A stretch of 64,000 nucleotides of DNA, taken from assembly GCA_026004615.1 (NCBI GenBank), contig BPJM01000001.1, positions 443,482-507,481 of the forward strand, given 5' to 3'. The position numbers and the translations under genes were made by a program. Each line of letters begins with the position of its first letter. The first letter of the stretch is position 1. Positions 1-64,000 of this stretch are shown here, piece by piece. Origin of the DNA: Planctomycetota bacterium. Lineage in GTDB: Bacteria > Planctomycetota > J058 > J103. The notes under the pieces are model-generated. The model saw nothing but the letters and a program-made list of their open reading frames with translations, was not told the origin of the DNA and made no database searches.

Positions 1-89
1 TGTCCCGGCAGATCGGCAGCCAGGACTTGCTCCAAGATGTCCGGCCCGAGCAGGCCGCCTTCGATGCGGATAGCCGGAAAGACACTCAT
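1..89 (-). CDS. 5' end of a gene running off the left edge (partial); function unknown, possibly the N-terminus of a large DNA-methyltransferase-type protein
   Basis: ATG at 89 on the minus strand reads MSVFPAIRIEGGLLGPDILEQVLAADLPG to the window edge. It lies 58 nt downstream of the helicase pseudogene stop (148) on the same strand. Only 29 codons are visible. The functional guess rests on my recollection of IRIEGGLL-type N-termini in large Eco57I-like methyltransferases and cannot be verified here. Confidence 0.3.
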   Translation of the reverse strand, partial: MSVFPAIRIEGGLLGPDILEQVLAADLPG

Positions 90-147
90 GGCTGCACCAC
101 CGGTTGCAGAACCAGAATGCCCAAGAGGTCCGGAGGAAACTGCGGCT

Positions 148-2987
148 TCACCTCGAGCCCGCGCACGCGCAAGCGACACCGCCTGGCGGATGCGCTTGTG
201 GGCATCGGCGAGCTCGCTCGCCGCGTCGGGCCACCCGATCCCGGACCGCCCGCTGGATCGGATGTGCGGCGCCCCACTCGGCCGCCGTCGCGTGCCACTC
301 GCCCACGCTCGCAAGCGCTCGCTCGACCAGCTCGCGCTTTTCTTCCGCAGGGATATTGGCGTCTGGCCTGGCCTCGGCCAGCAGCCGGAGCGCGTCCTCG
401 GCTTCCAGCCATTCGGCGTCGGCGGGCCCGGCTCCCGCGAAGCCGACCACGAGCACCTCCTCCGACAAAAGAGGCCGCAGTTGGGGTTGTTCGACCAGGT
501 ACCGCACGCGGAGCAGCAGGATCGTCGTGAGCGCCTCCACGGCTCGGGTTCGCAGAGCACCACAGCGCGAGACGGTGGCGTTGCCGGGCCGGCTCAGCGC
601 TTCCTCGAAGAAGAACCGCGCCAGCGTGGCCACAAGGCGGTGATTGCGCCCCACATACTCGGCGCCCTCGGGTGTGGGCGAGTCGAAGCTGATGAGCCAC
701 CGTCCGCCCTTGGACGCAGGCAAGACCAGCCGGATGGCTTCGGGAAGCGTGGCTGTCGCCTCGGGAGTCACGGTCACCCGGAAAACGCCCTGGCGGCGGT
801 CCGGGGCCACCGCGAGGCCGATTCGCTGAGCCGCGGCGAGGACGAACTCGCGCACGGCGGCCGGGTCGCCGAGCACCGCGTCGGTCGCCTCGAGTTCGCG
901 CTGCACTTCCTCGGGCTTCAAGGCACGCTGGGCGAACCGCGTGCGGTTGATCCGCTCGCGTTCTGCATCCCGTTCCCACCGCTTGTGAAGGTCGGCCACC
1001 TGCGGGATCCCGAGGTCTAGGAGGAGCTGCCGCGGCTCGGCCCGGCGCCGCCCGCGAAGGAAGAGCGCTTCGAGCACCGCCTGGGTGACGCTTTCGCTTT
1101 CTTCAGGCACGGGCACATGCGTGCCCAGGGTGCGGTGGATCTCCCGCGCCTTGTCGAGCAGAACCTCGATCACCACGCCGTCCACGGGGTTGTCCCGCCC
1201 GAAAAAGCGGATCGCCTTGACGGTTCTGGCCGGCTGGCCGTAGCGGTCCACCCGGCCCTCGCGCTGCTCCAGGCGATTGGGGTTCCAGGGGAGGTCGTAG
1301 TGGACGACGGCGGTGAACTTCTCCTGGAGGTTGACGCCCTCGGAGAGGCAGTCGGTGGCCACGAGCACGCGGGGGCGGTCGGCGTCGATCTCGGCGATCT
1401 TGGCCTCGCGCTCGTCGTCGCCCATGCGGCCGGTGACACAGGCGACCTGCACCTGCTGGCCCAACCGGCTGCCGCAGATGCTCGGCGACGTACTCGGCGG
1501 TGGCGATGTACCGGCACCAGAGAATGGGATGGAAGCCTTCCTGCAGCAAGCGCTGCACGATCTCGATGGCGCGCTCGAGCTTGGTGTCTTCGCGTCGTCC
1601 CCAGGAGTCGCTCGGCCAGGCGCTGCGAGTTCTCGCAGCTTGCGGCGGTCGCCCTCAGGCGAGGGTATCTGACGCCGCTTCGACCGCAGGTGTAGGCGAC
1701 TCGTCCTCGGTGCGTTCCTCCGCCGACTCGAACACGTAGGGCCCGAACTCGGGCTCTTCCTCGGCTGCCAGCGACACCCCGGCCCCCTCGCGTCGTTTTT
1801 CCAGGGCCGCCACCGCCGCCGCCGGGCTCGACATCACGCAGCGCAGAAGCGCCAGCGCCCCCCAGTAGCGCACCCGCCGTTTGCGCTCTTCGAGGCCCTC
1901 GCCGGTCCGCACGATCTCCGAGCAAAACGCGTAGGTGCGCTCGAACAGCTCCCGGTACGGACCGGAGAGCTCGTAGGTTTCGTCCGCCGTTTCCCGCTTC
2001 GGGAAACAGGCAGCCGCCTCCCAGGTCTGTTCGATGTCGCGGCGGGTACGCTGGACGAAATGGCGAGCCAGCTCGATGCGCTGCGTCTCGCTCCAGGCTG
2101 CCCAGATCCAACTCGGCGAACTCCGGGCGCAGAAGCCCGAGGAGCGACCGAAAGGCATCCTCGATGCCGCTATGGGGCGTGGCGGTGAGCAGGATCAGAT
2201 GCCGATCCGGCTTCTTCGCCACCTCGCGCAAGAGCGCATGCCGCTCCTGCTGGCGCGGGCCCAGGGCCGCCGCGGCGCCGTGCACCTCGTCCGCGATCAC
2301 GAGTTCGGGACAGAACTGCAGAAACTGGTGGCGGTTGCGGTCGGTCTTCACGAAGTCGATGCTCGCCACCTGGACGGGGAAGTGCTCGTAGAGGCTCCGG
2401 CCGAGCGGGGTTTGCCGCTCGAGCTGCCCTACGGTTCCCGAGCGGATCACCACGGGCTCGAGGTTGAACTTCTCCGCGAGTTCCTTGGCCCACTGCTCGC
2501 AGAGGTACGGGGGGCAGAGCACGCAAAAGCGCTGGATCTCCCCGCGGTCGAGGAGTTCTCTGCGCGATGAGCAAGCGCCTCGATGGTCTTTCCCACCCCC
2601 ACGTCGTCGGCGATGAAGAGCCGCACCGGGTCGAGGCGCAGCGCCATGAGCAGCGGCACGAACTGGTAGACGCGCGGCCGGATGGAGATGCGCCCCAGGG
2701 AGCGAAACGGGGTCGCCCCCTCGCGGAGCGTAAGCCGCGCTGCCTGCCAGAGGAGATGCGCGCTCGCCGCGTCCGCCACGCCCTCCGCCGCCGGCAGGGG
2801 AAACGACGCCGGCGTGACGCGCTCGAAGGGAAGGTCGTAGCCGACGAGAGTCGCCAGGCCCCGGTGCACTTTGACGATGTCGTCGGTCGTCCCGGTGAGG
2901 GGCCGGAGCACGAAGATATCCTCGTTGATCCGCGGGCAGCAGCACCCACTCGCGATTCCGGCAGCGAACGATCGAGCCGGGAATCAT
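148..2987 (-). pseudogene. SNF2/DEAD-like helicase, readable only across at least five frame changes
   Basis: Start MIPGSIVRCRNREWVLLP at 2987 (frame of ORF 1170..4241). It continues in ORF 2447..2911 (RPLTGTTDD, Walker A DDVGVGKTIEA), then back in the 1170..4241 frame (CPPYLCEQWAKEL, DEVH, LLLTATPHSG). It then passes through ORF 1655..2158, ORF 1103..1558 (LLQEGFHPILWCRYIATAEY) and ORF 148..1464 (helicase motifs V/VI: LVATDCLSEGVNLQ, HYDLPWNPNRLEQREGRVDRYGQ). Confidence 0.8.
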
Positions 2988-3329
2988 GGAAACGGCTCCT
3001 TCGTGTCGTTCTCCAAGCGGGGCATATAGCGCCCCCCCACCGGTGCCGGAAGGAAGTCTGTCCCCCGACTGCCCTCGATGGTCGCTCAGAAAGGCGAGCA
3101 TCACCCCTCGCAACGCAGCGAGCGGTCGGCGAGCCCACCCACTGTCGACGGTGGCTGATCTGGGCCTGATGGATCTCCTTGTCCCGCACGCTACTCCGCC
3201 GGCATCTCCCGAGTCGGCAGGGCGACTTCGACGATGCGCGGAAAGGTTCGTCCATGCATCAGATCTTCGTTTGGCGTACGCACATCCTCCCTCGGCGACA
3301 AGCTCTGCAAGAGCCCTGCGAGCCCTCTT

Positions 3330-3650
3330 TGCAGACTTCGTCGGAGCGCCGAGCCGCACCAGCGGCACGTCCTCCAGCCACTCCTCGATCACGTCGTAGA
3401 CCCGGTCGGACCCCATCTGCTCCCGCATGACGTCCAGCTTCGAGAGAACCCTCTGCAGAACCGCGCCCTCGCGGGTGTTCTGGGCGACCAGGTTGTAGAC
3501 CCAGACCTCGCCGGCTTGACCGCAGCGGTGGATGCGCCCCATCCGCTGTTCGAGCCGGTAGCGTGCGCATCGTGCCGGAGGCGCACTCCGTAGCCCAGGT
3601 TGGCGTCCGAATTCCCTTTCGCTGGAGCTGTCGATCCCCGTGTTTCCTCG
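3330..3650 (-). pseudogene. Orphan fragment (motif VI region) of a second SNF2 helicase, paralogous to the intact helicase at 21379..24819
   Basis: The frame of ORF 1170..4241 reads YRLEQRMGRIHRCGQAGEVWVYNLVAQNTREGAVLQRVLSKLDVMREQ. This is colinear with MGRIHRYGQRKDCLIFNFVATNTIEGRVLQRLLEKLQEIRD of the intact helicase. The upstream part is out of frame (ORF 3389..3655). Boundaries are approximate. Confidence 0.55.
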
Positions 3651-3673
3651 ATCATCCGCGACCTCCGGGTTGA

Positions 3674-4081
3674 TCACGCCGCCACGCGCTCCAGCCGTTC
3701 CCGCTCGTGCGGCCCGACACAATAACCGGTGACGCCTGCCTGCCGCGAGGCTCCCGACTGCGGCGCAGGCAGGTAGGCCTGGCCGGCGCACTCGATGACC
3801 CGCTTCCTCACCTCGTAGCAGTAGCGGTCGAGCCGGAAAGCCTCGAGGCTCTCGGCGCACTTCTCGACGAGCGCGCCGGCATGGCCGGTCTTCTTGAGAT
3901 CCAGATAGAACTGCCGGTTGTGCGGGCCGGAAAAGATGAACTGGCCGCTCAGCATCTTGTGGATCTCGCACAGGACCGTTTTCACTTGGGTAACATCGGA
4001 AAGAAGGTCGCCAACCGGGTCTCCGCCCTGTCCTTGTTTCCGCGGCCGTCGTTCTTCGACGCTCCGCCGAAGTTCCGCCAT
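3674..4081 (-). CDS. Hypothetical protein, 135 aa
   Basis: Internal ATG (4081) of ORF 3674..4444: MAELRRSVEERRPRKQGQGGDPVGDLLSDVTQVKTVLCEIHKMLSGQFIFSGPHNRQFYLDLKK... The composition looks coding-like after residue ~25. It occupies the same position (leader, then small ORF, then helicase) as the small ORF upstream of the intact helicase. No family recognised. Confidence 0.4.
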   Translation of the reverse strand: MAELRRSVEERRPRKQGQGGDPVGDLLSDVTQVKTVLCEIHKMLSGQFIFSGPHNRQFYLDLKKTGHAGALVEKCAESLEAFRLDRYCYEVRKRVIECAGQAYLPAPQSGASRQAGVTGYCVGPHERERLERVAA

Positions 4082-4200
4082 CGAAACGATCGCAGTCGGG
4101 GAAGTCTGACCACGCTGCCGGCCCGCCAGCCCGGAGCCCCCCGCCCTCGCAGGCGTGCGGCACCCGATCCGCGCCCCCAGACCCGCCACAGCCCACTCCG
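4020..4200 (-). repeat. Copy A of a conserved ~180-200-nt leader/terminus sequence (copy B at 25560..25740)
   Basis: By-eye alignment with 25560-25740 gives shared blocks in the same order: gaaacgatcgc, tctgaccacgc, cggcccgc, agccccc, cctcgcagg, ccgatccgcgcc. Both copies sit immediately 5' (minus strand) of a small ORF that precedes SNF2 helicase sequence. Boundaries are approximate. Confidence 0.6.
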
Positions 4201-4479
4201 CTGGTCTGGGCCCGACGTCGAACCGAGCACGCGGCGGCCAACGCCCCGTGCTCGCCCTCACCGCAACGAGAGTCCGGCCGGGCGGGAGCCTCATGTCCCG
4301 TCGAGCGTTCAGGTTCGGCTTGTCTTCAACCCGAACCTCGAGACCTTTTTCGCGTCTCCTCGAAAGCCTTGCCTGACCCCGCGGAGCGCTGAGACCGCCG
4401 GACAAATCAGCGCTCCCACGCGGCGAGGGCGAGGGATACCGCAAGGAGCACCGTCGACTCCGGCTCGGCCGTCCCCTAC

Positions 4480-4915
4480 AGGGCTGCCATCAACGCCCGG
4501 CTGCAGGACCTTCGTCCGATCCCCGACCCGCCGTCTGCTCGATCCCGAGCGCGCCGGCCAGGCGCAGCAGACCCGCCTGTTCGGAAGCATCCCGACGGCC
4601 GTGGTGCGCCGTCGGCTCTCTCGGTGGAGGCGTTCGAGCGGGTTTGTCGAGTGGATCGGGCGCCGGGCCGCCGCCGGAATCGCCAGGTACGCGACGGCGC
4701 CGTCGCCGGAGTTCGCAAAACAACTCGCCCAGATGCGAATGCGTCCGGTCCAGCGCGGCAACGACGCTGGGGACCTGCTCGCGTGCCTGCTCCTAGGACG
4801 GCTGCGCGAAGACCGTCTTCAGGGTCGCGCAGCTCATCGGCTGCGAGCGCTTCGGCACGTGCGCCAGCGCGTTGCGCATAAGATCCGCGCGGCAGCCCTG
4901 CCAGCAGGCCGCGTG
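4480..4915 (-). mobile_element. IS256/mutator-family transposase, C-terminal remnant only (frameshifted, N-terminal two thirds missing)
   Basis: The tail of ORF 4793..5722 reads WQGCRADLMRNALAHVPKRSQPM..TLKTVFAQPS. ORF 4309..4761 reads IHSTNPLERLHRESRRRTTAVGMLPNR, and ORF 4490..4723 reads AGLLRLAGALGIEQ. These are colinear with the conserved C-terminal blocks of IS256-family transposases as I remember them. At least two frame changes are needed. No inverted repeats identified. Confidence 0.6.
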
Positions 4916-5722
4916 GACCAGCCGCAGGGGCGGCGGTGCGCCGCCGCCTTCGCTGCCGGCGGGCCGGCTGCCATCGAGCAGCGCCCGCAGCAGGCGCGCG
5001 CCGTCCTGGAGCAGCTCGCCGAAGGCGATCCGGTGCGCCAGCTCCCCGTCGTAGAAGAAGACGGCGATGCTCGGCTCGCCCGCTCCGGGCAGCCGCTGCC
5101 GGTAGGGCACCGTCGTATCGAGCGTGCCCGGCTCGACGCGCCGCCAGGGCGCCGCCGGGCCCGGGCGCACCGCGGCCGCCTGGTGCGGGGCGAGCACCAC
5201 GAACCGCACGCCCGCCGCCACCAGCTCCTGGAGCACCGGCAGATCGACCGCGCACTCGGGCAGCCACATCCCCGCGGGCTCGCGCCCGAAGCGGTGGCGG
5301 AAGTCCGCCAGCCCCCACCGCACCTGGGTGCGCAGATCGCGCGGCTCGCACAGCGGCAGGATCGCGTGCCCGTAGGCCTGCGCCAACGCCGGCCCGTGCC
5401 CGCCGTGGCGGGCGGCGGCGCGCCGGTCGGCCTCGAGCACGCGCGCGTAGGTCCGCGGTGCCTCTCGTTCGAGCCAGCTGAGCAGGGTCGGCCCGACATC
5501 GAAGCTCAGCCGCTCGTAGTTGGAGACGATGCGGGCGATGCGCCCTGTGGGGCCGAGGATGCGCGCCCAGCCGTTCGGCGCATAGCACTCCTCGTGCACC
5601 CGCCGGTTCCAGTCGCGGGCGGGGGCGGCAGTCTCCTCGCGCTCGACCGCCTCCAGCCACGGATTGTCCCGCGGCGGCTGGTAGAAGTGCGCGTGCACGC
5701 AGACCTGGTGCAGGCCCGCCAT
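4916..5722 (-). pseudogene. Glycoside hydrolase family 57 (GH57) gene, N-terminal ~265 codons only, truncated by the IS256 remnant
   Basis: ORF 4793..5722 starts MAGLHQVCVHAHFYQPPRDNPWLEAVE...ECYAPN...SFDVGPTLLSWLE, which are typical GH57 N-terminal blocks. After ...LVHAA the same reading frame continues into transposase-like sequence. The junction position is approximate. Confidence 0.7.
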
Positions 5723-5820
5723 GTGCCCTGCCTCCCTCCGCTACCCGCTGCCTCCCCCGGCTGCGCGCCCGGGGCCGGGCTGCGCCCCCGGCCGCTCCGC
5801 CGCGCCGGAGCCCGGCCGGC

Positions 5821-6011
5821 CTAGCCCCCCCGCGCGCGCGAGCAGCGCCAGCAGCTCCGCGGCGGCGGGCAGCGCGCCCAGCTGTTCGAGCGCCGGCTGC
5901 GCGCGCCGCCGCCAGTTGGGGCAGTCGGCGCCGGTGCCGGGGACGTTCTGCGGCCGCGTCTCCAGCCACAGGTCCTCCAGATTCAGCAGCACCCAGCGCG
6001 CCTCGCTCGCC
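5821..6011 (-). repeat. Left copy of island-flanking direct repeat = orphan duplicate of the last ~63 codons of malQ
   Basis: Nearly identical to 25807..25999. I count 2 substitutions and one 2-nt indel. ORF 5741..5992 translates LLNLEDLWLETRPQNVPGTGADCPNWRRRAQPALEQLGALPAAAELLALLARAGG, versus the malQ C-terminus ...LLNLEDLWLETRPQNVPGTGAECPNWRRRAQPALEQLGALPAAAELLALLARARGG. Confidence 0.9.
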
Positions 6012-6062
6012 GGGTTCCAGCGGCCCCTCGACCGTTACGGGTGCCCCCGCTCCGCCTGGATC

Positions 6063-8906
6063 TCAGCCGTCATCGCTGACCTCCAGGCAGCTCGAGATGC
6101 CCAGATCATCGAGGATCCGGCGAAGCTCGGCCGCCAGGTGCCCCGCAAGGTCGCGTTGGACCGTGACCGCGAACTCCACGTTGAGCTTCAGCTCCGAGCC
6201 CGTCCTTCGCAGCACCGGAACGAGTTTGGTCCCCAGGCGGTTCCAGACGTCGGGGGGAACGGCGCCCGACAGGCGAATGGTGCTCGTCTGGACGCCGGGG
6301 GCCGGCTCGAGCCCCGGCTCCGGTGCGGGGCAGGGCTCCGGTGCGGGGCAGGGCCCCGGTCTCGATAGGGGAGGCGGGGGTTCCGCTCCCCCTTCCGGAA
6401 CAGGCGCCGGAATGCCCGCCTCGAGCGCCTGCGCCCTGGCCCTGGTCAGCAAAAAGACGTCCGGCTCGAAGGCGACCTCGTCGTGGGGGACCGGCTCGCC
6501 GAACCAGATCCGCTCGTAGGTTCCGTCCGCCTTCTCGCCCGAGGCGAGGCCGAACTCGCCCCTTGCGACGAACTCGACGATCTTCTCCCGCAGGGTCTTC
6601 TCCGGGTCGAGGAGCCTCGTCAGCGAGCCGTTCAGGAAACTCTGGCGCAGGCTGGCGAGCGGCCACGCGCCCGACTCCTTCAGGGCAGGAGGCCAGTTCC
6701 TCTCGATGTAGCCCGCACCGACAGACTCGTTGAGCAGGGCTTCGGACTTGAGCGCGGCGATGACCCTGCCGCACAGGGTCTCGCCGCTCGAGGAGTGGCC
6801 GGCCCCGAGGTCGATGGTCTTGAGGCCGTCACCCTCAGCCTCGCTCCCTGTTCCCCCGGGGGAGGCTTGGGGTGAGGGCTCATAGATCACAGCGAACCGG
6901 TAGCCCGCCCACACCTCGTCCTTCGCCGCCTCCTCTGCGGCCGCGACCTTCGAGCGGAGGCCGGCGCGATCCGACCCGTCGAACTCACCTCCCAGCGTAC
7001 CCTCGTCCACTTCCCGGGCTACTCGCTTCCACGCGAGCCACAGCTCCACCTTCTCGCGCAGATCCCGCCCCGGCTTCTTGAGGCACCACACGAGCGATCC
7101 CGGGTACAGGCGCGGGGATCTGCCGCGCTGCCTGGTCCATTCCGCGATCTGGCTCCTCAGCGGTCCGCCGCCCGTCCACTCGGCCTCCGGTTCAGCGACG
7201 ACCAGCGTGAGCCTCGGGGTGTCCGGGACGTCGGCTCCGTCCCGGGGGAAAAGCGTCACGGGAATGCTCGCTCCCCGGCGGAACTCAACCTCGACGAGCT
7301 TGCGCATCGCAGGCTTGATCTCGGTCTCCTCGTCCAGCGACGCCCGCCGGTCGTTCACCACCTTCTTCATCGTGGGCTGGTGGCTGATCTTGAACCCGTC
7401 CGCGCCCACCTTCCGGATGAAGTAGGACCTGTCCTCGAGCGCGAACGCGGCGCTGTCCACCGAGGTCGTGTCCACCTGCGGCTCGCCGAGGGCGAAGCGC
7501 AGCTCCGGCAGGTGCGCCACCTTGTCGGTCTGGCCGCCCGAGGACTCGAAGAGGATCGCCGTCCCCACGCGGCGGTGGATATCGCGCAGCGGCCCTTTCG
7601 TATCGGCATCCAGGGCGCGGGCGTGCGAGGTTTGGCCTGCTATGTCTGCCTCGATCGCCGCGACGAGCCGGGACTCCCCGAGCTGACCCAAAATCGTGCT
7701 CCGGAACCCCAGATCGTGAAGCGGGGCGGAGCCGAGCGTGATGAGCGGCTCGCGCCGGGCGGTCGTGAATCCGTCCCGATATGCCCAGGCGATCCACTGC
7801 GCGAGCATCGCCAGGGTCCCGCGCGTCTGCTGGTACTGGGGCAGCGCCTGCCACTTTCTCTGGAAGACCGAGAGCGTGGCCGGGTGGAAGGGGTAACACG
7901 CCTCGAATCGGCTGCGGAGGTACTGGCGGGCCTTGGCCTCCGTCGCCACCGCGTCCACCGCGGTCCATTCCCGCGGCAGCTGGGCGCGCCGTTCGAAGCA
8001 CCAGTCGGCGAAGGCCTTGGCCACGTTCTTCCTGACCCGCTCGCTTCCCAGGTCCTCGAACAGCCGCCGCCGGACGACCTCGCTGATCTCCGTCTCGTCG
8101 TTGGCGATCAGGTCCCTGGCGACGCGGCGCACGACCTTGGTGATCTTCTCCTGCCACTGCAGGTCCCAGTCGGTCATCTCGACCTGGCTGCGCGGGAGGC
8201 TGATCACCGCCGCGCCGTGGGTCGTCCCGGTCGTGGCGACCGTCAGATTCTGGATGAAGGCATGGAAGGATTCCGCCATCCCGCGGTGCCGGTTGAGGAA
8301 GTTGAGCACCTCGTCGAACAGAAGCAGCACGGGGGCGTTGGCCGCCTGAAAGACGCGGGCGATGGACTCCGTTCCCGGAGGGATCGTCTTCGCCGCGGTC
8401 CCCAGCGCTTCGACCCCCGCGTCACCCGCGAGCTGGCGGGCGAGGTCGATCCACGGGGTCTCGCGGCCCTCCTGCGGGTCCCAGGCGTTGCCGACGAACA
8501 CGCCCACGCGCGCCTTGGGAACCGAGGAGAGGCCGGCCTCCCGGATCAGATCGGCGACCCCCGGGCACCCGTACGCCTTGTCGCCGCTCGTGCCGAGGTG
8601 GTAGAGGGCGGTGAGCGTGTGCGTCTTGCCGCCGCCGAACTGGGTGATCAGGGTCAGGACCGGGGCGGTGTTGTCGGTCCTGCCGGAGAGCCTGCGCAGC
8701 ACCATGCCCGCGTGTTCCCGAAGCGCGCGCGTCCAGCACGTGCGCGCAAAGAACTGCGCGGGATCCCGATAGTCCTCGGGGGCCGTTCCGGCCACCACCT
8801 GCTCGAGGGCGATGGCGAACTCGTCCGGGTTGAAGGACCGTCCCTCCCGGACTTCTCTGCGCGGGGTTGCGACTTTGTACCAAGGTTCCATGTCATTCCC
8901 TGCCAC
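6063..8906 (-). CDS. DUF499-family (COG1483) P-loop ATPase, 947 aa, intact
   Basis: ORF 6063..8906. The N-terminus reads PWYKVATPRREVREGRSFNPDEFAIALEQVVAGTAPEDYRDPAQFFARTCWTRALREH...LITQFGGGKTHTLTALYHLG, which is the signature opening of DUF499 proteins. No internal stops. It contains an 18-nt perfect tandem duplication near the 3' end (6318-6353, PCPAPE x2). Confidence 0.9.
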   Translation of the reverse strand: MAGNDMEPWYKVATPRREVREGRSFNPDEFAIALEQVVAGTAPEDYRDPAQFFARTCWTRALREHAGMVLRRLSGRTDNTAPVLTLITQFGGGKTHTLTALYHLGTSGDKAYGCPGVADLIREAGLSSVPKARVGVFVGNAWDPQEGRETPWIDLARQLAGDAGVEALGTAAKTIPPGTESIARVFQAANAPVLLLFDEVLNFLNRHRGMAESFHAFIQNLTVATTGTTHGAAVISLPRSQVEMTDWDLQWQEKITKVVRRVARDLIANDETEISEVVRRRLFEDLGSERVRKNVAKAFADWCFERRAQLPREWTAVDAVATEAKARQYLRSRFEACYPFHPATLSVFQRKWQALPQYQQTRGTLAMLAQWIAWAYRDGFTTARREPLITLGSAPLHDLGFRSTILGQLGESRLVAAIEADIAGQTSHARALDADTKGPLRDIHRRVGTAILFESSGGQTDKVAHLPELRFALGEPQVDTTSVDSAAFALEDRSYFIRKVGADGFKISHQPTMKKVVNDRRASLDEETEIKPAMRKLVEVEFRRGASIPVTLFPRDGADVPDTPRLTLVVAEPEAEWTGGGPLRSQIAEWTRQRGRSPRLYPGSLVWCLKKPGRDLREKVELWLAWKRVAREVDEGTLGGEFDGSDRAGLRSKVAAAEEAAKDEVWAGYRFAVIYEPSPQASPGGTGSEAEGDGLKTIDLGAGHSSSGETLCGRVIAALKSEALLNESVGAGYIERNWPPALKESGAWPLASLRQSFLNGSLTRLLDPEKTLREKIVEFVARGEFGLASGEKADGTYERIWFGEPVPHDEVAFEPDVFLLTRARAQALEAGIPAPVPEGGAEPPPPLSRPGPCPAPEPCPAPEPGLEPAPGVQTSTIRLSGAVPPDVWNRLGTKLVPVLRRTGSELKLNVEFAVTVQRDLAGHLAAELRRILDDLGISSCLEVSDDG

Positions 8907-10052
8907 CTGCCGGGGTCTGTCCGGTCAGGAGCGAAAAGTCCTTGGGCGTGAGCTCCTGCGTCGTCTGGACGAACCAACCCCACGAACGGGACGGATCCCT
9001 GCCCCGAAAGGCATCGAGCCGGCCCCGGAGCTTCTCGTCGATGGAGACCGGGCGATCGAGGTACATTTGGACCTGCTCGAGGGTGATCGTCCAGGGGTAG
9101 CTCTCCTTTTCCCGCACGGCGGATGCGGTCTATGCTCCGGGCCGCTCTTCACCCGGGCGTGCGCGACGACCCCCGTTCCGCTCGCGTAGAACGCGATCCA
9201 GTCCCCCGCCTGGATCCGGGTTCGGTGGGGGGTGCGGTCTCCAAAAGCGTAGACGCCCTCGGAAAGCAGCCTTTGGATCTTTTCGGCCGCCGAGGAATCC
9301 GCATCGCCGCTTACCGGAGTCAGCCAGCAGGATCCGCCGGTCCTGCGCTCCTGCTCGGTACCGGCCGGCATCGCCGGTTCGAGGGCCTGCCCCTGGGCTG
9401 TCGCCTGGGCAACGATCGTCGAAACGACGCGCACGAGCGGACTGATGCTCGGCTCCGGGGGTTTCAGGAACCGCAGGACATCCGCATGGGGGACATCGTA
9501 ATCCCTCATGAGCTCCGCCAGGGAAAGGAGTTCCTCCACATCGATGACGCGGAGCTGTTCCGTCCTCTTCTCGGCACGGATCGCGTTCTCGATCTGTCTG
9601 GTGTCCGAATCCCGGCGGCCGATGGCGTAGAGTCCGATGGCCTTGTCCCAGCTCGGGATCCGGCGCGCGGAGATCAGCTCGTCGACATATCCCACGAGCG
9701 TCTTCGTTGAAACCGCGTAGGTCTCCGTCGTCTTCACCTCCACGACCACGTGGAACTCGGACGGGGACGTCCACAGGCCGTCGAAGCCGACCTCCCCCCG
9801 GATCCCCCGGTACCGGCCGTACTCGACCTCGAATCCGAGGAGTTCGCCCAGGCGGTTCACGAGGTCCTGGAGGGCCTTGTTGTACTGCTCCTCCGAGGCC
9901 TGGAGGCACTCCTGGACGTAATCCCTCAGAAGGCCGACATCTCCGACCTGGCTTCGCAGGAACCGCCGAAAGCGCTGGCGAGGGGTGTCCTCGCCGGGAC
10001 AGTCATCCAGTTTTCCCACCAGGCTCAGCACCTCCTTGAGCTTCACGGCCAT
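8893..10052 (-). CDS. PD-(D/E)xK restriction-endonuclease-like N-domain fused to an EVE/PUA-like C-domain; one frameshift near 9118-9140
   Basis: ORF 8925..10052 shows GFDGLWTSPSEFHVVVEVKTTE (a D...E-x-K nuclease core) and then IQAGDWIAFYASGTGVVAHARVKSGPE. The reading continues in ORF 8893..9117 (REKESYPWTITLEQVQMYLDRPVSIDEKL...WGWFVQTTQELTPKDFSLL), which is EVE-like. The stop at 8893 overlaps the DUF499 start (8906) by 14 nt. Confidence 0.6.
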
Positions 10053-10109
10053 GTCAGGACCTCCTCCGGCGGGGCGGCACGCCGATACCAGCTTTCCATC
10101 ACGCTCCTC

Positions 10110-11060
10110 CTACGGTCTCTTCATGCGTGCGAACAGCTCGGCCGCGGATTTCTTCAGCCGGCCGAGGTTCGCGTATGCGACCGGCTCGAACCCCCTCTGG
10201 CACGAATACATGCGGTAGCGGATGCCGTCGGTCACGACCACGTCCCGGGGCGTACCGAGCGCTTCGAGGTACCCCTTCGCCTGCTCCAGCGCTCCTTCCA
10301 CGCCCGCTCCCAGGCGCTTCGCCTCGATCACCAGCTGGCAGTTCTCCGGCGTCCGTGGCAGGGCCCGGAACACGGCCACGTCGATGTACCGCCACTTGAC
10401 GGCGATGCGTTCCGGCGGCCAGCCCAGCGCCCGCAGGAACGGAACCACGAAGTGCGCGACCATCTCGTCCTCGCTCGGGTGCTCGCCGAACGCCTGCCGA
10501 TCCCCCACGCGCAGGACGAGGTCGTTCGCTTCCGCAACGAGGCCTCGGAGTGCGGCGGGCACGTCCTCGAGGGGCGGTTGCTCCGGCGGTAGATGCGGCA
10601 AGGCGGCCGTCTGCCAGTGCGTGGGAGGCGAATGCAGGAAGCGGTGGGTATAGTCGAGAACCTCTTCGCTCCAGACGCGCGACAGCCGCCCAGGATTGGC
10701 ACCGAAGACCGGCTTGCCGAACTCATGGGGTTCCGGCAACGGCTGCCAGCGCACGCGGCGCGCGTGCTGGAGGTCCCAGCCGTTCACGTCGTCGAACTGG
10801 TTCAGGTAGAGGTAGTCGCTGGCGACGATCCCGACCGCGCAGATCCTCGAGATCCCGGTCCGTAGCAGGAAGACGTCACCGACCTGGACCTCGCTGGCGA
10901 AGCGGCGGACGAAGCCGCCTTCGAACTCCTGGTCGTCCCGCTCCGCGTTCCAAGGGCCCGCGTCCCCCGGGCCGATCAGGCCGACACCGTACTTCAGGAA
11001 GACGCCGTCATAGGAGCGCACAGCCGGCCCGCCCGAGATCTGCCAAGTTGCGCGCGTCAC
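10110..11060 (-). CDS. Two-domain protein, 316 aa: N-terminal beta-rich putative sensor domain + C-terminal HsdR_N-like PD-(D/E)xK nuclease domain
   Basis: Part of ORF 10110..11270. The likely start is GTG at 11060, overlapping the upstream TGA (GTGA at 11057-11060). The C-terminus reads MVAHFVVPFLRALGWPPERIAVKWRYIDVAVFRAL...CQLVIEAKRLGAGVEGALEQAKGY, resembling the type I HsdR N-terminal nuclease domain (D...E-A-K). The N-terminus (WQISGGP...GVGLIGPGDAGPW...VGDVFLLRTGISRICAVGIV) resembles the small sensor modules fused to McrB/type IV enzymes. The N-domain assignment is tentative. Confidence 0.55.
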   Translation of the reverse strand: MTRATWQISGGPAVRSYDGVFLKYGVGLIGPGDAGPWNAERDDQEFEGGFVRRFASEVQVGDVFLLRTGISRICAVGIVASDYLYLNQFDDVNGWDLQHARRVRWQPLPEPHEFGKPVFGANPGRLSRVWSEEVLDYTHRFLHSPPTHWQTAALPHLPPEQPPLEDVPAALRGLVAEANDLVLRVGDRQAFGEHPSEDEMVAHFVVPFLRALGWPPERIAVKWRYIDVAVFRALPRTPENCQLVIEAKRLGAGVEGALEQAKGYLEALGTPRDVVVTDGIRYRMYSCQRGFEPVAYANLGRLKKSAAELFARMKRP

Positions 11061-11680
11061 TGTGTCGTCCGTCTTTGCGCGCCGAGTTGGCGCAGATGCG
11101 CGCGCAGGTCGTCGAGAAACGCCTTGAGCGATGTATCCTGCTTGCCTGCGCGGAACCAGTCCATCTTTTCGACGAGGTCGCGGGCGAACTCGATCCCGCC
11201 GAGGGTGAACGGGTGGCCAGCCATCCGCACAGCACTGGCGAGTAACTGCTTGTAGTGACCCCTTGTGCACTTCTTTTCACCGACCACGGGGCGGTGACCG
11301 ACCACATCGTTGAATGAATCCGGATCTGCGAGGTACCAGCGTTCCACGTGGGGATCCGGGCAGGCGGCAACCACTCTTCCCTGAAGTTCCTGCGTGGTCG
11401 CACTCGCGATCTCTTTTTTCTTGTCTGCGAACGTCGTACAGTTGCCGTCTATGGCTACGACCACGAGCTCCGGCGGCGCCTCCCCGAAGGCACCCCTCTG
11501 TATCAGCTTCTGGTACGTCCCGAACTCCGCGATGGCCCGGCCGTGTCCGCCTCGCGCGGAGCGAACGCGGAGTTTGACCTTCACCTGCTCCTCCTTCGCG
11601 ACCCGCTCCACAAGCGGCACCAAAAACTCTTCGTGCGCACGATCTTCCACAAACAGATCGATGAGGAGAACGTCACTCAT
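11057..11680 (-). CDS. DUF4276/TOPRIM-like small protein, 207 aa, partner of the upstream ATPase
   Basis: ORF 11057..11680: MSDVLLIDLFVEDRAHEEFLVPLVERV...PELVVVAIDGNC... It has an N-terminal acidic E motif plus a later D-x-N/D motif, as in OLD/TOPRIM-like DUF4276 proteins. The start overlaps the ATPase stop by 8 nt. The family call is from memory. Confidence 0.6.
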   Translation of the reverse strand: MSDVLLIDLFVEDRAHEEFLVPLVERVAKEEQVKVKLRVRSARGGHGRAIAEFGTYQKLIQRGAFGEAPPELVVVAIDGNCTTFADKKKEIASATTQELQGRVVAACPDPHVERWYLADPDSFNDVVGHRPVVGEKKCTRGHYKQLLASAVRMAGHPFTLGGIEFARDLVEKMDWFRAGKQDTSLKAFLDDLRAHLRQLGAQRRTTQ

Positions 11681-12908
11681 CCAGCAGCCCCCTCATGAGC
11701 ATGCTCTCGAAGAGGCCGTCCTCGGTGCCCGCCGTGAGGGCGGCGGCGATCTCCTGGTCCTCGACCACCGCACCGGTGACAGCGAACGGTTTGACGATCG
11801 TCTCCCCGCCCGCGCGGTGGACATTGAAGAGCCCGATATCCGCCGGCCTGGAACGGGCGTGCTTGAGCACCGCATCGCAAAAGAGCGGCGAGTGCGTCGT
11901 GACAACGACCTGGCGGTTCTGCTCCAGGGCCAGCGAGAGCAGAAGCTGGGCGATCAACTCGAGTCTGCGCGGGTGGACGCCGTTCTCGGGCTCCTCGAAG
12001 CCGACGAGGGAGCCGCCCCACGGGTTGACGGCGATGGCGCAGAGCGCCAAAACACGGAGCGTTCCCTCCGAAACGATGCGCGTGGAGTAGTCGACGCCGG
12101 CCTGCCGGATGAGGACATCGAGCGTGCCGCGCCGCTTGTCCAGATCGACGGCCAGCTCCTCCACGCTCGGGACGATCGATCGCAGGGTGCGAAACACCGC
12201 AGCAAAGCGCTTCGGCTGCTCGGCCCGAAGCCGATAGAGGAACGGCGCGATGTTCTCGCCGAGCACGCCGATATCGCGCACGTCGGATGGAGGCCGCTCC
12301 GCGCGCATCGCCACGCGTGGATCGAGGTAGTAGATACGCCACGCCGTCAGCTCCTGGCGCACGCGCTCCAACGCGCGGTACTCCACACCCCCGAAGCGGC
12401 TGTCCGACAGGACCGTGTGGTTCAGTCCTAAGGGCTCAGTACGGGGGTGTGCCGGCTTGCTTTTCCGGCGGATTCGCAATTCCCCATCGACCTGTTCGAT
12501 TTGGGGTCTGCCCTTCGGTTCGCCTTTCGCCCCAAGTTGGGCCAGGTACTCATCGGCCACCGTCAGTCTTCCCGATGCGGGTTCGATTCGAACGGCAAGC
12601 CGGTACCGGTACGAATCCCTCCCGTCATCGACATCTGCGCTCAGCTCGAAGCGAGCGTCGGAACAAGCCAGAAGTGCCGGAAGCCCCTGGGGAGGGAAGG
12701 AGAACGCCTCGATCTGCCGGCCACGAATCGGGTCGCTCAGCGCGTCCGCGAGCGTGCGCTCCGTGCCGAGCCGCGACAGGGCCAGGATCGCATCGAGGAG
12801 ATTGCTCTTCCCAGCGGCGTTGGGTCCGAAAAGCACCGCAAAGCGAGGGAGGTCCACGCTCAGGTTGGCCAGGGACTTGAAGCCCTTGACGGTCAGCTTC
12901 TTCAGCAT
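11673..12908 (-). CDS. ABC/SMC-fold ATPase (AAA_15/AAA_21 class), 411 aa
   Basis: Internal ATG at 12908 within ORF 11673..14321: MLKKLTVKGFKSLANLSVDLPRFAVLFGPNAAGKSNLLDA (Walker A), LVGFEEPENGVHP (Walker B/D-loop), VVVTTHSP (H-loop). GAGGAGG lies 4-10 nt upstream. Everything 5' of 12908 in that ORF is out-of-frame methyltransferase sequence. Confidence 0.85.
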   Translation of the reverse strand: MLKKLTVKGFKSLANLSVDLPRFAVLFGPNAAGKSNLLDAILALSRLGTERTLADALSDPIRGRQIEAFSFPPQGLPALLACSDARFELSADVDDGRDSYRYRLAVRIEPASGRLTVADEYLAQLGAKGEPKGRPQIEQVDGELRIRRKSKPAHPRTEPLGLNHTVLSDSRFGGVEYRALERVRQELTAWRIYYLDPRVAMRAERPPSDVRDIGVLGENIAPFLYRLRAEQPKRFAAVFRTLRSIVPSVEELAVDLDKRRGTLDVLIRQAGVDYSTRIVSEGTLRVLALCAIAVNPWGGSLVGFEEPENGVHPRRLELIAQLLLSLALEQNRQVVVTTHSPLFCDAVLKHARSRPADIGLFNVHRAGGETIVKPFAVTGAVVEDQEIAAALTAGTEDGLFESMLMRGLLDE

Positions 12909-12918
12909 CGAGACCTCC

Positions 12919-15900
12919 TCATCGTGGCACCGCCAGGAGCATCGCGTCGAGCAGGCGCTTCTCCTCGCTGCCCTTCGGGTAGAGGGCGGAAAGCGCGTTG
13001 GCCAGCCGCAGGAAGTCCGGCCCGCGCTCTGCTCGGCCTCGAGGAGCGCGCGCAGGGCATTCGCCTGCCCGCTGGCCTGCAGCAGCATGGCCGCGTGCAC
13101 GCGGTCGAGCGTCGTGCCGCCTCGCCGCAGTGGCCTCGCGGTCTTTTCAGTTCCACCTCCGAGGCGTCGATGAGCCCCTTGCGCCGCCGGCCCCGCGCCG
13201 CGGCCCTTCGGGGGCGCGTTCCGCTCCATCTCCGGGAAGAGCACCTGCTGGAGGTTCTTCTTCGGGTCCTCGGCGATCCAGTCCGCGCCGCCTCCGCGCC
13301 CTCGCCGCCGAAGAGTCTGCCTGGCGCGCTCGCGGACCGCCATCAGAGCGGACCACGCCCTTTTTCGTCTCGATGATGCGGCCTTCCCATCTGGGAAGGT
13401 CGATTCCCAGCGGCTGGGCGAAGCGGCGGACGACGTCGAAGACCAGAGTGTAGCCCCTGCCCTCGCTTTCGCCGAGCGGCTTCTCTTCGTCCTCGCTCCT
13501 CTTCGTCCTCGTCGGCTCGCCTCGCCGGCGTTCCTGCTCCGTGCCGCTGGCCGGTGGTCCTGCAGGGTCCAGAGGAACAGCGCGGTGAGCCGCGCGTCCT
13601 CCTCCAACGCCCCGGCCGCGCCGTTGCGGGCCTGCGCCTCGGCCGTGCCGAGCACCTGTTCCAGCGCTGTTCGGCCGACGACCTCCCAGACCTTCTCCAG
13701 GTACTCGGCCAGTGTGACCTCGCGCCCCTCGGCGGTCTCGACCTTGCGGTAGCGGCTGAAGATTTCGAGCGCCGGGCCGATGCAGGCGAAGACGAGGTCC
13801 GCGCCGCGGATGCCTTCGGCCTGCAGGCGCTCCATCCAGTCGCCGACGCGCCGGGGCAGTTCGCGCAGGACCTCCGCCCAGTCGCCCACCGGGGCATCTC
13901 GGGCCGCGGGCGGCAGACGAGGTGAACGCTGGTGGCGAGGGCGGCGGATTCGCGGGACCGCAAGCGGCCCGGTCGTTCCGTAGCGATCGGCCAGGAGCCG
14001 GTGATTGTCCAGCCGCCGCGGATCAGCCCGGAAAGGAGCGCCTCCCAGCCCTCCGTCGTCTTGTGGGCGAAGACGACGAGCCCACGCCGTCCTCCGCGCA
14101 GGACGCGGCGCCCTTCGGCGAAGGCCTTCGCCATTGTCTCCTCGAACCACGCCCGGTCCTTGGTGCGCCCGTCGTCCTTCTTGGTCTCGTCCTGTACGGC
14201 CTCGCGCTTCTTCGGCGTCGAGCGGGTTCTCCGGATCGAACGGGTCGCGCAGGAGCGGATGCTCCGGCAGCGCGCGCTTGAGCCAGACGAGGAAGAAGTC
14301 CGAGAGGTCGGCGTAGGGCACCGCGTCGTAGTAGGGCGGGTCGGTGAACCAGACGTGCGCCGTCTCGTCGGGGAGCGGGTGCTCGGTGGCGTCGGCGGGC
14401 TGGACCTGGCCGGAGCGCGACCGGGCCAGGCTTCACGACGCTCGCAGCCCAATCGACTGCACCTTCTAGCGTTCCGACGGAATCCGCCCAGAGTCAGCTT
14501 CGCGAAATCCCAGACGATTGGCAGCGCTTGCCGGCCAAAGTGTGCGCTCGAACTCGCCGCTCTGGCTCCACGAACACCGAGCTACCGTAGTCGCGCACTG
14601 CCGATCACGCAAGGCCATCGCCGCCCGCACGCGCCGTCGTCCGCTCCGGCCGCTCCCGCACCAGCCGCGCCAGCGTCACCAGCGCCACCTTCTGCCGCGC
14701 GGTGAAGAGGTCGCCCCACTGGAGCATGCCGTAGCGCTGCACGCGGAACGCCGCAGCGTCCGACCGCCGCCGCGGCAGTGGCTCATCCGGCACGGGACAC
14801 GGCCCCCGCTTGCCGCCGCGCTCCCACTCCTCGAGCATCTTCGCGAGCCGCGCCTGCGCCTTGCGGACCGCCTCGTAGTCGCGCTCGGTCGGCAGCCGGT
14901 AGTGCCGCCCCGCTCGCCGGGCCTGAGCGTCACCACCGCCAGCAGCCGCGCCCCGCCCGTGCGCCGCCCCCTCGTCGAAGACGACGTCCGCCCCGCCGCG
15001 CTGGGCCGCAAGCTGCGCGCGCACGCGCTCGGGCGGAAGCACAGCGCCGCAGCCAGGCACGTCGCCTTGGCGCGCGCTCACCGTGCCGCGGGAACCTCCG
15101 TCTCGCTCTTCGGCTCGAAGATCTCGAACGCAACCTCCGGCGGCTTTCCGCCGGGCGCTCCACGCGGTAGCGGAGCGCGCGCCTGCGGTTCGCCTTCTTG
15201 CACAGCCAGAACGAGCGCACGAGCGGAATCTCCGCGCCGCAGTTCGGCGACTCGCAGCGCACCGTCCGCGCCCAGAGGTAGGCGATGGGTGTCGCGCCGT
15301 CCGGGTCCTTCGGGTAGAGGTCGGCGAGCTCCTTCTCGGCCTGCTTTCTTGATCTCCGCCCCCACCCGGCGCAGCTCCTCGGCCAGCTCCGGCCCGTGGC
15401 GCGGGATGTCCTCGAGCATGACCTTGAGGATCAGGCAGGCGACCGGGTTGAGGTCGCTCGCGAACGCCTCGCAGCCCACCCGCAGCGCCTCCAGCGGGAT
15501 CGAGCCGCCCCCCGCGAAGGGGTCCACCACCAGCGGCGGCTCCTCCGGGTACGCCGCCTTCGACGAGCGCCCGGGCCACTTCGAGGTAGGTGCGGTTGGC
15601 CGCCAGATCCCAGTTCGCGAAAGTCCGCGATGAAGCGGAGCAGCGCCCGCCGCAGTCCTCGTCCGTCTGCCCGGGTGGCAGCCGCCCACCTGTCCGGCAG
15701 CAGCCGCCGCGCCTCCTCCTTGAATCGCCGCGGGCACAGCGGATCGCACGGATCCGGCCACAGAAGCGCCAGAGCACCGCCCGGCACGACGCCAGCGGCC
15801 GCCGCGCCCACCAGAGGTGCAGCGTCGACGGATGCCCGTGCCGGATCGACTTCTCCCGCGCCGCGTGCTTCGACACCTCGGCAATCGGAAAGTCCACCTC

Positions 15901-15930
15901 GGCCAGGCGCTTGCAGTTTTTGGCAATCAT
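12919..15930 (-). pseudogene. DUF1156 (COG1743) Zn-ribbon DNA methyltransferase, full length (~1004 codons) but readable only across many (I estimate 8 or more) frame changes
   Basis: Start [52 protein letters not shown] (ORF 14605..15930). Further blocks follow in different frames. They are [23 protein letters not shown] (ORF 15431..16012), [43 protein letters not shown], which is the SAM motif (ORF 15078..15926), and [22 protein letters not shown], the Zn ribbon (ORF 14930..15262). Next come VVFAHKTTEGWEALLSGLIRGGWTITGSWPIATE (ORF 13343..14452) and then blocks in ORF 11673..14321. The true end GPDFLRLANALSALYPKGSEEKRLLDAMLLAVPR-TGA is at 12919. Confidence 0.85.
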
Positions 15931-17123
15931 GCGCCTTCCCCTGCTGACGCATCACCCTCGGCCGGCGAGGCTTTATCCTCACGCGGTAACATTTCCTTCT
16001 CTCCCACTGCATTCCGGACTCGCTGAAGGCACAGTTTTGATCTACAATCGCTGCAGATCCGGCTCCAATGCGAGTCCAGGCTGTTGCGCCGCTCCGAAGG
16101 TGGCCTCAAGAAATTAACTGTGTTCGCAAACTTCTCGAAGGCGTCAATCTGGACATTGTCGTCATCCGTAAACTCGTAACGTCCCGCCTTTTTCAAAAGG
16201 CACTTGACGACAAGAGGGAATGCAATGCTGGCCAATGCCAAATGCTCAAGTGGGTTCCACACCATGGGCTGCGCCGTATTCAGCTTCCCATGTGCGAAAT
16301 CCCCCCGAATTCGATAAAACTCGCGCATCCATTCGTAACGGAGGAACTGCTTAGTATCCTGCCACCTTTGCGATCGCCGGGTTGCGTCACGAGCTAACAA
16401 AGGTTCGGTGGGGACCACTACCGCGGCGAATTTCGCGGCTACATCCTTTGCGTCGGGTTTCGCGCCCAGGATGTGCTCAAACGCGCTGCACAGCAGAACC
16501 CACTCCACCTGGTAACGAACGTTTTCGCTATCCGTGTTCGCCTGATTGAAGCATGTGATCGCGTTCTGCCACTTGGCCCAGGAGTTGTTGCTGGTCGCTC
16601 CTCGATGAGATATGAGTGCCTTCAGGAGGGTCTCGTCCAGCCTGACTTCCGGTATCCCATGGCAATGAACGGGAACGGTGATGGCGATGTGATCAATCGG
16701 CCATGTGCTTAACGTTTCACCCTCTCGACGACGAGTTGTGATGGCTGTGAAGTCGGCCCTGTCGAATTTCTGGATGTAGAGCGAGAAGCAGTCGCTATTG
16801 CAATAGGGACCGAGCTCATTGAAGTATTCGCGCCTGGCCAGCCCACAGAAACAAGCTATGGCCACGAGTTCACGGATTGTTTCCCGCTCCTCCTCGTTCA
16901 GATCGTCTATCACTGATTTACCGGCGTAGCGGGCGATGGCGGCACGGTCTACCGGTTTGGCCTGGATAGTCTTATAGGTTGCCAGAATCGTGTTGACGCG
17001 ACATTGTGCGGCCCCGTCGAGACCTTCGATGGGTTGGTGACGCTTAAAAGGCAGGATCTGTAGCTGGCCTACGTCGTAGGCCTTATCGATCCTGCACCAC
17101 GGCAAGAATGAAACCATCGACAT
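15927..17123 (-). CDS. HEPN-like (Rx4H) protein, 398 aa, possibly Apea-like HEPN; markedly lower GC than its surroundings
   Basis: ORF 15927..17123, uninterrupted. It contains [14 protein letters not shown] (an R-x4-H HEPN-type motif) in an alpha-helical-looking C-terminal half. A hand count of one 60-nt line gives ~52% GC, against ~70% or more for neighbours. Its TGA overlaps the DUF1156 ATG (ATGA at 15927-15930). Confidence 0.6.
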
Positions 17124-17126
17124 TGG

Positions 17127-17410
17127 CTACTTCGCCCTCTCCCAATCACCGCGAGTTCCGTACGTCGCACTCTCCTCACGAACCCCCATTGGTTTCGTCA
17201 GAGCATCCACCGACAGGCAGTAGTGGGCTACCTTCGTGACCTCGCGCCAGTCGAAGCGCGCAGGGTCCTTGATCGGTTCCTGGAGCTGCGCCTTGGTGGC
17301 GCCTGCCTGCGCCGCGCCCCGGGACGCGGCAGGGAGGCCGTTGGTGACCAACGCAGAGCGAGTAGCAGTCGTGTCGGTCTTGGGCCGCGCGGCGGTCCTT
17401 CGGGTGGGAC
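17127..17410 (-). pseudogene. Orphan duplicate of the helicase 3' end (DUF3883 tail), with indel/frameshift
   Basis: ORF 17127..17351 reads ...QLQEPIKDPARFDWREVTKVAHYCLSVDALTKPMGVREE, against the helicase end ...QLQEPIKDPARLEWHEVTKVAHYYLSVDAMTRPMQVREE. DNA similarity extends to about 17410 (PKDRRAAQDRHDCYSLCVG vs PNERRVAEDRRDCYWLYIV in another frame). Confidence 0.8.
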
Positions 17411-17419
17411 CGCATTGTC

Positions 17420-17568
17420 GGGCGCGATGTGAGGCGCTGCTTGGCCAACCGAGGTGCAGCGTCGAGGGATGTCCGTGCCGGATGCTTTTTTTCCCGCGGC
17501 GCGTCCCGCGAGACTTCCGCGATGGGGAAGTCCAATTCAGCGAGGCGTTTGGGGGATTTGGGGATCAT
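17420..17568 (-). pseudogene. Orphan DUF1156 5' fragment (~50 codons, frameshifted), fused directly to the helicase 3' fragment
   Basis: ATG at 17568: [28 protein letters not shown], then after a frame change [15 protein letters not shown]. This is homologous to the first ~50 codons of the DUF1156 gene at 15930. The ATG overlaps the HNH gene TGA (ATGA at 17565-17568). Confidence 0.8.
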
Positions 17569-18059
17569 CGCTGCGCCCCTTCCCAAATCTCGCGGATGTC
17601 GGTGCACCGTCGCTTCAGCGTGAAAGCAACGGTGTGTCGTTCGTACGCCATCTTGAGAAAGAGACCGGCGGGGATCCGGGGCAGGTCGTCCTTGTTCCGT
17701 CCCAGCTCGTCGCACCACCAGGTGACAAGATCCTTGTCGTCTTTCGACCGCGCGCACTCGTCGCAGGCGTGGACGAGGTTCTGCATGCCGACAGGCCCGC
17801 CCAACCGGCGGGGCACCACCTCCACCGGCACCGTCGTCCCCTGACTTCCGCAAAACACGCATAAGCCCGGCTGCTGAGCCAGCTTTTGAATCTCTCGATC
17901 ATACTCCGACATGCGGATCTCCCCGCTCTTCAACCGCTTGTATTGGTCGATGATGAAGCGGTAGTTGGCCTTCTGCCCGGCAGACACGGCGATCACCAGC
18001 TTGGCGTAGTAGTAGAGAATGAAGTCGCCAACGGTTCTGGGAACGGCTGGGGACGGCAT
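17565..18059 (-). CDS. HNH-like (beta-beta-alpha-Me, Cys4 zinc) protein, 164 aa, with non-canonical catalytic positions
   Basis: ORF 17565..18059: CVFCGSQGTTVPVEVVPRRLGGPVGMQNLVHACDECARSKDDKDL matches the CxxC...DHxxP..GG...NL...CxxCNxxK HNH layout. It has EV in place of DH and A in place of the N after the second CxxC. The start is 3 nt after the RadA-like stop. Confidence 0.7.
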   Translation of the reverse strand: MPSPAVPRTVGDFILYYYAKLVIAVSAGQKANYRFIIDQYKRLKSGEIRMSEYDREIQKLAQQPGLCVFCGSQGTTVPVEVVPRRLGGPVGMQNLVHACDECARSKDDKDLVTWWCDELGRNKDDLPRIPAGLFLKMAYERHTVAFTLKRRCTDIREIWEGAQR

Positions 18060-18062
18060 GGC

Positions 18063-19340
18063 TCAGCCCTCGCCAAACAGATCCGGCCAGAGCTTTTGCA
18101 GGAGGCCTTCCAGGTCCGCAACCGGAACGATCTCCACCGATTCCCGGACCGCCGGTCCGCCTGCGTCGGGGCGCATGCTTGCCAGATCGGAGGCGCACTC
18201 GGCCGCAATATAGAGTCTCCTGATCTTCCCCTCCTGTGGCCCGGTCAAGAGCTTCGCCAAGGCAGCGAGATACATGCGGTCGGGCGGCCGGATCCGGCGC
18301 GTGAGATCTAGTTCCCCAACGAACAGCGCGCCTGCCGGAACCGGCCGCTGCAGGTAGGAGCTCAAGAGCGCCACCGCAATCGGCAGATCCAGCTCCTCTC
18401 GGTAGCGCTGCTGTCGGGGCACGTAGCAGTTGATCTCGTAGGAGAGATCCGTCAGGTCGACCTCCTTGATCGTGCTCAGAATGCTGAGCAGCTGCTTGAC
18501 CTTCTTGCCCGGCAAAAAGGGAGCGTTTAGTTCCGGGCGCGAACCATAACGCGGCAGCGTCACGGAAGCCTGGCCCTCGGCGAACTCTTCGCCGATTCCA
18601 CTGTAACCCAGGACGGCAGCGCTCTTCGCGGCCCGATGCGGCGATTCCACCAGGCGGCCGCGCTGGTCCATCATGAGGACGAGCGGATCCAGGACGGCCG
18701 GTCCGAACCGATTCTTGGGCACGAAGAAGGGCCGCAGACGAAAGGCCCGCCGGATGTACATGACGCAATCCACATTGTGCTCCAGGTCCTTCGGGCCGGC
18801 GATCTGGCCTTTCTTGGTGACGTGCCCGATCAGGATCGAAACCAATCCCTGTGCCTTGGCGTTTTCGCCGAATTCATAGAGCGCCCGGTACTTGCGGGAT
18901 GCGGTCGAGGCCAGCCCCCGGCCCTGCACCGAGTCGACGACGATCGCCTGAATGCCGTGGTAGGCCTCTCCTTCCGTGAGCACGCGCCGGGCGAGAAAAC
19001 GCGGCAGCGCGTCGACGTCCTCGATTGCGTCGTCGAGGAAGAAGTTCTCCAGAATGGACTTCGGAAGGCGCCCGCCGGCGTCGCCGTGAATGCGGATGAT
19101 GGCGCGCTTGAGGTCGGCCAGCCCCTGCTCGGTGGTGAGGTAAAGCGACCGGATTCCCTGCCCGGCAAAGTCGCCCAGCACCTGCATGGCGAGCGTCGTC
19201 TTCCCGATGCCCGGTTCGCCCGCGACAAGGTAGACCCCGCCCCGGATGAACCCGGGGCCGATGGCCTTGCCCAACCAGGGCAGGGTTGAAACGGGAATGC
19301 GCTCGGGCCCCTTGTCTGTAATGTCCTCGATCTTAGGCAT
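18063..19340 (-). CDS. RadA/Sms-like protein lacking the N-terminal zinc finger: RecA-fold ATPase + Lon-protease-like C-domain, 425 aa
   Basis: Internal ATG (19340) of ORF 18063..19412: MPKIEDITDKGPERIPVSTLPWLGKAIGPGFIRGGVYLVAGEPGIGKTTL (Walker A), AIVVDSV (Walker B) and FFVPKNRFGP (the RadA-specific KNRFG motif). The C-terminal DLPIAVALLSSYLQRPVPAGALFVGELDLTRRIRP is the RadA Lon-like P domain. Confidence 0.85.
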   Translation of the reverse strand: MPKIEDITDKGPERIPVSTLPWLGKAIGPGFIRGGVYLVAGEPGIGKTTLAMQVLGDFAGQGIRSLYLTTEQGLADLKRAIIRIHGDAGGRLPKSILENFFLDDAIEDVDALPRFLARRVLTEGEAYHGIQAIVVDSVQGRGLASTASRKYRALYEFGENAKAQGLVSILIGHVTKKGQIAGPKDLEHNVDCVMYIRRAFRLRPFFVPKNRFGPAVLDPLVLMMDQRGRLVESPHRAAKSAAVLGYSGIGEEFAEGQASVTLPRYGSRPELNAPFLPGKKVKQLLSILSTIKEVDLTDLSYEINCYVPRQQRYREELDLPIAVALLSSYLQRPVPAGALFVGELDLTRRIRPPDRMYLAALAKLLTGPQEGKIRRLYIAAECASDLASMRPDAGGPAVRESVEIVPVADLEGLLQKLWPDLFGEG

Positions 19341-19414
19341 GGTCGTCCTGCAGATACCGGCGGCAGTCTGCCTTCGGGTGCGGCTGCATCCGCATGTGGG
19401 GCGTCGGATCAAGC

Positions 19415-19626
19415 CGCGGGATCGCGGGGCGGTGCGACTCGCACAGGCCTGGCCAGAGGAGCGCCGGCACCGCCGCCCGGCACGGCGCCAGCGCCCGCCT
19501 GGCCCACCCCAGACGCAGCGTCCAGGGATGCCCGTGCCGGATCGACCTCTCCCGCGCCGCGTGCTCCGAGGCCTCGGCGGTCGGGAGGTCCACCTCGGCC
19601 AGCCGCTTGCACTCCTCGGGGATCAT
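19415..19626 (-). pseudogene. Orphan DUF1156 5' fragment (~68 codons)
   Basis: ATG at 19626 (ORF 19333..19710): [65 protein letters not shown]. This is colinear with the DUF1156 start at 15930. Similarity is lost near 19415, 75 nt before the RadA-like start. The ATG overlaps the upstream TGA (ATGA at 19623-19626). Confidence 0.85.
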
Positions 19627-20228
19627 GCCGTTTGCTCGATCAGACGCCTGAGGCAGTCGAGCGCGCGGCGGAGGCTCTCCGAGCGCTCGGCCGCCACCGC
19701 CGGGCGCCACTTCGTCTGCACGTACTCGATGAGACGCGAAGAGTAGGCCGGGCCGACCGAGCGCCCACTTCGCTCGCGCGGCACCATGTCCTGCCGAATC
19801 GCGCTGCGCCGCGACCGGCGCGCCAGCTCCACCATGGCGACCTTGGCGTTCGGCAGGCTCTCTGGGTTATCGGGGACCTTGGCTTGCGCGACCCCGAGGT
19901 AGCCGGCCAGGGATGCACGATCCGCCATCAGCCACGCCTCGACCTGCCGCACCGCGACGCGAAAGCAAAGCAGCGGAGCGGGATTGGGAAGCCAGTTCTC
20001 TCGCAGCGGCGGCGCGCAGTCCGCGTCGCTGTCGAGGTCCACGAGGACCAGCCACGGCGTGCGCCGGGCAGCGTTGTTGTAGCCCTGGATCTTCCTCCGC
20101 AAGTCCTGCTTGCCGTTCTGGCCGTATACGCGCCCGGCCTGCCCGCCTGCGCAGGCGATCAACTTCCGCGCCACCACCGCGTCCAGGGGCCCCTCGACGG
20201 CCGCATGGATCACCACGGGGTTCGGCAT
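19623..20228 (-). CDS. TOPRIM-like (DUF4435/DUF4276 class) small protein, 201 aa
   Basis: ORF 19623..20228: VIHAAVEGPLDAVVARKLI (conserved E) and PWLVLVDLDSDADC (DxD), the two acidic motifs of TOPRIM/OLD-type nuclease domains. The start is 2 nt after the ATPase stop. Confidence 0.65.
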   Translation of the reverse strand: MPNPVVIHAAVEGPLDAVVARKLIACAGGQAGRVYGQNGKQDLRRKIQGYNNAARRTPWLVLVDLDSDADCAPPLRENWLPNPAPLLCFRVAVRQVEAWLMADRASLAGYLGVAQAKVPDNPESLPNAKVAMVELARRSRRSAIRQDMVPRERSGRSVGPAYSSRLIEYVQTKWRPAVAAERSESLRRALDCLRRLIEQTA

Positions 20229-20230
20229 CG

Positions 20231-21382
20231 TCAGAGATCTCCAAACAGCGGGAGCCGCTCCGCGCGCTCAGGCCGTGTCTTCGGGATGACGGCGTCGGCC
20301 AGCGTCAGGCCGCCGTCCAAAAGATCGCGGATCTCGCGGTGCGATGCGGCAATGGTCACCTCGGTGCCCTCGCGGCCGGGAACGAGCAGCACCACCTCGT
20401 CGAGCCCGATCCCCTCGTCCCGCAGGAGCTCCGGCGAGTGCGTGCTGAGGAAGATCTGCCGTCCCGTCCGGCGCTGGACGCGCGCCAGCATCTGCGGCAG
20501 CACACGGACGATCCCAGGATGCAGGGAGAGCTCCGGTTCTTCGAGCAGCAGCGGCCCCTCCTTTTCCATCGCTGCCCACAGGAGTCCCATCAAGCGAAGG
20601 GTCCCGTCCGAGAACTGCTCCTCGGTCTGCCACGCGCCTCGCGGCCGCCAGTGAGCGTACTTGCCGCGAAGGTGTGGTGTGCCGCGAGCGTCGCGCCAGA
20701 GCTCGACCTCCTCCAGTTGCGGGACCGCGACGCGCAGGGCTTCCCGGATGCGCCGCAGGCGCGCGCTCCGCGTCCGCTCCGGCGTCCTGGCCACCTGCTC
20801 CAGGAAGTCCCCCCCGAAGGGATCGTTCGAGCGGCCCACGGAGCGGTCGGGCTCCCGGACGAGCTGCGGGACGATGTGCAGGTAGCGGATGGATGCGAAG
20901 AACGTCGCGACCTCACGGAAGTCCCGATTCACGTTGACCTGCTCGAGGAAGGTCTGGCTGAGGCGCGCGGGGTCGGCCTCGTCGTCCTTGTTGGGCCGCT
21001 CGAGAAGTGTCTCGCCGCCGCGCAGCACGCGCTCCTTGCGCAGGAGCGCTCGCCGCTGTTGGTCCTGGCTGAAGGCGACCTCGTACGTCCAGCGCGGCCC
21101 GTCGTGTTCCCTCTGCAGCTCGACTGCGACCTCGATGGCCGGGTAACGCCGCGCGGCCAGGCATCGGATCGCGCTCACCCCACCACGGCGACCGACGGCT
21201 TCCTGAAAGCCGCCGCCCGTCGAGGCGAGATCCCGCAGGAAGCGAAACGCATCCAGGAGATTCGACTTGCCCGAGGCATTGGGACCGACGAGGAACAGGC
21301 GGTCGCCGATCTCGATCTCGACCTCGGCGAAGTTCTTCCAGTTCGTCAGGCGAAGTTTGCGGAACTTGAGGGGAGAGCTCAT
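20231..21382 (-). CDS. ABC/SMC-fold ATPase (AAA_15/AAA_21 class), 383 aa, paralogue of 11673..12908
   Basis: Internal ATG (21382) of ORF 20231..21490: MSSPLKFRKLRLTNWKNFAEVEIEIGDRLFLVGPNASGKSNLLDAFRFL (Walker A), LLLEEPELSLHP, IFLSTHSPELL. The ATG overlaps the helicase TGA (ATGA at 21379-21382). Confidence 0.85.
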   Translation of the reverse strand: MSSPLKFRKLRLTNWKNFAEVEIEIGDRLFLVGPNASGKSNLLDAFRFLRDLASTGGGFQEAVGRRGGVSAIRCLAARRYPAIEVAVELQREHDGPRWTYEVAFSQDQQRRALLRKERVLRGGETLLERPNKDDEADPARLSQTFLEQVNVNRDFREVATFFASIRYLHIVPQLVREPDRSVGRSNDPFGGDFLEQVARTPERTRSARLRRIREALRVAVPQLEEVELWRDARGTPHLRGKYAHWRPRGAWQTEEQFSDGTLRLMGLLWAAMEKEGPLLLEEPELSLHPGIVRVLPQMLARVQRRTGRQIFLSTHSPELLRDEGIGLDEVVLLVPGREGTEVTIAASHREIRDLLDGGLTLADAVIPKTRPERAERLPLFGDL

Positions 21383-24300
21383 GGTTCCTCCGGTGTCCTG
21401 TACGGCGGGGCTTCCTCGCGCACCTGCATCGGTCGCGTCATCGCATCCACCGACAGGTAGTAGTGGGCCACTTTCGTGACCTCGTGCCACTCGAGGCGCG
21501 CAGGGTCCTTGATCGGCTCCTGGAGCTGCGGCATCGCCGCGCAGTTCGTGACGATATACAGCCAGTAGCAGTCGCGCCGGTCCTCGGCCACGCGGCGTTC
21601 GTTCGGCGTGAGAAGGATGGTGCCCGTGGCCTCCGCCAGCCCCTTCACCTCGATGAGGCGCAGCTCCCCGGAGTTCAGGTCCAGGCTCGTGAGGTCGTAG
21701 CCCAGGTTCTTCTCGTGGACGTCATAGACCTGCCGGCCCTGGGCGCGCTCGTAGTCCATGACCACGCGCATGGCGATGGCCTCGGTCTCCGGGTTGGGCT
21801 GGAGTCGCCGGACTTCCGGCGTCTCGCGCTCGGGGTGGGGCAGAACCAGGACGCTCGCCATGCGTTCCACGCCTTGTAGCGTCAGCGAGCGCTGCCGCTC
21901 CAGCTCCTTGCGCCGCCGCTCCCGCCGCTGGCGCAGCTCCTCATGCCGGGCTTCGGCCTGGGCGAGACGCCCTTCCGCGCCCTGTTCCCCGCGATCCACG
22001 GCTTCCTGCGCCCGGCCGATCTCCTCGTCTGCCCGCTGCAGCAGCTCGGTGAGGGAGAGCTCGACGTGGGCCGCAATGCGCTCCACCTCGGCCAGCCGCT
22101 CCTCCCGCGTCTCCTCCAGAAAGGGCACGAGCGCATGCGTGTGGATCCACGCCGCCGCCTCGGGAAGCATGGCCACCGCCGGGAGTGTTTGCGGCGCCTC
22201 CGCCGGCGTCAGGTCACCCAGCAGGCTCGGCTCGCGCAGGCACGGCTCCCTGTCCTCGGCGATCTCGACGGCGAACAGGCGTTCGTGGACCACCTGGCCC
22301 ATGCCATCGACGATGCGGGCCCGGTAGAAGTCGATGCGCGCGGGCGCGTCGTGCTGAAGCGAGTAGAACGTCGCTCCCTTCCCGAAGGTCTCGAGCGCCT
22401 GCGCGTAGGTATGCCGCCGGATCGCCTCGAACAGGGGGTGGCCCGGCGTGACCCATTCCAGGTTGTGGGTCTCCGCCGTCTCGCGATCCGTCGAACAGCG
22501 AGGGTACCTGGCCGCCAGTGGAGGCAGCTTCCAGCTCGGCTCGCGCTCGTAGCGGCGCAGCACCGACGGCGTCCTGCCCGGCTCGAAGGTATGGGGAAGG
22601 CGCGGAACCGTCTTGAGCGTCAGGGGTACAAAGTCGGCCGCGTCCCGGATGAAGCGAGCAATCGTCTCGGGCACGACTCGCCGCTCTTGAGCCCGCGCCC
22701 GGCGCTCGATGAGCATCTCCAGATTGAGTTTCTTCGATGCGAGCCCCTCGAGCGCGTTCTGGCAGATGGCGCGGAACTGGCGCTCGTCCACGTTCCTCAG
22801 GAGCCGCTCCTCGAGGTCGGCCTCGCCGAGCCGCCCCGCGTAGTAGTCGCGGAGCACACGCTCCACGTGGGCCGCAGGCAGGATCTCGCCGACCACGTTG
22901 AAGACGGCATCGTCGTCGAGGGCGTCGCGGATCTCCTGGAGCTTCTCCAGCAGCCGCTGCAGCACCCGGCCCTCGATCGTGTTCGTGGCCACGAAGTTGA
23001 AGATCAGGCAGTCCTTGCGCTGGCCGTAGCGGTGGATGCGGCCCATGCGCTGCTCGAGCCGGTTCGGGTTCCACGGGATGTCGTAGTTGAACAGGATGTT
23101 GCAGACCTGGAGGTTGATGCCCTCGCCCGCCGCCTCGGTCGCCACCAGGATCTGGATCGCCCCCTCGCGGAACTGCTGTTCGGCATGAAGCCGCGTCCCT
23201 GGCTCGTCTCGCGATCCCGGTTTCATTCCGCCGTGGATACAGCCCACGCGAAAACCCCAGGACTCGAGCCGCTCCACGAGGTAATCCAGCGTGTCCTTGA
23301 ACTCCGTGAAGATGAGGAGCCGCTTCTGCGGGTGGTCGAAAAAGCCTTCCTGCTGGAGCAGCTCTTTCAGCTTCGAGAGCTTGGCCTCCACGCCGGAGTC
23401 CTCGACCGTCCGGGCCTGGGCGGCGAGTTGTCGGAGCTCCTGGACCTCCTCCCGGACCTGCTGGGCGTTGCCCGCGAGGGTGATGGCTTCCAGCGTTTCT
23501 TCCAGCCTCTCGCGCTCGCTTTCCTCCATCTCCTCCAGCTCTTCAGGGTCGGGAAGGTCCGGCGGCGCCAGTCGAGCGAGCTCATGGGCTCGCTTCAGCC
23601 CCTCCTCCAGGCGCCTGGCCCGGTTCTCGAGGGAGTGCCGCATCGCGTACGTGCTGGAAGCCAGCCGCCGCTGATAGAGGGACATCAAGAAGCCGACGGC
23701 GCGCGCGCGGGGGTCGTCGCCCTGGGCCGCAGCCCTGGCGCTCTGCCGCTTGACGAAGCGCGTGATGTCGCGGTAGAGCTCGAACTCCGCCCCGTCGATC
23801 TGGAACTGCACGGTGTGCGGGATGCGCTTCGTGAAGATCTTCCTGGCCACCCACGCTCCGTCGGACCGGCGCTCCGGGAAGTACACCATCGCCTCCTTCG
23901 TTCGGCGCAGGTAGAAGGGCGCGCGCCGGCGATCCATGGCCTCGCGGATGGACCGGACGTCCGCATAGGCGTCCGCATCGAGGAGCTGCAGGAACAGGCT
24001 GAAGTTGCGCGGATCGCCCTTGTGCGGCGTGGCGGTGAGCAGCAGCATGTGGTCGGATGTGTCCCGCAGCAGCTCGCCCAGCTTGTAGCGCAGGCTCTTG
24101 TGGGTCTGGTCGGCCGCCGACATCCGGTGCGCCTCGTCGACGATGACCAGGTCCCAGTGGACCTGCCGAAGCCCGGGAAGGATCTCCTTGCGCTTGGCCA
24201 GGTCGAGCGAGGTGATGATCTTGTTTCGCTCCAGCCACTGGTTGACGCCGAACTGGTCGCGGATGGCGTCGCCCTTGAGAACGAGGAACGTCGCGTCGAA

Positions 24301-24819
24301 CTTCTCCTTCAGCTCCCGTTGCCACTGGAAGGCGAGGTTGGCGGGACAGACGACGAGAATGCGTTCGGCCAGGCCCCGCAGTTCCAGTTCGCGGATCAGC
24401 AGCCCGGCCATGACGGTCTTCCCAGCCCCGGCGTCATCGGCAAGGAGGAACCGAACCCGGGCGAGCTTGAGCAGGTAGTCGTAGACGGCCTCGAGCTGAT
24501 GCGGCAGCGGGTCGACCCGGGAGATGGAAAGGCCGAAATAGGGGTCGAACTCGTAGGCGATCCCGAGGGAGTACGCCTGCAGTCCGAGTCGAAGCAGGCG
24601 CCCGTCGCCGTCGTAGCTCTGCCTGGTGGCGATGACGGTGAGCCGCTCGAGATCGCGCCTGGTGAGGGTGACCTTGCGAAACCGCTCCGACTCGGTGCCG
24701 ACCAGACCCACCACCCACGTGTCGGGCCCGTGCGCCTGAACGGTCTCCACCCGCATCGGCTCGCTGAACAGGGGTCCCGCGAGGATCTGGCCCTCGGTGA
24801 GCGCCCTTTGCTCACGCAT
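21379..24819 (-). CDS. SNF2-family helicase with C-terminal DUF3883 (nuclease-like) domain, 1146 aa, intact
   Basis: ORF 21379..24819: LADDAGAGKTVMAG (motif I), VIVDEAHRM (II), LLLTATPHKGD (III), ILVATEAAGEGINLQ...YDIPWNPNRLEQRMGRIHRYGQ (V/VI). The C-terminal LGYDLTSLDLNSGELRLIEVKGLAEATGTILLTPNERRVAEDRRDCYWLYIV matches DUF3883. Confidence 0.9.
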   Translation of the reverse strand: MREQRALTEGQILAGPLFSEPMRVETVQAHGPDTWVVGLVGTESERFRKVTLTRRDLERLTVIATRQSYDGDGRLLRLGLQAYSLGIAYEFDPYFGLSISRVDPLPHQLEAVYDYLLKLARVRFLLADDAGAGKTVMAGLLIRELELRGLAERILVVCPANLAFQWQRELKEKFDATFLVLKGDAIRDQFGVNQWLERNKIITSLDLAKRKEILPGLRQVHWDLVIVDEAHRMSAADQTHKSLRYKLGELLRDTSDHMLLLTATPHKGDPRNFSLFLQLLDADAYADVRSIREAMDRRRAPFYLRRTKEAMVYFPERRSDGAWVARKIFTKRIPHTVQFQIDGAEFELYRDITRFVKRQSARAAAQGDDPRARAVGFLMSLYQRRLASSTYAMRHSLENRARRLEEGLKRAHELARLAPPDLPDPEELEEMEESERERLEETLEAITLAGNAQQVREEVQELRQLAAQARTVEDSGVEAKLSKLKELLQQEGFFDHPQKRLLIFTEFKDTLDYLVERLESWGFRVGCIHGGMKPGSRDEPGTRLHAEQQFREGAIQILVATEAAGEGINLQVCNILFNYDIPWNPNRLEQRMGRIHRYGQRKDCLIFNFVATNTIEGRVLQRLLEKLQEIRDALDDDAVFNVVGEILPAAHVERVLRDYYAGRLGEADLEERLLRNVDERQFRAICQNALEGLASKKLNLEMLIERRARAQERRVVPETIARFIRDAADFVPLTLKTVPRLPHTFEPGRTPSVLRRYEREPSWKLPPLAARYPRCSTDRETAETHNLEWVTPGHPLFEAIRRHTYAQALETFGKGATFYSLQHDAPARIDFYRARIVDGMGQVVHERLFAVEIAEDREPCLREPSLLGDLTPAEAPQTLPAVAMLPEAAAWIHTHALVPFLEETREERLAEVERIAAHVELSLTELLQRADEEIGRAQEAVDRGEQGAEGRLAQAEARHEELRQRRERRRKELERQRSLTLQGVERMASVLVLPHPERETPEVRRLQPNPETEAIAMRVVMDYERAQGRQVYDVHEKNLGYDLTSLDLNSGELRLIEVKGLAEATGTILLTPNERRVAEDRRDCYWLYIVTNCAAMPQLQEPIKDPARLEWHEVTKVAHYYLSVDAMTRPMQVREEAPPYRTPEEP

Positions 24820-25632
24820 GCGGCTCTCTTTCTTCCGATTCAGAGGTTACGGCGCAGCCCCTACGACTCCATGCCTCACCAGCCAAGTTGGGATTGTAGT
24901 CGATCCGCGCCTCGATCTCCGAAACGGCGGCGCAGGAGGGTTTCTCGCCCAGCTCCGCCCCGTAGCCGTCGCCGGCGATCGACCGGGCTACCACGAAGGC
25001 GCCTCTCGATCGAGCACTCTCTCCCTGCTCGGAACGTTGGCCTCGAGCACCTCGCGCTCGTCCACCGCCGCGACGGGCGCCAGGGTGTCGATGTCGCCGG
25101 GACGAACCGGAACGATGCGGACGAAGTCGTCCCGCCGCTCGTTCCTGTGGCCGTGGGACCTGGCGAACGGTACGAGGTACGCGCGGGCCCTGGGCTGCTG
25201 CTCGCCGGTCTTTTCGAGCAGGCCCTGGCCGAGCACGCAACCCACCTCCTTCCGGGCGAGGAGGAATGGTTCGAACCGGTCCTGCACCCGGCGGCGGCTG
25301 GCGGCCACGGAGGCGAAACAAGGTCGTCGAAAATACCCTCCTGCACCCTCGCCATGGCCGACCCGCGTCCCTGACACCGCAGCAGCCCCGCCACGACCCC
25401 GAGGCCCGTCCGGGGACAGTCTCACGGCTGGCCCTCTGGCTCCGGTCCCACCTGGCCGGCTGGTCACGGTGGATCGCCCGATCTTTCGGGAACGAGACGA
25501 CCCCTTGCAGGCAGCGCAAGGAGCTCCGGCCTGTGGGCCCGCCACAGCGCCTGCCCCGCCCATGGGCCTGTCCTCTGTTTCCACAGCGGGTCGTTCCTCG
25601 ACGCTACCCCGAGCTTCCCCCAGGCATCGCAC
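24812..25632 (-). CDS. Small upstream ORF(s) of unknown function preceding the helicase; probably frameshifted near 24990; true start uncertain
   Basis: ORF 24988..25632 has a coding-looking part from ...VQDRFEPFLLARKEVGCVLGQGLLEKTGEQQPRARAYLVPFARSHGHRNERRDDFVRIVPV... The tail of ORF 24812..25519 (FVVARSIAGDGYGAELGEKPSCAAVSEIEARIDYNPNLAGE) ends 8 nt inside the helicase start. The N-terminal ~90 codons are Gly/Arg-rich and may be untranslated leader. The first residues (GSVEER) resemble the start of ORF 3674..4081 (RSVEER). Confidence 0.3.
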
Positions 25633-25740
25633 GAAACGATCGCGGCCGGAGGAATCTGACCACGCCGTCGGCCCGCGAGGCCACAGCCCCCAGCCTCGCA
25701 GGGGTTGGGCAGCCGATCCGCGCCGGAAGCACCGCCATGT
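25560..25740 (-). repeat. Copy B of the conserved leader/terminus sequence (copy A at 4020..4200)
   Basis: See copy A for the shared blocks. It lies between the malQ stop / right direct repeat and the first island ORF, so it is at the 5' end of the minus-strand gene array. Confidence 0.6.
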
Positions 25741-25806
25741 CCGCTGCGCCGGCCGAGGACCCGCTCGGCGCCCGCGCCCGCGGCCGGTCCGCCGCGCCGC
25801 AGCCCG

Positions 25807-25999
25807 CTAGCCCCCCCGCGCCCGCGCGAGCAGCGCCAGCAGCTCCGCGGCGGCGGGCAGCGCGCCCAGCTGTTCGAGCGCCGGCTGCGCGCGCCGCCGC
25901 CAGTTGGGGCATTCGGCGCCGGTGCCGGGGACGTTCTGCGGCCGCGTCTCCAGCCACAGGTCCTCCAGATTCAGCAGCACCCAGCGCGCCTCGCTCGCC
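25807..25999 (-). repeat. Right copy of the island-flanking direct repeat (3' end of intact malQ)
   Basis: Matches 5821..6011. Both copies begin at the cta (TAG stop on the minus strand) and end at ...cctcgctcgcc, after which the sequences diverge. Confidence 0.9.
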
Positions 26000-27978
26000 C
26001 CCAGCCAGCGCACGCACCCCGCCAGCAGCGCCTGGAGGCAGCCCGCCCCGGGCGCCTGCTCCGGCGGCCCCTCCAAGAGCGGCCGCAGCGCTGCCGGCTC
26101 GGCCAGCCCCTGCGCGACCAGCCAGCTCGCCAGCCGGCGCACCGCCGCCGCGCGCGCCGCGCGCTGCGCCGCCGCCTGCGCCGGCTCGAGCAGGCCCAGC
26201 GCCCGGCGCTGCTCCAGGTCCAGGCCCTGCACCCAGGCCGCGAACGGCGGCATGTCGTGGGTGTTCAGGCTCGCCACCACCTCGCGCGCGGGCGGCGCCG
26301 GCCCCTCGGGGCCGGCCGCCGCGGGCGGGCGGGCGCGCAGCGCGAACGGCAACACGTACATGCGCGCGATCCCGTGCCGCACCAGCGCCTGCTCGACCGC
26401 CTGCGGCACCGTGCCCAGGTTCTCGCCGACCAGCAGCGTGCGGTGGCGCGCCGACTCCAGGCACACGAGCGCGAACAGCTCCTCGGCCGGATAGCGGACA
26501 TAGACCCCCTGGGAGGCCGGCATGCCGTCGGGCACCCAGAACATGCGATACAGCCCCATGACGTGATCGAGCCGCAGCATGCCCGCCACCTGCATCTGGT
26601 GCACCAGACAGGCGCGCAGATACGCATGGCCGTCCAGCCGGCTGCGCTCGGGATGCAGCGGCGCAAATCCCCAGCACTGCCCCCCGGGCCCGAGCGCATC
26701 CGGGGGTGCGCCCGCCGCAACCCCGAGCGCGAACGCACCGCGAAACCGCCACACGTCGTAGCCCAGCCCGTGCACCCCGAGCGGCAGGTCGAGGTAGAGC
26801 TGCTGGCCCTGGGCCGCGAGCCGCGCGCGCAGCTCGCTGAGCTGCTCGTGCATGAGCCACTGCGCGTACAGATGCAGCCGCTCCACCGCCGGATCGGCAT
26901 CGGCGGGCTCCAGCGCCCCGCCCTCGCGCAGCCGCGCCGGCCAGTGGGGCCAGCCCTCCGGCCGCAGCGCCATGGCCCCGCGGAAGCGCGCGTACTCCGC
27001 CAGCCGCGGCTGTGCCGCCACGTAGGCGGCGAACGCCTCGCGCCGCGCCGCCGGGCCCGTCTCCAGCCCCTGGAGCAGCGCCTGGAGCACCCGCCGCTTG
27101 AACGCATGGATGCGCGCGTGCTCGACGAACTCGCCCGCGCGCAGCGCCGCCTGCTCGCGCAGGCCCTCGGGCGAGCCGAGGAGCGCGCGGGCGGCTGCGC
27201 TCGCCTCGAGCTCCGGTACCCGCTCGAGCGCCAGATACAGCTCGTTCCAGAACAGCCGGCTGGCGGGCACGTAGGGGCTCGGCTCGCAGGGCTGCTCCAG
27301 GAAGGCGGCCAGCAGCGGCAACGTGCCGAGCACCTTGCCGCCGTGCCCGGCGAGCCATCCCGCGAGCGCCTGCAGATCGGCCACATCCCCGCAGCCGGCG
27401 CTGCGCTCCGAATGCAGCGCCCAGGCCGGCACGTACACCCCCCAGGCCCGCTCCGCGGGCGCGCTCTGGAACGCCTGCGGCGGCGCCACCAGCAGCGTCG
27501 CCTCGTGCGCGTTCCCTCCGGCCTCGATCCGCAGCCGGTGCACGCCGGGCGGGGGCGGCTCGGGCAGCCGCAGCCGCGCGCGCACGAACCGCTCCCCCTC
27601 CAGCTCGCGCATGCGCCCGTCGAGCTGCGGCCGCACCGGCAGGCGCCAGGCGCGCTCCTGGCCCTGCTCGTCGCGCACCGCCACCCGCAGCGTGCCCTGC
27701 TCCGGCCGCGCCGGCAGCCGCAGCCGCACCTGCGGCGGCGCGCCCTGCCAGAGCACGACCACCGGCTCCACCACCCGCCGCCACAGCTGCAGCCGCCGCG
27801 CGCGCAGCGCCGCGCCGGCCTCGCCCGCGCGCTCCAGCGGCGCCCCCAGGACCTGCAACACGCGCAGCAGCGCCTCCGGGCCGGCGCTGCACGCCGTGCC
27901 GTCCGTGCGCCGGTACGCGGTCTGCACCCCGTACAGGCGCGCCAGCCGATAGAGCTCTGCGCGGTCCCGCTTCGCCAC
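25807..27978 (-). CDS. malQ: 4-alpha-glucanotransferase (amylomaltase, GH77)
   Basis: ORF 25807..28185 carries characteristic GH77 blocks: AWGVYVPAWALHS, LPLLAAF, SPYVPASRLFWNELYL, LYLDLPLGVH..GYDVW, GAPPD, GQCWGFAPL, LRLDHVMGL.RMFWVP, VGENLGTVP, SLNTHDMPP. The start is uncertain. GTG at 27978 with GGAGG 10 nt upstream avoids overlap with the divergent gene at 28139. Confidence 0.85.
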   Translation of the reverse strand: MAKRDRAELYRLARLYGVQTAYRRTDGTACSAGPEALLRVLQVLGAPLERAGEAGAALRARRLQLWRRVVEPVVVLWQGAPPQVRLRLPARPEQGTLRVAVRDEQGQERAWRLPVRPQLDGRMRELEGERFVRARLRLPEPPPPGVHRLRIEAGGNAHEATLLVAPPQAFQSAPAERAWGVYVPAWALHSERSAGCGDVADLQALAGWLAGHGGKVLGTLPLLAAFLEQPCEPSPYVPASRLFWNELYLALERVPELEASAAARALLGSPEGLREQAALRAGEFVEHARIHAFKRRVLQALLQGLETGPAARREAFAAYVAAQPRLAEYARFRGAMALRPEGWPHWPARLREGGALEPADADPAVERLHLYAQWLMHEQLSELRARLAAQGQQLYLDLPLGVHGLGYDVWRFRGAFALGVAAGAPPDALGPGGQCWGFAPLHPERSRLDGHAYLRACLVHQMQVAGMLRLDHVMGLYRMFWVPDGMPASQGVYVRYPAEELFALVCLESARHRTLLVGENLGTVPQAVEQALVRHGIARMYVLPFALRARPPAAAGPEGPAPPAREVVASLNTHDMPPFAAWVQGLDLEQRRALGLLEPAQAAAQRAARAAAVRRLASWLVAQGLAEPAALRPLLEGPPEQAPGAGCLQALLAGCVRWLGASEARWVLLNLEDLWLETRPQNVPGTGAECPNWRRRAQPALEQLGALPAAAELLALLARARGG

Positions 27979-28138
27979 CGCAGGTGGACCTCCCGGGCGT
28001 TCGGCATACCACAGGGCGGCCCTGCGCAGAAGCCCCCCGCGGCGGCGTGCCGGACCGCGGCGGAGCGGTCTTGCGCGCTCGGGGGCGAGCGCCCATCGTG
28101 GTCGCGGTTGCTGGCCGTCGCGCGCGCGGAGGCGGGGC

Positions 28139-28912
28139 ATGGGCGCAGCGCCCCCGGTCTCGCTCATCGTGGTCAACCGCCGCACCCCGCTGCAGACCCG
28201 GCTCTGCCTGCGCTCGCTCCGCCGCTACACCCCGCCCGGGCTGGCGGAGGTCATCGCGGTCGACAACGCCTCGGACGACGCCTCGCTGGAGTATCTGCGC
28301 GGGCTCGTGTGGATCCGGCTCATCGAGAACCGCACCGGCCCTCCCACCCACCAGCACGCGCTCGACCTGGGGGTGGCGGCGGCGCGCGGGCGGGTGATCG
28401 GGGTGCTGCACTCGGATACCTTCGTGCGGCGGGAGGGCTGGCTCCAGGCGCTACTGCAGCACATGGACGAGGGGGTCTGGATCGTCGGCTCGCCCGAGCG
28501 GCTGATCCTGCCGGTGGGGCCCTGGTCCTGGCCGCGGCTGTGCTACAAGCGCTGGCGGCTGCGCCGGCGCTGGCGGCGGCTCGGCCGGCCGCCCAAGCTC
28601 ATCACCCACTGCGCGCTCTACCGGCGGGAGCTGTTCGAAGAGCACGGCCAGCGCTTCGATCACCCGGAGTGGCACCGCGGTATGCGCCAGGACTGCGGCG
28701 AGCCGATCCAGCGCTACTGCGAGGCGCAGGGGCTGGGGATCCGGGTGCTGGGACGCGAGCAGCTGGCGCCGCTGTTGTGGCACTTCGAGGGCGCGACCCT
28801 CAACGCGGTGAACCGGCGGCGGCTGGGGCTCAAGCGGCGGCTGCGCGCCTGGCGTTTCTACCGGCGGCCCGAGATCCGGGCGCTGCTGGCCGACCGGACG
28901 CTCGACGTCTGA
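28139..28912 (+). CDS. Family 2 glycosyltransferase-like protein, 257 aa
   Basis: ORF 28139..28912: VSLIVVNRRTPLQTRLCLRSLRRYTPPGLAEVIAVDNASDDASLEYL...VIGVLHSDTF. These are the GT2 N-terminal Rossmann blocks, with DNxSxD and a D-x-D-like HSD. Confidence 0.75.
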   Translation: MGAAPPVSLIVVNRRTPLQTRLCLRSLRRYTPPGLAEVIAVDNASDDASLEYLRGLVWIRLIENRTGPPTHQHALDLGVAAARGRVIGVLHSDTFVRREGWLQALLQHMDEGVWIVGSPERLILPVGPWSWPRLCYKRWRLRRRWRRLGRPPKLITHCALYRRELFEEHGQRFDHPEWHRGMRQDCGEPIQRYCEAQGLGIRVLGREQLAPLLWHFEGATLNAVNRRRLGLKRRLRAWRFYRRPEIRALLADRTLDV

Positions 28913-29040
28913 GCCGCAGCGCGGTCCGCTGCCCGGCGGGTCCGCCGCCGGGGCCGTCGCCTCCGTGCCTGCGGGGCGCCCGGGGCGCGCGCCGCTTCGA
29001 AGACGCCCCTTCGAAGTCGAAAAAAAGCCGCGACGAATCC

Positions 29041-29077
29041 AAAAAAAAAACGGGCGCGCCCGGATCGGCGCGCCCGT
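29041..29077 (-). terminator. Rho-independent terminator for a minus-strand transcript
   Basis: Perfect 10-11-bp GC stem (29051-29060 cgggcgcgcc pairs with 29067-29076 ggcgcgcccg, loop cggatc). It is preceded on the plus strand by A10 (29041-29050), which is followed by U10 on the minus strand. Confidence 0.65.
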
Positions 29078-29425
29078 TCCGAGGGTGTTCGGCCGACGGT
29101 GCCTGTCTGCGTCTGTCCCGCGAGCGGTGGCCTGGGGCGAGCTGCGCCTCAGCCGCGCGCCCGGCGGGGACGCCACCCCGCAGGCGCTCCCGACGGTCCG
29201 CCGACGGTCAGGAGGTCGACCCCCTCCGGCGTCTGGGACTACGTTCCAAGGATCACCTCCTTTCTGCACTCGGTTACCCCGGCCTACGCGCCCCGTCCGG
29301 CGGGCTCTCGGCCGGGCCGGGCGAACCGTCGCGCCGCGTACGCGCGACCCGCAACAGGACCGCTGCTGCCGTCCTGCTGCCGCCAGCATAGCCCCGGCCG
29401 CGTGCGGATGCAAACAGGGCCCCGC

Positions 29426-30394
29426 TCAGCGCGCGGCGGTGCGGGCGTCCGGCTCCCCGGCGGGAAGGTGCGCCCGGGGCCGCTCGCCCCGCTCGGGGCC
29501 CGCGCGCCACAGCCGGTGGTGCCACAGATACGACTCGGGATGGCGCAGGATCAGCTCGCCCGCCACGTCGCACAGCCGCTGCAGCATCGCGCGCAGGTCC
29601 TCGGCGCGATCGCCGCTCGGCGGCGGCCGCTCGACCTCGGCCGCGTGGAGCACGTGCTCGGGGCCATCGTCCAGGCGCCGGTCGACGACCACCAGCACGC
29701 GCGCCTCGGGGTGGCGCAGCCAGGCCGCCGCCACCCCCTTGTACATGGTCGCGGGCTGGCCCAGGAACTCGACCGTGATCCCGCTCTTGCGCGCATGCTG
29801 GTCGGGCAGCATGCAGACGATGGCGGCGCGGGCGAGCAGCGCGTTGATGCGCGCGATCGCGCCCGGAGACTTGGCGTCGATGATCCCGAAGCCCCAGCGC
29901 CGGCGCGCCGCGAGCAGCAGGCGGTTGTAGCGCTCGACCTCCAGCGGCTTCATGACCGCCCACAGCGGGCGCCCGGGATGGCGCCGGCTCCACCACAGGC
30001 CGATCAGGTCGACGTTGCCGGAGTGGAACACCGCGGCGATCGTGGCGCGCGGTTCCTCGGCCACCCGCCGCAAGAGCTCGGGCGTCTCGGTGCGCACGTG
30101 CCGCACCAGCCGCGCGCACGGGCGCGCGCTGGCGCGCAGCATCTCCACCGCCGACAGGCACAGGTTGCGATGGGCGCGGCGGGCGATCTGCCGCCGCTCC
30201 GCTCCGCCCGTGAGCCCACCGAGCACGCGCTCCAGGTTGTCGAGCAGCACCCGGCGCCGCACCCCGAGCGCCCAGGTGACCTCGGCCACCAGCCATCCCA
30301 GCCCGAGCGCCACCCGGTGCGGCAGCGCGCCGAAGAACACCATCAGCGCGCGCAGCCACAGCGTGCCCAGCTGCTCGCCGAGCGCTCCCTTCAT
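29426..30394 (-). CDS. Lipid A biosynthesis (LpxL/HtrB-type) lysophospholipid acyltransferase family protein
   Basis: Internal ATG (30394) of ORF 29426..30520: MKGALGEQLGTLWLRAL..ALPHRVALGLGWLVAEVTWAL..RRRVLLDNLERV...AAVFHSGNVDLIG (HxxxxD-type block)...CMLPDQHARKSGITVEFLGQPATM. This is the LpxL-family layout. Confidence 0.65.
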   Translation of the reverse strand: MKGALGEQLGTLWLRALMVFFGALPHRVALGLGWLVAEVTWALGVRRRVLLDNLERVLGGLTGGAERRQIARRAHRNLCLSAVEMLRASARPCARLVRHVRTETPELLRRVAEEPRATIAAVFHSGNVDLIGLWWSRRHPGRPLWAVMKPLEVERYNRLLLAARRRWGFGIIDAKSPGAIARINALLARAAIVCMLPDQHARKSGITVEFLGQPATMYKGVAAAWLRHPEARVLVVVDRRLDDGPEHVLHAAEVERPPPSGDRAEDLRAMLQRLCDVAGELILRHPESYLWHHRLWRAGPERGERPRAHLPAGEPDARTAAR

Positions 30395-30600
30395 CCCGCC
30401 CACCGTTCCCGCGGCGCAGCGCCCGCACGACGATACCACAGAGAGCAACGGGGCCGTGCAGCCCCAGCCCGGCGGCGCCCCCTGCCGCCACCACCGTTCG
30501 GGGCCGGGCTTGCACGCCACCGGAGGTGCGCCCTACGCTGAAACGCGGAGACAGGCGAGCCGGGCGCCGGCGAGTGCCGGGGCGACGGGGAGGGGGAGCG

Positions 30601-31083
30601 ATGGCCAGCAGCGAGGCGGGATGGCGCGAGCGCGCGGAGGCGCTCCGCCCGTACGGGATGGAGCTGATCCGCATCTATCTCGGCGTGGGGCTTTTTCTGA
30701 AGGGTCTGTTCTTCGTGAGCAACATGGACTTCCTGGTGCGCTGGATCGAGCAGGGACAGGCGGACTTCGTCTCCACGAGCGCGGTCGCGCACTACGTGGC
30801 GGCCGGACACCTGTGCGGCGGCGCGCTGCTGGCGGTGGGGCTGCTCACGCGGCTGGCCGCCCTGGTGCAGGTCCCGATCCTGGTGGGGGCGGTGTTCTTC
30901 GTGCACCTGCGCGAGGGGCTGTTCACCCAGCACCAGAACCTGGAGTTCTCCGCCCTGGTGCTGTTCCTGCTGCTGGTGCTCGCCGCCTACGGCCCGGGGC
31001 CGCTCTCGCTGGACGCGGTGCTGTTCCGCCGCTCGCCCGGCGGCGCGGAGAGCCCGGCGATCGAGCCCGGGCCGCGCCGCTAG
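30601..31083 (+). CDS. DoxX-family membrane protein
   Basis: ATG at 30601 in ORF 30526..31083. It has four hydrophobic segments: LIRIYLGVGLFLKGLFF, AHYVAAGHLCGGALLAVGLLTRLAALVQVPILVGAVFFVH, EFSALVLFLLLVLAAYGPGPLSLD. This is the typical DoxX pattern. Confidence 0.65.
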   Translation: MASSEAGWRERAEALRPYGMELIRIYLGVGLFLKGLFFVSNMDFLVRWIEQGQADFVSTSAVAHYVAAGHLCGGALLAVGLLTRLAALVQVPILVGAVFFVHLREGLFTQHQNLEFSALVLFLLLVLAAYGPGPLSLDAVLFRRSPGGAESPAIEPGPRR

Positions 31084-31156
31084 CGAGCGAGCGTCCAGGG
31101 GCTGGCACCGCCGCGGCGCCTGCCGCCGTCGCCGCCGCCCGCGCGGCGGGCGGCTG

Positions 31157-34087
31157 ATGCGTATCTCCATCCGGCACCGGAGCACCGGACCGCGCAACGG
31201 GAGGTCGATCGGGATGCGGCAGCGAGCGGAACAGGAGCGCTCCGGGCGGCGCCGGGCGGGCGGCGCCGTGCTGCTCGCCCTGGCGGTGCTCGGCGCCTGG
31301 GCGCTGTGGCGCGCGGCGGGCGGGCGCGCCCCGGCACCGCCGCCCCCGCCGGCCGCCGCGGCTGCACGCACCGCGGGCGGTGCGCACCAGGCCGGCGGTG
31401 CGGGGCCGCTCGGCGCGAGCGGCCTGCGATCGCCGAGCGCCCGCGCAGCGCGCGCCGCCCCGCCGCGCGCCGAGGGCGGCCCCGCTCCAGCGGGCGCAGC
31501 GCTTGCCGCGCCCGAGGCGAACGCGGCCGGGATCGCGGGGCTGGTCGTCGGGCCCGACGGAGCGCCGGTCGCAGGGGCGCTGCTCATGGCCCACGCGCTC
31601 GAGGCGCTGCCGCGGCGCAGCCTCCTTGCGCGCCCGGCGGCGCTGCGCCACCAGCCGCCCGCCGCCACCGCGAGCAGCGCTGCTGACGGCAGCTTCGCGC
31701 TCGGGGGCCTCGCCCCCGGTGCCTACGCGGTGACCGCGCGCGCCGCGGGCTTTCGGAGCAGCGCCGCGGTCGAGGTGGAGCTGGCGGCCGGCGGCCGGGC
31801 CTGGGTGCGGCTGGAGCTGCGGCGCGGGGCTGCCATCGCCGGGCGGGTGCTGCTGCCCGAGGGCGCCGCCGCCGCGGGCGTGCGGGTCGAGGCGGTGCCG
31901 GAGGGGGGGCGCAACCCGTTCGCGAGCGGCGCCGCCGCCGAGGGAGGCGAGACCACCAGCGCCGCCGACGGCTCCTTCCGGCTGGAGGGACTGGCGGGCC
32001 GCCGCTTCACCGTGACGGCGTGGCCCGACGACCCCGCGCTGGCACCGGCGGCGCAGGGCGGGGTGCGGCCGGGCACCGAGGACCTGGTGCTGCGGCTGGT
32101 GCGCGCCCAGGCGCTCGGCGGCCGCGTGCTCGAGGCCGGCACCGGCGCACCGGTCGCGGGCGCGCAGATCGAGGTCGAGATGGCCGGGGGCGTGCGCCTG
32201 GGCGCGGCCAGCGACGCGCAGGGCGCCTTCCGCGTCGCGGGCGTGGTGCCCGGCCGCCTGGTGGTGCGCGCGAGCGCGGCGGGCTACGCCCCGTTCGAGA
32301 GCGAGTTCGCGCAGGCCCCGCCCGAGCTGCTGATCGAGCTGCTCGCCGGCGCGGCGATCGAGGGCCAGGTCATCCGCGCGCGCGACGGCGCCCCGCTCGA
32401 GGGCGCCGTGGTGTACGTGCTGGAGGCGAGCGCCGCCGGGCGGCGGCCGCCGCCGCGCGCGCAGGGACTGGTCGAGCTGCTCGCCTCGGGCGTCGATCCG
32501 GGCGGGCTCGGCGGGCGCAGCCGCCCGGAGCTGGAGCAGGCGCTCGCGCGCACCGCCCGGACCGACGCCGAGGGGCGCTTCCGCCTGGAGGACCTGCCGG
32601 CGGGGCCCAAGCTCGTGCTCGCCGCGCACCCGGAACACCCCGCCGCCTGGAGCGAGGTGGCGCTCGAGGGTCCGGGGGAGGTGGCCGAGGTGACGATCGC
32701 GCTCGCCGACGGGGGTGCGATCGCCGGCACCGTGCTCGACGAGCAGGGCGCCCCGCGCGCGGCCGCCGAGGTCTTCGCCTTCTCGCCGGCCGGCAGGGCG
32801 CGCAGCGCCGAGACCGACGCGCGCGGCAGCTACACGATCCGCGGCCTGGCGCCGGGGGAGTACCTGGTCGCGCTCGGCCGCGCGGCGCCGGGAGCGGACC
32901 GGGAGGACGCGGCGGAGCCGGAGCGCGGCCCCGGCGGCATGCGGATCAAGACCGCCCACGTCGAGGCCGGCCGCACCGCGCGCGTGGACTTCGGCACCGA
33001 ACCGCGGGTGCGCCTGGAGGGCACCGTCAGCCGCGCCGGCCAGCCGGTGGCCGGCGAGCAGGTCAACCTGTTCCCCGCCGCCGGGGGGCTCGGCTTCGAG
33101 CAGGCGCGCACCGACCAGGCGGGCCGCTACGCGCTCCAGGTGCTGCCGGGCCGCTACGTGCTGCGGGTCGAGAACTACAGCGAGCCGCTCGAGGTCCCCC
33201 CGGCTCTCGCGCGCCTGGTGCACGACGTGGAGCTGCCGACCGGCGCGCTCAGCGGCCGGGTGGTCGCGGCCCCCGATGGCGCGCCGCTCCGGGCGCGCGT
33301 GACGCTCTACCGCCAGGAGCGGCCGGAGCGGATCGAGACCCTGGCGGCGGTGCTCGGCAGCGCGGCGGGCGATGCGCGCTCGCGCCCCGAACAGGGCGGC
33401 GCCTTCCGCATCGAGCAGGTGCCCCCCGGCCAGTACACGCTCGTCGCGCGCGCGGACGGCTACATCGAGGCGCGCCTGGACGGGGTGCGGGTGAGCGGCG
33501 GCGCGGAGACCTCGGGACTGGTCCTCGCGCTCGAGCCTGGAGGGCTGATCCGCGGCACGGTGCGGGACGCGCGGGGCAGTCCGGTCCCGCAGCCGTTGCT
33601 CTGGGTGGTGGACGTGCGCGCACCCGATCTCGCCGGGGGCGATCCGCCGCGGGGCGATGATGACGGCCGCTACGAGGTGCGCGGGCTCGCGCCCGGGACC
33701 TATCTGCTCCATGCGGTGCACGAGCAGCACGCCCCGGTGCGCCAGCGCGTGGAGTTCGGCGGCGGCGAGCTGGAGCTGGACCTGGTGATGCCAGAGGGGG
33801 GTGCGCTCGAGGTGGCCGCCTTCGATGCCGCGACCGGCGCACCGCTGCCCGGGGCGACGGTGGAGCTGTTCTATCCGGACGGGGCGCGCGTGATCACCGG
33901 GCTGGTCGACTTCGTGCAGCCCGCGAGCCCGACCGGCCCGGATGGACGCATGCGCCGCAGCCGCCTGCCGCCAGGCGCGCTGCTCGGCCTGGTGCGCCTG
34001 GCACCGCCCGGCGAGCCCGTGCGGGAACGCCGCTTCGAGGTGGTCATCGCCGAGGGGGGGCAGACCGAGCTCGCGGTCGGACTCTAG
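31157..34087 (+). CDS. Secreted/membrane-anchored protein made of ~10 carboxypeptidase-regulatory-like (CarboxypepD_reg) beta-sandwich repeats
   Basis: ORF 31157..34087. It has an N-terminal anchor GGAVLLALAVLGAWALW (alternative start at 31214) and recurrent units of the type G.V.D..G.P..GA.V......(T)DA.G.F.L.GL.PG.Y.L.A. Confidence 0.75.
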   Translation: MRISIRHRSTGPRNGRSIGMRQRAEQERSGRRRAGGAVLLALAVLGAWALWRAAGGRAPAPPPPPAAAAARTAGGAHQAGGAGPLGASGLRSPSARAARAAPPRAEGGPAPAGAALAAPEANAAGIAGLVVGPDGAPVAGALLMAHALEALPRRSLLARPAALRHQPPAATASSAADGSFALGGLAPGAYAVTARAAGFRSSAAVEVELAAGGRAWVRLELRRGAAIAGRVLLPEGAAAAGVRVEAVPEGGRNPFASGAAAEGGETTSAADGSFRLEGLAGRRFTVTAWPDDPALAPAAQGGVRPGTEDLVLRLVRAQALGGRVLEAGTGAPVAGAQIEVEMAGGVRLGAASDAQGAFRVAGVVPGRLVVRASAAGYAPFESEFAQAPPELLIELLAGAAIEGQVIRARDGAPLEGAVVYVLEASAAGRRPPPRAQGLVELLASGVDPGGLGGRSRPELEQALARTARTDAEGRFRLEDLPAGPKLVLAAHPEHPAAWSEVALEGPGEVAEVTIALADGGAIAGTVLDEQGAPRAAAEVFAFSPAGRARSAETDARGSYTIRGLAPGEYLVALGRAAPGADREDAAEPERGPGGMRIKTAHVEAGRTARVDFGTEPRVRLEGTVSRAGQPVAGEQVNLFPAAGGLGFEQARTDQAGRYALQVLPGRYVLRVENYSEPLEVPPALARLVHDVELPTGALSGRVVAAPDGAPLRARVTLYRQERPERIETLAAVLGSAAGDARSRPEQGGAFRIEQVPPGQYTLVARADGYIEARLDGVRVSGGAETSGLVLALEPGGLIRGTVRDARGSPVPQPLLWVVDVRAPDLAGGDPPRGDDDGRYEVRGLAPGTYLLHAVHEQHAPVRQRVEFGGGELELDLVMPEGGALEVAAFDAATGAPLPGATVELFYPDGARVITGLVDFVQPASPTGPDGRMRRSRLPPGALLGLVRLAPPGEPVRERRFEVVIAEGGQTELAVGL

Positions 34088-34218
34088 CCGGCGGCGCCCA
34101 GGCACGGCCGCGGCCGTCCCGGCGGCGCGCGGCCAGCGCCCGCGCCGGTGGCTGGCGCGCGCGCGGGCCACCGCGTACGATCGGGGGGCGCTTCGGCACC
34201 GCGCGGCTGAGCTCGGAC

Positions 34219-34968
34219 ATGGCACGACGCGCCGCGAACCAGACCCCACGCCTGCGCGCCTTCCGCTTCGAGCCCGGCGAGCGGCTGGCCGGCAAGTACG
34301 AGGTGCTGGCGAAGCTCGGTACCGGCTGGGAGGGCGAGGTCTACAAGGTCCGCGAACTCGGCACTGGGATCGAGCGCGCGGCCAAGCTGTTCTTCCCCCA
34401 CCGCAACCCGCGCGACCGCACGCTGCGCTTCTACGCCAAGAAGCTGCACAAGCTGCGGCACTGCCCGATCGTGATCCGCTACCACACGCGCGAGCGGGTC
34501 AGCTACCGCGGCATGCCGATCAGCGTGCTGGTCTCGGAGTTCGTGGAGGGGGAGCTGTTGAGCCGGTTCGTCGCCCGCCAGCCGGGCGGGCGGCTCGACG
34601 CCTTCATGGCGCTGCACCTGCTGCACGCGCTCGCCAGCGGCCTGGCGCAGGTCCACCAGCAGCGCGAGTACCACGGCGATCTGCACGCCGACAACGTGAT
34701 CGTGCGCCGCTATGGACTGGGGTTCGATCTCAAGCTGGTGGACCTGTTCCACTGGGGACCGCCGAGCCCGGAGAACATCCGGGAAGACGTGATCGACCTG
34801 GTGCGGCTGTTCTACGACGCGATCGGCGGCCCCCGGCGCTATGCCAGCCAGCCCGAGGAGATCAAGGCGATCTGCTGCGGGCTCAAGCGCAGCCTCATCC
34901 TCAAGAAGTTCCGCACCGCCGGGCAGCTGCGCGACTACCTGGAGACCATGGAGTGGCACCAGCCCTGA
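34219..34968 (+). CDS. Small protein kinase-fold protein (Ser/Thr kinase-like), 249 aa
   Basis: ORF 34219..34968: LGTGWEGEVYKV (Gly-rich loop), RAAKLF (VAIK-type Lys), YHGDLHADNVIV (catalytic loop), LKLVDLF (DFG-like). Confidence 0.7.
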   Translation: MARRAANQTPRLRAFRFEPGERLAGKYEVLAKLGTGWEGEVYKVRELGTGIERAAKLFFPHRNPRDRTLRFYAKKLHKLRHCPIVIRYHTRERVSYRGMPISVLVSEFVEGELLSRFVARQPGGRLDAFMALHLLHALASGLAQVHQQREYHGDLHADNVIVRRYGLGFDLKLVDLFHWGPPSPENIREDVIDLVRLFYDAIGGPRRYASQPEEIKAICCGLKRSLILKKFRTAGQLRDYLETMEWHQP

Positions 34969-35103
34969 GCCGCTCCAGCCGCTCCGATCGCGCGCCCTCC
35001 CCCGCCGGGCGGCACCCGCCTGTAGGCAAGGCGCGATCCATCGGGTAGACTCGGGGGCGTGCCGTATCGGGGCGTACGGCCGGAGCGCACAGGGGGAGCG
35101 ATC

Positions 35104-35622
35104 ATGGCGAGCGTGGAGACGTTCGTGCCCGAGGGCTTCGTCGTCGGCCGCCACCCGCGCGTCAGCCCGGCGCTGAGCCGGCTGCTCGAACGCACGGGAC
35201 CGCAGGGCGCACCGCAGCGCATCGTGGCCGTGCTGGCCGAGGGTGCCGACGAGCAGGCGCTCCAGGCGCTGCTCGACGAGCAGCCGCAGTGGGCCGCGCG
35301 CACCAAGGCGCCGGGCGTGATCGAACTGATGGCCACCGCCGAGGACGTGGCGCAGCTCGCCGCGCGCGACGACCTGTTCCGCTGGCTGGACGTCGCCACC
35401 CGGCTGTTCGGCCACAAGCTCACCGACCCGGCGGCCACGGTCGCCGTCGAGGTCGCGAGCAGCGATCCCGAGGCGGTCCGGCTCGAGCTCGCCGCACGAG
35501 GCGGAACGCTGCTGGGGATGGGAGCCGACGGCCTGCTGCGCGGCCGCATCCCGGCGAGCCAGCTGGGCACGCTGCTGGAGGTCGAGGCCATCGAGGCGAT
35601 CGAGGTCTTGGGGACCGCGTAG
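35104..35622 (+). CDS. Hypothetical protein, 172 aa
   Basis: ATG at 35104 within ORF 35059..35622. The composition is coding-like and no family was recognised. Confidence 0.45.
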   Translation: MASVETFVPEGFVVGRHPRVSPALSRLLERTGPQGAPQRIVAVLAEGADEQALQALLDEQPQWAARTKAPGVIELMATAEDVAQLAARDDLFRWLDVATRLFGHKLTDPAATVAVEVASSDPEAVRLELAARGGTLLGMGADGLLRGRIPASQLGTLLEVEAIEAIEVLGTA

Positions 35623-35783
35623 CCGAACCGCGGCGTGGCGTTTGCTGAAAGGCACGCTCGTGATGCGCCGCCCGGCACCGGATCGGGCACGCCGGGCGGG
35701 TGCGCCGCGAGCGCGGCAACGGCCGGGACGCAAGCGAGCCGCAACGTCCCGCCGGCACCGAACGTGAGACGGAGGGGGCGACG

Positions 35784-38366
35784 ATGAGCGGTGTGAGCGG
35801 GGTCGGACCGGGCAGCCCGGGCTGGGAGCCGGGTACGCAGCCGGCGGAGACCGTCGATCCGGAGGCGGTGGCGGAGCTGCTCTCGGGCCTGCGCAACATC
35901 CACGACGCCAGCCAGCCCTGGATGCCGCGCTGGCTGGTGCGCTGGCTGGATGGCGACTCCAACGTGGCGTCGCTCGCGCGCAGCGTGCTCGCGGACAACC
36001 GCGTGACCGCCGAGGAGGTGCGCCGCCTGGTGAGCAGCGCCTATGACTATGGCGCGATGCAGCCGGGCGAGAAGCGCATCCTGACGACGCTGCTCAACGA
36101 GCACGCAGCCAAGTTCGAGCCGGTGGCGCGCGAGGCGCTGGCGCAGTTCCTCGGCGTGCCCAACCCGCTGCCGGCGGGACCGGCGGCTTCGAGCGGGCCG
36201 GCCGGGCCGGCCGAGCCGGCCGCGCCCACCGGCGGCCCCCGCGCCTCCGACCTGGTGCCGGCGCACATCCTGACGCGCCACGGGCTCGACCCGAACAAGA
36301 TGACGACCGAGTCGAAGTACGAGGGCCACGAGTGGAACGTGGGCTACTATCCCTACTCGGGTGACGTGCAGTACGAGGCCTTCGGCAAGTTCCGCAACGT
36401 GTTCGGCCACGGGGGCGAGGACGGCCACGCCTACTTCGAGTTCTACTCCAACCCGCCCAGCGGACTGGAGCCGGGTTCGTGGATCGCGCGCGGGCACATC
36501 CGCGAGGACGACTTCGAGGCGACCGCCGGGGTCGACATCAACGGCACGCGGCCGGTCTCCAACGAGCTGTACCGGGAGATCCGCGAGGCGGGGGCGCCGG
36601 CCGGCGCCCGCTTCGCGGTGCTGGACGCGAACGGCCGCCAGCTCCCCTTCGGCGCCGGCGACCGGCTGGTGCCGACGGTGATGCAGAACGGCCGCCCGGT
36701 GGAGACCCAGGACCGCAGCGGCAGCGACGTGGTCTGGCGCATCAAGCGCGCCGACGGCACGATCGAGGCCGGCGGCGTGCCCAAGTCGCGGCAGGAGGTG
36801 CTGGGGCTGGCGAACGGGGTGAAGTTCGACTTCCTCGATGCGACCGGCCGCCTGGTCGGCTTCAGCCCGCGCAGCGGCGACCGCATCGTCGAGACCTTCC
36901 AGGACGGCGAGCGGTGGCACGCCTTCGCGCGGCTGGATGACGGCCGCTTCCAGCACCAGGTCATCGAGGGGGGCCGGATCGCGCGCACCGAGACCATCGA
37001 CGCCGCGGCCAAGGAGCGGCTCACCCGCGGCCGGGAGCTCATCCACCGGGTGCAGGCGCGCGACGGCACCCTCAAGGGCGATGGCAAGGTCGGCGGCGAC
37101 TACAACATGGGCTGGTGGGGCAAGTGCCACAACGTCGCCTCGCTGTCGACCTCCAACTTCCCGCGGCCGGAGAACCCGGTGCGGGTGGTCAACAACCTCG
37201 AACGCGGCGAGACGCTGGCGCTGCAGTACGGCAACAACGTGCTGCGGCCGCAGCAGGACGGCGGCTACCTCCACGAGGTGCGGGAGGGCAACCAGGTCCG
37301 CAGCTCGCGGGCGATCTCGGCGGAGGAGGCGCAGCGGCTGGCGGAGGAAAACGGTGCCAACCCGGTCATCGTCCGCCGCGACGGCAGCCTCAAGCGGGCC
37401 GAATACGAGACCTTCACCCCGCGCGATCTCGATGCGCTGGTCGCGCACATCGGCGACGGTGCGGTGGAATACAAGAGCGGCGCCGGCGCCCGCTACTACG
37501 GCCACCCGGACATCCTGGTCACCAAGGACGGGCGGCAGATCCAGGCGCACATCGTGTCGGTCAAGACCCGGAGCGGCAAGACCGAGACCATCGGCAGCCG
37601 CAGCGGCTTCGAGTTCCACGAGACGACGCGCGATCCGCTGCGCGCCCCCGGCATGCAGAGCCGCACCTACAACTGGGGCGGGCGCAGCTATGCCTTCAAC
37701 GTCCAGGACATGGCCGGGCTCAACCGCTATCGCGAGGACGACATCACCGAGCTGACGGTGGTGCACCCCGACGGGCGGGAGGAGACGATCCGGGCCAACG
37801 AGCTGGACCTGATCGCCTGGGAGAACCAGAACGACTTCCGGCCCGACCAGCTGTGGGCGCTGCACAAGACGGTGGGCAAGGATGGCTCGACCGTGATCGA
37901 GACCGCGATCGGCACCCAGGTCTGGAACTACGCCGCCCGCGAGGTCGCGACCCGGCCGCTCGATCCGGCGAGCCTCAGCGCCTCCGAGCGCGAGGCGGCG
38001 GCGCGGCCCGGCATGATGACGGGCAGCGTCGGCGAGCAGGGCAAGTACTACTTCGAGACCACGATCCGGACCGACGGGCCGACGCGGACGCTGCGCTACT
38101 GGGTCCGGTTCGACGAGCAGGGCAACGTCGCCGACTACGCCTACCTCAACGGCACGCCGCCCGACTTCGTCTGGACCCAGCACGTCCGCGATCCGTACAC
38201 CACGCGCTGGACCGGCGAGTCGCAGGCCCCGGGCATCTCGAACGCCGAGGTGCAGCGGCTGTACCTGGCCTCGCGGGGCGCCTTCCCGGAGGCGACCCTT
38301 CCCGGTGGCGTGATTGCGCGCGAGGCGCTCATGAACGCGCGCCCGGTGCGGCCCGGCGAGCGCTGA
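35784..38366 (+). CDS. Large hypothetical protein, 860 aa; possible Cys-His (transglutaminase/papain-like) core
   Basis: ATG at 35784 (GGAGGGGG upstream) within ORF 35700..38366. It is uninterrupted, with non-repetitive coding-like composition. The motif NMGWWGKCHNVASLS is reminiscent of a nucleophile Cys context. No signal peptide is evident. The function call is speculative. Confidence 0.7.
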   Translation: MSGVSGVGPGSPGWEPGTQPAETVDPEAVAELLSGLRNIHDASQPWMPRWLVRWLDGDSNVASLARSVLADNRVTAEEVRRLVSSAYDYGAMQPGEKRILTTLLNEHAAKFEPVAREALAQFLGVPNPLPAGPAASSGPAGPAEPAAPTGGPRASDLVPAHILTRHGLDPNKMTTESKYEGHEWNVGYYPYSGDVQYEAFGKFRNVFGHGGEDGHAYFEFYSNPPSGLEPGSWIARGHIREDDFEATAGVDINGTRPVSNELYREIREAGAPAGARFAVLDANGRQLPFGAGDRLVPTVMQNGRPVETQDRSGSDVVWRIKRADGTIEAGGVPKSRQEVLGLANGVKFDFLDATGRLVGFSPRSGDRIVETFQDGERWHAFARLDDGRFQHQVIEGGRIARTETIDAAAKERLTRGRELIHRVQARDGTLKGDGKVGGDYNMGWWGKCHNVASLSTSNFPRPENPVRVVNNLERGETLALQYGNNVLRPQQDGGYLHEVREGNQVRSSRAISAEEAQRLAEENGANPVIVRRDGSLKRAEYETFTPRDLDALVAHIGDGAVEYKSGAGARYYGHPDILVTKDGRQIQAHIVSVKTRSGKTETIGSRSGFEFHETTRDPLRAPGMQSRTYNWGGRSYAFNVQDMAGLNRYREDDITELTVVHPDGREETIRANELDLIAWENQNDFRPDQLWALHKTVGKDGSTVIETAIGTQVWNYAAREVATRPLDPASLSASEREAAARPGMMTGSVGEQGKYYFETTIRTDGPTRTLRYWVRFDEQGNVADYAYLNGTPPDFVWTQHVRDPYTTRWTGESQAPGISNAEVQRLYLASRGAFPEATLPGGVIAREALMNARPVRPGER

Positions 38367-38439
38367 GCGGCAGGACAACGAGACGGGTGCCGGAGCCGGG
38401 AGCAAGGGTCCGGTCCCACTTCGCAGGGGAGGACCGCGC

Positions 38440-38790
38440 ATGTCGTTCATGGGCAAGATCGACGGCAACACGCAGTACGCGGGCGGAGCGGAGGAGCTGG
38501 AGCGCACGATCGACCACGCCGCCTCGGCGAAGGAGAACCTGCGCCAGGCGGGCCGGCACCTCCAGGAGATGCTCACACCCGACAAGATCCGGCAAGCCGC
38601 GCAGATGTTCGAGGTCGGCAGCGACTCGGTGCTGTTCGGCTTCGGCATCGCCTTCGGCACCATGATGATGCCCTTCATGGCGGCCCTCGACGCGCTCGAT
38701 CTGGTCGTCCAGCCGTTCGCGGCGTTGAAGGACGCGGCGGACGCGGCGGTGCACGGGGTGATCGCCGGCTTCAAGAAGCTGGTCGGCTGA
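38440..38790 (+). CDS. Small hypothetical protein, 116 aa, hydrophobic C-terminal half
   Basis: ORF 38440..38790: helical polar N-half (AEELERTIDHAASAKENLRQAGRHLQEML) and hydrophobic segment VLFGFGIAFGTMMMPFMAALDALDLVV. Confidence 0.5.
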   Translation: MSFMGKIDGNTQYAGGAEELERTIDHAASAKENLRQAGRHLQEMLTPDKIRQAAQMFEVGSDSVLFGFGIAFGTMMMPFMAALDALDLVVQPFAALKDAADAAVHGVIAGFKKLVG

Positions 38791-38947
38791 AGGCCCCGGC
38801 CTGTTGCGCGGGTGGCGGGGATGCACGGCTCGCCCCCTCGCCGGGGGGGCCCGCGTCGCGGTCATGTCGCGGTCTTTTTCCCCAGGCCGGCGCGGGCGCG
38901 AGCGGGAGGGCGCGGCGGAGCGGCGCGGCGCTGCGGCGGCGCGCGCC

Positions 38948-41900
38948 ATGAGGGGATCGGGCCGGATCGGCGCCCTCGCCGCCGCGCTGCTCGGCGCCGC
39001 TGTGGCATGCCTTCTCGGCGGCTGCGGCTACATCGCCGCCGGGCTCGCCGCCGCCATCGCGACCGGCGGCGGCGCGGGCGGCGGCTCGCGCAACGCGCGG
39101 CCGGTCGTCTCCGATTTGCTCGCCACCACCGACAGCGGGACCGATCGCGATGCCGACGGCCTGATCCAGCTCTCGTTCACCGTGAGTGACCCGGAGGGCG
39201 ACCCGGTCCGCATCGAGGTCGAGGTCGCGCCCGGCGGCGGCGACGCCTTCACGCTCGCCGCCACCGCCGCGGCGGCGAGCCCGCCCACCGAGGGGCTCGC
39301 GGCCCCGCCGGGCGGACAGCGCTACACGCCGGGCTTCGTCTGGGACTACGGCGCGCAGCTCGGCCCGGCGCCGCGCACGGTGGCCCTGCGCGTGCGCGTG
39401 TTCGATGCGGGGGGCGAGGGGACGTCCGCCCGCACCAGCCCGCTGCTCGTCGGCAACGATCCGCCCGAGCTGACCGCGGTCGCGATCGACGGCACCAGCG
39501 GCAACGTCATCGTCCGCTATACGCTGCGCGATTCCACCGGCGACCTCGCCGCGGTGCGCCCCTCGTTTTCGATCGGCGGTGGCCCGTTCCAGGCGGTGGC
39601 GCCGGATCACATCGCCGGCGGCGTCACCAGCGCGCTGGTGACCCGCGCGGACGGCAGCGAGGTCAGCTTCGACTTCACCTGGCGCACCTTCGCCGAACCC
39701 GAGCTGCAGGGCGGGCCGGTGCCCGAGGTGCGCATCGCGCTGGTGCCCTCGGATGCCTTCGCGGAGGGAGCCACCCTGACCTCCGATCCGGTCACGATCG
39801 ACAATGGCGAGGACACGCCGCCGATCGTGGCGATCCTCGGCGCCGGCACCGAGAGCGGCATCGCGTCGCTGGACGGCCGCATCCCGGTCCGGTTCGCGCT
39901 GTTCGACAACGAGGCGGCGCTCGATCCGAGCGGGCCGAGCGGCCTGCCGGCGGTGACGGTGGAGGTCCTGGCGCCGGGGGCGCCCTTCCAGCCGGCCACC
40001 GGTCTGGTGGTGCGCCATGGCGGGCGCGAGCTGGGCCTGGCGAGCACCGAGCAGCTGCGCGCCCAGCCCTTCCCGCTCGTGATCGAACAGGGCCCGGAAT
40101 CCAATGTCCACACCTTTCTCTGGGACGCGCTCGCCGACGGGCTCGGCGGGCTCGGCGAGCTGAACGTGCTGGTGCGCATCACCCCGCAGGGTGGCACCCT
40201 CACCGGCCAACCGGCTCTGCTCCCGATGGTGCTCGGGGAGGACGCCCCGCTGCTGCAAGCGGTGGATCCTCCCCTGGGCATCGGCACCGGCGGCGCCCTG
40301 CCGGCCGCGCTCAGGCTCGCGGACCTGAACGAGGACGGACTGCTCGATCTGGTGCACGCGCTGGGAGCCGTGCAGGGCGAGACGCCGAACGGCGGTTTCG
40401 CCGTCCACCTGGCCAGCCCTGGGCACCCGGCACCTTCTCCCCGCCGGCGATCGTGCCCGCGCTCGAGCTGCCGGTCGATCTCGCCCTGCTCGATCTGGAC
40501 CGCGATGGAGCGCTGGACGTCGCGGTGGCGAACTTGCAAAGTCGCGCGGTGAGCCTGCACCGCAACGATGGCGCGGGTGGTTTTGCGGGCGGCTTCACCG
40601 AGGTGTCGCAGTTCCTGCTCCAGCCGCGGGCGCTCGCCGCCGGCGACCTGGACGACGACGGCGCCACGGACCTGGCGGTCGCGGTCGTCGATGGCGACCC
40701 GGCCAGCTTCGATCTGGCAAGGATCTGGTTGGGCGACGGGCGAGGGGGCCTGGTGCAGCCGCCGCCTCCGCTACCCAGCACCTATGCCCTCGGCCCCGAG
40801 CCCAGCATGCTGGCACTCGCCTGGTTCGACTCCGGCGACGAGACTCTGGATCTGTTGGGTATCGGCGCCGACAACTCCGTGCGGGTGCTGCTCGGTCAGG
40901 GCGGCGGCAGCTTGACCACCCCGGCCGCCACCTTCGCCATCGGCAAAGCTCCGGTGGCGCTGGCTCTCGCCGACCTGGACGGCGACGGCAACCTGGACGC
41001 CGCGAGCGCAAACCGGGATGGCAACGACGTCGGAATCAGGCTCGGCGATGGCGCCGGCGGCCTGGCGCCGGGCGCACCGCGCGTGGCCGGCGCCGGTCCC
41101 TCCGCGCTGGCGGCCGGCGATCTCGACGGCGACGGCCACCCCGATCTGCTGGTCGCCAATGAACTCTCCAACGATGTGACCCTGCGCCGCGGTCTGGGTG
41201 GCGGAGAGTTCGGAGCCCAGACCCAACTGCACACCGGCACCGGGCCGGTCTCGCTCGTACTCGGCGACCTCGATCTGGATGGACGGCTCGATGCGGTGGT
41301 GGCCAACGGCGGGCTCGGTACTCTGCGGCTGTTGCGCAATACGGGCGGAGGCGGCCTGGGCGCCGAGCCACCCTTCCTCACCGGTAGCCTTCCCGACCGC
41401 GTCGCGCTCGGCGACCTGGACCGCGACGGCGCCCTCGATCTGCTCGCCAACGACACCCGCGACAACCAGGTCGTGGTGCGACTGGGCAACGGCAGGGCGC
41501 GGTTCAGGGGCTCCCTGAGTCTGGGGATCGGCGCCCAGCCCGCGGACATGGCGCTCGCAGACTTCGATGGCGACGGCATCCTCGATCTCGCGGTGGCGAA
41601 GGCTAGCACCGCCACGCTCAACGTCTACCGCGGCGACGGCGCGGGCGGATTCAGCGCCCCTCTCGCCCTGAGCGTGGGCGCGCAACCGGTCGCACTCGCC
41701 GCCGGCGACCTGAACGACGACGGGGCGCTCGATCTGCTCGCCGCCTGCCTCGCAGAGGGGACGGTCTCGATCCTGTTCGGGCGCGGCGATGGCACGTTCG
41801 AGGACGACGCGCCGCTGGTGGTGCCCTCCGGGGACCCGGCGGCGATTGCGCTCGGCGATCTCGATCACGACGGCGATCTCGACCTCGTGGTCGCGAGCAC

Positions 41901-43497
41901 CAGCCGCGAGCTGAGCGTGTTCCGCAACGAGGGCGGCCAGAGTTTCGCGCTGCTGCCGCCGCCGCTCACCACCTCGGAGGCACAGGTCGACGTGGCGCTG
42001 GCCGATCTGGACGGCGACGGCCATCTCGATCTGCTGGTGCTGGTCGGCACCGGAGCGGAGCTCAGCGTGCGGCGCGGTACCGGCGGCGGCCGCTTCGCCG
42101 GCGAGCAGCGCTTCGCGGTCGGCCTGCGCGCCGGCCGCATGGCGGTGGCGGACCTGGATGGCGATGGCCGCCTCGATGTGGCGGTCACCGACCCCTTCGA
42201 CGGCCGGGTGCACGTGCTGCGCCAGCGGCCGGCAGCCTTCGCCTTCGGCCCGGTCGAGGGCGGGCGGCCCGGCCGCGGGGATGGGCGTGGCGCGGCGCTG
42301 GTGCTGGTGCGGCAGAGCTTCCCGGTCACGGGCAGCCCCGAGGGCATCGCCGCCGGGGACGTGAATGGCGACGGGGTGGCGGACCTGGTGGCGGCGGGCA
42401 GCGGCGGGGTGCAGCCGCTCATCTCGGCGGCGGTCGGCCCCTCCGCTCCGGAAGCTGACCTCGAGCCGGCCTTCGGCCGCCCGCTGCGCCGCCTGCCGGT
42501 GCCGGCCCTGCCGCTCGGGGCGTTCCCCGCCCTGGCGCCGCCGCCCGGCACCCGCCTGCTGGAGGCCTCGCCCGCGATCGCGCTGCTGCCCGAGACGGCG
42601 ATCGCCACCGCCAGTGCGACGCTGGTGCTGCCGCTGCGCGCCGCGCTCACCCGCGAGGAGTTGACCGCGGGCACCTTCCGGATCTTCCGCCACCTGGAGG
42701 GCACCTTCGGCACTCCGGGCCTGCACATCGATCCCCGTTTCGGCACGCACCTGTTCGCGGCGATCGAGGAGGTGGCAGCCGGGGCGGCGATCGTCGATCC
42801 CGCCGCCGGCACCATCTCCCTGCCGGTCGATCGCGCCGGTCGCTATCAGGCCTTCCTCCAGGCGCCGAGTGCGACGGCGTGGCTGGTGCGCGAGACCTTC
42901 GACGCCACCGGCCCCGGCTCGGGGGGGCTGGCGCCGCGGCCATTCGGCTGGTGGGGCAACGGGCTGTGGGAGGTCGGGGTGCCGAGCGCGACCGCGATCG
43001 CCAGCGGCGAGCGGCCGGCGCCGGCGAGCGCGCCGAACCTGCTCGCCTTCGGGCTGCGGCACGCGCCCGCCCGCGCGGAGACCGCCGCGCGGATCGCGGT
43101 GCTGCACAGCGGTGCGTTCCAGCTGCCCGCGGCGCGCGCCGGTCGCACCTTCCGGCTCCGCATGCGGGTCTGGCACGATCTCGCTCCGGGCGACGAGGTG
43201 CGGCTGTCGGTGGCGCTGTTCGGTCCGCTGGGCCCCGCCGAGCAGACCGTGTCCACCTTCACCGGCACCTCGCCCGGCCAGGTCACGCTGAGCGAGGCCG
43301 CGGGGACGGACCCGGTCTTCGAGGCCGATCTCACCGCCGCGCTGTACGACGGCGACCTCGTACGGACCGCCGATCCCGGCGCGCCGCAGGACGTGCTCGC
43401 CGAGCTGCGCTTCACCGCCCGGTTGCAGGCCGGCACCGCTCCCACCGGCCGCGGTTGGTTCGCCGACGACGTCGAGATCCTGAGCGAGGCGCCGTAG
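38948..43497 (+). CDS. Very large FG-GAP/VCBS-repeat lipoprotein (~1515 aa), one frameshift at about 40418-40435
   Basis: ATG at 38948 with a lipobox (LGAAVACLLGGCG) in ORF 38804..40552. After ...GGFAVHLASPG the reading continues in ORF 40453..43497. There are many repeats of the type ADLD(G/R)DG.LDL.VAN....V.VL.G.G.G.F. Confidence 0.75.
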
Positions 43498-43772
43498 CGG
43501 CAGCTGCCGGCCGCGGCCAGCTTTGGGCTAGCTGGGCCGCGGCCCGGCTCACCTCCCGCCGGCGCTCCCGGCCCCGCCGGCCGCACCGCCCCCCGCGCCC
43601 GCCGCCTGGAGCGCGCGCAGGACGCCCTCGGCCTGGGCCCGCAGCACGGCGGCAGTGCCCGGCTCGGCGCCGAGCTCCTCGAGCGCGCGGGCGCGGCGGC
43701 GCGCGGGGACGGCGTTGACCGGGCGGCGGCACGGGATAGACTCGGGCTGAGCGCTGCGGGAGGGCGATTGCG

Positions 43773-45299
43773 ATGGGCGCCGTGCACGGACCGCGGCCCC
43801 TGGACGCGCAGGGCGCGGAATGGGAGCCGGAGGCCGAGGACACCGCGCGGGCGCCGGCCCCTCCGGCAGCGGACAGCGCCCGCGCCGCCCCGGCCAGCCG
43901 CGCGGGCCCGAACGGGGGCCGTCTGGCGGTCGTGGCCGCGCTGGCCGAGGCGGCCGCCGCCGCGCCGCTATCCGGTGGCGAGCTTGCCGCCCCGGTGGGC
44001 CGGCCCGGCGCGCTGGAGCTGGTACCCGGGCGCTGTGCCGACGCGGTGAGCCTGTCCAGCGTGCTGGCCGCGATGCCGCCGGAGCAGGCCGAAGGAGCGC
44101 TCGGGCGGCTGGGCGCGCTGTTGGAGCGCACCACGGGCGTGCGGCCATCCGCGGAGCAGCTCGCCGAGGCCGCTTCCGGAGCCGGGCTGGCACGGCTGGT
44201 CGCGCTCAGCCCGGCCCAGCTCAGCGCCGGCATGGACGCGCTCAACGCCGCCTATCGGGCGGGCGCCCTCGGCGAGCTGCCGCCGCGCCCGCAGCGCCTG
44301 CCGGACGGCTTCGACCTCGCAGAGCTGCCCTCGCTCAGTTTCGAGCTGCCGCAGCCCGAGCTCGAACCGCTCGCACCGGGGCTGTGGCACGGCGACGCGC
44401 CGGGTGCGCTGCCGCCCGCCCGCGCGCGGGCGAACATCGCGGCGGCCGAGATCTTCGACCGCCTGGCGGCCAACGCCGGACTGCCGGAGGGCGAGCGGTT
44501 CTCCGTGCGGTACGCCGGCGGTACCTACACGCGCCTGGATACCTTGCTCGACCGGCTGCTCGCCGACGGGCACACCATCGAGGTGGAGGTCAGGCACCGG
44601 GTCGCCAACTTCGCCAACCTCAAGACCCGGGCGCCCGACGGGCGGCTGCTCGACGTGCCGCTGCCGCTGCTGGTGCGCACCGGGGTGCGGGGGCCGGACG
44701 GCGAGGAGGCGGCGGTGCCGGCGGTGCACTCCGAGCTGGTCTTGCACATCCGGCCCGGCCCCGAGACCGCGGGGCCCGGGCTCACCGCCGACGTCAAGTG
44801 GTACCAGGGCGTGAACGGGACCGGCTTCTTTCCCTGCGACCTGACGGCCAGCCCGGCGTGGTGCGGCGGGGTGGTGACCGAGCGGTGGACCGGCGAGCGC
44901 GCGCGCGAGGCGGCGGCCCTGGCGGGGCTGCTCGGCGAGGCGATCCGGGCGAGCGCCCGCGCGCAGGGACTGGCCGCCGGCGGCTACGGGATCACCGGGG
45001 TGTGCAACGACTCGGTCGCGATCGTGCAGCACGCGCTCAGCGGCCGCGTCACGGGACATCCCCTCCTCATGCGGGATGAGGCGCTGCAGGGCGAGCTCGA
45101 GCGGCGGCTCGCGGAAGGCCCCCGCCGCGATGGCCGGCGCTACCGGCGGCTGCTCGCCTCGATCGCCGCCGTGCCGAGCGACCAGGAGCCGAACGGCAGC
45201 GCGCCCGCGCGCGCGCTCGCCTCGCTGCCCTGGCCCCCGGGACGCGAGCCGCTCGGGGTCGCCATCCACGCCCGCGCCGCCCTCGAGGGCGCCGGCTGA
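43773..45299 (+). CDS. Hypothetical protein, 508 aa
   Basis: ORF 43773..45299. The C-terminal two thirds are coding-like (RFSVRYAGGTYTRLDTLLDRLLADGHTIEVEVRHRVANFANLKT...GYGITGVCNDSVAIVQHAL). The start is uncertain. Confidence 0.55.
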   Translation: MGAVHGPRPLDAQGAEWEPEAEDTARAPAPPAADSARAAPASRAGPNGGRLAVVAALAEAAAAAPLSGGELAAPVGRPGALELVPGRCADAVSLSSVLAAMPPEQAEGALGRLGALLERTTGVRPSAEQLAEAASGAGLARLVALSPAQLSAGMDALNAAYRAGALGELPPRPQRLPDGFDLAELPSLSFELPQPELEPLAPGLWHGDAPGALPPARARANIAAAEIFDRLAANAGLPEGERFSVRYAGGTYTRLDTLLDRLLADGHTIEVEVRHRVANFANLKTRAPDGRLLDVPLPLLVRTGVRGPDGEEAAVPAVHSELVLHIRPGPETAGPGLTADVKWYQGVNGTGFFPCDLTASPAWCGGVVTERWTGERAREAAALAGLLGEAIRASARAQGLAAGGYGITGVCNDSVAIVQHALSGRVTGHPLLMRDEALQGELERRLAEGPRRDGRRYRRLLASIAAVPSDQEPNGSAPARALASLPWPPGREPLGVAIHARAALEGAG

Positions 45300-45478
45300 C
45301 GCCGCAGGAAGCGGCCGCGAAGACCAGCCGGACGGAGGGCGCGCCAGCCCCTCACCCCGACCCTCTCCCCGGAGGGGAGAGGGCGGTGCAGGCCCGGCGC
45401 GGATCGGACTGCTCCCGACGTTCTCCGCGGAGGGAGACGCGGCCTACGGGCGCGCGTGCTGGATTCCTCGGTGGGCGC

Positions 45479-47749
45479 TCAGCCCTGGGGCCAGCCCTCG
45501 AAGCGGAAGCGGGCCGGCGGGGCGGGCTCCAGCCGCAGCGTGAAGCCGCCGCGGCCGCGCGGCTCCTGCCAGCCGCGGCGCAGCTGCTCCAGCCCGAAGC
45601 ACGAGCCCTCGTCGACATACCGCACGCCGGCCTCGCGGTTGTCGTCGTGCACCCGCACCTCGATCCGATCCCAGGAGCGCCAGGCGAACTCCCCCGGTCC
45701 GAACAGCGGCTGCTCGAAGCTGGCCTCGTGGGTGTTGCGGCGCACCGGGGTGCTGCGCGGGCCGGCGCGCGCCGACTCCAGCCGCAGCACCAGATCGAAG
45801 GTGTCGAACAGCGAATCCAGCTCGGCGCTGGCCCAGGCGCGCTCGACATAGACCGCGTAGTAGCCCACCCGCTCCAGATCGCCGAGGTGCGCTGCCAGCG
45901 CCTCCAGCCGCGCGGCGTGCTCGGGTGCGAGCGGCTGGCGCGGCAGGGCGGCGACCAGCTCGCGCAGGGCTGCCAGGTGCGCGGGGCCGCTCGCGGCCGG
46001 CTGCCGCACCGTCTCCTCGTAGAGCGCCGGCAGCGCGGCCAGGAGCGCTGTGGCCGCGCTGCCGTCGAGCTGCGCCGCCAGCTCGGGCGCGAGCGCCCCG
46101 AGCTCGCCGCCGGCGAGCGCCGCGCCGAGCAGCGCCGGGGCGAGCGCCCTGCCGGCCCGCGCCCGGAAGCGCTCGGGCGGCGGCTCGGGCGCGCGCGCGA
46201 GCGCCTGGAGCAACACCGCCGGCCGCGCGGCGGGCTCGGCTGCCTGGAGCTCCGCCGCCACCAGCTCCCAGGCCCGCTCCCACAGCCGGGCCTTGGCTTC
46301 GGTGAACGCCTCGGGGGCGAGCCCGCCGTGCTCGCGTTCCAGATCGAGCACCGGCGTGAACAGCTCGGGGTAGCCCGGCGGGGCCTCGGCGCCGGGCGGC
46401 GCGCTCGTGGCGGCGCGCTCGGCCGCGGCGAGCAGCCCTGCCACCACCCCCTCGACCCGCGGTCGCACCACCTGCTCGCGCAGCACCGGATCGGCGCAGC
46501 TCTGCAACAGCTCCTTCCACGCGGCGAGGGTGGCGGGCGCGGCCGGCGGCATCTCGGCGATGCGCGCCTTTTCGTGCAGCCGCGCGATCAGCGCCCGGCG
46601 CGCCGCACTCACCGCGGCTGGCTCGCGCTGCCGGGCGGGGGTGTCCGGGCCGGCGAGCACCCGCTCGGCGAGCAGCAGCCACTCCGCGGCGGTGCGGTAC
46701 TGCGCCGGCCGCAGCTCGACCGCGGCATGAGGCTCCGCCACCGCCGGGTGCGAGCGCAGCGCCGCATCGAGCTGCTGGGCGTGGGCCCACAGCGCCGCGC
46801 GCGCCCCCTCGAGCCCGAGCAGCGCTCCCAGCAGCGGCAGTCCGGGCAGCCGCTCCCAGCGCTCGATGCGCGCGAGTGCCCGCGCCACCAGCCGGCCCTG
46901 CTCGGCCGCCCCCAGCTGCGCCGGCGCGGCGCGCACCTGGAAGAGCTCCCAGGCCGCCCAGCCCACGAGCAGCGCCGCGGCGAGCAGCAGCAGCGCCAGC
47001 GCCTGCACGAGCCGGCGCGCCCAGCGGCGGGGTGGCGGCGCGGTCACGCGCCCGAACAGCCACTGGCCGGCCGCGCGCCACTGCTCGGGCTGCCCGGCGG
47101 CTGGCGCCCACACCGAGACCCGCAGGCGGCGGGTCGGCACCAGGTGCAACAGCGCCCGGACCGCGGGCCAGCGCCCGGGCTCGGCGCGCCGCTCGGCCGG
47201 CAGCCGCTCGGCGCCGTGGGCCACCACCGCGACCATGAGCGGCCCGGCGCTGAGCGGGCGCAGCGCGACGAAGGCGCGCAGCACCGCCGCGGTGCGGTCC
47301 AGCTCGGTGCGCGAGACCCCATCGGGTGCCGACCACCGCTCGGCGTCGAGCACGAGCACCAGCCCCGCCACCTCGCGCGCGTGCGAGCGGAACGGGTGCA
47401 GCGGATCGGTGAGCCCGGAGTCGTTCTCGAACAGCGCCGCCGGGGTGTCGTGCCATTCCACCAGCGCGCTCCCATCGCTGCTCTCGACCAGCAGCGCCTC
47501 GCCCTCGGGGGCCGGCGGGCCCTGGCCGCGCAGCAGGTGGTCCAGCACCTGGCGGGTGGTGCGGCCGCCGGGCGGGGCGCTGGGGTCCTCGCGGAACAGC
47601 CCGCGCAGCTTCAGCTCTTCTTCCAGCGGCAGCAGCCGCGCCGCCGGGGCGGGACCCTCGAGCAGCGCCTCGAGCAGCCATCCCAGCACCAGGCCGCGCC
47701 CGTGCTCGGGCAGCCCCAGCGCGATGACGCGCGCGCGCCGGCGCTTCAT
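45479..47749 (-). CDS. Hypothetical membrane-anchored protein, 756 aa, last gene of the Mla-like operon
   Basis: Internal ATG (47749) of ORF 45479..49318: MKRRRARVIALGLPEHG... It has one TM segment (LVQALALLLLAAALLVGWAAW), a long Ala/Leu-rich helical region and a distinct C-terminal domain (GYYAVYVERAWASAELDSLFDTFDLVLRLE...). Confidence 0.6.
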   Translation of the reverse strand: MKRRRARVIALGLPEHGRGLVLGWLLEALLEGPAPAARLLPLEEELKLRGLFREDPSAPPGGRTTRQVLDHLLRGQGPPAPEGEALLVESSDGSALVEWHDTPAALFENDSGLTDPLHPFRSHAREVAGLVLVLDAERWSAPDGVSRTELDRTAAVLRAFVALRPLSAGPLMVAVVAHGAERLPAERRAEPGRWPAVRALLHLVPTRRLRVSVWAPAAGQPEQWRAAGQWLFGRVTAPPPRRWARRLVQALALLLLAAALLVGWAAWELFQVRAAPAQLGAAEQGRLVARALARIERWERLPGLPLLGALLGLEGARAALWAHAQQLDAALRSHPAVAEPHAAVELRPAQYRTAAEWLLLAERVLAGPDTPARQREPAAVSAARRALIARLHEKARIAEMPPAAPATLAAWKELLQSCADPVLREQVVRPRVEGVVAGLLAAAERAATSAPPGAEAPPGYPELFTPVLDLEREHGGLAPEAFTEAKARLWERAWELVAAELQAAEPAARPAVLLQALARAPEPPPERFRARAGRALAPALLGAALAGGELGALAPELAAQLDGSAATALLAALPALYEETVRQPAASGPAHLAALRELVAALPRQPLAPEHAARLEALAAHLGDLERVGYYAVYVERAWASAELDSLFDTFDLVLRLESARAGPRSTPVRRNTHEASFEQPLFGPGEFAWRSWDRIEVRVHDDNREAGVRYVDEGSCFGLEQLRRGWQEPRGRGGFTLRLEPAPPARFRFEGWPQG

Positions 47750-47907
47750 GCGGCGGCTCCCGCGCCGGCCCCGCGCCGCGCCCCCGCCGCAGACAGAGCC
47801 TGGCGAGCGGGCCGCCCGCTCCGGGCGCCGCGGCCGCAGCGCCAGGAGCGCAGGCGCGGGCTCCGGGCCGGCGGCGGCAGAGCCGGATGGCCGGGCCGGC
47901 GCATGCG

Positions 47908-49614
47908 CTACCTCCGCACCTCGAGCAGCAGCACCAGGAAGAACACCGTGATCACGGCCAGGATGCCCTGCATGATCGCGCGCGTGATGGCGCGGTTCAC
48001 GTCGCGGGCGCTCGCCTTGGGGCGCGTCCCCTCGCGCCAGGCGAGCAGCGCGCAGAGCAGGCCCGCCGGCACCAGCTTGGCGAGCAACCAGCCGGTGCCG
48101 TGGTACGGCAGGTCGAGCCAGTGCTCGCCGAGCCCGCCCACGTAGCTCGCGGTGAAGGTATACCAGGTCACCAGCGGCCGCGTCATCAGCACCACCACCA
48201 GCGAGGCGAAGCTGGCGGCGGCGAAGCAGATCGCGGCGTGCAGCGGCATCCCGATCATGAAGCTCAACGCCACCTTGTCGCCCAGCAGCGCCCAGGGCGG
48301 CATGCCGAGCACCCGCAGCGCGTCCAGCTGCGAGGAGCGCTCCATGTGGCTCAGATGCCCGGCGATCGCGGCGCCCGAGCGCGCCGTCAGGCAGATGGCG
48401 GCGAGCAGCGGCGCCAGGATCTGGTACAGCGCCAGCCCCAGGCCCTGGATGATCTCCTCGATGAAGATCGGCTCGGCCTGCGCCTGCAGTTGCTCGGGAA
48501 CCGAGTTGAGGCTGAAATACGAGACCACCAGGCCGATCGCCACTCCGGCGAGCGCGGTGAACGGCACCGCGTCGATCACCAGCAGGCGGGCCAGCGAGCC
48601 GGCGAAGCGGCGGTGCCAGCGCAGGCTGCGGGCATACAGCCGCGGGGTGCTGCGGAGCAGGTCCCACAGCCGGCCGGGGGCGGAGCGGAAGCGGTACCAC
48701 TCGGCGCGCTGGCGCAGCGCGCGCACCTGCGCGCGGCTGAGCGGGCGCGGCCGCGGCGGCTCCCACTGCTGGAGCGCGCGCTTGAGTTCGGCCCCGAGCC
48801 GCTCGCGCTCCTGTTCGTTGCGGATCGGATAGACGGTGAAGCCGCGCGCCGGGTGGATCAGCACCACCCGGTCGGCGACGCCGAGCAGGTTGGTGTAGTC
48901 GTGGGTGACGACCAGGCTCAGCCCCGGGCGCAGCGCCGGGGGGGTGTCGTGCTGCGTCTGCCGGATGAGCGCCGCGACGCGGCCTGCCGCATCGGGATCG
49001 AGGCCCGAGGTGGGCTCGTCGTAGATCAGGATCTCCGGCCGCAGCGCCAGCATGCGCAGCAGCGCGGTGCGCTGGCGCTGCCCGCCGCTGAGCACCTCGA
49101 TGGGCGAGCGGAGCTGGCGCTCCAGCTTGAGCCGGCGCGCCTGGGCGTGCAGCTGCTCGGCGAACACCGCCGGCGGCAGCGGCTCGGCGGCCAGCGTGCC
49201 GCCGAAGCGGATGTTGTCCTCGACCGACAGCTCGTCGAACAGCGCGTGCTCCTGGAACAGATACCCGATGGCCCCGCGCAGCCGCGCCGGATAGCGGCTG
49301 GTGCCCAGCACCTCGCACTGCTCGCCGCTGCGCAGATGGACCCGCATGTGGGAGGTGGGCGCGATCGACAGCGCCGGGCTGCCCGGGCCGAGCAGTCCCA
49401 CCAGCAGCTTGGTGAACAGCGTCTTGCCGCTGCCCGAGGGGCCGACCAGCAACACCACCTCGCCGGCGGGAAGCGCGAGCTCGGCGTCGCGGAAGACCGT
49501 GCGCAGCGTTCGCTCCTGCAGCGACTCCACCGTCAGCCCGCTCACCTCCAGCACCAGGCGGGTCGGCTCGGTGCTCTGCGCCGGCTGCTCGGTGCGGGCG
49601 GCGGGCGCGCTCAT
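47908..49614 (-). CDS. Fused ABC transporter ATPase + MlaE-type permease (MlaF-MlaE fusion), 568 aa
   Basis: Internal ATG (49614) of ORF 47908..50142: LLVGPSGSGKTL (Walker A), LSGGQRQRTALLRML (signature), ILIYDEPTSGLD (Walker B), VVTHD. This is followed by permease-like TM segments (...ARSGAAIAGHLSHMERSSQLDALRVLGMPP... is an MlaE hallmark). The ATG overlaps the upstream TGA. Confidence 0.8.
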   Translation of the reverse strand: MSAPAARTEQPAQSTEPTRLVLEVSGLTVESLQERTLRTVFRDAELALPAGEVVLLVGPSGSGKTLFTKLLVGLLGPGSPALSIAPTSHMRVHLRSGEQCEVLGTSRYPARLRGAIGYLFQEHALFDELSVEDNIRFGGTLAAEPLPPAVFAEQLHAQARRLKLERQLRSPIEVLSGGQRQRTALLRMLALRPEILIYDEPTSGLDPDAAGRVAALIRQTQHDTPPALRPGLSLVVTHDYTNLLGVADRVVLIHPARGFTVYPIRNEQERERLGAELKRALQQWEPPRPRPLSRAQVRALRQRAEWYRFRSAPGRLWDLLRSTPRLYARSLRWHRRFAGSLARLLVIDAVPFTALAGVAIGLVVSYFSLNSVPEQLQAQAEPIFIEEIIQGLGLALYQILAPLLAAICLTARSGAAIAGHLSHMERSSQLDALRVLGMPPWALLGDKVALSFMIGMPLHAAICFAAASFASLVVVLMTRPLVTWYTFTASYVGGLGEHWLDLPYHGTGWLLAKLVPAGLLCALLAWREGTRPKASARDVNRAITRAIMQGILAVITVFFLVLLLEVRR

Positions 49615-51068
49615 CGGCGGCGGGCCTCGAAGCGCTGGCCGGCGGAGACGGGGCTGCCGCTGCCCGGCTGCTCCAGCACCAGCAGCGGCTGGGTGCGGCC
49701 GAGCAGGCGCGCGCGCAGGAACGCCACCACCAGCGGGTTGGGGCCGGTGCCGGTCTCGTCCAGGGCGACCTCGCGCAACAGCGCGATCAGCAGCTCCAGC
49801 GCGCTGTCGGCCGCCCGCCGCAGCCGCTGCTGCAGCTCGGCGTCGCTGCCGAGCGCGCCGGCCAGCCGCTGCACGCGCTCCCAGGCCTCGGGGCCGTGGC
49901 GCGCGACGATCTCGGCCTGAAGCTGCCGGTCGCCCGCCAGCCGCGCCCCCGCGGCGAGCAGCCGCTGCTCCAGCCGGAGCTCCTCGGTCAGCTCGACCGC
50001 GAACTGGCTGAAGCCGGCGCCGAGCTCCGCCTTGTGCCGGGGAAAGGCAGCCTTGAGGTTCCTGCCGGCCTCGGCCAGCGCCGCCTGCTCGAACGCGAGC
50101 GGATCGGGCGCCACCAGGGCGAGCACCTGCTCGCGCAGCCACGCCCCGACCCCGCGCTGGTCCTCCTCGCCGGGCTCGGCACCGCCGGGCGGCGGCACCC
50201 CGGGCTCCAGCGGCCCGGGCTCGACATAGCCCAGCGCGCGGCGCACCCGCGCCGCATAGCCCCCGCGCATCCCGGCCCAGAGCGTGCGGAGCAGGCCGGC
50301 CTCCGCCAGGAACCGCCCGGTCGCATCGCCAGCGGGCGAGTCCAGGTAGTCCTCGACCACCCGATCCCAGTCGATCTGGTCGAGCAGCTCCGCCTGCAGG
50401 CTGGTGCCGATCGCCGCCCGCAGCGCCGGATCGGCCAACAGCCGCCGCCCCAGCTCATCCGCGCCCAGGTGCTCGGCTGCCAGCTCGCGCACGCGCGCCA
50501 GCGCCGCTTCCAGGTCGCGCTCGTGCGCCCGGTACCACTCCGCCAGGCGGCGGGCGGCGGCGGCGCGCCGCTCGGCGGTGAAGTGGGTGGCGAAGATCTC
50601 CAGCAGGTCCGGCGTGCTGAGGCGGAGCGCGATCCGCGCGTCGTCGCGCACCAGCTCCGCGGTCTCGGGGAACAGGCTGACCCGCACGACCTGATCGGCC
50701 GCCAGCGGGCGGGGCGCCCGGGGCTCCAGCGCCTCGACCACCCCGAGCACCCGCAGCTCGGGCCGGAGCAGGACGAAGGGCGTGCCCACCGGCGGCGGGG
50801 GGGCGTCGGTCAGCACCAGGATGTGCGGGTTGGCATGCAGCGGCGCCGGCAGCCGCGCCCTGAGCCGCGCGAGCGGCTCGCGGCCGAGCACAAGCGCCAC
50901 CAGCCCCAGCGCCACCAGTCCGATCCGCCAGCGCCAGGTGAACAGCCGGAAGCCCACCTCCTCCAGCGACACGCTCCGGGCGCCTCCCGACGGGCCTTGT
51001 CGCTCCTCATCTTGCACAGCGGCCGGTCCGCGACAAGCCGGGCGGGCCCCCGCACGGGCTTCACCCAC
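49611..51068 (-). CDS. Membrane-anchored protein with possible MlaD/MCE-like N-domain and long helical C-region
   Basis: ORF 49611..51068. It has a TM segment (WRIGLVALGLVALVLG) and then VGTPFVLLRPELRVLGVVEALEP...VVRVSLFPETAELVRDDARIALRLS (MCE-like, tentative). The true start is probably downstream of 51068. Confidence 0.55.
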   Translation of the reverse strand: MGEARAGARPACRGPAAVQDEERQGPSGGARSVSLEEVGFRLFTWRWRIGLVALGLVALVLGREPLARLRARLPAPLHANPHILVLTDAPPPPVGTPFVLLRPELRVLGVVEALEPRAPRPLAADQVVRVSLFPETAELVRDDARIALRLSTPDLLEIFATHFTAERRAAAARRLAEWYRAHERDLEAALARVRELAAEHLGADELGRRLLADPALRAAIGTSLQAELLDQIDWDRVVEDYLDSPAGDATGRFLAEAGLLRTLWAGMRGGYAARVRRALGYVEPGPLEPGVPPPGGAEPGEEDQRGVGAWLREQVLALVAPDPLAFEQAALAEAGRNLKAAFPRHKAELGAGFSQFAVELTEELRLEQRLLAAGARLAGDRQLQAEIVARHGPEAWERVQRLAGALGSDAELQQRLRRAADSALELLIALLREVALDETGTGPNPLVVAFLRARLLGRTQPLLVLEQPGSGSPVSAGQRFEARRR

Positions 51069-51194
51069 GGGGCCTGGAGCGGCCGGACAGCGCGCGCAGA
51101 GCCGGGCACTGCCGGCGCCGTGTCCACCGTCTTGCGTGCAGTGGATGCAGAGCGGCCGGCGCGCGCCCCGCTGGTCCCGGCCGCGGATGCCGGC

Positions 51195-52001
51195 TCAGAA
51201 CCCGACCGCGACGCCCAGCGCCACCTCGTCGTACGGGCGCACGGTGCGCCCCCCGCCACCGCGGTCGGTCCACGGCAGCCGCAGGCGGTCGATCGCCTCC
51301 AGGCGGACCGCTCCGATCCGATAGCTCACGCCCGCGATGCCGAGCAGATGGAATGCGCTGGTGTGCTCTCCGGTGAGATCGAACCGGCTCATGCCCGCGC
51401 CTGCTCCCGCGAGCAGTTCCAGCTCGGTGGCCAGCGGCAGCTGTAGCCGCGCGCACAGCGAACCCTCCACCGCCCAGAGGGTCGCGGTGCGCCGCCGCCA
51501 CGACTCCCCGGCGAGCGGCTCCTGCGCATCGTGCCGGATGGGCAGGCGAACCTCGGCCTGCGTCTGGGTCCAGCTCCAGCCGACACACCCAGCCCAGCCT
51601 CCGCCCAGCGGCAGCTGCATTTCCAGGTGCATGCCCGGCGCGTCCTGCATGCGCAGCGCGCGGTCGAATACCCACCAGCCGGCGGCGGCGCCCAACACCA
51701 GAGCATGGCCCGCTGGCTCCTCGCTCGCAGCCCGTCGCTCGCGCACGCGGAACGAACCGCGGAGCGAACTCCGCGCTGGCAACGGCGGTTGCACGGTGTG
51801 CCGGTCGGGCGGCGCGGTGGGCCCCGGCATCTCCGAAGCCGGATTCGCCGCCGGGCGCCATGGGGCCGCGGGCACGCCGGCACAGCCGATACAGAGCGCG
51901 CAGGCCGCCAGCACGCCGGCAAGCACGAGGCTCGCCACCGCGGGGCGTCTTCCCTCCCGCCGGACCATCGCCGCTGCCCGAGCTTGACGGTCGAGCGGCA
52001 T
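51195..52001 (-). CDS. Putative outer-membrane beta-barrel lipoprotein, 268 aa
   Basis: Internal ATG (52001, or 51968) of ORF 51195..52475. It has a lipobox-like LAACALCIGCAG, alternating beta-strand pattern and a C-terminal ...ALGVAVGF ending in Phe. Confidence 0.55.
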   Translation of the reverse strand: MPLDRQARAAAMVRREGRRPAVASLVLAGVLAACALCIGCAGVPAAPWRPAANPASEMPGPTAPPDRHTVQPPLPARSSLRGSFRVRERRAASEEPAGHALVLGAAAGWWVFDRALRMQDAPGMHLEMQLPLGGGWAGCVGWSWTQTQAEVRLPIRHDAQEPLAGESWRRRTATLWAVEGSLCARLQLPLATELELLAGAGAGMSRFDLTGEHTSAFHLLGIAGVSYRIGAVRLEAIDRLRLPWTDRGGGGRTVRPYDEVALGVAVGF

Positions 52002-52130
52002 GCGAGTATGGCTGGATTTCAGGTGATCTCCCGTGCTCGGCAGCAGAGCACAGGCTCCTGCGGGCGCCCGAGGGAGTTGCGCCCGGCCGCGCCGTTCGAG
52101 TGCTGGCAGCGATCTCGACAGGAGGAGGGC

Positions 52131-52580
52131 ATGAAGACGACCGCGGTGATCTCGATGGGCTGTGGGTTGGCGCTGGCTCTGTTCGCCTTGGCTGCCGGTC
52201 GCGACGGAGCTGCCGAGGAGAACGCCGCCAACAAGCCGTTCGACCCTGCCGACGTGGTGGCGCTGGCTGTGTACAGCGGCGATCCGGACAAGGGCTACCA
52301 GGATATCCGAGGACTGAAGGCAGAGCAGGTGCGTTTCGAGGTCACCGACGCGGCCGCCATCGCCGCGGCACTCGCCGCCATCGATCTGGAGCATCCGCTT
52401 CACGCCAAGCTCGCCATGCTGCCCCATGCGGTGGTGTTTCTCAAGTTCAAGGACGGCGCGGTGCGCAAGGCCCACCTGCTGGATGACTACCGCTACTTCG
52501 ACCTGGTGGGAGACCCATTTTACACCTACCGGGTCCGGTCCCGGGAGCCCCTGGCGAAACTCGCGCGCACGCTCCCCTAA
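52131..52580 (+). CDS. Secreted hypothetical protein, 149 aa
   Basis: ATG at 52131 (GGAGGAGG upstream) within ORF 51531..52580. Signal peptide: MKTTAVISMGCGLALALFALAAG. Confidence 0.6.
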   Translation: MKTTAVISMGCGLALALFALAAGRDGAAEENAANKPFDPADVVALAVYSGDPDKGYQDIRGLKAEQVRFEVTDAAAIAAALAAIDLEHPLHAKLAMLPHAVVFLKFKDGAVRKAHLLDDYRYFDLVGDPFYTYRVRSREPLAKLARTLP

Positions 52581-52618
52581 GCGCGGGCTGCGGACTTCCG
52601 TTCGGCAAGAATCGTCTG

Positions 52619-53026
52619 GTGTCTGCGGTGGACATGCGCTCCCGGCTGCTGCAGGTCACGCTCGCGCTCTGTGCCGCTTGGCTCCAGTACGCCTGCGCCG
52701 GCACCGAGCCCGCGCCGGAGCTGGCGGGCCGCTACGTGGCGTCCGATCCCGCGCTGGTGGCGTTGGGCCACCCCGGCGAGGCGGAACTGGTGTTCCTGCA
52801 GGACGGTCGCTTCGAGCTGTGGGCGGTGCCCGATGAATACCCGCTCTCCAGCCAGGAGCGCCTGGTGCGTGCGGTGCACGGGCGCTACGCGGTCTCGGCG
52901 GCAAGGCTCACGCTCTGGTTCGACGGCAGCGAGCGCCAGTTCCGATTCCGCCTCGCGGCCGGCCGGCTGACGCTGGTGGATGAACGGGCCGGGACCCGCA
53001 TGGAGTTTCGGAGGAGAGAGCCATGA
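52619..53026 (+). CDS. Putative lipoprotein, 135 aa
   Basis: ORF 52619..53026 with signal/lipobox LLQVTLALCAAWLQYACAG. Confidence 0.5.
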   Translation: MSAVDMRSRLLQVTLALCAAWLQYACAGTEPAPELAGRYVASDPALVALGHPGEAELVFLQDGRFELWAVPDEYPLSSQERLVRAVHGRYAVSAARLTLWFDGSERQFRFRLAAGRLTLVDERAGTRMEFRRREP

Positions 53027-54614
53027 CGCCCACGAGCGCCTCACGGCTGGCCTGGGTGGTCGCCGTCCTGTCCGTTGCGCTCGCTCCGGCAACGGCGTTC
53101 GCCCAGCAGCAGAATCCGGTGGACGTGCACGTCGCTTCCTCGCAAAACGGCGCCGTCGACCATCTGGCGGGCAAATATGGTGCACCGCGGGTGCGCAACG
53201 TGCGCGATCTGGTCGACACGGTGCTGCGCCGGCTGCGGCCTGGGGACTGCATCCGGTCGCTGACGATCCACGGCCACGGCGCTCCGGGCATGATCGAGAT
53301 CGGGGGGCAGGTCCTGAGCAGCACCAACGTCGGTACCTTCGCCGCCGAGCTGCGCAGGCTGCGCGGCCGCTTCTGTCCCGGCGCGACGGTGACCCTGAAC
53401 GGTTGCCAGGTCGGGGCACGCGCCGCAGGGGCCCGTCTGCTCAAGGAGCTGGCCGACATCTGGGGGTATCGGTGCGGGCCCCGACCGGGCTCAAGTGGGT
53501 TCGCAAGTGGTTGCTCTGCCTGTACACCGAGGTCTGGTACGACCGCGGTACGCGCTGGCAGACCGCACGGCCCGGCCAGCCCGCTCCGGCGCCGATCGAG
53601 CCGCCCGGCGCCGACGACGAACAAGCCAAGAAGAAAAAGGACAAGAAGAAGGGCGCCCTGGTGGCTTCGTTTGTGATCCCGGCTCGCGCCGAGGATACCA
53701 TCCGCATCAGCCCCAGGGCGGGTGCTCTGACGGCGGCGTATGTGGTCAAAGAAGACGGGAGCACGAGCGAGCTCGCCCGCGACGAGCAGGGCGACTGGGT
53801 GCTGCCGGCGGCGAGCGGCGCGGCTGGTCTGCTGCTCGGCGGCGGCGGCGGCTACGTGGCAGCCCTGCTGACGGGTCGCGGCAGCGACGCCCCGGCCCCA
53901 GGTACTCCTCGCGAGGTGCCCTTCACCGCGACCGAGCAGCGCGGGTGGCAGCCCCAGCTCACCGTGGCGCGCCGGCTCGCAGCAGGCGAGCAGCTCGATG
54001 ACACGCGGGTGCTCCTGCACAGCCCGGCGACGGGGCAGGTGCTGCAGGGCGAGCCGGTGGCGGTGGTCCAGGGCTCCGACGGCGCGCGGTCAGCTCACTA
54101 CCTCTTGCCCGCGGTCGAGGATCCGCAGCTGCTGGCCGATCCGGACAAGCGGCTCGTCTTCGAGCGGGTCCACCGCGATCCGCAGACGGGTGCCCCGAGC
54201 GCGCAGACGCTGGAGAGCGCGCCCGTGCGCACGCCGGCGGCGACCGCCCTGATGCTCGGCAAGCCGGAGGCCGAACCCGCCGAACCCAATCCGGTGCTGC
54301 TGACGCTTGCGGACGCGCGGCCCGGTGACGCGATCATCCTGGAGCGGGTCCAGGTCGCCAACGGGACGTTCCAGCCGGCCGAGGGATTCGTCGCAGCGGG
54401 ACCGGCTCGCTGGCGGGGCACGGTGCCAGCAGGCGGCGCTCCGGTCCAGGTCGGTTCGGTGGTGGGGGCACAGGGAGTGGTGACGATCCGCATGGACGTC
54501 ACCGTCTCCAGCGGCGAGACCCTGGAGCCGCTCGCCAGCGCGCCCGACACGCCGTCGCTGGAGCAGCGCCAGGCGGCGCTGGAGCGCGCCGCCGAGCGGC
54601 TGGGGGGGCGGTAG
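53023..54614 (+). CDS. Secreted protein with DUF4347-like N-domain; one frameshift in a G5 run at about 53461-53470
   Basis: ORF 53023..53676 has a signal peptide and IRSLTIHGHGAPGMIEIGGQVL...VTLNGCQVG (DUF4347-like, from memory). After LADIWG the reading continues in ORF 52980..54614 (VSVRAPTGLKW... to the stop at 54614). Confidence 0.55.
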
Positions 54615-55110
54615 GCGGCCGGAGTGCGGCGGCTCGGCTGTTGGACCGCGAGGCGCGCCCGGCCAGGGCAGGACGGGCCCCGGGGGGCCGGGCCGCGGGC
54701 CTGGCACGCCCTCGGCGGCGCTTCCCCGAGCCTCGCCCGGCGCTGCTCGGCGTTGCCCGTGAGCGCCGTGCGGCACCCCTGCACCGGCCGCGCAGCAGCG
54801 CCGCCACAGCCGACCCCAGCAGCGCGATCCGCCGGCGGCGGCTCGCCGCTCGGACTCCGAGCTGCTGCCGCGCGGAGCGCCGGGCGCCTGCGGACGGGCG
54901 TGCTCGCCCCGCATCCCGGCAGCCCCGCCGCCGCCGCCCGGGGACCCGCATGGCCGCGGCCGCAGGCGCCCGGGTGCACGGGGCAAGGCGCAGCGCGACC
55001 GGGCGCGGGCAGGGGAATTGCGACCAGGACGGCGGCTATGCAACCATGGGAGCCGGTTCGGTCGTGGCGAGTAGCGGCGCGGCGGCTGGTAGCGCGGCGG
55101 GGAGGAGAGC

Positions 55111-55536
55111 ATGAACACGCCCCTGGGCAGCTTGGAGGTAGGACCGGAAGCGGTGCAGAGCACGACCACGACCGTCCGGCTGCCGGGCGGCGAGCCCGAG
55201 CATGCGCTCGTGCTGGTGATCAAGAAGCTGGCGAGCGACGATCTCGATGCCGGCCGAGCGTACGAGCTGGAGAAGGAGGGCGTGCGGGCCGGCTTCGGAG
55301 ACAACTTCCGCGAGGAAGGAGAGGGCAGGGTGCAGTTTCTGAACGGCCAGCGGCCGTGCTGGCGCTACTCCTTCCAGGTGGGCGAGCACCGCGTCACCCA
55401 GGTCCTGGCCGTAGCCGCCTGTCCGTATGGGCTCTACAGCGTCACCGCGAGCGCGTTGAGCGAGCGGTTCGACGAGCAGTGGCCGCGGCTGGAGCAGGCG
55501 ATCGCCTCGTTCCAGCCCAGCTTCCAGCCGCACTGA
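55111..55536 (+). CDS. Hypothetical protein, 141 aa
   Basis: ORF 55111..55536 with GGGAGGAG upstream. No family confidently recognised. Confidence 0.55.
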   Translation: MNTPLGSLEVGPEAVQSTTTTVRLPGGEPEHALVLVIKKLASDDLDAGRAYELEKEGVRAGFGDNFREEGEGRVQFLNGQRPCWRYSFQVGEHRVTQVLAVAACPYGLYSVTASALSERFDEQWPRLEQAIASFQPSFQPH

Positions 55537-55598
55537 GACGGAGGGCGGACCATGGGCGTGGGCGGGATCGGAGCGGGAGCGGTCGGGGGGCCGGCCGC

Positions 55599-56453
55599 TC
55601 AGTGCCCGCCGCCGGCGCGCGCCGGGCCGTCTCGCGCCGGCTCGCCATAGGGCAGCGGCAGGTAGTAGACGCTCGGGCGGCGGTTGGGCGGCTGGGGGTG
55701 CAGCGCCATGATCTCGTGGATCTCCGGTGGCAGATCGCAGCTGATCCTGAGCCCCAGGCTGCGCGCCCGCTCGCAGGTGATCGGAAAATCGTGGGTGAAG
55801 CTGCCCTGCGAGAGCACCTCGGCCACCTCCTCGGCCTTCGCGGGCTCCATCTTCCCCTTGAGCAGCTCGCGGACGGTCTCGCGGACCTGCTCCAGCGCCA
55901 TGCGCGCGATGTCCGCCTCGATGAGCGTCTGGTCGCTGACGCGCTCGACGGGCTTGCCCTGTACGGCGCGCAGGATCGAGGCCGCCGGTCGCTGGCCGAT
56001 CTGCGGATCGACCGGCCCCAGCACCGCGTGCGGATCCATGACGATCTCGTCGGCGGCCAGGGCGAGCAGCGTGCCCCCGCTCATCGCGTAGTGGGGCACG
56101 AACACCGTCACCTTGGCCGGGTGATCGCGCAGCGCGCGTGCGATCTGGTCGGCTGCCAGCACCAGCCCCCCGGGGGTGTGCAGGATCAGGTCGATCGGCA
56201 CGTCGCCGGTAGTCATCCGGATGGCGCGCAGCACCTCCTCGGAGTCCTGGATGTCCAGGTAACGCAGCAGCGGAAAGCCGAGCAGGCCCATGGTCTCCTG
56301 GCGGTGGACCAGCAGGATGGCTCTGGAGCCGCGCTTGCGCTCCAGCCGGTGCAGCAGGCGCATCCGCTGCGCCTCCAGCAGCCGGCGGGACACCAGGGGC
56401 TGCAGCATGGTGAGCAGAAAGAAGATCCAGATCAGCTCGCCGATGCCCGGCAT
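55599..56453 (-). CDS. SDH-family Clp-fold serine protease (membrane-anchored)
   Basis: Internal ATG of ORF 55599..56633: MPGIGELIWIFFLLTMLQPL (TM)...DLILHTPGGLVLAADQIARAL...TVFVPHYAMSGGTLLALAADEIVM. This is the typical ClpP/SppA-like fold of the SDH (serine dehydrogenase proteinase) family. Confidence 0.75.
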   Translation of the reverse strand: MPGIGELIWIFFLLTMLQPLVSRRLLEAQRMRLLHRLERKRGSRAILLVHRQETMGLLGFPLLRYLDIQDSEEVLRAIRMTTGDVPIDLILHTPGGLVLAADQIARALRDHPAKVTVFVPHYAMSGGTLLALAADEIVMDPHAVLGPVDPQIGQRPAASILRAVQGKPVERVSDQTLIEADIARMALEQVRETVRELLKGKMEPAKAEEVAEVLSQGSFTHDFPITCERARSLGLRISCDLPPEIHEIMALHPQPPNRRPSVYYLPLPYGEPARDGPARAGGGH

Positions 56454-56765
56454 CGCTGCCCTCCTCGGAACAACTCTCGCGCGGCTGCCCGCGCCCGCGC
56501 GCGCCACCGTGGGGGCGAAGCATACCATACGGTCGCGCACGCGGCCACCGCCCTCGCCGCCCGCCGGTCCGCGCTCCGTATTCGCAAGGGCGGGCGGGTC
56601 CTGCGCGGCTGGTCCTGCACGGGGCATGGGCACTCGCGGCCGCGCACCACCTTCGCCGGCGATCGCTGCCGGCCAGCGCCCACATGGCAGATAGGACCCG
56701 CAACCCCCCCCGCGGCCGGCGCGAGCGTCCTCAGCCGGCGCCAGCGTCCGCTGCCGGCGCCATGC

Positions 56766-57650
56766 TCAGCGCGGCGCCGTGCGGATGGCGAAGCCGGTCA
56801 GGGCCACGTCGCGCCGGCCGCGCAGGCGGGCGACCTCGGCGTCCGACAGCTCGGGGGGATATTCGCCCGCAAGCCGGCCGAACAACGTGCGATCCCGGTC
56901 CTCGTAGCCGAAGGCATTGCCCCCGTCGAACATCACCACGTCCGTGAAGCCGGCCCGCAGCAGATCCGCCTGCAGATCGGCCAGCCGCAGCGAATTCGTC
57001 TCGACGATCAGATAGGCCCGCCCGTCGCTGTGGATGCCGATGAGCGTGTGCCGGGCAGTGGCCTCGAACTGGGGCGCGGAAGCCCCACCGCGGAAGCGCT
57101 GCCGGGTCTCGAGATCCTCGCTCGAGACGGCCTTGCCCCCCTCCAGGATCAACGCCCCACCGCCCATGAACTCCTGCAGCGGGACGCCCGGCTGCTCGAA
57201 CGCAGCCCGGACGGAAGCCTCGCGGGCGTCGGGATAATACCCGATGCGGATCTCCCCGTTGGCCAGCACCGCCACTCCGCCCCTGCCGTGTGGCCACACC
57301 CCGCTGGTCAGCCAGCGCCCGCCGGAGATGACCGGACCCACCGGCCCCCGACCGTCGTGGAAGGTGCCGCTGACCACGATGTCGGCACCGACCTCCGAGG
57401 GATGGATCGTGCGGACGTCCCGCCCGCTGGCCGCGGGATCGCGCGGTGCGTACAGCGTCCGCAGCGAGTCGATCGGAGCCAGTATGTAGCCCGCAGGAAG
57501 CGAAGGCGGAGCGATGGGTGCGGGGGCGGCCAGCTCCTCGGCCGCTGCGATCAGCTCGGCTTCCTCCGCCGGCACCGTGTCCGACAGCCCCTCTTCCGGA
57601 TCGAAGGCAAAGGGCCAGCTGCTGGCCGGCCCGACTCCCCAGAGCCCCAT
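56766..57650 (-). CDS. Phosphodiester glycosidase (NAGPA/DUF2233) family protein, 294 aa
   Basis: Internal ATG (57650, GAGGAGG upstream) of ORF 56766..58901: ...VVSGTFHDGRGPVGPVISGGRW...GGGALILEGGKAV...RHTLIGIHSDGRAYLIVE...LADLQADLLRAGFTDVVMFDGGNA. Confidence 0.7.
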   Translation of the reverse strand: MGLWGVGPASSWPFAFDPEEGLSDTVPAEEAELIAAAEELAAPAPIAPPSLPAGYILAPIDSLRTLYAPRDPAASGRDVRTIHPSEVGADIVVSGTFHDGRGPVGPVISGGRWLTSGVWPHGRGGVAVLANGEIRIGYYPDAREASVRAAFEQPGVPLQEFMGGGALILEGGKAVSSEDLETRQRFRGGASAPQFEATARHTLIGIHSDGRAYLIVETNSLRLADLQADLLRAGFTDVVMFDGGNAFGYEDRDRTLFGRLAGEYPPELSDAEVARLRGRRDVALTGFAIRTAPR

Positions 57651-58095
57651 GGCATACCTCCTCGCCCGCCGCGCCGGCCGGCCCGCCAGCTTTGGCCGCC
57701 CGCGGCCCGACCCCATCCTGCCCACCGGGGGTCGAGATCGGCGAGCTGCGCACCGGCCACCCCGGAGCGCCCGCGCCACCGAGGCCCCACGCGAGGCGCG
57801 TGGAGCCCGGATCCGGTGCGGAACACGGACCCCGGTGCCGCAGCTCGCCCGACTCGACGCACCGGCCAGCAACCATGATAGCCGCCCGTGGAGCGCCTTT
57901 CGCCCCCGGCCCGGAATTCTCTCCCCGCCCTTCGGGGCAAAGGGTCGGCAGTGCGCCTTGCCTGGCCCGATCCCGTGCGGCCGTTCCCCTCGAGCTGGCA
58001 GCGGCCGGGGAGGCCTCGCTCCGAACGCCAGCCGCGATTTTCGCTGCGTGCAACCGATGGCCGGCCCCGGCTCGCTCCGTATCGCCTCGCCGCGT

Positions 58096-58938
58096 TCAGC
58101 CCGGGCGGCGACGGCAGGCGGCGGCACGGAGCTGTTCGAGCACGTCCGCCGGCAGCGGCTGGCTGCCGAGCTCGGGACGGTCCGGATCGCCGTGGAAGTC
58201 CGAGCCGCCGGTGACCACCAGGCGGTAGCGCGCTGCCTCGGCCAGCCAGCTCGCCACCTCCTCGGGCGTGTGGCTCGGATAGTAGACCTCGATCCCGCCC
58301 AGACCGGCGGCGACCAGCGCCGCGGTCCGCGGGCGCTGGCGGTAGCGGCCCGGATGCGCCAGGACCGCGACGCCGCCCGCGGCGCGTACGGCCGCGATGG
58401 CCTGCTCGACCGGCGGCAGCGGTTTGGGCACGTAGCAGGCCGCCCCGGCGCCCAGATAGCGGCGAAATGCCTCCGGGATCGAGGCCACGACGCCGGCTTG
58501 CACCAGCAGTCGCGCCAGGTGCAGGCGCCCCGGATTCGTCGCCGCCGAGGCGAGCAGCGCTCGCGCATCGAGCCGGACGCCCGCCGCCCCCAGCCGCTCC
58601 AGCATCTGCTCGAAGCGCGCGCGCCGCGCCGCCGCCTGCTGCTCCAGCAGGCGCAGCAGGGGCTCGGCCGCCGGGTCGAACAGATAGCCGAGCAGGTGTA
58701 CCTCGGCGCCGGCGTGTGCCGCGCTGATCTCCACGCCATGCACGAGCTCCACCCCGAGTTCCCGGGCCGGTCCCGCTGCCAGCGATAGCGCCGCGATGGT
58801 GTCGTGATCCGTGATCGCCAGCGCCCGCAGCCCCCGCCTGTGTGCGAGTTCGACCAGCGCTCCCGGCGCGAGCAGCCCGTCCGAGCAGCTGCTGTGGGCA
58901 TGCAGCTCGATGGCGGAGGCGCTGGCGGCGCTGGGCAT
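58096..58938 (-). CDS. PHP-domain metal-dependent phosphoesterase
   Basis: ORF 58096..58941: IELHAHSSCSDGLLAP..LVELAHRRGLRALAITDHDT...EISA....EVHLLGY...VAVLAHP...GGIEVYYPSH...TGGSDFHG. The ATG at 58938 shares one base with the upstream TGA. Confidence 0.85.
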   Translation of the reverse strand: MPSAASASAIELHAHSSCSDGLLAPGALVELAHRRGLRALAITDHDTIAALSLAAGPARELGVELVHGVEISAAHAGAEVHLLGYLFDPAAEPLLRLLEQQAAARRARFEQMLERLGAAGVRLDARALLASAATNPGRLHLARLLVQAGVVASIPEAFRRYLGAGAACYVPKPLPPVEQAIAAVRAAGGVAVLAHPGRYRQRPRTAALVAAGLGGIEVYYPSHTPEEVASWLAEAARYRLVVTGGSDFHGDPDRPELGSQPLPADVLEQLRAAACRRRPG

Positions 58939-60485
58939 CACCGTCCCAGCTCGTGCGGCATCGGCACCGGCGGCGAGCGGAAATACTGGACCGGCGAGTA
59001 ATGGATCAGGTTGGAGACGCGGCTGGTGTAGATGCAGGCGTACTCCTCGAGCTGTTTGGCGAACAGGCTCGTCTCCACGCCCTCGCGGAACAACCGGCCC
59101 CAGTACGGGTTCGCTGCGCTGTCGACGCGCTGTTCGATCTCCTCCTTCTCCACCCGCAGCCGCCGCGCCTGCGCGCGCAGTTGCTCCAGCGCGCAGCGGG
59201 CGGCGCGCTCGGCGCGCGCGGCCTGGGCCGTGGGCGTGTCCCCCCCATAACCGCTGCTCTCGCCGCTGGCGGCGCGCTGTTCGCGCCGCCGCGCCGCCTC
59301 GGCGAGCAGGAGCTTGTAGTAGTTGATCTCGTAGTCCAGCCGCCGCAGCTCGTCCTCGATGCGCTCGGCGCGGGCGTGGTCCGCATCGAACAGCTGCTGG
59401 TGCCAGAGCACGTCCTCCAGCTCGGGCACGATCATGGCCGTGCGCCAGAGCGAGGACTTCTTCGACTTGAGCATGTCGCCGTAGATGTGGTCACCCACGT
59501 AGAGCACGTGCTCGCCCCCGAGCCCCGCCAGCTGCTCGAGGTCGCGCAGGTTGCCGCCCTGGTAGACACGCCCCTTGTCGAGCGTCGCCGCCGGCTCGGC
59601 GCCCGGCCGCCCGGTGCGCTCGTCGATCGGCAGGAACGGACTGCGCGAGGCGAAGAACTCCGGCTTGCGCGCCCCCACCACCACCAGGTCGAAGTAGGTA
59701 CGCCAGGAGGGATAGCCCTCCAGCGCACCATCGAGCAGGTAGCGCATCACCGCGCAGGTATAGGGCCAGTAGGAGTTGGTGAGCAGAAACAGCCGCTTGC
59801 CGCTGGAGCGCAGCCGGTGGAGCGTGCGCGCCAGGTCCGGATCGCGCTCGATGTAGGCCGCGGGCTCGGCCTGGATGACGGACTTGAGCGAGCCGTCGGC
59901 GTGCACCTCGTCGATCGCCGCGCGCGTGTCGTCGTAGAGCTGCTCGTACGAGGGCCGTCGCTCCGGGGCGCGGGCGTCGAACCAGTCCACCAGCAGGCTG
60001 TACAGGCACACCTCGGGCAGCGAGAACAGGGTGTCGACCCAGGCATAGCCGCCCGAGTGCAGTTCGATCTTGCGGGTGCGGTACAGCTCCCGCCGCTCCT
60101 CGCGCCCGAGCTGGCGGCTGCCGTGCCAGGCACGCCCGACATGGCCGTAGCGGTCCATCTTGAAGATGTTGCCGCGGTGCTTGTCCACCACCAGACCGCG
60201 GATCACGCGCTCGGGCTCGTAGCGGATCTGGCGGATCTCGGGCGGGTAGCCGCGCGAGGCGATGAGGTTCTCGACGGTGAGGCGGAACGCCAGCTCCTCG
60301 ATGGCGCCCTTCTTGTAGATCGCGAGCGTGTAGTCCATGTCGAAGCCGACGAACTTGACGCCCGCGAGATTGAGGTTGCGGTTCACGAAGACGCGCCGGC
60401 GCGGATCCAGCGGAGCCACCGCGTGGGCGGTGTCCAGCACGTCCAACAGATCGATCCGGACGGCGGCATCGGCATCGGTCGCCAT
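58938..60485 (-). CDS. HAD-IG family 5'-nucleotidase (cN-II-like)
   Basis: Internal ATG (60485) of ORF 58938..60548: VFVNRNLNLAGVKFVGFDMDYTLAIY...RGLVVDKHRGNIFKMDRYGHV...LFLLTNSYWPYT...VLYVGDHIYGDMLKSKK. These are hallmark blocks of the 5'-nucleotidase HAD-IG family. Confidence 0.85.
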   Translation of the reverse strand: MATDADAAVRIDLLDVLDTAHAVAPLDPRRRVFVNRNLNLAGVKFVGFDMDYTLAIYKKGAIEELAFRLTVENLIASRGYPPEIRQIRYEPERVIRGLVVDKHRGNIFKMDRYGHVGRAWHGSRQLGREERRELYRTRKIELHSGGYAWVDTLFSLPEVCLYSLLVDWFDARAPERRPSYEQLYDDTRAAIDEVHADGSLKSVIQAEPAAYIERDPDLARTLHRLRSSGKRLFLLTNSYWPYTCAVMRYLLDGALEGYPSWRTYFDLVVVGARKPEFFASRSPFLPIDERTGRPGAEPAATLDKGRVYQGGNLRDLEQLAGLGGEHVLYVGDHIYGDMLKSKKSSLWRTAMIVPELEDVLWHQQLFDADHARAERIEDELRRLDYEINYYKLLLAEAARRREQRAASGESSGYGGDTPTAQAARAERAARCALEQLRAQARRLRVEKEEIEQRVDSAANPYWGRLFREGVETSLFAKQLEEYACIYTSRVSNLIHYSPVQYFRSPPVPMPHELGR

Positions 60486-60620
60486 GGCAGCACGATTATA
60501 GCCCGCCGGCGCCAGGTGGCTGCACTCCGGCGGCAGCCCCGCCCCCAAAGACAGGCGCGGCGCCGGGTCGGCGACCCGGCGCCGCGCACAACCGGCCAGC
60601 TCGTCGGCCGCGCGCGTTCG

Positions 60621-62393
60621 CTACTGCGCCGTCACGCGGATGTCGTCCAGGAAGAAGCCCGCATCTCCGATCGAGTAGTCGCTGGCGAACTCCCACGCCA
60701 CGATCCAGCGCGGCGCGATCGCGAGCGCCGGAGTCAGGTCGACCGTGTAGGTCTGCCAGCCGTTGGAGCGGCCACCGAAACCGGGGGTCGAGCTGCCGCT
60801 GCTGGTGGTGAAGGCATCGATTGCCTGGTAGTTGTAGCCCTGATCCGGCACCAGCAGGTACCAGGTGTTGCCCTGGTCGGGGGTGGCGAGCAACCGCACC
60901 CCGTCCGCCGCGTACTGGCCCTGACCGTAGGTCTCCAGCGAGAAGTACGCCTTGAAGGAGAGCTGGGCGCTGGTGCGGCCGCTGAGATCGATCTCGCTCG
61001 TGTAGAGCAGGTCGTGCGCGTCGTCGTCGTAGACGGTGGCGAACTTGGTGCCGGCGCAGAAGCTGCCCTGTGCCGCGGCGCTCGGCAGGTTCGGCGTGCT
61101 GAACTGCGCGGGGTCGTCGACGTACCACTCGACCGTGCCGACCGCGCTCACACGGCCCAGTGCGTAGCTGGCGCCCTCCAGATCCTCCGCGAAGACCAGC
61201 TGGCCCTGGCCGCTGGAGCCGCCGGTGCTGCCGCCGCCGCTACCGCCGGTGCTCCCGGTGCCGCCGCCCACCGTGGCGCCGATCGCACTCGCCTCACCGA
61301 TCAGCACGTCGTTGATCGCCCAGAAGCCACCCCAGCCCTGCGGCATCGAGGTGTCGTCGGCGTCGCTGACGAACCAGAAACCGACGACGACGTCGGCGAG
61401 CCCAGCGAACGCACTCAAATCGACGGTGACCTGGGCGAAGCTGGACTGGGTGCCGGTGAACCAGCCCGGCGCGGGCGTCTGATAGAACAGCTGCTGGACC
61501 GGATAGCCCCCCTGGATGTCGGGATAGTTCCACTGTACCCCGTCCCAGACCACCACCTTGGCGCCGTCGAAGTTGGGCTCGATGTCGTAGGCGTGACGGA
61601 ACACGAGCACAGGGTGCTGCGCGCCGGTGAAGTCCAGCGGCGGCGTCAGCAGCACGTCGCTCATGTTCGGGGCGTAGCCGCCGCCCCAGCCCACCGCGGC
61701 GACGGTCTCGCTGCCCGCTGTCCCCACACCCCAGCCGTTGCCGGCCTGAGAGGCCTGGCCCACCACGCCGAAGTTGCCGTACGGTGCGGCGTCGAAGCCC
61801 TCGGCCACCCAGATGCCGTTGGACGGCTGGACCCCGCCGGTGGGCGTCCCGGTCTGACCGCCGCTGCCCCCCGTGCCGCCCGTGCTGCCGCCGGTACCGC
61901 CGGTGCTACCGCCCGTGCCGCCCGTGCTGCCGCCGGTGCCGCCGGTGCTACCGCCGGTGCCGCCGGTGCTGCCGGTGCTGCCCCCCGTGCTTCCGCCCGT
62001 GCCCCCGGTGCTGCCGCCGGTGCCGCCCGTGCTTCCGCCCGTGCCGCCCGTGCTGCCGCCGATGCCACCGGTGCTGCCGCCGGTACCGCCGGTGCTGCCC
62101 CCCGTGCTTCCGCCCGTGCCCCCGGTGCTGCCGCCGGTGCCGCCGCCCGTGCTGCCGCCGGTGCCGCCCGTGCTGCCGCCGCCCAGGGTGCCGCCGCCCG
62201 GCAGGGTACCCCCGCTACCGCTCCCGCCGGTGCTCGTGCCCGAGCCGCCGGTGCTCGTGCTGCCGCTGGGGGTGGAGGAGCCGCTGGAGATCTTCTTGGA
62301 GCTGGACGGCTTGTCGTTCCCACCGCAGCCGAACAGGGCCAGCGATCCCACCGTCACCGCGACGACCAACAGGTCTCTGAGACTGGGCGCCAT
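60621..62393 (-). CDS. Lipoprotein with a ~120-residue (T/S)GG-heptad linker and two globular beta-rich domains
   Basis: Internal ATG (62393) of ORF 60621..62489. It has a lipobox (VGSLALFGCGG), then GGSTGGT repeats, then two similar domains (...GFWFVSDADD... and ...WEFASDYSIGDAGFFLDDIRV). Confidence 0.75.
   Translation of the reverse strand: MAPSLRDLLVVAVTVGSLALFGCGGNDKPSSSKKISSGSSTPSGSTSTGGSGTSTGGSGSGGTLPGGGTLGGGSTGGTGGSTGGGTGGSTGGTGGSTGGSTGGTGGSTGGIGGSTGGTGGSTGGTGGSTGGTGGSTGGSTGSTGGTGGSTGGTGGSTGGTGGSTGGTGGSTGGTGGSGGQTGTPTGGVQPSNGIWVAEGFDAAPYGNFGVVGQASQAGNGWGVGTAGSETVAAVGWGGGYAPNMSDVLLTPPLDFTGAQHPVLVFRHAYDIEPNFDGAKVVVWDGVQWNYPDIQGGYPVQQLFYQTPAPGWFTGTQSSFAQVTVDLSAFAGLADVVVGFWFVSDADDTSMPQGWGGFWAINDVLIGEASAIGATVGGGTGSTGGSGGGSTGGSSGQGQLVFAEDLEGASYALGRVSAVGTVEWYVDDPAQFSTPNLPSAAAQGSFCAGTKFATVYDDDAHDLLYTSEIDLSGRTSAQLSFKAYFSLETYGQGQYAADGVRLLATPDQGNTWYLLVPDQGYNYQAIDAFTTSSGSSTPGFGGRSNGWQTYTVDLTPALAIAPRWIVAWEFASDYSIGDAGFFLDDIRVTAQ
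61855..62225 (-). repeat. In-frame tandem repeat, 21-nt unit (about 17 units, imperfect) encoding GGSTGGT
   Basis: ggtgctgccgccggtgccgcccgt-type units are visible from about 61860 to 62220. A shorter related run lies at about 61201-61270. Confidence 0.85.
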
Positions 62394-62778
62394 CCTCTGC
62401 CCTCCTCCTCGAACGCTGCTGCCGCGGCTGGCTGGCGGGGCTCCCCGCGCTCGCGCTGCCGGGGCTCTGGCGGGATGGCCCTCGCGCATGCGGCATGCCA
62501 GCCCGATGGGATCGGCGCCACATGCCAGATCTCCTTAAGCAAAAGAAGATTGCGAAGTACCGCGCCGGCCTGCCGATCGGCCCACGTGCGCGCTGTGGCG
62601 CTCGTGGGACGCAATCCCGGGCGCAGTTTCGTTTCAACTCCCGGACACGCTGCAGAGGCCGACACGCGGGGCCCTCCCCGGCACCCTCACCTCCCGGAGC
62701 AGCGAGAGCGGGTGGCGGATTGACCGCTCCGGCGAATCGGATATCTTTGGAGATTCACCGTAGGCAAGCGGAGGACGC

Positions 62779-63540
62779 ATGCGGCTGCGGGTCATGGGCA
62801 CCTATGGCGCCGAGCTGGGACAGATGCGCACGACCTCGTTCCTGCTCGAGCAGACCGTGCTGCTGGATGCCGGCTCGGCCACCCAGGTGCTGGGGGTCGA
62901 GGAGATCCAGGCGCTCCAGGCGGTCGTGCTCACCCACGCCCACGTGGATCACGTCAAGAGCCTGCCGTTGCTGCTCGATGCGCGCATGGGCTGCCCCACC
63001 CTGGAGGTCTACGCCGCTCAGCCCACGATCGCGGCCCTGCGCGTGCACCTGTTCAACGGCGAGCTGTGGCCCGACCTGGAGTCGATCCCGAGCCCCGACA
63101 ACCCCTGCCTGCGCTTCCGCACGATCGAGCCAGAGCGCCCCTTCCAGGCGGGTGGGCTGCGCTTCACCGCCGTCGAGGTCACCCACACGGTGCCCACCGT
63201 CGGCTACATCGTCGAGGACGGCACGAGCGCGCTCGCCATCTCGTCGGATACCGCGGAGACCGAGCGGCTGTGGCAGCTGGTGCGCGCGCATCCCGCAGTG
63301 CGCGCAGCGATCGTGGAGGTGTCCTATCCCAGCCGCCTGCATGCGATCGCCGAGGCGAGCAAGCATCTGAGCACCGTGAACCTGGAGCGCGAGCTGGCGA
63401 AGATTCCCGAGGGCGTCGCGGTGTACCTGACGCACCTCAAGCCCGTGTTCTTGGAGGAAATCCTCGCCGAGCTGGAACCGATCCGCCGGCGCCACCCGCA
63501 CGTGCGGCTGCTCCAGCAGGACCAGTCGCTCGAGCTGTAG
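62779..63540 (+). CDS. MBL-fold hydrolase resembling class-II 3',5'-cyclic-nucleotide phosphodiesterase
   Basis: ORF 62779..63540: FLLEQTVLLDAGSA...AVVLTHAHVDHVKSLP (HxHxDH)...VEVTHTVPTVGYIV...ISSDT...YLTHLKP. The layout is that of the PDEase_II family. Confidence 0.7.
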   Translation: MRLRVMGTYGAELGQMRTTSFLLEQTVLLDAGSATQVLGVEEIQALQAVVLTHAHVDHVKSLPLLLDARMGCPTLEVYAAQPTIAALRVHLFNGELWPDLESIPSPDNPCLRFRTIEPERPFQAGGLRFTAVEVTHTVPTVGYIVEDGTSALAISSDTAETERLWQLVRAHPAVRAAIVEVSYPSRLHAIAEASKHLSTVNLERELAKIPEGVAVYLTHLKPVFLEEILAELEPIRRRHPHVRLLQQDQSLEL

Positions 63541-63710
63541 CCGCTGCTCCCGCACCGCGCCACGGCTCGCTCCGAGCACCCTGGCGGACTGCAGCGCGCG
63601 AGGCCGCTGCGGCGCGAGGGGTCGGCGGCGGCGAGGAGCGGGCCGTGGCGCCTGGTCTGCCGTGCGCACAGGACGGTGCGGCTGCGAGGGAGTACGTGCC
63701 GATGGCGGTG

Positions 63711-64000
63711 CACGAGCCGGGAGCGGCCGCAGGCCCGAGCCGCGCGGGATGTCCCGCCGAGCCCTCGATTGCCGTCGTCGGGCCGCAGGAGCTGGCGGCG
63801 GCGGTCGAGGCCGCGTTGCAACGCCGCAACGGGGGCGCGCGCGTCTTTCGCCTGCAGGCGCCCGAACAGCTGTTCTACCTCGACGAACCCCTCGAGGCGG
63901 CAGTGGTGTTGCTCGCAGCCTCCGAGATCCCGCGCGCCGTGCACGAGCTGGCAGGCCGCCTGGGCGTGCCGCTGATCGTGATCGGCGAGGACGACGAGCC
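63711..64000 (+). CDS. Possible 5' end of a gene running off the right edge (partial), unknown function
   Basis: The open frame from ATG 63711 to the window end reads MAVHEPGAAAGPSRAGCPAEPSIAVVGPQELAAAVEAALQRRNGGARVFRLQAPEQLFYLDEPLEAAVVLLAASEIPRAVHELAGRLGVPLIVIGEDDE. It is not in the supplied track, presumably because no stop is reached. Confidence 0.3.

What the first reader, a model, noticed from the sequence alone, without database searches (positions are those of the whole stretch)
5821..25999. ~19.8-kb island bounded by a 191/193-bp direct duplication of the malQ 3' end, with no recombinase or tRNA
Positions 5821-6011 and 25807-25999 are the same sequence; I count 2 substitutions plus one 2-nt indel. 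Both copies start exactly at the malQ stop codon. The right copy terminates intact malQ. The left copy is an orphan fragment lying 98 nt upstream of the GH57 start (5722). The ancestral minus-strand order was therefore malQ then GH57, and everything between about 6012 and 25806 is an insertion. I see no integrase, transposase or tRNA inside or at its edges. A ~190-bp duplication is much longer than a typical att core. This points to homology-driven acquisition or a gene-3'-end-targeting element whose recombinase is elsewhere or lost.
Basis: seen in the sequence. Interest (0 to 1): 0.65.

Follow-up and report, generated by a model that had tools for sequence, protein, structure and literature searches.

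The report
Defence island flanked by duplicated malQ end
A ~20-kb horizontally acquired anti-phage (Hma) gene cluster sits just after the sugar-metabolism gene malQ, flanked by two copies of that gene's last ~230 bases; similar duplicated gene ends flank inserted genes inside the cluster, which suggests it was built by the cell's own recombination, not by a dedicated mobile-element enzyme.

Summary
The repeat is real. 5782-6011 matches 25774-25999 at 220/224 aligned bases plus a 6-nt and a 2-nt indel. It runs 33-39 nt past the malQ stop, so it does not start exactly at the stop. The DNA between the copies is a lower-GC, horizontally acquired Hma defence system: hmaA, a decayed hmaB and hmaC, with embedded cassettes. 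HmaC is 77-84% identical to proteins from many phyla, whereas the host malQ has no relative above 55%. No integrase or tRNA was found.

GH57 is only a 5' fragment, fused to a decayed IS256 transposase remnant. More defence-gene debris lies to its left, so the variable region runs off the window. The island is a nested mosaic, not a single insertion. Inside it, orphan copies of the hmaA 3' end, the hmaB 5' end (two) and the hmaC 5' end flank individual cassettes. Orphan hmaA 3' ends also occur in 3 of 10 other Hma loci, next to non-recombinase cassettes.

Best explanation (confidence about 0.5): homology-anchored, one-ended (HFIR or Campbell-type) insertion by host recombination, with the duplicated gene ends left as scars. 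Main rival: an integrase-borne island whose integrase has been lost; one distant Hma locus shows exactly that arrangement. The island content is a known kind. The scar pattern is a modest new lead.

The parts
25807..28185 (-). malQ (4-alpha-glucanotransferase, GH77), intact host gene. The gene as called in the source is 723 aa (P0001).
   Evidence: Pfam GH77 E 1e-83 and MalQ_N. P0001 is 100% identical and sits on an 827,893-bp contig. GC 0.78.
25774..25999 (.). Right copy of the direct repeat: the last 193 nt of malQ plus 33 nt of 3' UTR.
   Evidence: Local alignment 220/224; blastn E 1e-100.
25567..25737 (.). S element: an unexplained, non-coding-looking segment 37 nt from the repeat, 76% identical to S' at 4027-4188.
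   Evidence: No Rfam hit.
24812..25309 (-). Fragment of a DUF6079 (BrxC/PglY-type BREX ATPase family) gene. About 113 of about 1238 residues remain, abutting the hmaA start. Debris of an earlier defence system.
   Evidence: Pfam PF19557 E 1.3e-23, profile positions 222-334 of 1238. 70.6% nt identity to an annotated DUF6079 gene on a Roseomonas plasmid. Papers that mention DUF6079 concern BREX systems.
21379..24819 (-). hmaA: SNF2/DEAD helicase with a NOV_C (DUF3883) domain, intact.
   Evidence: PADLOC HmaA E 1.5e-179. Pfam. 84-85% nt identity to L014 hmaA.
20231..21382 (-). HEC-01A ABC/AAA_21 ATPase (embedded cassette X). Its ATG overlaps the hmaA stop codon (ATGA).
   Evidence: PADLOC HEC-01A E 5e-161. 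The ATGA overlap is read from the alignment.
19623..20228 (-). HEC-01B (partner of HEC-01A, described as TOPRIM-like).
   Evidence: PADLOC HEC-01B E 3e-66. Description from Payne et al. 2024.
19439..19628 (-). Orphan copy 1 of the hmaB 5' end (ATG plus about 63 codons, DUF1156 region).
   Evidence: blastn 81.6% to 15744-15932. tblastn. Alignment. No closer to the resident hmaB than to hmaB of other genomes.
18063..19412 (-). RadA/Sms-like (KaiC/RecA-fold ATPase plus ChlI/Lon-like C-terminus) protein, cassette Y. Not a site-specific recombinase.
   Evidence: Pfam. NCBIfam sms E 1e-31, far below the family cut-off. PHROGs.
17445..17568 (-). Orphan copy 2 of the hmaB 5' end.
   Evidence: blastn 75.8% to 15808-15930 and 73.8% to orphan 1. 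Alignment.
17154..17418 (-). Orphan copy of the hmaA 3' end (HmaA residues about 1067-1142, frameshifted), carrying a hairpin insertion at 17303-17336. It directly follows hmaB orphan 2. The listed 228-aa ORF (17176-17862) is spurious.
   Evidence: tblastn 71% aa. blastn 86%. Alignments. Protein comparison.
15927..17123 (-). 398-aa ORF of unknown function, GC 0.55 (cassette Z). The least host-like segment.
   Evidence: No hit in Pfam, PADLOC, NCBIfam or PHROGs. GC. Single-sequence AlphaFold model unusable, pLDDT 38.
12922..15932 (-). hmaB (DUF1156 adenine methylase) pseudogene. Its pieces lie in at least four frame segments, and all three frames contain stops.
   Evidence: PADLOC HmaB. tblastn with Planktothrix and L012 HmaB. 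Stops in all three frames, and only 2 of 56 indels in homopolymers.
11673..12914 (-). AAA_21 / HEC-01A-like ATPase (cassette W). Its ORF reads through upstream into hmaB debris as far as 14321.
   Evidence: Pfam AAA_21 E 2e-29, residues 494-816 of the 882-aa ORF. PADLOC.
10110..11270 (-). DUF8426-like gene, typical of this Hma lineage, where it lies between hmaB and hmaC.
   Evidence: About 82% nt identity to the genes of L013, L014 and L038 whose precomputed Pfam family is PF28530:DUF8426.
10054..10099 (-). Orphan copy of the hmaC 5' end (about 46 nt). It keeps the conserved junction of DUF8426 stop, spacer and hmaC ATG.
   Evidence: Alignment with L013 and L014. The blastn match to L013 extends into its hmaC start.
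8925..10052 (-). 375-aa ORF of unknown function (cassette V), inserted between the hmaC 5' orphan and hmaC.
   Evidence: No family hit. Absent from relatives, where the DUF8426 gene abuts hmaC.
6063..8906 (-). hmaC (DUF499 AAA+ ATPase), intact. The homologous ATG is at 8891.
   Evidence: PADLOC HmaC E 7e-92. Homologues at 77-84% aa identity across phyla. 81-82% nt identity to L012-L014.
6012..6062 (.). 51-nt tail between the hmaC stop codon and the inner breakpoint of the left malQ copy. Unique sequence.
   Evidence: Sequence. No other match.
5782..6011 (.). Left, orphan copy of the direct repeat: the last 191 nt of malQ plus 39 nt of UTR, continuous with the GH57 upstream region.
   Evidence: tblastn of malQ residues 726-772 at 94%.
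4975..5722 (-). GH57 5' fragment (residues 1 to about 249 of an expected protein of about 813 aa). Host-like GC of 0.76.
   Evidence: Pfam GH57. tblastn 56% to the L001 GH57, residues 7-249 only. The L001 GH57 is 813 aa with a DUF3536 domain.
4510..4925 (-). Decayed IS256/Mutator-family transposase C-terminal fragment with at least two frameshifts, fused to the truncated GH57.
   Evidence: Pfam PF00872 E 1.1e-22, profile positions 247-368 of 379, on a stitched translation.
4027..4188 (.). S': the second copy of the S element.
   Evidence: blastn 75.6% over 172 nt. Alignment.
148..3557 (-). Frameshifted DpdE/DrmD/HmaA-like SNF2 helicase plus a separate helicase-C fragment (3387-3557). A second, decayed defence island that runs off the window.
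   Evidence: PADLOC DpdE E 9e-64 and 5e-43. tblastn hits in three frames. GC 0.685.

Best explanation
The region downstream of malQ is a defence-gene hotspot in a high-GC bacterium with no sequenced close relative. Its main occupant is an Hma system (hmaA helicase, hmaB methylase that is now a pseudogene, hmaC ATPase) with five embedded cassettes.

I propose that the island, and the cassettes inside it, entered by homology-anchored, one-ended recombination carried out by host enzymes. This is homology-facilitated illegitimate recombination (HFIR) or, with the same product, single-crossover (Campbell-type) integration of a circularised fragment.

For the outer event, the incoming DNA would have carried the end of a near-identical malQ, followed by its UTR and the island. 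The malQ part recombined homologously with the resident malQ. The far end of the fragment, 51 nt past the hmaC stop, was joined illegitimately inside the resident malQ, 191 nt before its stop. The product keeps a complete malQ and leaves the resident's last 191 nt plus UTR as an orphan in front of GH57.

The same logic, anchored in hma genes, explains the orphan hmaA 3', hmaB 5' (two) and hmaC 5' fragments, including the head-to-tail hmaB5'|hmaA3' junction. Because hma genes overlap or nearly abut, only joints that duplicate a gene end, and do not delete one, leave all genes intact. Selection therefore enriches for these scars.

Shown here: the repeats, their coordinates and identities, the foreign origin of the cargo, the absence of a detectable recombinase, and the recurrence of such scars in other Hma loci. 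Inferred: the recombination pathway, the nature of the donor and the order of events.
For: (1) The repeat is 230 nt at 98% identity, with no integrase or tRNA in or beside the island. Tests: Pfam, PADLOC, NCBIfam and PHROGs on the island's candidate ORFs, six-frame Pfam of the 990-nt gap, and tblastn with two integrases. No recombinase was found among the 13 large right-flank ORFs tested.
(2) The cargo is foreign but the duplicated segment is local. HmaC is 77-84% aa and the hma genes about 80-85% nt identical to homologues in many phyla. No malQ above 55% identity exists elsewhere. The malQ copy therefore did not travel with Hma between phyla.
(3) Four more gene-end duplications lie inside the island, each flanking a cassette. 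The hmaB5'|hmaA3' head-to-tail junction at 17445/17418 is what an imported fragment hmaA3'-cassette-hmaB would leave.
(4) hmaB orphan 1 is no closer to the resident hmaB (77-82%) than to hmaB of other genomes (up to 81%). The resident copy is 86% identical to L012. This fits successive imports better than in-situ duplication.
(5) The pattern recurs. Orphan hmaA 3' ends occur in L013 (88%), L022 (83%) and L028 (95%). That makes 4 of 11 distinct loci, counting the window, where the hmaA-hmaB interval is visible. Breakpoints differ, and the flanked cassettes are a HATPase_c_4 protein, a YhcG nuclease and a DUF4062-HATPase_c_4-HTH protein, none of them a recombinase.
(6) The differences between the malQ copies cluster in the outer 53 nt: 5 of 6 events, P = 0.003-0.03, and Fisher P = 0.011 for substitutions alone. 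A recombination border near the stop codon would produce this pattern.
(7) There is published precedent for the same inference from orphan arrays: T6SS effector-immunity arrays, Rhs and CDI (PMC5361080).
Against: No donor and no empty site could be found, because no close relative of the host exists in any collection searched. The pathway is therefore inferred from scars alone.

HFIR needs a donor that already had the island next to a near-identical malQ, which only moves the question of first arrival one step back.

Close Hma relatives in other genomes show no duplication of host flanking genes, so the outer event is a single case.

L024 shows that Hma can ride an integrase island with repeats of similar length.

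The malQ-proximal junction contains rearranged debris (S element, DUF6079 fragment) where an integrase could have been deleted.

The S/S' repeat is not explained by this model.

The internal orphans may predate arrival in this genome.

The window comes from an assembly whose read support I cannot inspect.
Confidence: 0.5

Rival explanations
1. A classical integrative island. A tyrosine or serine recombinase integrated an element whose attP carried a copy of the malQ 3' end, so that malQ is rebuilt on integration. The recombinase gene was later deleted, or it lies outside the window or acts in trans. The two malQ ends are attL and attR.
For: A target gene's 3' end rebuilt on one side, with the displaced copy at the far side, is the hallmark of such islands (established knowledge). 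L024 shows an Hma system in exactly this setting: tRNA-Leu, a tyrosine integrase (PF00589, E 6e-14), direct repeats of about 230-270 nt, and a third partial repeat indicating tandem accretion. The 990 nt between malQ and hmaA, where an integrase gene would be expected, holds truncated debris, so deletions did occur there. S/S' could be arm-like border sequences of two related islands.
Against: No integrase remnant was found in any frame of the gap, by tblastn, or among the ORFs tested in the island, the left part and the right flank. The left end has no room for one, since the hmaC stop is 51 nt from the repeat. The repeat is near-perfect over 177 nt of a gene that has no close relative anywhere, whereas the cargo is shared across phyla. 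Any such element would therefore have to be specific to this lineage. Four internal gene-end duplications here, and three in other genomes, arose next to cassettes that carry no recombinase. S has no match in viral or mobile contigs.
Confidence: 0.25
2. An in-situ duplication during break repair or replication. Possible routes are insertion into a staggered double-strand break, microhomology-mediated template switching (MMBIR), or an unequal sister-chromatid event. Any of these could copy 230 nt of target DNA on both sides of DNA that entered by purely illegitimate joining, with no homologous anchor and no related donor.
For: Both repeat copies are continuous with host DNA on their outer sides (malQ on the right, the GH57 upstream region on the left). 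Identity is very high over 177 nt. In L022 and L028 the orphans share genome-specific features with the resident hmaA end, including an insertion and the sequence after the stop codon. That fits local duplication.
Against: The differences between copies are not spread evenly. The outer 53 nt carry 5 of the 6 events (P = 0.003-0.03), which is unexpected if both copies were identical at birth, although GC-run slippage could inflate this count. hmaB orphan 1 is not specifically related to the resident gene. Target duplications of hundreds of bases are not, to my knowledge, a documented regular outcome of bacterial end joining.
Confidence: 0.15
3. An assembly artefact. Co-existing strains with and without the island were joined in a chimeric contig, creating an apparent duplication.
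For: The source appears to be an assembly of an uncultured organism: a single 828-kb contig with no close relative. Read support cannot be inspected.
Against: The inner junction joins the hmaC tail to the interior of malQ with no shared k-mer, so it cannot arise from mis-traversal of a repeat in an assembly graph. It needs reads that contain the junction. The two copies differ at six places, so they are not a collapsed repeat. Analogous duplications occur in independent assemblies (L013, L022, L028). The long flanking ORFs are intact, which argues against poor consensus quality.
Confidence: 0.07

Closest known systems
[quoted passage not shown] 2021; bioRxiv 10.1101/2024.01.29.577857)
   Same: The gene trio and order are the same: SNF2/DUF3883 helicase, DUF1156 methylase, DUF499 ATPase. 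All genes lie on one strand, with cassettes between the hma genes, including HEC-01A/B and other ABC/AAA_21 ATPases. Relatives L011-L017, L035 and L038 share the layout.
   Different: hmaB is a multiply frameshifted pseudogene here. The locus holds more embedded genes than the three per gap allowed in that survey. It also carries orphan hma gene ends. The paper's text never mentions recombination, and its only 'duplicat' hit is one occurrence, in the same text that describes removing duplicate protein sequences (term search).
Sequential displacement arrays attributed to homology-facilitated illegitimate recombination: V. cholerae T6SS effector-immunity arrays (PMC5361080), Rhs C-terminal displacement, CDI orphan modules
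   Same: New modules enter next to a conserved gene used as a homologous anchor. The older module is pushed downstream and keeps a fragment of the conserved gene. Arrays build up stepwise and no dedicated recombinase is present.
   Different: Those arrays displace toxin tips and immunity genes of polymorphic toxin loci. Here the anchors are a housekeeping gene (malQ) and the genes of a defence system. The anchored gene is kept intact, not given a new C-terminus. Both 3' and 5' gene ends serve as scars.
Integrase-borne genomic islands that target the 3' end of tRNA or protein genes
   Same: Direct repeats made of the target gene's 3' end flank the island, the target gene stays intact, and the cargo is defence genes. 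L024 is an Hma example of this kind with repeats of about 230-270 nt.
   Different: No recombinase or remnant is detectable. The repeat shows 177 nt of near-perfect identity, not a short exact core with diverged arms.
Core defence hotspots between conserved flanking genes (P. aeruginosa cDHS, PMC10250203; E. coli defence islands, PMC10121019)
   Same: A fixed chromosomal position next to housekeeping genes holds variable, decaying defence cargo, here Hma, a DUF6079/BREX fragment and a DpdE-like helicase. There are signs of turnover and there is not always an integrase.
   Different: Exchange by double crossover in both flanks leaves no duplication. Here one flank is duplicated. No population of related genomes exists to show that the site is a recurrent hotspot.

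Membership tests
Hma defence system (PADLOC definition) | HmaA: SNF2/DEAD-box helicase with a DUF3883/NOV_C domain | tested here: met
   PADLOC HmaA E 1.5e-179, covering residues 7-1091 of the 1146-aa protein (profile positions 7-1131 of 1176). Pfam SNF2-rel_dom, Helicase_C and NOV_C.
Hma defence system (PADLOC definition) | HmaB: intact DUF1156 DNA adenine methylase | tested here: not met
   Homology spans the full length of the gene, but it is split over at least four frame segments with stops in all three frames. It is present only as a pseudogene.
Hma defence system (PADLOC definition) | HmaC: DUF499 AAA+ ATPase | tested here: met
   PADLOC HmaC E 6.6e-92. NCBIfam DUF499_antiphage E 4e-23, below that model's cut-off. 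77-84% aa identity to DUF499 proteins.
Hma defence system (PADLOC definition) | The three genes lie on one strand in the order A-B-C, with embedded genes allowed | tested here: met
   All are on the minus strand in the order hmaA, hmaB, hmaC. The same order is seen in L011-L017, L035 and L038.
Integrase-mediated integrative island (gene 3'-end targeting) | Encodes a site-specific recombinase (tyrosine or serine), or a remnant of one | tested here: not met
   No hit in Pfam, PADLOC, NCBIfam or PHROGs for any island ORF. No hit in six-frame Pfam of 24780-25830. tblastn with the L024 and L040 integrases gives E > 3.
Integrase-mediated integrative island (gene 3'-end targeting) | Flanking direct repeats derived from the target gene's 3' end, with the target gene rebuilt | tested here: met
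   5782-6011 vs 25774-25999; malQ is intact at the right copy.
Integrase-mediated integrative island (gene 3'-end targeting) | Site-specific excision and integration at a short core within the repeat | not testable with these tools
   This needs reads, PCR for attB/attP junctions, or conspecific genomes. None are available.
Homology-facilitated illegitimate recombination / Campbell-type insertion | One junction lies within sequence homologous to the recipient (the anchor), and the other is an abrupt joint with no homology | tested here: inconclusive
   The outer end of the repeat fades through a diverged UTR, with differences clustered there (P 0.003-0.03). The inner end (6011/6012) is abrupt. 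The donor sequence is unknown, so anchor and microhomology cannot be verified.
Homology-facilitated illegitimate recombination / Campbell-type insertion | Dependence on host RecA and end-joining functions, with no element-encoded recombinase | not testable with these tools
   This requires genetics in the host or a surrogate.
Composite transposon or IS-mediated island | IS copies, or their inverted repeats, at both ends, with a short target-site duplication | tested here: not met
   The only IS-related sequence is one decayed IS256 fragment, outside the island at about 4510-4925. No inverted repeats bracket the island.
Prophage or ICE | Phage structural or replication genes, or conjugation genes | tested here: not met
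   PHROGs gave only generic ATPase-type hits to the RadA-like protein. No capsid, tail, relaxase or T4SS domains were found.

The most novel reading that the evidence does not exclude
Duplicated gene ends may be the general footprint of a recombinase-free route by which defence cargo is stacked. The route would work at two scales: whole systems stacked next to housekeeping genes, and 'embedded' cassettes stacked inside Hma (and perhaps BREX, DISARM and type I R-M) loci. Each import, anchored in a conserved gene, pushes the previous gene end aside. The orphan fragments would then record the order and the source lineage of successive acquisitions. A more radical variant is that the orphan hmaA 3' and hmaB 5' modules and the S element are functional recombination sites for a recombinase acting in trans, in an integron-like cassette system.
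Probability: 0.35. Interest if true: 0.6.

Novelty: new member of a known kind. Interest (0 to 1): 0.42.

Why it matters
Island-finding tools rely heavily on integrases, tRNAs and short att repeats, and this 20-kb defence island has none of them. Its borders and internal structure can still be read from duplicated gene ends.

If the scar pattern holds more widely, it offers two things. It is a sequence-only signature for recombinase-free acquisition of defence genes. It is also a first mechanistic clue to how 'embedded' defence cassettes enter Hma-type systems, a question that the paper describing embedding does not appear to address.

The locus also shows selective decay: the methylase is dead while the helicase and ATPase are intact. 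That bears on whether Hma behaves like a restriction-modification system.

Tried and rejected
- Empty site in relatives. The genome-contig scan with malQ gave only 35-44% relatives. A search of 5.8 billion proteins gave nothing above 55%. The window's own contig could not be retrieved. No empty site or donor can therefore be shown; only the synteny malQ(-glgB) then GH57 in L001 supports the ancestral order. Two other relatives lack GH57 downstream of malQ.
- Integrase remnant. A six-frame Pfam scan of the gap found only DUF6079, and tblastn with integrases found nothing.
- HmaC as a hidden recombinase. The L024 integrase (residues 147-249, including Box I) matches HmaC weakly: E 3e-6 against L013 HmaC but 0.02 against the window's HmaC. 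There is no room for a full catalytic domain, so I rejected this as chance or a shared DNA-binding fold.
- The '228-aa ORF' 17176-17862 as a gene. Rejected: it reads across orphan hmaB and hmaA fragments.
- Orphans as a single inherited scar or a fixed site. Rejected: breakpoints differ between loci, and the orphans in L022 and L028 carry features specific to their own genome.
- Terminator or hairpin at the junctions. No convincing signal.
- RNA genes in 1-30 kb. None reach Rfam gathering thresholds.
- Structure of the 398-aa cassette protein. The single-sequence AlphaFold model has pLDDT 38, so it was not searched.
- S element. No other copy in the window, the fetched loci or viral contigs.
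- Finished plasmids as an artefact-free sample. The one Planktothrix Hma locus examined has no orphan gene ends.
- Host-gene duplications around close Hma relatives. None found.

Full report
OBSERVATION. The two sequences are a genuine direct repeat. MAFFT, the repeat finder (family D5, 5825-6022 vs 25813-26010, 96% without gaps) and a local alignment agree. The best alignment is 5782-6011 against 25774-25999, with 220 of 224 aligned bases identical plus one 6-nt and one 2-nt indel. blastn gives E about 1e-100 inside the window.

The right copy closes an intact malQ (25807-28185, minus strand; GH77 E 1e-83). The left copy is an orphan whose stop codon (5821-5823) lies 98 nt upstream of the GH57 ATG at 5722.

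The homology does not begin at the stop codon. It continues 33-39 nt into the 3' UTR, where it is more diverged: 3 substitutions and a 6-nt indel there, against 1 substitution in the inner 177 nt. Five of the six differences fall in the outer 53 nt (binomial P = 0.003 to 0.03 depending on weighting; Fisher P = 0.011 for substitutions).

WHAT LIES BETWEEN THE COPIES. The window is 72% GC. Host flanks are 0.76-0.81, and the segments between the copies are 0.55-0.72.

PADLOC and Pfam identify an Hma defence system, all on the minus strand. hmaA is at 21379-24819 (E 1.5e-179), hmaB starts at 15932, and hmaC is at 6063-8906 (E 7e-92). Embedded genes are HEC-01A and HEC-01B (20231-21382 and 19623-20228), a RadA/Sms-like ATPase (18063-19412), a 398-aa ORF with GC 0.55 (15927-17123), a second AAA_21 ATPase (about 11673-12914), a DUF8426-like gene (10110-11270) and a 375-aa ORF (8925-10052).

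Hma and its 'embedded' cassettes, including the HEC families, are a published architecture (bioRxiv 10.1101/2024.01.29.577857). The same layout appears in every related locus I fetched.

hmaB is a pseudogene. tblastn with two reference HmaB proteins places its pieces in at least four frame segments. All three frames carry stops. Only 2 of 56 alignment indels lie in homopolymers. hmaA, hmaC and the DUF8426-like gene are intact at similar nucleotide identity to relatives.

The 990 nt between malQ and hmaA hold no integrase. They hold a fragment of a DUF6079 gene, a BrxC/PglY-type BREX ATPase family (E 1e-23; 70.6% nt identity to an annotated DUF6079 gene), and an unexplained element S.

FOREIGN ORIGIN. 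HmaC has over a hundred cluster representatives at 75-84% amino-acid identity. They are named as Armatimonadota, Nitrospira, Planctomycetota, Bipolaricaulota, Rhodothermus, Actinobacteria, Methylomirabilota and others. hmaA, hmaB, hmaC and the DUF8426-like gene are 78-85% identical at the DNA level to loci from such genomes.

The host malQ's best match among 5.8 billion proteins is 55%. Its best named genomic relatives are Myxococcota-type MAGs at 41-44%. The cargo is therefore horizontally acquired. The duplicated malQ segment, by contrast, must come from this lineage itself.

CORRECTIONS TO THE SURROUNDINGS. GH57 is not an intact neighbour. Only residues 7-249 align to the 813-aa GH57 of L001, the one relative in which a malQ(-glgB fusion) is followed directly by GH57. 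At about 4925-4975 the gene runs into a decayed C-terminal fragment of an IS256/Mutator transposase (PF00872, E 1e-22, at least two frameshifts). Further left are a second copy of S (4027-4188), a helicase-C fragment, and a frameshifted DpdE/DrmD/HmaA-like helicase that runs off the window.

The host-like piece that carries the orphan malQ end is thus only about 1.05 kb long, with foreign DNA on both sides.

NESTED DUPLICATED GENE ENDS. Self-comparison of the window, tblastn and alignments show that the malQ repeat is one of several.

Reading along the minus strand, the order is: hmaA; HEC-01A/B; an orphan hmaB 5' end (19628-19439, 82% to the resident copy); the RadA-like gene; a second orphan hmaB 5' end (17568-17445, 76%); directly after it, an orphan hmaA 3' end (17418-17154, 86% nt, frameshifted); the 398-aa ORF; the hmaB pseudogene; the AAA_21 gene; the DUF8426-like gene; an orphan hmaC 5' end (10099-10054) that keeps the conserved junction of DUF8426 stop, spacer and hmaC ATG seen in L013 and L014; the 375-aa ORF; hmaC.

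A map of homology to other Hma loci alternates cleanly between 'core' blocks and cassettes unique to this genome. The listed 228-aa ORF is spurious.

hmaB orphan 1 is no closer to the resident hmaB (77-82%) than to hmaB genes of other genomes (up to 81%). The resident copy is 86% identical to L012.

RECURRENCE ELSEWHERE. The hmaA-hmaB interval is visible in 11 distinct Hma loci, counting the window. Four carry an orphan hmaA 3' end: the window, L013 (88% to its resident end), L022 (83%) and L028 (95%). Their 5' breakpoints differ. In L022 and L028 the orphan shares genome-specific features with the resident end. These are therefore independent events.

The cassettes they flank encode a HATPase_c_4 protein, a YhcG PD-(D/E)XK nuclease and a DUF4062-HATPase_c_4-HTH protein. 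None is a recombinase.

Close Hma relatives in long contigs have no integrase within 10 kb of hmaC and no duplication of host flanking genes. One finished plasmid locus that I examined has no orphans.

MECHANISM. The simplest account of all these scars is homology-anchored, one-ended insertion by host recombination. An incoming fragment pairs through a conserved gene (malQ, hmaA, hmaB or hmaC). Its other end is joined illegitimately a short distance inside the resident copy of the same gene. This leaves a complete gene plus a truncated orphan. Single-crossover integration of a circularised fragment gives the same product.

The model explains four things: the head-to-tail hmaB5'|hmaA3' junction; the variable breakpoints; the absence of recombinases; and, for malQ, the abrupt inner end at 6011/6012 together with the diverged outer end. 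Because hma genes overlap (hmaA and HEC-01A share an ATGA) or nearly abut, only joints that duplicate a gene end, and do not delete one, leave every gene intact. Selection would then enrich for such scars.

The same inference has been drawn for orphan arrays in T6SS, Rhs and CDI loci (PMC5361080). I put this explanation at about 0.5. The pathway, the donor and the order of events are inferred, not shown.

RIVALS.
(a) An integrase-borne island whose integrase has been lost (0.25). L024, a more distant Hma lineage, sits in a tRNA-Leu island with a tyrosine integrase and direct repeats of about 230-270 nt, plus a third partial copy. Neither the repeat length nor the Hma cargo therefore argues against this. 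The debris next to malQ shows that deletions occurred where an integrase gene would be expected. Against it: no remnant was found anywhere, there is no room at the hmaC end, and the same kind of scar arises repeatedly next to recombinase-free cassettes.
(b) In-situ duplication during break repair or template switching (0.15). This is weakened by the clustering of differences and by the foreign-looking hmaB orphan.
(c) Assembly artefact (about 0.07). The inner junction shares no k-mer with malQ, so reads must contain it. Read support could not be checked.

WHAT IS KNOWN AND WHAT IS NEW. The content is a member of a known kind: an Hma system with embedded candidates, here with a dead methylase, in a defence-gene graveyard next to a housekeeping gene. 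The bounding duplication fits known recombination scars.

What I did not find described is that embedded cassettes in Hma loci are often flanked by duplicated hma gene ends. This rests on a term search of the Hma-embedding paper only. If general, the pattern gives a mechanistic clue and a way to detect such events.

LIMITS. No close relative of the host exists in any collection searched, so there is no empty site, no donor and no population data. The window's contig could not be extended to the left. S/S' remains unexplained. The sample of Hma loci is small and consists mostly of metagenomic contigs.

Noticed in passing
window 12922-15932 (minus strand): hmaB, the methylase of the Hma system, is riddled with frameshifts and has stops in all three frames. 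hmaA, hmaC and the DUF8426-like gene are intact at similar identity to relatives. The indels are not in homopolymers, so this is real, selective decay of the modification gene.
   Followed up: yes
window 17303-17336 and 3736-3772; L012 8605-8622; L013 1680-1714 and 9440-9457; L014 2025-2062; L022 4679-4696; L028 1112-1129 and 3127-3144; L032 4675-4692: A small GC-rich palindrome, CCTGCCTGCCGGCAGGCAGG, or longer hairpin versions of it. Compared with orthologues it is a precise 21-nt in-frame insertion in L012 hmaC and in the L013 DUF8426 gene. The exact 20-mer occurs in 35 stretches of IMG/VR, with up to 6 copies in one contig. It is therefore a dispersed tiny palindromic element, not specific to Hma. 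Its nature is unknown.
   Followed up: partly
window 25567-25737 and 4027-4188: S and S': two direct copies of a segment that does not look coding, 76% identical over 172 nt. One lies 37 nt from the right malQ repeat copy, the other to the left of the IS256 remnant. There are no other copies in the window, in the fetched loci or in viral contigs, and there is no Rfam match. They may be border sequences of two related islands.
   Followed up: partly
window 4510-4975: GH57 is truncated after about residue 249 and fused to the C-terminal third of a decayed IS256/Mutator transposase (PF00872, E 1e-22, at least two frameshifts). The N-terminal part of the transposase and the remaining roughly 560 residues of GH57 are missing.
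   Followed up: yes
window 24812-25309: A fragment of a DUF6079 (BrxC/PglY-type BREX ATPase family) gene abuts the hmaA start. It is a remnant of an earlier defence system at the same site.
   Followed up: yes
window 148-3557: A DpdE/DrmD/HmaA-like SNF2 helicase split over three frames, plus a separate helicase-C fragment. This is a second decayed defence island that continues beyond the left end of the window.
   Followed up: partly
L024 200-21330: A distant Hma lineage carried on a classical tRNA-Leu(cag) integrative island. It has a tyrosine integrase at 589-1770, direct repeats of about 230-270 nt (an exact tRNA 3' half plus an arm at 77%), a third partial repeat just upstream of hmaA, and a TIR-domain gene next to hmaC.
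   Followed up: yes
L038 13031-14233 compared with L039: Two otherwise identical Bipolaricaulota Hma loci differ by an IS110-family insertion immediately downstream of hmaC. This is a natural filled site and empty site pair for an IS, not for the island.
   Followed up: no
window 61795-62240 and 40298-42185: The first region holds a dense array of 9/12-nt periodic repeats (CCGCCGGTGCTG-like). The second holds about 147-nt repeats containing GACCTGGACGGCGACGG-type motifs that look like FG-GAP/calcium-binding repeats. Neither is related to the finding.
   Followed up: no
L013 9751-12519 (HmaC residues about 683-796); window hmaC: Weak similarity between the HmaC C-terminal region and the Box I region of the L024 tyrosine integrase (E 3e-6 for L013 HmaC, 0.02 for the window's HmaC). 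I judged this not to be a recombinase domain.
   Followed up: yes

Follow-up and report, generated by a model that had tools for sequence, protein, structure and literature searches.

A probable Hma anti-phage locus with defence modules interposed between its core genes in a hot-spring Planctomycetota genome

What might explain why a helicase, a DUF1156 methylase and a DUF499 ATPase, a recurrent BREX-like neighbourhood, are separated by insertions of 5.4 kb and 4.0 kb in a hot-spring Planctomycetota metagenome-assembled genome (MAG; KatS3mg102)? [quoted passage not shown] The original prediction of such a neighbourhood was borne out, as Pfam and PADLOC searches agree on the core families DUF1156, DUF499 and SNF2/DUF3883. 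The core genes run in the order hmaA-hmaB-hmaC on the minus strand, the same order being found in at least 35 related loci, and families, order and strand are shared with Hma (Payne et al. 2021) and Type-1 BR (Rakesh & Krishnan 2026, PMC12839542). In 80 loci from more than 12 phyla, HmaA at 74-86% identity is encoded with hmaB and hmaC downstream. The cargo load of this Hma copy is unusually large: published Hma curation allowed at most three embedded genes per gap and excluded pseudogene loci, a limit that the insertions here exceed. The MAG is a PacBio HiFi assembly, probably of low coverage.

Two core genes are intact, with no frameshift in 6.3 kb. The hmaA gene (21379-24819, minus strand, like all core and cargo genes described here) encodes an SNF2 helicase with a C-terminal NOV_C (DUF3883) PD-(D/E)xK nuclease, as expected of HmaA; PADLOC matches residues 7-1091 with E 1.5e-179, Pfam matches SNF2-rel_dom, Helicase_C and NOV_C, and the gene aligns with the 80 homologues in one ungapped frame. 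Motifs I, II, III and D...ExK are conserved (GAGKT131, DEAH228, GYD...IEVKG). The hmaC gene (6063-8891) encodes the DUF499 ORC/STAND-like ATPase (PADLOC E 6.6e-92; Pfam DUF499 E 3.7e-12 over 6063-8906) with a GGGKT Walker A motif, and aligns in one frame at 62-85% identity with at least 35 loci. Unlike many published HmaC proteins, it carries no HEPN fusion. Its homologues begin at the ATG at 8891, 1 nt past a TGA at 8893-8895; the 14-nt overlap first described at 8893-8906 would need GTG 8906 as the hmaC start and an upstream frame reached via a frameshift near 9100.

The third core gene, hmaB (12919-15930), is full length, and its homology to the DUF1156 N6-adenine methyltransferases is clear (Pfam E 1.8e-18 on 14605-15930; PADLOC HmaB E 1.7e-28). 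Its ends share one frame, yet there is no open reading frame between them. Frameshift-aware alignment to intact HmaB proteins requires 20-22 frameshifts, and nucleotide alignment identifies 27 frame-breaking indels specific to the window (lengths not divisible by three). Unlike published Hma genes, hmaB as deposited does not read through as a single protein, and the initial count of 12 intact or near-intact genes does not stand.

Could the locus belong to another system? MANTIS, a Type-2 BR system (bioRxiv 10.64898/2026.09.23.753747), shares the DUF499 ATPase, the DUF1156-type methylase and a helicase-nuclease effector, but its effector is a PLD-helicase, whereas here it is an SNF2 helicase with a PD-(D/E)xK nuclease and no DUF3780/MtsB was found. 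The PLD-antiphage model matches the helicase part only, at 175 bits against a cut-off of 1100, and the NCBIfam 'antiphage' DUF499, DUF1156 and PLD-helicase models all give sub-threshold matches. Pfam searches detected none of DUF3780, DUF4435 and HEPN_Apea, which the original prediction had named. Of BREX itself (PglZ, BrxC/PglY and PglX), only a piece of BrxC is present, which matches 113 of the 1,231 positions in the profile, and there is no PglZ. A correspondence with MADS, the methylation-associated defence system, had also been raised, and a likeness does exist: MADS is a methylation-linked multi-gene system with an OLD-like ATPase, MAD3 (Maestri et al. 2024), the cargo ATPases match MAD3/mad3 weakly (PADLOC 5.8e-21 and 1.2e-27; NCBIfam MAD3 75 and 130 bits against a cut-off of 420), and the RadA-like cargo protein matches mad8 with E 1.3e-4. 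However, of the mad1-mad8 set only mad3/MAD3 (with all three OLD-type ATPases) and mad8 are touched, every match lies far under the curated cut-offs and on generic ATPase domains, and no mad model matches hmaA, hmaB or hmaC, which Hma models match with E values down to 1e-179. It is very improbable that the locus is MADS.

The cargo begins directly after hmaA with a pair that, by sequence, is the named Hma-embedded candidate HEC-01: an OLD-type ABC ATPase (HEC-01A, 20231-21382; PADLOC E 5.1e-161; Pfam AAA_21 E 4.5e-37) followed by a DUF4276/TOPRIM-like partner (HEC-01B, 19623-20228; PADLOC E 3.3e-66; weak Pfam DUF4276). The position after hmaA is shared with published HEC-01 (ABC ATPase and TOPRIM), and HEC-01A directly follows hmaA in five related loci and lies about 1.3 kb after it in another; HEC-01 gave no protection in published E. 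coli tests. A second OLD-type ABC ATPase resembling HEC-01A lies after hmaB (11673-12908; PADLOC HEC-01A E 1.4e-55; Pfam AAA_21 E 3.3e-30), with a homologue 71% identical in the same position in related locus L020. Its DUF4276-like partner (11057-11680) scores just under the cut-off (Pfam E 3.1e-6), and the HEC-01 match of this second pair (11057-12908) is weak for the partner (PADLOC HEC-01B E 5e-4). Halomonas Hma likewise has an AAA_21 ATPase and an unannotated partner between hmaB and hmaC.

The remaining modules are less familiar. A RadA/Sms-like KaiC-type ATPase with a ChlI/Lon-like C-terminal domain (18063-19340; Pfam KaiC ATPase E 3.2e-11, AAA_25 and ChlI) has the Walker A motif GEPGIGKT, matches NCBIfam RadA below the cut-off (E 1.1e-31), lacks the RadA zinc finger and has no homologue among the 80 related loci. 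It is followed by a putative small HNH-type endonuclease (17565-18059; Pfam HNH_5 E 5.5e-4; weak IscB/Cas9d HNH matches). A 398-aa protein of an uncharacterised family (15927-17123) is encoded at 55% GC, the minimum in the window, and the stop codon of its gene overlaps the hmaB ATG. It has no match in Pfam, PADLOC or NCBIfam, and its confident structural model (pLDDT 85.8) has no fold match in PDB or BFVD; 306 homologues were found, with an invariant R273-x4-H278, and their genes stand immediately before hmaB in three loci and alone in a fourth. The single gene originally placed at 8925-11060 is two genes. One (10110-11060) encodes a DUF8426 protein (precomputed PF28530) with an EVE/YTH/ASCH-like PUA domain, a PD-(D/E)xK nuclease domain and an invariant D227...E246-x-K248; its model (pLDDT 86) gives Foldseek matches to VcaM4I, PH1033, YTHDF2 and the HsdR N-terminus, and it is predicted to be a modification-sensing nuclease. 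It lies immediately before hmaC in nine related loci and in L089, the closest relative. The other (8893-10052) has one frameshift near 9100, where the GC3 phase switches and both frames were read. The corrected protein, with a PD-(D/E)xK-like N-terminal and an EVE-like C-terminal domain (weak EVE match, E 0.0032), is a putative modification-sensing nuclease of the same EVE/PUA and PD-(D/E)xK composition and has no homologue in the related loci. Among the Hma-embedded candidates named in the text of two surveys (bioRxiv 10.1101/2024.01.29.577857; PMC11232893), none of DUF8426, the 398-aa family and the RadA-like/HNH pair appears.

Are these genes cargo, or parts of one obligate multi-gene system with invariant members? 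The stop/start coupling is indeed tight along the entire array, and the minus-strand orientation and most junctions are as first described: ATGA at 21379-21382, 19623-19626, 17565-17568 and 15927-15930, GTGA at 11057-11060, the overlap ATGAGTGA at 11673-11680, and spacers of 2-3 nt at 20228/20231 and 18059/18063. Since the stop and start codons of the cargo overlap, the cargo genes are probably read from one transcript with the core and may act as back-up layers, co-orientation and overlapping codons being the whole basis for co-expression; promoter and terminator signals in the array were uninformative. Comparison of 54 related loci speaks for variable cargo. The hmaA-hmaB gap ranges from -15 to 7,487 nt and the hmaB-hmaC gap from 18 to 3,869 nt, and what occupies these gaps differs greatly from locus to locus: clustering of the 172 embedded ORFs gives 89 clusters, of which 63 have a single member. 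At the nucleotide level, matches to other loci run over the core genes and are sparse or absent over the cargo. An obligate system is also contradicted by the closest relative, in which DUF8426 is the sole gene between core genes, by two related loci whose hmaB starts 15 nt before the hmaA stop, leaving no space for cargo, and by the stand-alone homologues of the 398-aa gene. We therefore give an obligate system hardly any credence. The idea of the core as a landing pad is correct in itself, although already published and so not new.

How might so many modules have accumulated? Two small 'genes' of the original annotation (19626 to 19333 and 17568 to 17176) are in fact pieces of core genes, copied in truncated form from the 5' end of hmaB and the 3' end of hmaA. 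The first fragment (19333-19626, with homology over 19438-19626) is a copy of the hmaB 5' end in an open 97-codon frame (Pfam DUF1156 E 7.6e-11; PADLOC HmaB E 2e-12), 83-84% identical at the nucleotide level to 15744-15932; the frame opens with an ATG that overlaps the HEC-01B stop and closes with a stop that overlaps the ATG of the next gene. The second (17154-17577) is a composite of an hmaB 5' piece (17445-17577) and an hmaA 3' piece (17154-17403), the latter 86% identical at the nucleotide level to the hmaA 3' end at 21413-21530. An independent read-based contig confirms it at 100%. The junction of hmaB 5' piece to hmaA 3' piece recurs in L020 through shared ancestry (junction-spanning homology to L020 15160-15563, 76% over 386 nt) and in another locus with different breakpoints. 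Such fragments occur in 12 of the 54 related hmaA-hmaB gaps (146 kb), always on the coding strand, against none in 542 kb of upstream control DNA, a contrast that suggests stacking of cargo by recombination. Recombination between Hma loci, with the conserved hmaA and hmaB ends as homology, would have stacked the cargo and left truncated hmaA and hmaB ends at its boundaries; here the fragments are the basis and the mechanism is our reading of them, and no circular form or intermediate was seen. Truncated hma gene ends at cargo boundaries are not reported in the text of bioRxiv 10.1101/2024.01.29.577857 and PMC11232893.

The locus occupies a roughly 19.8-kb island (6012-25773) whose insertion site is the 3' end of malQ (25807-28185; Glyco_hydro_77, E 1.2e-83); the GC content of the island is 55-72%, against 76-78% in the flanks. 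A 232-nt direct repeat flanks the island on the minus strand: the right copy (25774-25999), the malQ 3' end plus 33 nt, marks the right edge and is 94.8% identical to the left copy (5782-6011), a displaced duplicate of that malQ end that marks the left edge; homology to L089 ends at 6012. Just upstream of hmaA, what had been taken for a gene at 24988-25632 is instead a BrxC/PglY (DUF6079) fragment (24988-25332, minus strand; Pfam DUF6079 E 6.8e-24; PADLOC BrxC E 1.7e-23) that spans only profile positions 222-334 of 1231, and by homology it is the remnant of a BREX-type gene. In L089 a 388-aa BrxC fragment precedes hmaA, and BrxC and PglZ fragments flank the Hma locus on either side.

What do the frameshifts in hmaB mean? 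With 20-22 frameshifts and no excess of substitutions, hmaB is either a pseudogene or the site of a local consensus error. We lean slightly toward assembly errors in a fully functional Hma system, arising from a single low-quality HiFi read or from the strains' differing hmaB alleles being merged in the consensus. The MAG is a metaFlye assembly of HiFi reads, for which quality as low as Q20 was accepted (PMC9671151), and about 0.9% indels is what a Q20 read would carry. The damage consists almost purely of 1-nt indels in both directions: relative to L089, hmaB has 60 gap openings against 10-11 in hmaA and hmaC, with equal nucleotide identity (~80%). The frameshift-corrected HmaB is 76% identical to that of another locus (L003) over residues 1-1020, and its similarity to intact HmaBs is what would be expected from HmaA identity (residual +1.6 +/- 5.4 points). 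A second long-read MAG has 24 hmaB frameshifts at other positions. Several cleanly delimited genes of the locus have no exact match in a sequence collection of which the read-based Logan assembly is part, and the DUF8426 protein is present in NCBI sources only, both compatible with low coverage, although a differing start-codon call could explain them too. Set against errors of assembly, every indel lies between 15774 and 13031, inside the coding sequence of hmaB, validated adjoining coding sequence of more than 12 kb is free of them, 5.8 billion proteins include no intact copy above 77% identity, and a read-derived contig confirms other decayed pieces of the island.

A true pseudogene, with a methylase-less core that persists as a scaffold or via HmaA alone while the cargo defends, is a serious contender that we place somewhat below an even chance. 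The 20-27 frameshifts are confined to one gene, and the island shows further decay in the two hma end fragments, the BrxC fragment and the frameshifted cargo gene; a second SNF2 helicase, degraded, lies at 763-3557. HmaA alone, from Halomonas, protects E. coli from T4, hmaB is absent beside 15% of hmaA genes (PMC11232893), and all HmaA catalytic motifs are kept here. Yet neutral decay that gave about 27 indels should have added about 100 or more substitutions, of which none are detectable, and were the decay that old, the intact hmaA and hmaC would need continuous selection or recent replacement.

Published studies of the family provide a working model: HmaB would mark self DNA by adenine methylation, HmaC, as an ORC/STAND-like ATPase, would load or regulate the complex, and HmaA, whose SNF2 motor is fused to a PD-(D/E)xK nickase, would attack unmarked invader DNA. 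Because hmaB is unreadable as deposited, the methylation step could operate here only if the frameshifts are errors. Between the three core genes, five to six self-contained modules in one orientation would add further defence: the two OLD-type ABC ATPase and DUF4276/TOPRIM pairs (HEC-01 and its relative), the RadA-like ATPase with the HNH nuclease, the 398-aa protein and the two predicted modification-sensing nucleases. This is reminiscent of PrrC in the EcoprrI type I R-M operon and BrxU in BREX, co-oriented back-up genes nested in methylation-based systems, except that those are single embedded genes with demonstrated coupling, whereas several modules with putative coupling are stacked here. 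Co-oriented nested defence genes are likewise shared with the 'guilt by embedding' of Payne et al. (2024; bioRxiv 10.1101/2024.01.29.577857), who found embedding in 62.7% of 1,485 systems, and with the 'defence gene insertion hotspot' of Liu et al. (2024; PMC11232893), where the figure is 66.5%. The hosting of defence genes between hma genes is thus already published (Payne 2021 and 2024; Liu 2024; Rakesh & Krishnan 2026), and what this locus adds to the family is the hma end fragments, the 398-aa protein family and an island site at the 3' end of malQ.

What kind of defence locus lies between about 6 and 25.8 kb of the window, where every long ORF is on the minus strand and GC content falls to 55-72%, against 70-78% for the window? 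Profile searches assign all three core families named in the original prediction: HmaA (21379-24819; PADLOC E 1.5e-179) combines an SNF2 helicase and Helicase_C with a NOV_C/DUF3883 nuclease at its C-terminus, HmaB (12919-15930) carries a DUF1156 domain and an HmaB match, and HmaC (6063-8891) is a DUF499 ATPase (PADLOC E 6.6e-92), all encoded on the minus strand. The recurrent BREX-like neighbourhood noted there is borne out, the trio being the Hma system of Payne et al. 2021, renamed the Type-1 DUF499-centred BREX-related system by Rakesh & Krishnan 2026 (PMC12839542). Identity with MADS, which had been raised as a possibility, does not hold, the only matches being sub-threshold ones to MAD3/mad3 and mad8 on generic ATPase domains of cargo proteins. 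Most of the stop/start overlaps and spacers that had been listed are exactly as claimed, except for the overlap at 8893-8906: judged by homologues, hmaC starts at ATG 8891, and the TGA at 8893-8895 of the gene upstream is reached only through a frameshift near 9100. Scans for promoters, terminators, tRNAs and Rfam families yielded nothing or nothing informative, and plasmid searches returned only distant Hma loci of <=45% identity.

A scan of species-representative genomes gave 80 loci from more than a dozen phyla, with HmaA 74-86% identical to that of the window. Across the 54 loci with both genes, hmaA and hmaB overlap by 15 nt at one extreme and lie 7.5 kb apart at the other (5,448 nt in the window); between hmaB and hmaC, 4,027 nt apart here, 35 loci have gaps of 18 nt to 3.9 kb. 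Clustering splits the 172 embedded ORFs into 89 groups, of which 63 have a single member; at the nucleotide level other loci match the core genes, with sparse or no matches over the cargo; and in L089, the closest relative found, a DUF8426 gene alone lies between core genes. The embedded genes are therefore variable cargo and not invariant components of the core. The view of the core operon as a landing pad for defence genes is right, but was in the literature before: Payne et al. 2024 (bioRxiv 10.1101/2024.01.29.577857) examined 1,485 Hma systems, found embedded genes in 62.7% of them and a co-orientation of 96.7%, and named HEC candidates after the embedding, and Liu et al. 2024 (PMC11232893) put embedding at 66.5%. 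The window is thus an added example rather than a new concept, and the locus is a heavily loaded, partly decayed (or partly mis-assembled) member of the known Hma kind; what had been observed in it is confirmed in part, and the main point of its interpretation was right, though already known.

The cargo is encoded on the minus strand throughout. Of the cargo in the hmaA-hmaB gap, HEC-01A/B pairs an OLD-type ABC ATPase (PADLOC E 5e-161) with a DUF4276/TOPRIM-like protein (3e-66), a RadA/Sms-like ATPase and the small HNH protein beside it were likewise identified by profile searches, and a 398-aa protein (15927-17123) has no Pfam, PADLOC or NCBIfam match. The hmaB-hmaC gap holds a second ABC ATPase with a DUF4276-like partner, found by profile searches, a DUF8426 protein, and a gene with a PD-(D/E)xK-like N-terminal half, a weak EVE match and one frameshift. 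The structural model of the DUF8426 protein (pLDDT 86) resembles the modified-base readers VcaM4I, PH1033 and YTH, plus an HsdR nuclease domain, and the invariant D...ExK motif is retained; we read it as a predicted modification-sensing nuclease. The 398-aa family has >300 members and no match in Pfam (40 members scanned), PADLOC, NCBIfam or PDB sequences, and the confident model of the window's protein (pLDDT 85.8) has no fold match in the PDB or among the viral folds of BFVD. An invariant R-x4-H motif, the sole basis for a HEPN label, hints weakly at a putative HEPN protein. Homologues directly precede hmaB at three other loci and occur stand-alone in a Nitrospira genome. At 55% GC, the window minimum and far below its neighbours, the 398-aa gene appears to be of recent foreign origin. 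In the comparison locus L084 (8261-11880), an hmaA NOV_C fragment, the 398-aa gene and hmaB follow in the same order as in the window; hmaA is there reduced to fragments and hmaB is cut after 235 aa.

Two reported genes of the hmaA-hmaB gap, at 19626-19333 and within 17577-17154, are truncated hma ends and not genes. The former opens with a copy of the first ~63 hmaB codons (83-84% nucleotide identity to the real 5' end), and the latter is an hmaB 5' piece fused directly to the last ~80 hmaA codons (86% nucleotide identity to 21413-21530). Over 19531-15888 the window is 100% identical to L083, an independent contig assembled from the reads, which shows the second fragment to be real, and likewise the first as far as L083 reaches (up to 19531). 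Such gene-end fragments are present in 12 of 54 hmaA-hmaB gaps (146 kb), always on the coding strand, and at the same threshold (E <= 1e-4) none was found in 542 kb of upstream control DNA; some hmaB-hmaC gaps hold copies of the hmaB 3' end. The order of an hmaB 5' piece followed by an hmaA 3' piece is the native junction reversed. This reversed junction is also found in L020, from the same hot spring, which is homologous to the window across the junction (76% over 386 nt), so that both represent one old event; the cargo on both sides differs between the two. It recurs with different breakpoints in a further locus, L030. Gene-end fragments go unmentioned in the text of the embedding papers of Payne et al. 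2024 and Liu et al. 2024, one of which excluded loci with pseudogenes. Within hmaB, the DUF1156 motif region at 15773-15863 shares 94.5% DNA identity over 91 nt with hmaB on Bradyrhizobium plasmids, a conservation unusually high across phyla that makes it a possible crossover point.

We infer that Hma loci exchange and stack cargo by recombining with one another through their conserved gene ends. The unit would run from the hmaA 3' end through cargo to the hmaB 5' end, and could be inserted by a single crossover or by unequal recombination between Hma loci, with no need for a recombinase; if the unit were circularised or tandemly duplicated, a single crossover would generate the reversed hmaB 5'/hmaA 3' junction. 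Cargo would in this way be stacked instead of replaced, and the gene-end fragments left behind would persist (one is common to two Planctomycetota MAGs amid different cargo) and may act as extra homology arms for later swaps. That Hma cargo is gained as cassettes without a recombinase and, in addition, that the 398-aa family next to hmaB is a new stand-alone defence gene with a fold unseen in the PDB is a combined proposal that we make tentatively, and consider less likely than not as a whole.

Both edges of the ~19.8-kb island are marked by copies of the malQ 3' end (5782-6011 and 25774-25999), which form a direct repeat of 232 nt with 94.8% identity, and the island lies between malQ and a truncated GH57 gene; homology to L089 ends exactly at 6012, and there is no integrase or tRNA near the repeat. 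A second repeat pair (78% over 160 nt) has one copy just within the right edge of the island (25567-25724) and the other (4027-4175) 0.6 kb past the GH57 fragment, upstream of further defence-gene debris. The GH57 gene (4793-5722) covers only profile positions 106-209 of 291 and ends in a weak Mutator-family transposase match, and may therefore have been truncated by an old insertion. A BrxC/PglY fragment lies upstream of hmaA in the window (24988-25332) and in L089 (5129-6295), where a PglZ fragment also follows hmaC (16878-17654); the window retains the BrxC piece only. L089 looks like an Hma locus nested in a decayed BREX locus and, given these fragments, the Hma lineage of the window once sat inside a BREX-type locus. 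Downstream, on the minus strand at 763-3557, is a second SNF2 helicase (HmaA/DpdE/DrmD-like), degraded into pieces that lie in several frames and partly out of order, with a Helicase_C piece at 148-1464. Unrelated to the Hma locus, a 21-nt coding tandem repeat (~15 copies, 78% matches) occupies 61863-62180 inside the ORF 61858-62538.

What might explain the state of hmaB, which had been counted as intact or near-intact? With intact HmaB proteins as queries, tblastn scatters it over all three frames, and a frameshift-aware alignment covers residues 1-1020 of the HmaB of locus L003 at 76% identity with 20-22 frameshifts between 15774 and 13031. Aligned at the nucleotide level with four intact genes, the hmaB of the window shows 27 indels of its own whose lengths are not divisible by 3; almost all are of 1 nt, in both directions, and they lie outside long homopolymers. 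No frameshift was seen against homologues in hmaA, hmaC, HEC-01A/B or DUF8426, or in malQ, which is open in one frame and matches its Pfam domains over their full length; these genes sum to >12 kb. There is no excess of substitutions in hmaB: the corrected protein is as close to intact HmaBs as HmaA identity predicts, and hmaB is ~80% identical to that of L089 at the nucleotide level, as are hmaA and hmaC, with 60 gap openings versus 10-11.

Slow neutral decay is unlikely because excess substitutions are absent, and the pattern of damage, which such decay does not predict, counts against hmaB being a true pseudogene, an explanation to which we give somewhat less than an even chance. An artefact is slightly favoured, since indels without excess substitutions are what a consensus of Q20 quality over this stretch, or one merged from two alleles, would be expected to show. 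However, the damage stops at the gene borders, and an intact near-identical HmaB is missing from the protein collection, where nothing exceeds 77% identity. KatS3mg102_0366 and KatS3mg102_0361, from a Planctomycetota MAG, are 100% identical to two of the cargo proteins; the MAG was recovered from sediment of the Katase hot spring, and its metaFlye assembly used PacBio HiFi reads of a quality above Q20 (PMC9671151). Exact-protein look-ups of HmaA, HEC-01B, one hmaB ORF and the second ATPase together with its partner gave no match. In L070, a Planctomycetaceae long-read MAG, hmaB (14189-17250) has ~24 frameshifts at positions other than those of the window, hmaA aligns in a single frame and hmaC has one break. 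The hmaB case is a warning that gene-sized indel patches in long-read MAGs can mimic pseudogenes.

The locus yields two leads of modest weight, namely the recombination fragments and cargo that is in part uncharacterised. Published surveys filtered out loci in which a core gene is disrupted or a gap contains >3 embedded genes, and the cargo of such loci, here the RadA-like/HNH pair, DUF8426 and the 398-aa family, is an untapped source of candidate defence genes. How embedding happens was left open in the published studies, and the truncated ends of hmaA and hmaB that border cargo in about one-fifth of related loci are a concrete, testable trace of it.

Follow-up and report, generated by a model that had tools for sequence, protein, structure and literature searches.

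Two predicted reader-nuclease fusions nested in an Hma operon of a Planctomycetota bacterium, one a passenger and one a fixed gene of its Hma clade

Why should an operon built around a DNA methylase carry, side by side, two nucleases that appear equipped to read modified bases? The question is raised by a stretch of 64,000 nucleotides from a Planctomycetota bacterium (GCA_026004615.1, BPJM01000001.1:443482-507481), which we call the window and number from its first letter. A first-pass annotation had singled out two adjacent genes of this kind, and both are found on the minus strand with the motifs that it quoted; they lie between hmaB (DUF1156) and hmaC (DUF499), and are called genes A and B here. 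The host operon of both is the known Hma system, also named type-1 'BREX-related', and its defining trio is present: a SNF2 helicase with a C-terminal PD-(D/E)xK nuclease, a DUF1156 N6-methylase and a DUF499 ATPase, with hmaB having no intact ORF. The main features, and the basis of each assignment, are as follows.

21379 to 24819, minus strand: HmaA, SNF2 helicase with C-terminal NOV_C PD-(D/E)xK nuclease, intact, first gene of Hma (PADLOC, Pfam)
12919 to 15930, minus strand: HmaB, DUF1156 N6-adenine methylase, not one ORF (tblastn, frameshift-aware alignment)
11057 to 12908, minus strand: embedded ABC/OLD-type ATPase (12908 to 11673) and DUF4276 protein (11680 to 11057) (PADLOC, Pfam)
10110 to 11060, minus strand: gene B, 316 aa, Pfam DUF8426 (PF28530), predicted PUA-like reader then PD-(D/E)xK nuclease (ORF, motifs)
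8893 to 10052, minus strand: gene A, predicted PD-(D/E)xK nuclease then EVE/YTH-like reader (three-frame translation, homologues)
6063 to 8891, minus strand: HmaC, DUF499 AAA+ ATPase, intact (PADLOC, Pfam, NCBIfam)
5825 to 6022, no strand: left copy of a 198-nt direct repeat, right copy at 25813-26010 (repeat search, 96% identity)

HmaA is matched by PADLOC (1.5e-179) and by Pfam SNF2-rel_dom, Helicase_C and NOV_C, and is 87% identical to HmaA of locus L001; HmaC is matched by PADLOC (1.3e-91), Pfam DUF499 and NCBIfam DUF499_antiphage, and is HEPN-less. Neither contains a frameshift. The embedded ATPase and DUF4276 pair resembles the PADLOC candidate HEC-01 (HEC-01A, 1.5e-56; HEC-01B, 5e-4; Pfam DUF4276). 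The two copies of the direct repeat flank an island of approximately 19.8 kb with a GC-content of 59-72% (mostly 65-72%), against approximately 70-80% in the flanks. For hmaB, tblastn recovers pieces in three frames; frameshift-aware alignment shows 72% identity over approximately 990 aa to HmaB of loci L033 and L030, with 15-20 shifts and zero in-frame stops. In this genome, therefore, the locus may lack activity, or its assembly may be faulty at this place.

Gene A (10052 to 8893) contains the motifs 'GFDGLW...VVVEVKT' and 'GDWIAFYASGTGVVAHARV', with the 'WGWFV' portion sitting in another frame, and the ATG of hmaC lies 1 nt past its stop. As assembled, it is a 375-aa ORF from 10052 that stops at 8925 after out-of-frame sequence; with a 1-nt deletion repaired it encodes 386 aa, at 98% coverage against homologues of 378-386 aa. 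Comparison with the 70%-identical P0002, by tblastn and frameshift-aware alignment, calls for exactly one frameshift, which may reflect either a mutation or faulty assembly. The order of nuclease followed by EVE/PUA-like domain given in the first-pass annotation is upheld, but the reading had bridged this frameshift without remark. There are 895 homologues at E<=1e-3, approximately 55% identical at 98% coverage, and the AF2 model has a mean pLDDT of 83.6. Its parts are:

9453 to 10052, minus strand: N-terminal helical bundle and predicted PD-(D/E)xK core, approximately residues 1-200 (Foldseek, invariance)
9780 to 9782 (D91), 9738 to 9740 (E105) and 9732 to 9734 (K107), minus strand: catalytic candidates (invariance)
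9112 to 9124, minus strand: frameshift site, one base missing between '...ccg cat ccg cc' and 'gtg cgg gaa...', where the family consensus is PHPxVR
8893 to 9335, minus strand: predicted C-terminal EVE/YTH-like reader, approximately residues 240-386, spanning the frameshift (Foldseek, Pfam)

In Foldseek searches the N-terminal domain of A matches EndoMS/NucS (5gke, 2vld), N.BspD6I, the Cas4-family ACE1 and the Shedu nuclease (E 2e-3 to 7e-3), and 120 sequences all share D91, E105 and K107. The C-terminal domain matches YTH domains (E 4e-5, target-normalised TM-score 0.6-0.68), and also VcaM4I and the EVE proteins 1zce and 2gbs. Pfam EVE is detected at E<=0.01 in 45 of 120 family members (best E 1.5e-6); the window protein itself scores 16.8 bits (E 0.007) against EVE (PF01878), under the gathering threshold of 23 bits, but the resemblance is clear at the level of the fold. 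PADLOC HEC and PDC models do not match A.

Gene B (11060 to 10110) begins with a GTG overlapping the stop codon of the DUF4276 gene that precedes it, and contains the motif 'RYIDVAVF...QLVIEAKRLG'. Since its homologues, of 316-324 aa, match over the full length, the real start is at 11060, and a longer ORF from 11270 was rejected on the same ground. At E<=1e-3 there are 1647 homologues; they and the window protein bear the precomputed annotation DUF8426, a family label without an assigned function, for which we found no paper in the searchable literature. The AF2 model has a mean pLDDT of 82.8, and the parts of the protein are:

10671 to 11060, minus strand: predicted N-terminal PUA-like (EVE/YTH/ASCH-like) domain, approximately residues 1-130 (Foldseek against PDB)
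10113 to 10475, minus strand: predicted C-terminal PD-(D/E)xK nuclease of HSDR_N type, approximately residues 196-316 (Pfam, AF2 topology, motifs)
E197/E199, D227 (10380 to 10382), E246 (10323 to 10325), K248 (10317 to 10319) and Q260, minus strand: catalytic candidates (invariance)

The N-terminal domain had been described as beta-rich, and the structure search indicates a PUA-like fold: VcaM4I, an EVE-HNH enzyme, is the top match (5e-4), followed by YTHDF2, PH1033, ZmASCH and the T. gammatolerans McrB N-domain. Its invariant residues include W6, W37, Y83, D96, H99, R102 and W105, and residues 47-107 give weak partial matches to PADLOC PDC-S02 over approximately 60 residues (E 3e-4; 2e-7 in deep-branch members). 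The HsdR_N-like core proposed for the C-terminus is retained on the basis of its motifs, its topology and Pfam scores that fall short of the threshold; as a fold call it is weaker than that for the nuclease of A. Pfam HSDR_N is found at E<=0.01 in 77 of 120 close members and 15 of 40 from deep branches (best E 2.3e-6), and precomputed PF04313 annotation exists for two deep-branch DUF8426 members, while the window protein reaches 16.5 bits (E 0.008) of the 25.1 bits required. E197, E199, D227, E246, K248 and Q260 vary neither among 120 close sequences nor in a more diverse set of 73, the modelled topology is alpha-beta-beta-beta-alpha-beta, and a profile of the domain has a single match among PDB sequences, HsdR 3H1T, with the same motifs aligned (E 1.5); the Foldseek list for B is taken up by matches to the reader domain.

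Because the N-terminal domain of B is itself PUA-like, both genes are predicted, from sequence and models, to encode single-chain reader-nuclease fusions with opposite domain orders; they are unrelated to each other. The structure and profile searches that the first-pass annotation had proposed yield a PUA-superfamily match for both proteins and a nuclease match for the N-terminal domain of A; EVE and HSDR_N are found family-wide, with the two window proteins under the gathering thresholds, and the catalytic D/E/K residues are conserved in both. With 895 and 1647 homologues and invariant catalytic residues, these features are not due to chance.

The two genes differ in status. In respect of autonomy, Hma genes lie near 0 of 80 A-family metagenome loci and the look-ups gave 3 of 4; the A family is almost always solitary, and A is therefore an embedded passenger here. 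By contrast, among informative loci of the branch to which B belongs, spread over more than 15 phyla, 77 of 79 are arranged as HmaA-HmaB-B-HmaC. HmaC lies downstream in 77 of 79 (directly adjacent in 66), usually 10-20 nt beyond B, and in 72 of 74 informative ones HmaB precedes B. Pairwise identities of B correlate with those of HmaA (0.74) and HmaC (0.70) and much less with those of HmaB (0.39); B co-diverges with the helicase and the ATPase, and far less with the methylase. In its conserved presence, position and co-divergence, B behaves as a core gene within its own Hma clade, where it has become fixed as the fourth member of the operon. It is not general to Hma, which is defined by three genes: locus L006, with an HmaC 60% identical, has no B and carries A in its slot, and the tested Halomonas Hma system has no B-type gene (PMC11232893). 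Deeper DUF8426 branches are solitary in all five look-ups. Besides this difference in status, the first-pass annotation had missed the frameshift in A, the reader fold of B and the disruption of hmaB. Its view that nucleases of this kind beside a methylase are an unusual combination is not supported, given that approximately 63-67% of Hma loci have embedded genes, including GmrSD-like type IV enzymes (10.1101/2024.01.29.577857; PMC11232893).

As to function, we consider it on balance probable, by analogy, that A and B are modification-dependent, type IV-like nucleases that would extend the restriction-modification-like core to modified phage DNA. The reader pocket of A or B would flip out a base and inspect it, and on meeting a modification absent from the host's own DNA the attached nuclease would cut nearby; the Hma core targets unmethylated DNA, and A and B would give it a second arm, directed at phages that evade it by modifying their DNA. 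The fixed site beside hmaC suggests that B may be coupled to the ATPase, either physically or by regulation. Experimental precedents exist for both elements: enzymes of the GmrSD/BrxU type embedded in BREX and Hma act as a second arm against modified phage DNA (10.1101/2024.01.29.577857), and PUA-nuclease fusions are modification-dependent (PMC6765204, PMC7897488), an architecture that, as had been claimed, is published for many modification-dependent restriction enzymes. Each family also includes solitary genes, as is seen with type IV enzymes, and for the A family and the deep DUF8426 branches this independence of a methylase speaks for such a function; the branch of B itself, with HmaB upstream in nearly all loci, departs from the pattern.

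Whether this function is exercised in the present genome is doubtful, with A frameshifted and hmaB broken. We give appreciable, though less than even, credence to the locus being a decaying relic in which A and the methylase are pseudogenes and the nucleases have no current joint function. The need for frameshifts is concentrated in these two genes, hmaA, hmaC and B requiring none; a second SNF2 helicase (148-4241) is likewise fragmented, and since housekeeping ORFs outside the island agree with their codon-phase segments, the error rate is not uniform. However, the frame-corrected hmaB is as close to intact homologues as its intact neighbours are (71-82%), and indels without extra substitutions or in-frame stops suggest a local failure of assembly or polishing, in a strain-variable or repeated gene, and not long neutral decay. 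B, hmaA and hmaC, moreover, are intact.

The tie of B's own branch to an N6-adenine methylase is not what a free type IV enzyme would usually show, and agrees with a role involving the system's own mark. On such an account the pocket would sense N6-methylation at HmaB sites, licensing or blocking cutting by B or HmaA, and B would belong to self/non-self discrimination instead of being an added type IV arm. Its place beside hmaC, the m6A readers YTHDF2 and T. gammatolerans McrB N-domain among its top fold matches, and its conservation while HmaB, which bears specificity, is swapped or diverges independently, as would suit a sequence-independent base reader, are all consistent with this, as are the TUDOR, ASCH/PUA and RAMA modules that recur in DUF499 systems (PMC12839542) and the solitary EVE proteins that accompany archaeal versions (PMC7641849). 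We nevertheless regard it as unlikely. Foldseek at 10-14% identity cannot tell YTH from EVE or ASCH pockets; the absence of a partner methylase from the deeper DUF8426 branches implies that the ancestral activity needs no cognate mark; L006 and the Halomonas system do without B; and a reader of the host mark that carried a nuclease would harm its own cell unless the mark kept the nuclease inactive. Least probable, and by our estimate quite improbable, is a role for one protein or both as a backup or abortive effector, in which the DUF499 ATPase or an anti-restriction protein of the phage, instead of DNA modification, would provide the trigger, the PUA-like domain perhaps binding RNA or another ligand: about half of type-1 BREX-related DUF499 ATPases bear an N-terminal HEPN RNase (PMC12839542), B, as a gene of its own, takes the corresponding place immediately before the HEPN-less hmaC, and RNA binders exist among PUA, ASCH, EVE and YTH domains (PMC7641849, PMC11090510), but the solitary members found in each family point to sensing that is self-contained, and HSDR_N- and NucS-type domains are DNA nucleases in characterised relatives.

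Read as type IV-like nucleases, A and B resemble the PUA-nuclease enzymes, in which a PUA-like base-flipping reader is fused to a nuclease: the EVE-HNH enzymes VcaM4I and TspA15I, SRA-HNH proteins, and YenY4I, which is PUA-DUF3427-PD-(D/E)xK (PMC6765204, PMC7897488). Both have the predicted reader (by Foldseek, and by Pfam EVE in the A family) and a fused nuclease with intact catalytic residues, and VcaM4I, the closest structural match of B, is also matched by A, although neither protein has detectable sequence similarity to the characterised enzymes. The predicted nucleases differ from those of the VcaM4I and SRA-HNH types in being PD-(D/E)xK domains (NucS-like in A, HSDR_N-like in B) and not HNH; the reader of A is at the C-terminus; and where the known enzymes are solitary single genes, as the A family and deep DUF8426 members are, the branch of B is locked into the Hma operon. 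A second analogy is with defence genes nested among hma genes, such as the GmrSD-like type IV enzymes HEC-05/BrxU and HEC-06 (10.1101/2024.01.29.577857; PMC11232893). The window also holds a HEC-01-like ABC ATPase and DUF4276 pair. PADLOC HEC models match neither A nor B; the HEC cassettes occur mostly outside Hma, as A does, while the branch of B is found essentially only inside it, at a fixed position.

A further parallel, in terms of the host system, comes from archaea, where EVE proteins beside COG1743-DUF499-SWI2/SNF2-nuclease operons were reported in 2020 (PMC7641849), and from BREX-related systems, for which embedded PD-(D/E)xK nucleases were catalogued in 2026 along with the reader modules TUDOR and DUF3780-ASCH/PUA (PMC12839542). 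There too a PUA-type reader joins the same three-gene system, with a published prediction that it discriminates modified foreign DNA; the main text of these two papers does not describe a B-type gene or the constant hmaB-B-hmaC placement. The archaeal EVE proteins stand alone, but the reader here appears to be fused to its own nuclease. The overall reader-nuclease arrangement is thus already documented, but B, as yet unstudied, is conserved as the fourth gene in one branch of Hma.

The window is high in GC content, somewhat lower between 6 and 25 kb than in the remainder, and the two genes considered here, A and B, are held in a tightly packed operon on the minus strand. This is an Hma defence operon, of a kind also described as a type-1 'BREX-related' system (PMC12839542), and the genes concerned are as follows.

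6063-8891: HmaC, DUF499 ATPase (PADLOC, 1.3e-91)
8893-10052, minus strand: gene A, PD-(D/E)xK nuclease followed by an EVE/YTH-like reader; start at 10052, stop at 8893-8895 after a frame change; contains 'GFDGLW...VVVEVKT' and 'GDWIAFYASGTGVVAHARV'
10110-11060, minus strand: gene B, PUA-like reader followed by a PD-(D/E)xK nuclease, 316 aa, read from 11060 to 10110; with a 4-nt overlap between its GTG start and the preceding gene's stop; contains 'IDVAVF...LVIEAKRLG'
12919-15930: HmaB, DUF1156 methylase
21379-24819: HmaA, SNF2 helicase with NOV_C nuclease (PADLOC, 1.5e-179)

The first-pass annotation had recognised two reader-nuclease fusions here, and both are indeed present, carrying the motifs and matching homologues as products of 386 aa (A, repaired) and 316 aa (B). 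Its treatment of A as a continuous gene stands for the domains and motifs but not for the reading frame, where a 1-nt frameshift had been silently bridged; past 'VKSGPEHRPHP' the homologous reading resumes in a different frame ('VREKESYPW...WGWFVQ...'), reflecting a 1-base deletion between 'ccgcc' and 'gtg' at approximately 9112-9124. A longer candidate for gene B, the 386-aa ORF at 10110-11270, was rejected because it overlaps a DUF4276 gene out of frame and homologues begin at the position of 11060.

The profile and structure searches that the first-pass annotation called for detected both PUA-like and nuclease folds, with invariant catalytic residues, although direct library matches were weak. 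With its frame repaired, A aligns at 98% coverage with homologues of 378-386 aa, 895 of which were found. Pfam EVE matches the protein itself weakly (E 0.007), and was found in 45 of 120 scanned family members (best E 1.5e-6), while NCBIfam and PADLOC searches both returned no match. In an AlphaFold2 model built from the family alignment (mean pLDDT 83.6), the C-terminal domain matched YTH domains in the PDB (Foldseek E 4e-5, target-normalised TM-score 0.6-0.68), the EVE-HNH type IV enzyme VcaM4I and EVE-fold proteins, and the N-terminal domain matched the PD-(D/E)xK nucleases EndoMS/NucS, N.BspD6I, a Cas4-family protein and Shedu. Residues D91, E105 and K107 are invariant in 120 sequences.

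Gene B has 1647 homologues and belongs to Pfam DUF8426 (PF28530), a family with no mention in the searchable literature; NCBIfam gave no match, PADLOC gave weak, partial matches to PDC-S02 only, and the Payne supplement yielded nothing useful on PDC-S02 or EVE. The N-terminal domain of the equivalent AlphaFold2 model (family alignment input, mean pLDDT 82.8) matched VcaM4I first in the PDB (5e-4), together with YTHDF2, PH1033, ASCH and the m6A-reading N-domain of T. gammatolerans McrB. The conserved aromatics W37, Y83, W95 and W105 may form the lining of its pocket. The Foldseek list for B did not reach the C-terminal domain, and several weaker lines suggest that this is a PD-(D/E)xK nuclease of HSDR_N type. 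Pfam HSDR_N matches B itself weakly (E 0.008), and was found in 77 of 120 scanned family members, with the best value (E 2.3e-6) in a deeper branch; the modelled topology is alpha-beta-beta-beta-alpha-beta; and E197/E199, D227, E246-x-K248 and Q260 are invariant in 120 close and 73 diverse sequences. Full-length profiles of A and B found no relevant match among PDB sequences, and a profile of the B C-terminal domain found solely HsdR 3H1T, at a non-significant E of 1.5, aligned exactly on the catalytic motifs. An hhalign comparison of B-family profiles with the first 260 residues of EcoKI HsdR gave no informative alignment.

A and B are independent fusions, opposite in domain order and unrelated to each other. 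The possibility that they are paralogues was rejected on an hhalign probability of 1% between the two families, the alignment being confined to the D...ExK strand. Viral contigs supplied two weak contexts for A and none for B, so they are not phage genes.

Whether homologous DUF1156/DUF499 loci carry such genes, as the first-pass annotation had proposed to check, has a different answer for each gene: B does occur with HmaC, and the A family was near Hma in one of four look-ups and in none of 80 metagenome loci. We examined the synteny of B in one genome per species, giving 80 loci from more than 15 bacterial phyla and Bathyarchaeia; the cultured Desulfoferrobacter suflitae DRH4 is among the hosts. 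Of the 79 loci with enough sequence, 77 have HmaC downstream of B, as the very next gene in 66 of them and beyond an inserted cassette in the other 11. HmaB is found on the upstream side in 72 of 74, and HmaA stands further upstream. In pairwise comparisons among 28 complete loci, the identity of B tracks that of HmaA (correlation 0.74) and HmaC (0.70), but that of HmaB much less (0.39); these values are descriptive only, since the pairs are not independent. In the same loci HmaA and HmaC correlate at 0.91 and HmaB is decoupled (0.47-0.49); it is often just 45-50% identical where the other genes of the loci compared are at 70-90%. The methylase, which presumably determines specificity, thus seems to be swapped or to evolve on its own.

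When 1.84 billion representatives were searched by profile, the DUF8426 family came to 935 clusters. Nearly all are 310-375 aa long and contain both domains, and the best 150 listed include none as long as a DUF499 fusion would be. A deeper branch, 35% identical to B (hhalign probability 100%), was solitary in five of five look-ups, including Cupriavidus metallidurans and Janthinobacterium. B therefore comes from autonomous reader-nucleases, and in its own branch it is now fixed as the fourth gene of a single Hma clade. The solitary homologue in C. metallidurans (CP046333.1; 10001-11092 of the locus retrieved) lies approximately 4 kb from a Tn7-like transposition module (TnsA-like, Mu-transposase-like and TniB), and its host is cultured and genetically tractable, and so convenient for testing the family.

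Hma genes were found near none of 80 metagenome loci of the A family, and three of four further look-ups were solitary or within an unrelated defence island. Only the closest homologue (70% identity) was embedded, in the order hmaB-A-hmaC without B, and HmaC at that locus, L006, is 60% identical to that of the window. A is thus autonomous, and now and then ends up between hmaB and hmaC. A recombination breakpoint in hmaC, as if A had arrived with an L006-like hmaC 5' end, was sought and none is visible.

The first-pass annotation considered modification-dependent nucleases an unusual combination with a methylase operon, and here we differ, because embedded type IV enzymes and adjoining EVE proteins have already been reported for Hma. 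Extra genes are nested between hma genes in approximately 63-67% of loci, among them Septu, PARIS-like ABC ATPase pairs and GmrSD-like type IV enzymes, and several have been shown to defend alone (bioRxiv 10.1101/2024.01.29.577857; PMC11232893); stand-alone EVE proteins adjoining COG1743-DUF499-SNF2-nuclease operons were noted in 2020 (PMC7641849). In the window, the cargo comprises two HEC-01-like ABC and DUF4276 pairs, a RadA/KaiC-like ATPase, an unannotated 398-aa ORF, and A. The 398-aa ORF (15927-17123) occupies a low-GC stretch (~59%) and has no Pfam, NCBIfam or PADLOC match; the ATPase (18063-19412, 449 aa) is RadA/Sms- and KaiC-like, its C-terminal part is ChlI/Lon-like, and it matches PADLOC mad8 weakly. 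What is new is the recognition of B as a fourth gene, conserved but uncharacterised, in a widespread Hma clade, and of A as a representative of a solitary nuclease-EVE family that is likewise uncharacterised.

The whole Hma island, of ~19.8 kb and lower in GC than its flanks, is bounded by a 198-nt direct repeat (5825-6022 and 25813-26010, 96% identical). The repeat duplicates the 3' end region of a malQ-like gene (25807-28185), so the island looks inserted at the end of that gene; no integrase was seen inside it. Within the island the hmaB 5' end is duplicated (15777-15932 and 19473-19628, 84% identity), as is the hmaA 3' end (17155-17302 and 21395-21542, 80% identity), and L006 has a comparable remnant at 48-611, an ORF in which the N-terminus of DUF1156 is joined to NOV_C. 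The embedded cassettes thus sit between leftover pieces of hma gene ends, suggesting that they move between Hma loci through recombination in hma gene termini. Beyond the repeats, a second SNF2-family helicase (148-4241), 32-54% identical to HmaA in patches and split over several frames, may be a remnant of another defence system. Elsewhere, a long imperfect tandem array of alternating 9- and 12-nt periods (CCGCCGGTGCTG-like; 61795-62240, also 61210-61281), inside a minus-strand ORF (60621-62489), probably encodes a Gly/Ser/Thr-rich repeat protein.

The locus is unevenly intact. In frameshift-aware alignment with intact homologues, hmaA, hmaC and B require no shifts and A requires one, while hmaB requires 15-20, after which it is 72% identical with zero in-frame stops. 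Uniform sequencing error was rejected as the cause of all the frameshifts, since hmaA, hmaC and B are intact and the housekeeping ORFs beyond the island look so too. Given indels without extra substitutions, real decay and a local failure of assembly or polishing, affecting a variable or repeated gene, are equally plausible; hmaB is either a pseudogene with heavy disruption or a strain-variable gene whose assembly collapsed locally, and Hma activity in this genome is uncertain on either cause.

The description of A and B as type IV-like holds at the level of fold, through Foldseek, family-wide Pfam matches and invariant catalytic residues, and as a function it is a plausible prediction; directly observed are the folds, the conservation of the catalytic residues, and the fact that A and the deeper B branches occur alone. 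The two would act like PUA-nuclease type IV restriction enzymes (PMC6765204, PMC7897488), the reader pocket flipping out a base and cleavage following if its modification is absent from host DNA, and this arm would complement an RM-like Hma core aimed at unmarked DNA. The main rival is that B reads the operon's own m6A mark. DUF8426 would then be the missing methyl-mark reader, a captured type IV enzyme repurposed as a self/non-self sensor, whose YTH/EVE-like pocket checks adenine N6-methylation at sites written by the DUF1156 enzyme, with coupling both to the fused nuclease and to the DUF499 ATPase. The obligate presence of an N6-adenine methylase alongside B, the YTH-like fold matches and conservation independent of methylase divergence all point this way, but solitary relatives of B exist, as do Hma loci without it, and we consider this reading unlikely.

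Taken alone, the window is mostly ordinary: the system is known, and so are its kinds of embedded genes, one of which is frameshifted. The wider question is how BREX-like systems, the DUF499/DUF1156 group included, discriminate self from foreign DNA. Were B to read its own operon's mark, it would offer a direct experimental handle on the discrimination step, in a small, tractable sensor protein showing how such systems read methylation; if it is simply a type IV arm, the locus adds another example of layered defence, and two candidate modification-dependent nucleases that are possible reagents. The fixed site of B beside hmaC suggests that it may be coupled to the ATPase. In about half of type-1 systems a HEPN nuclease is fused to the DUF499 N-terminus (PMC12839542), and B holds the analogous position, as a separate gene.
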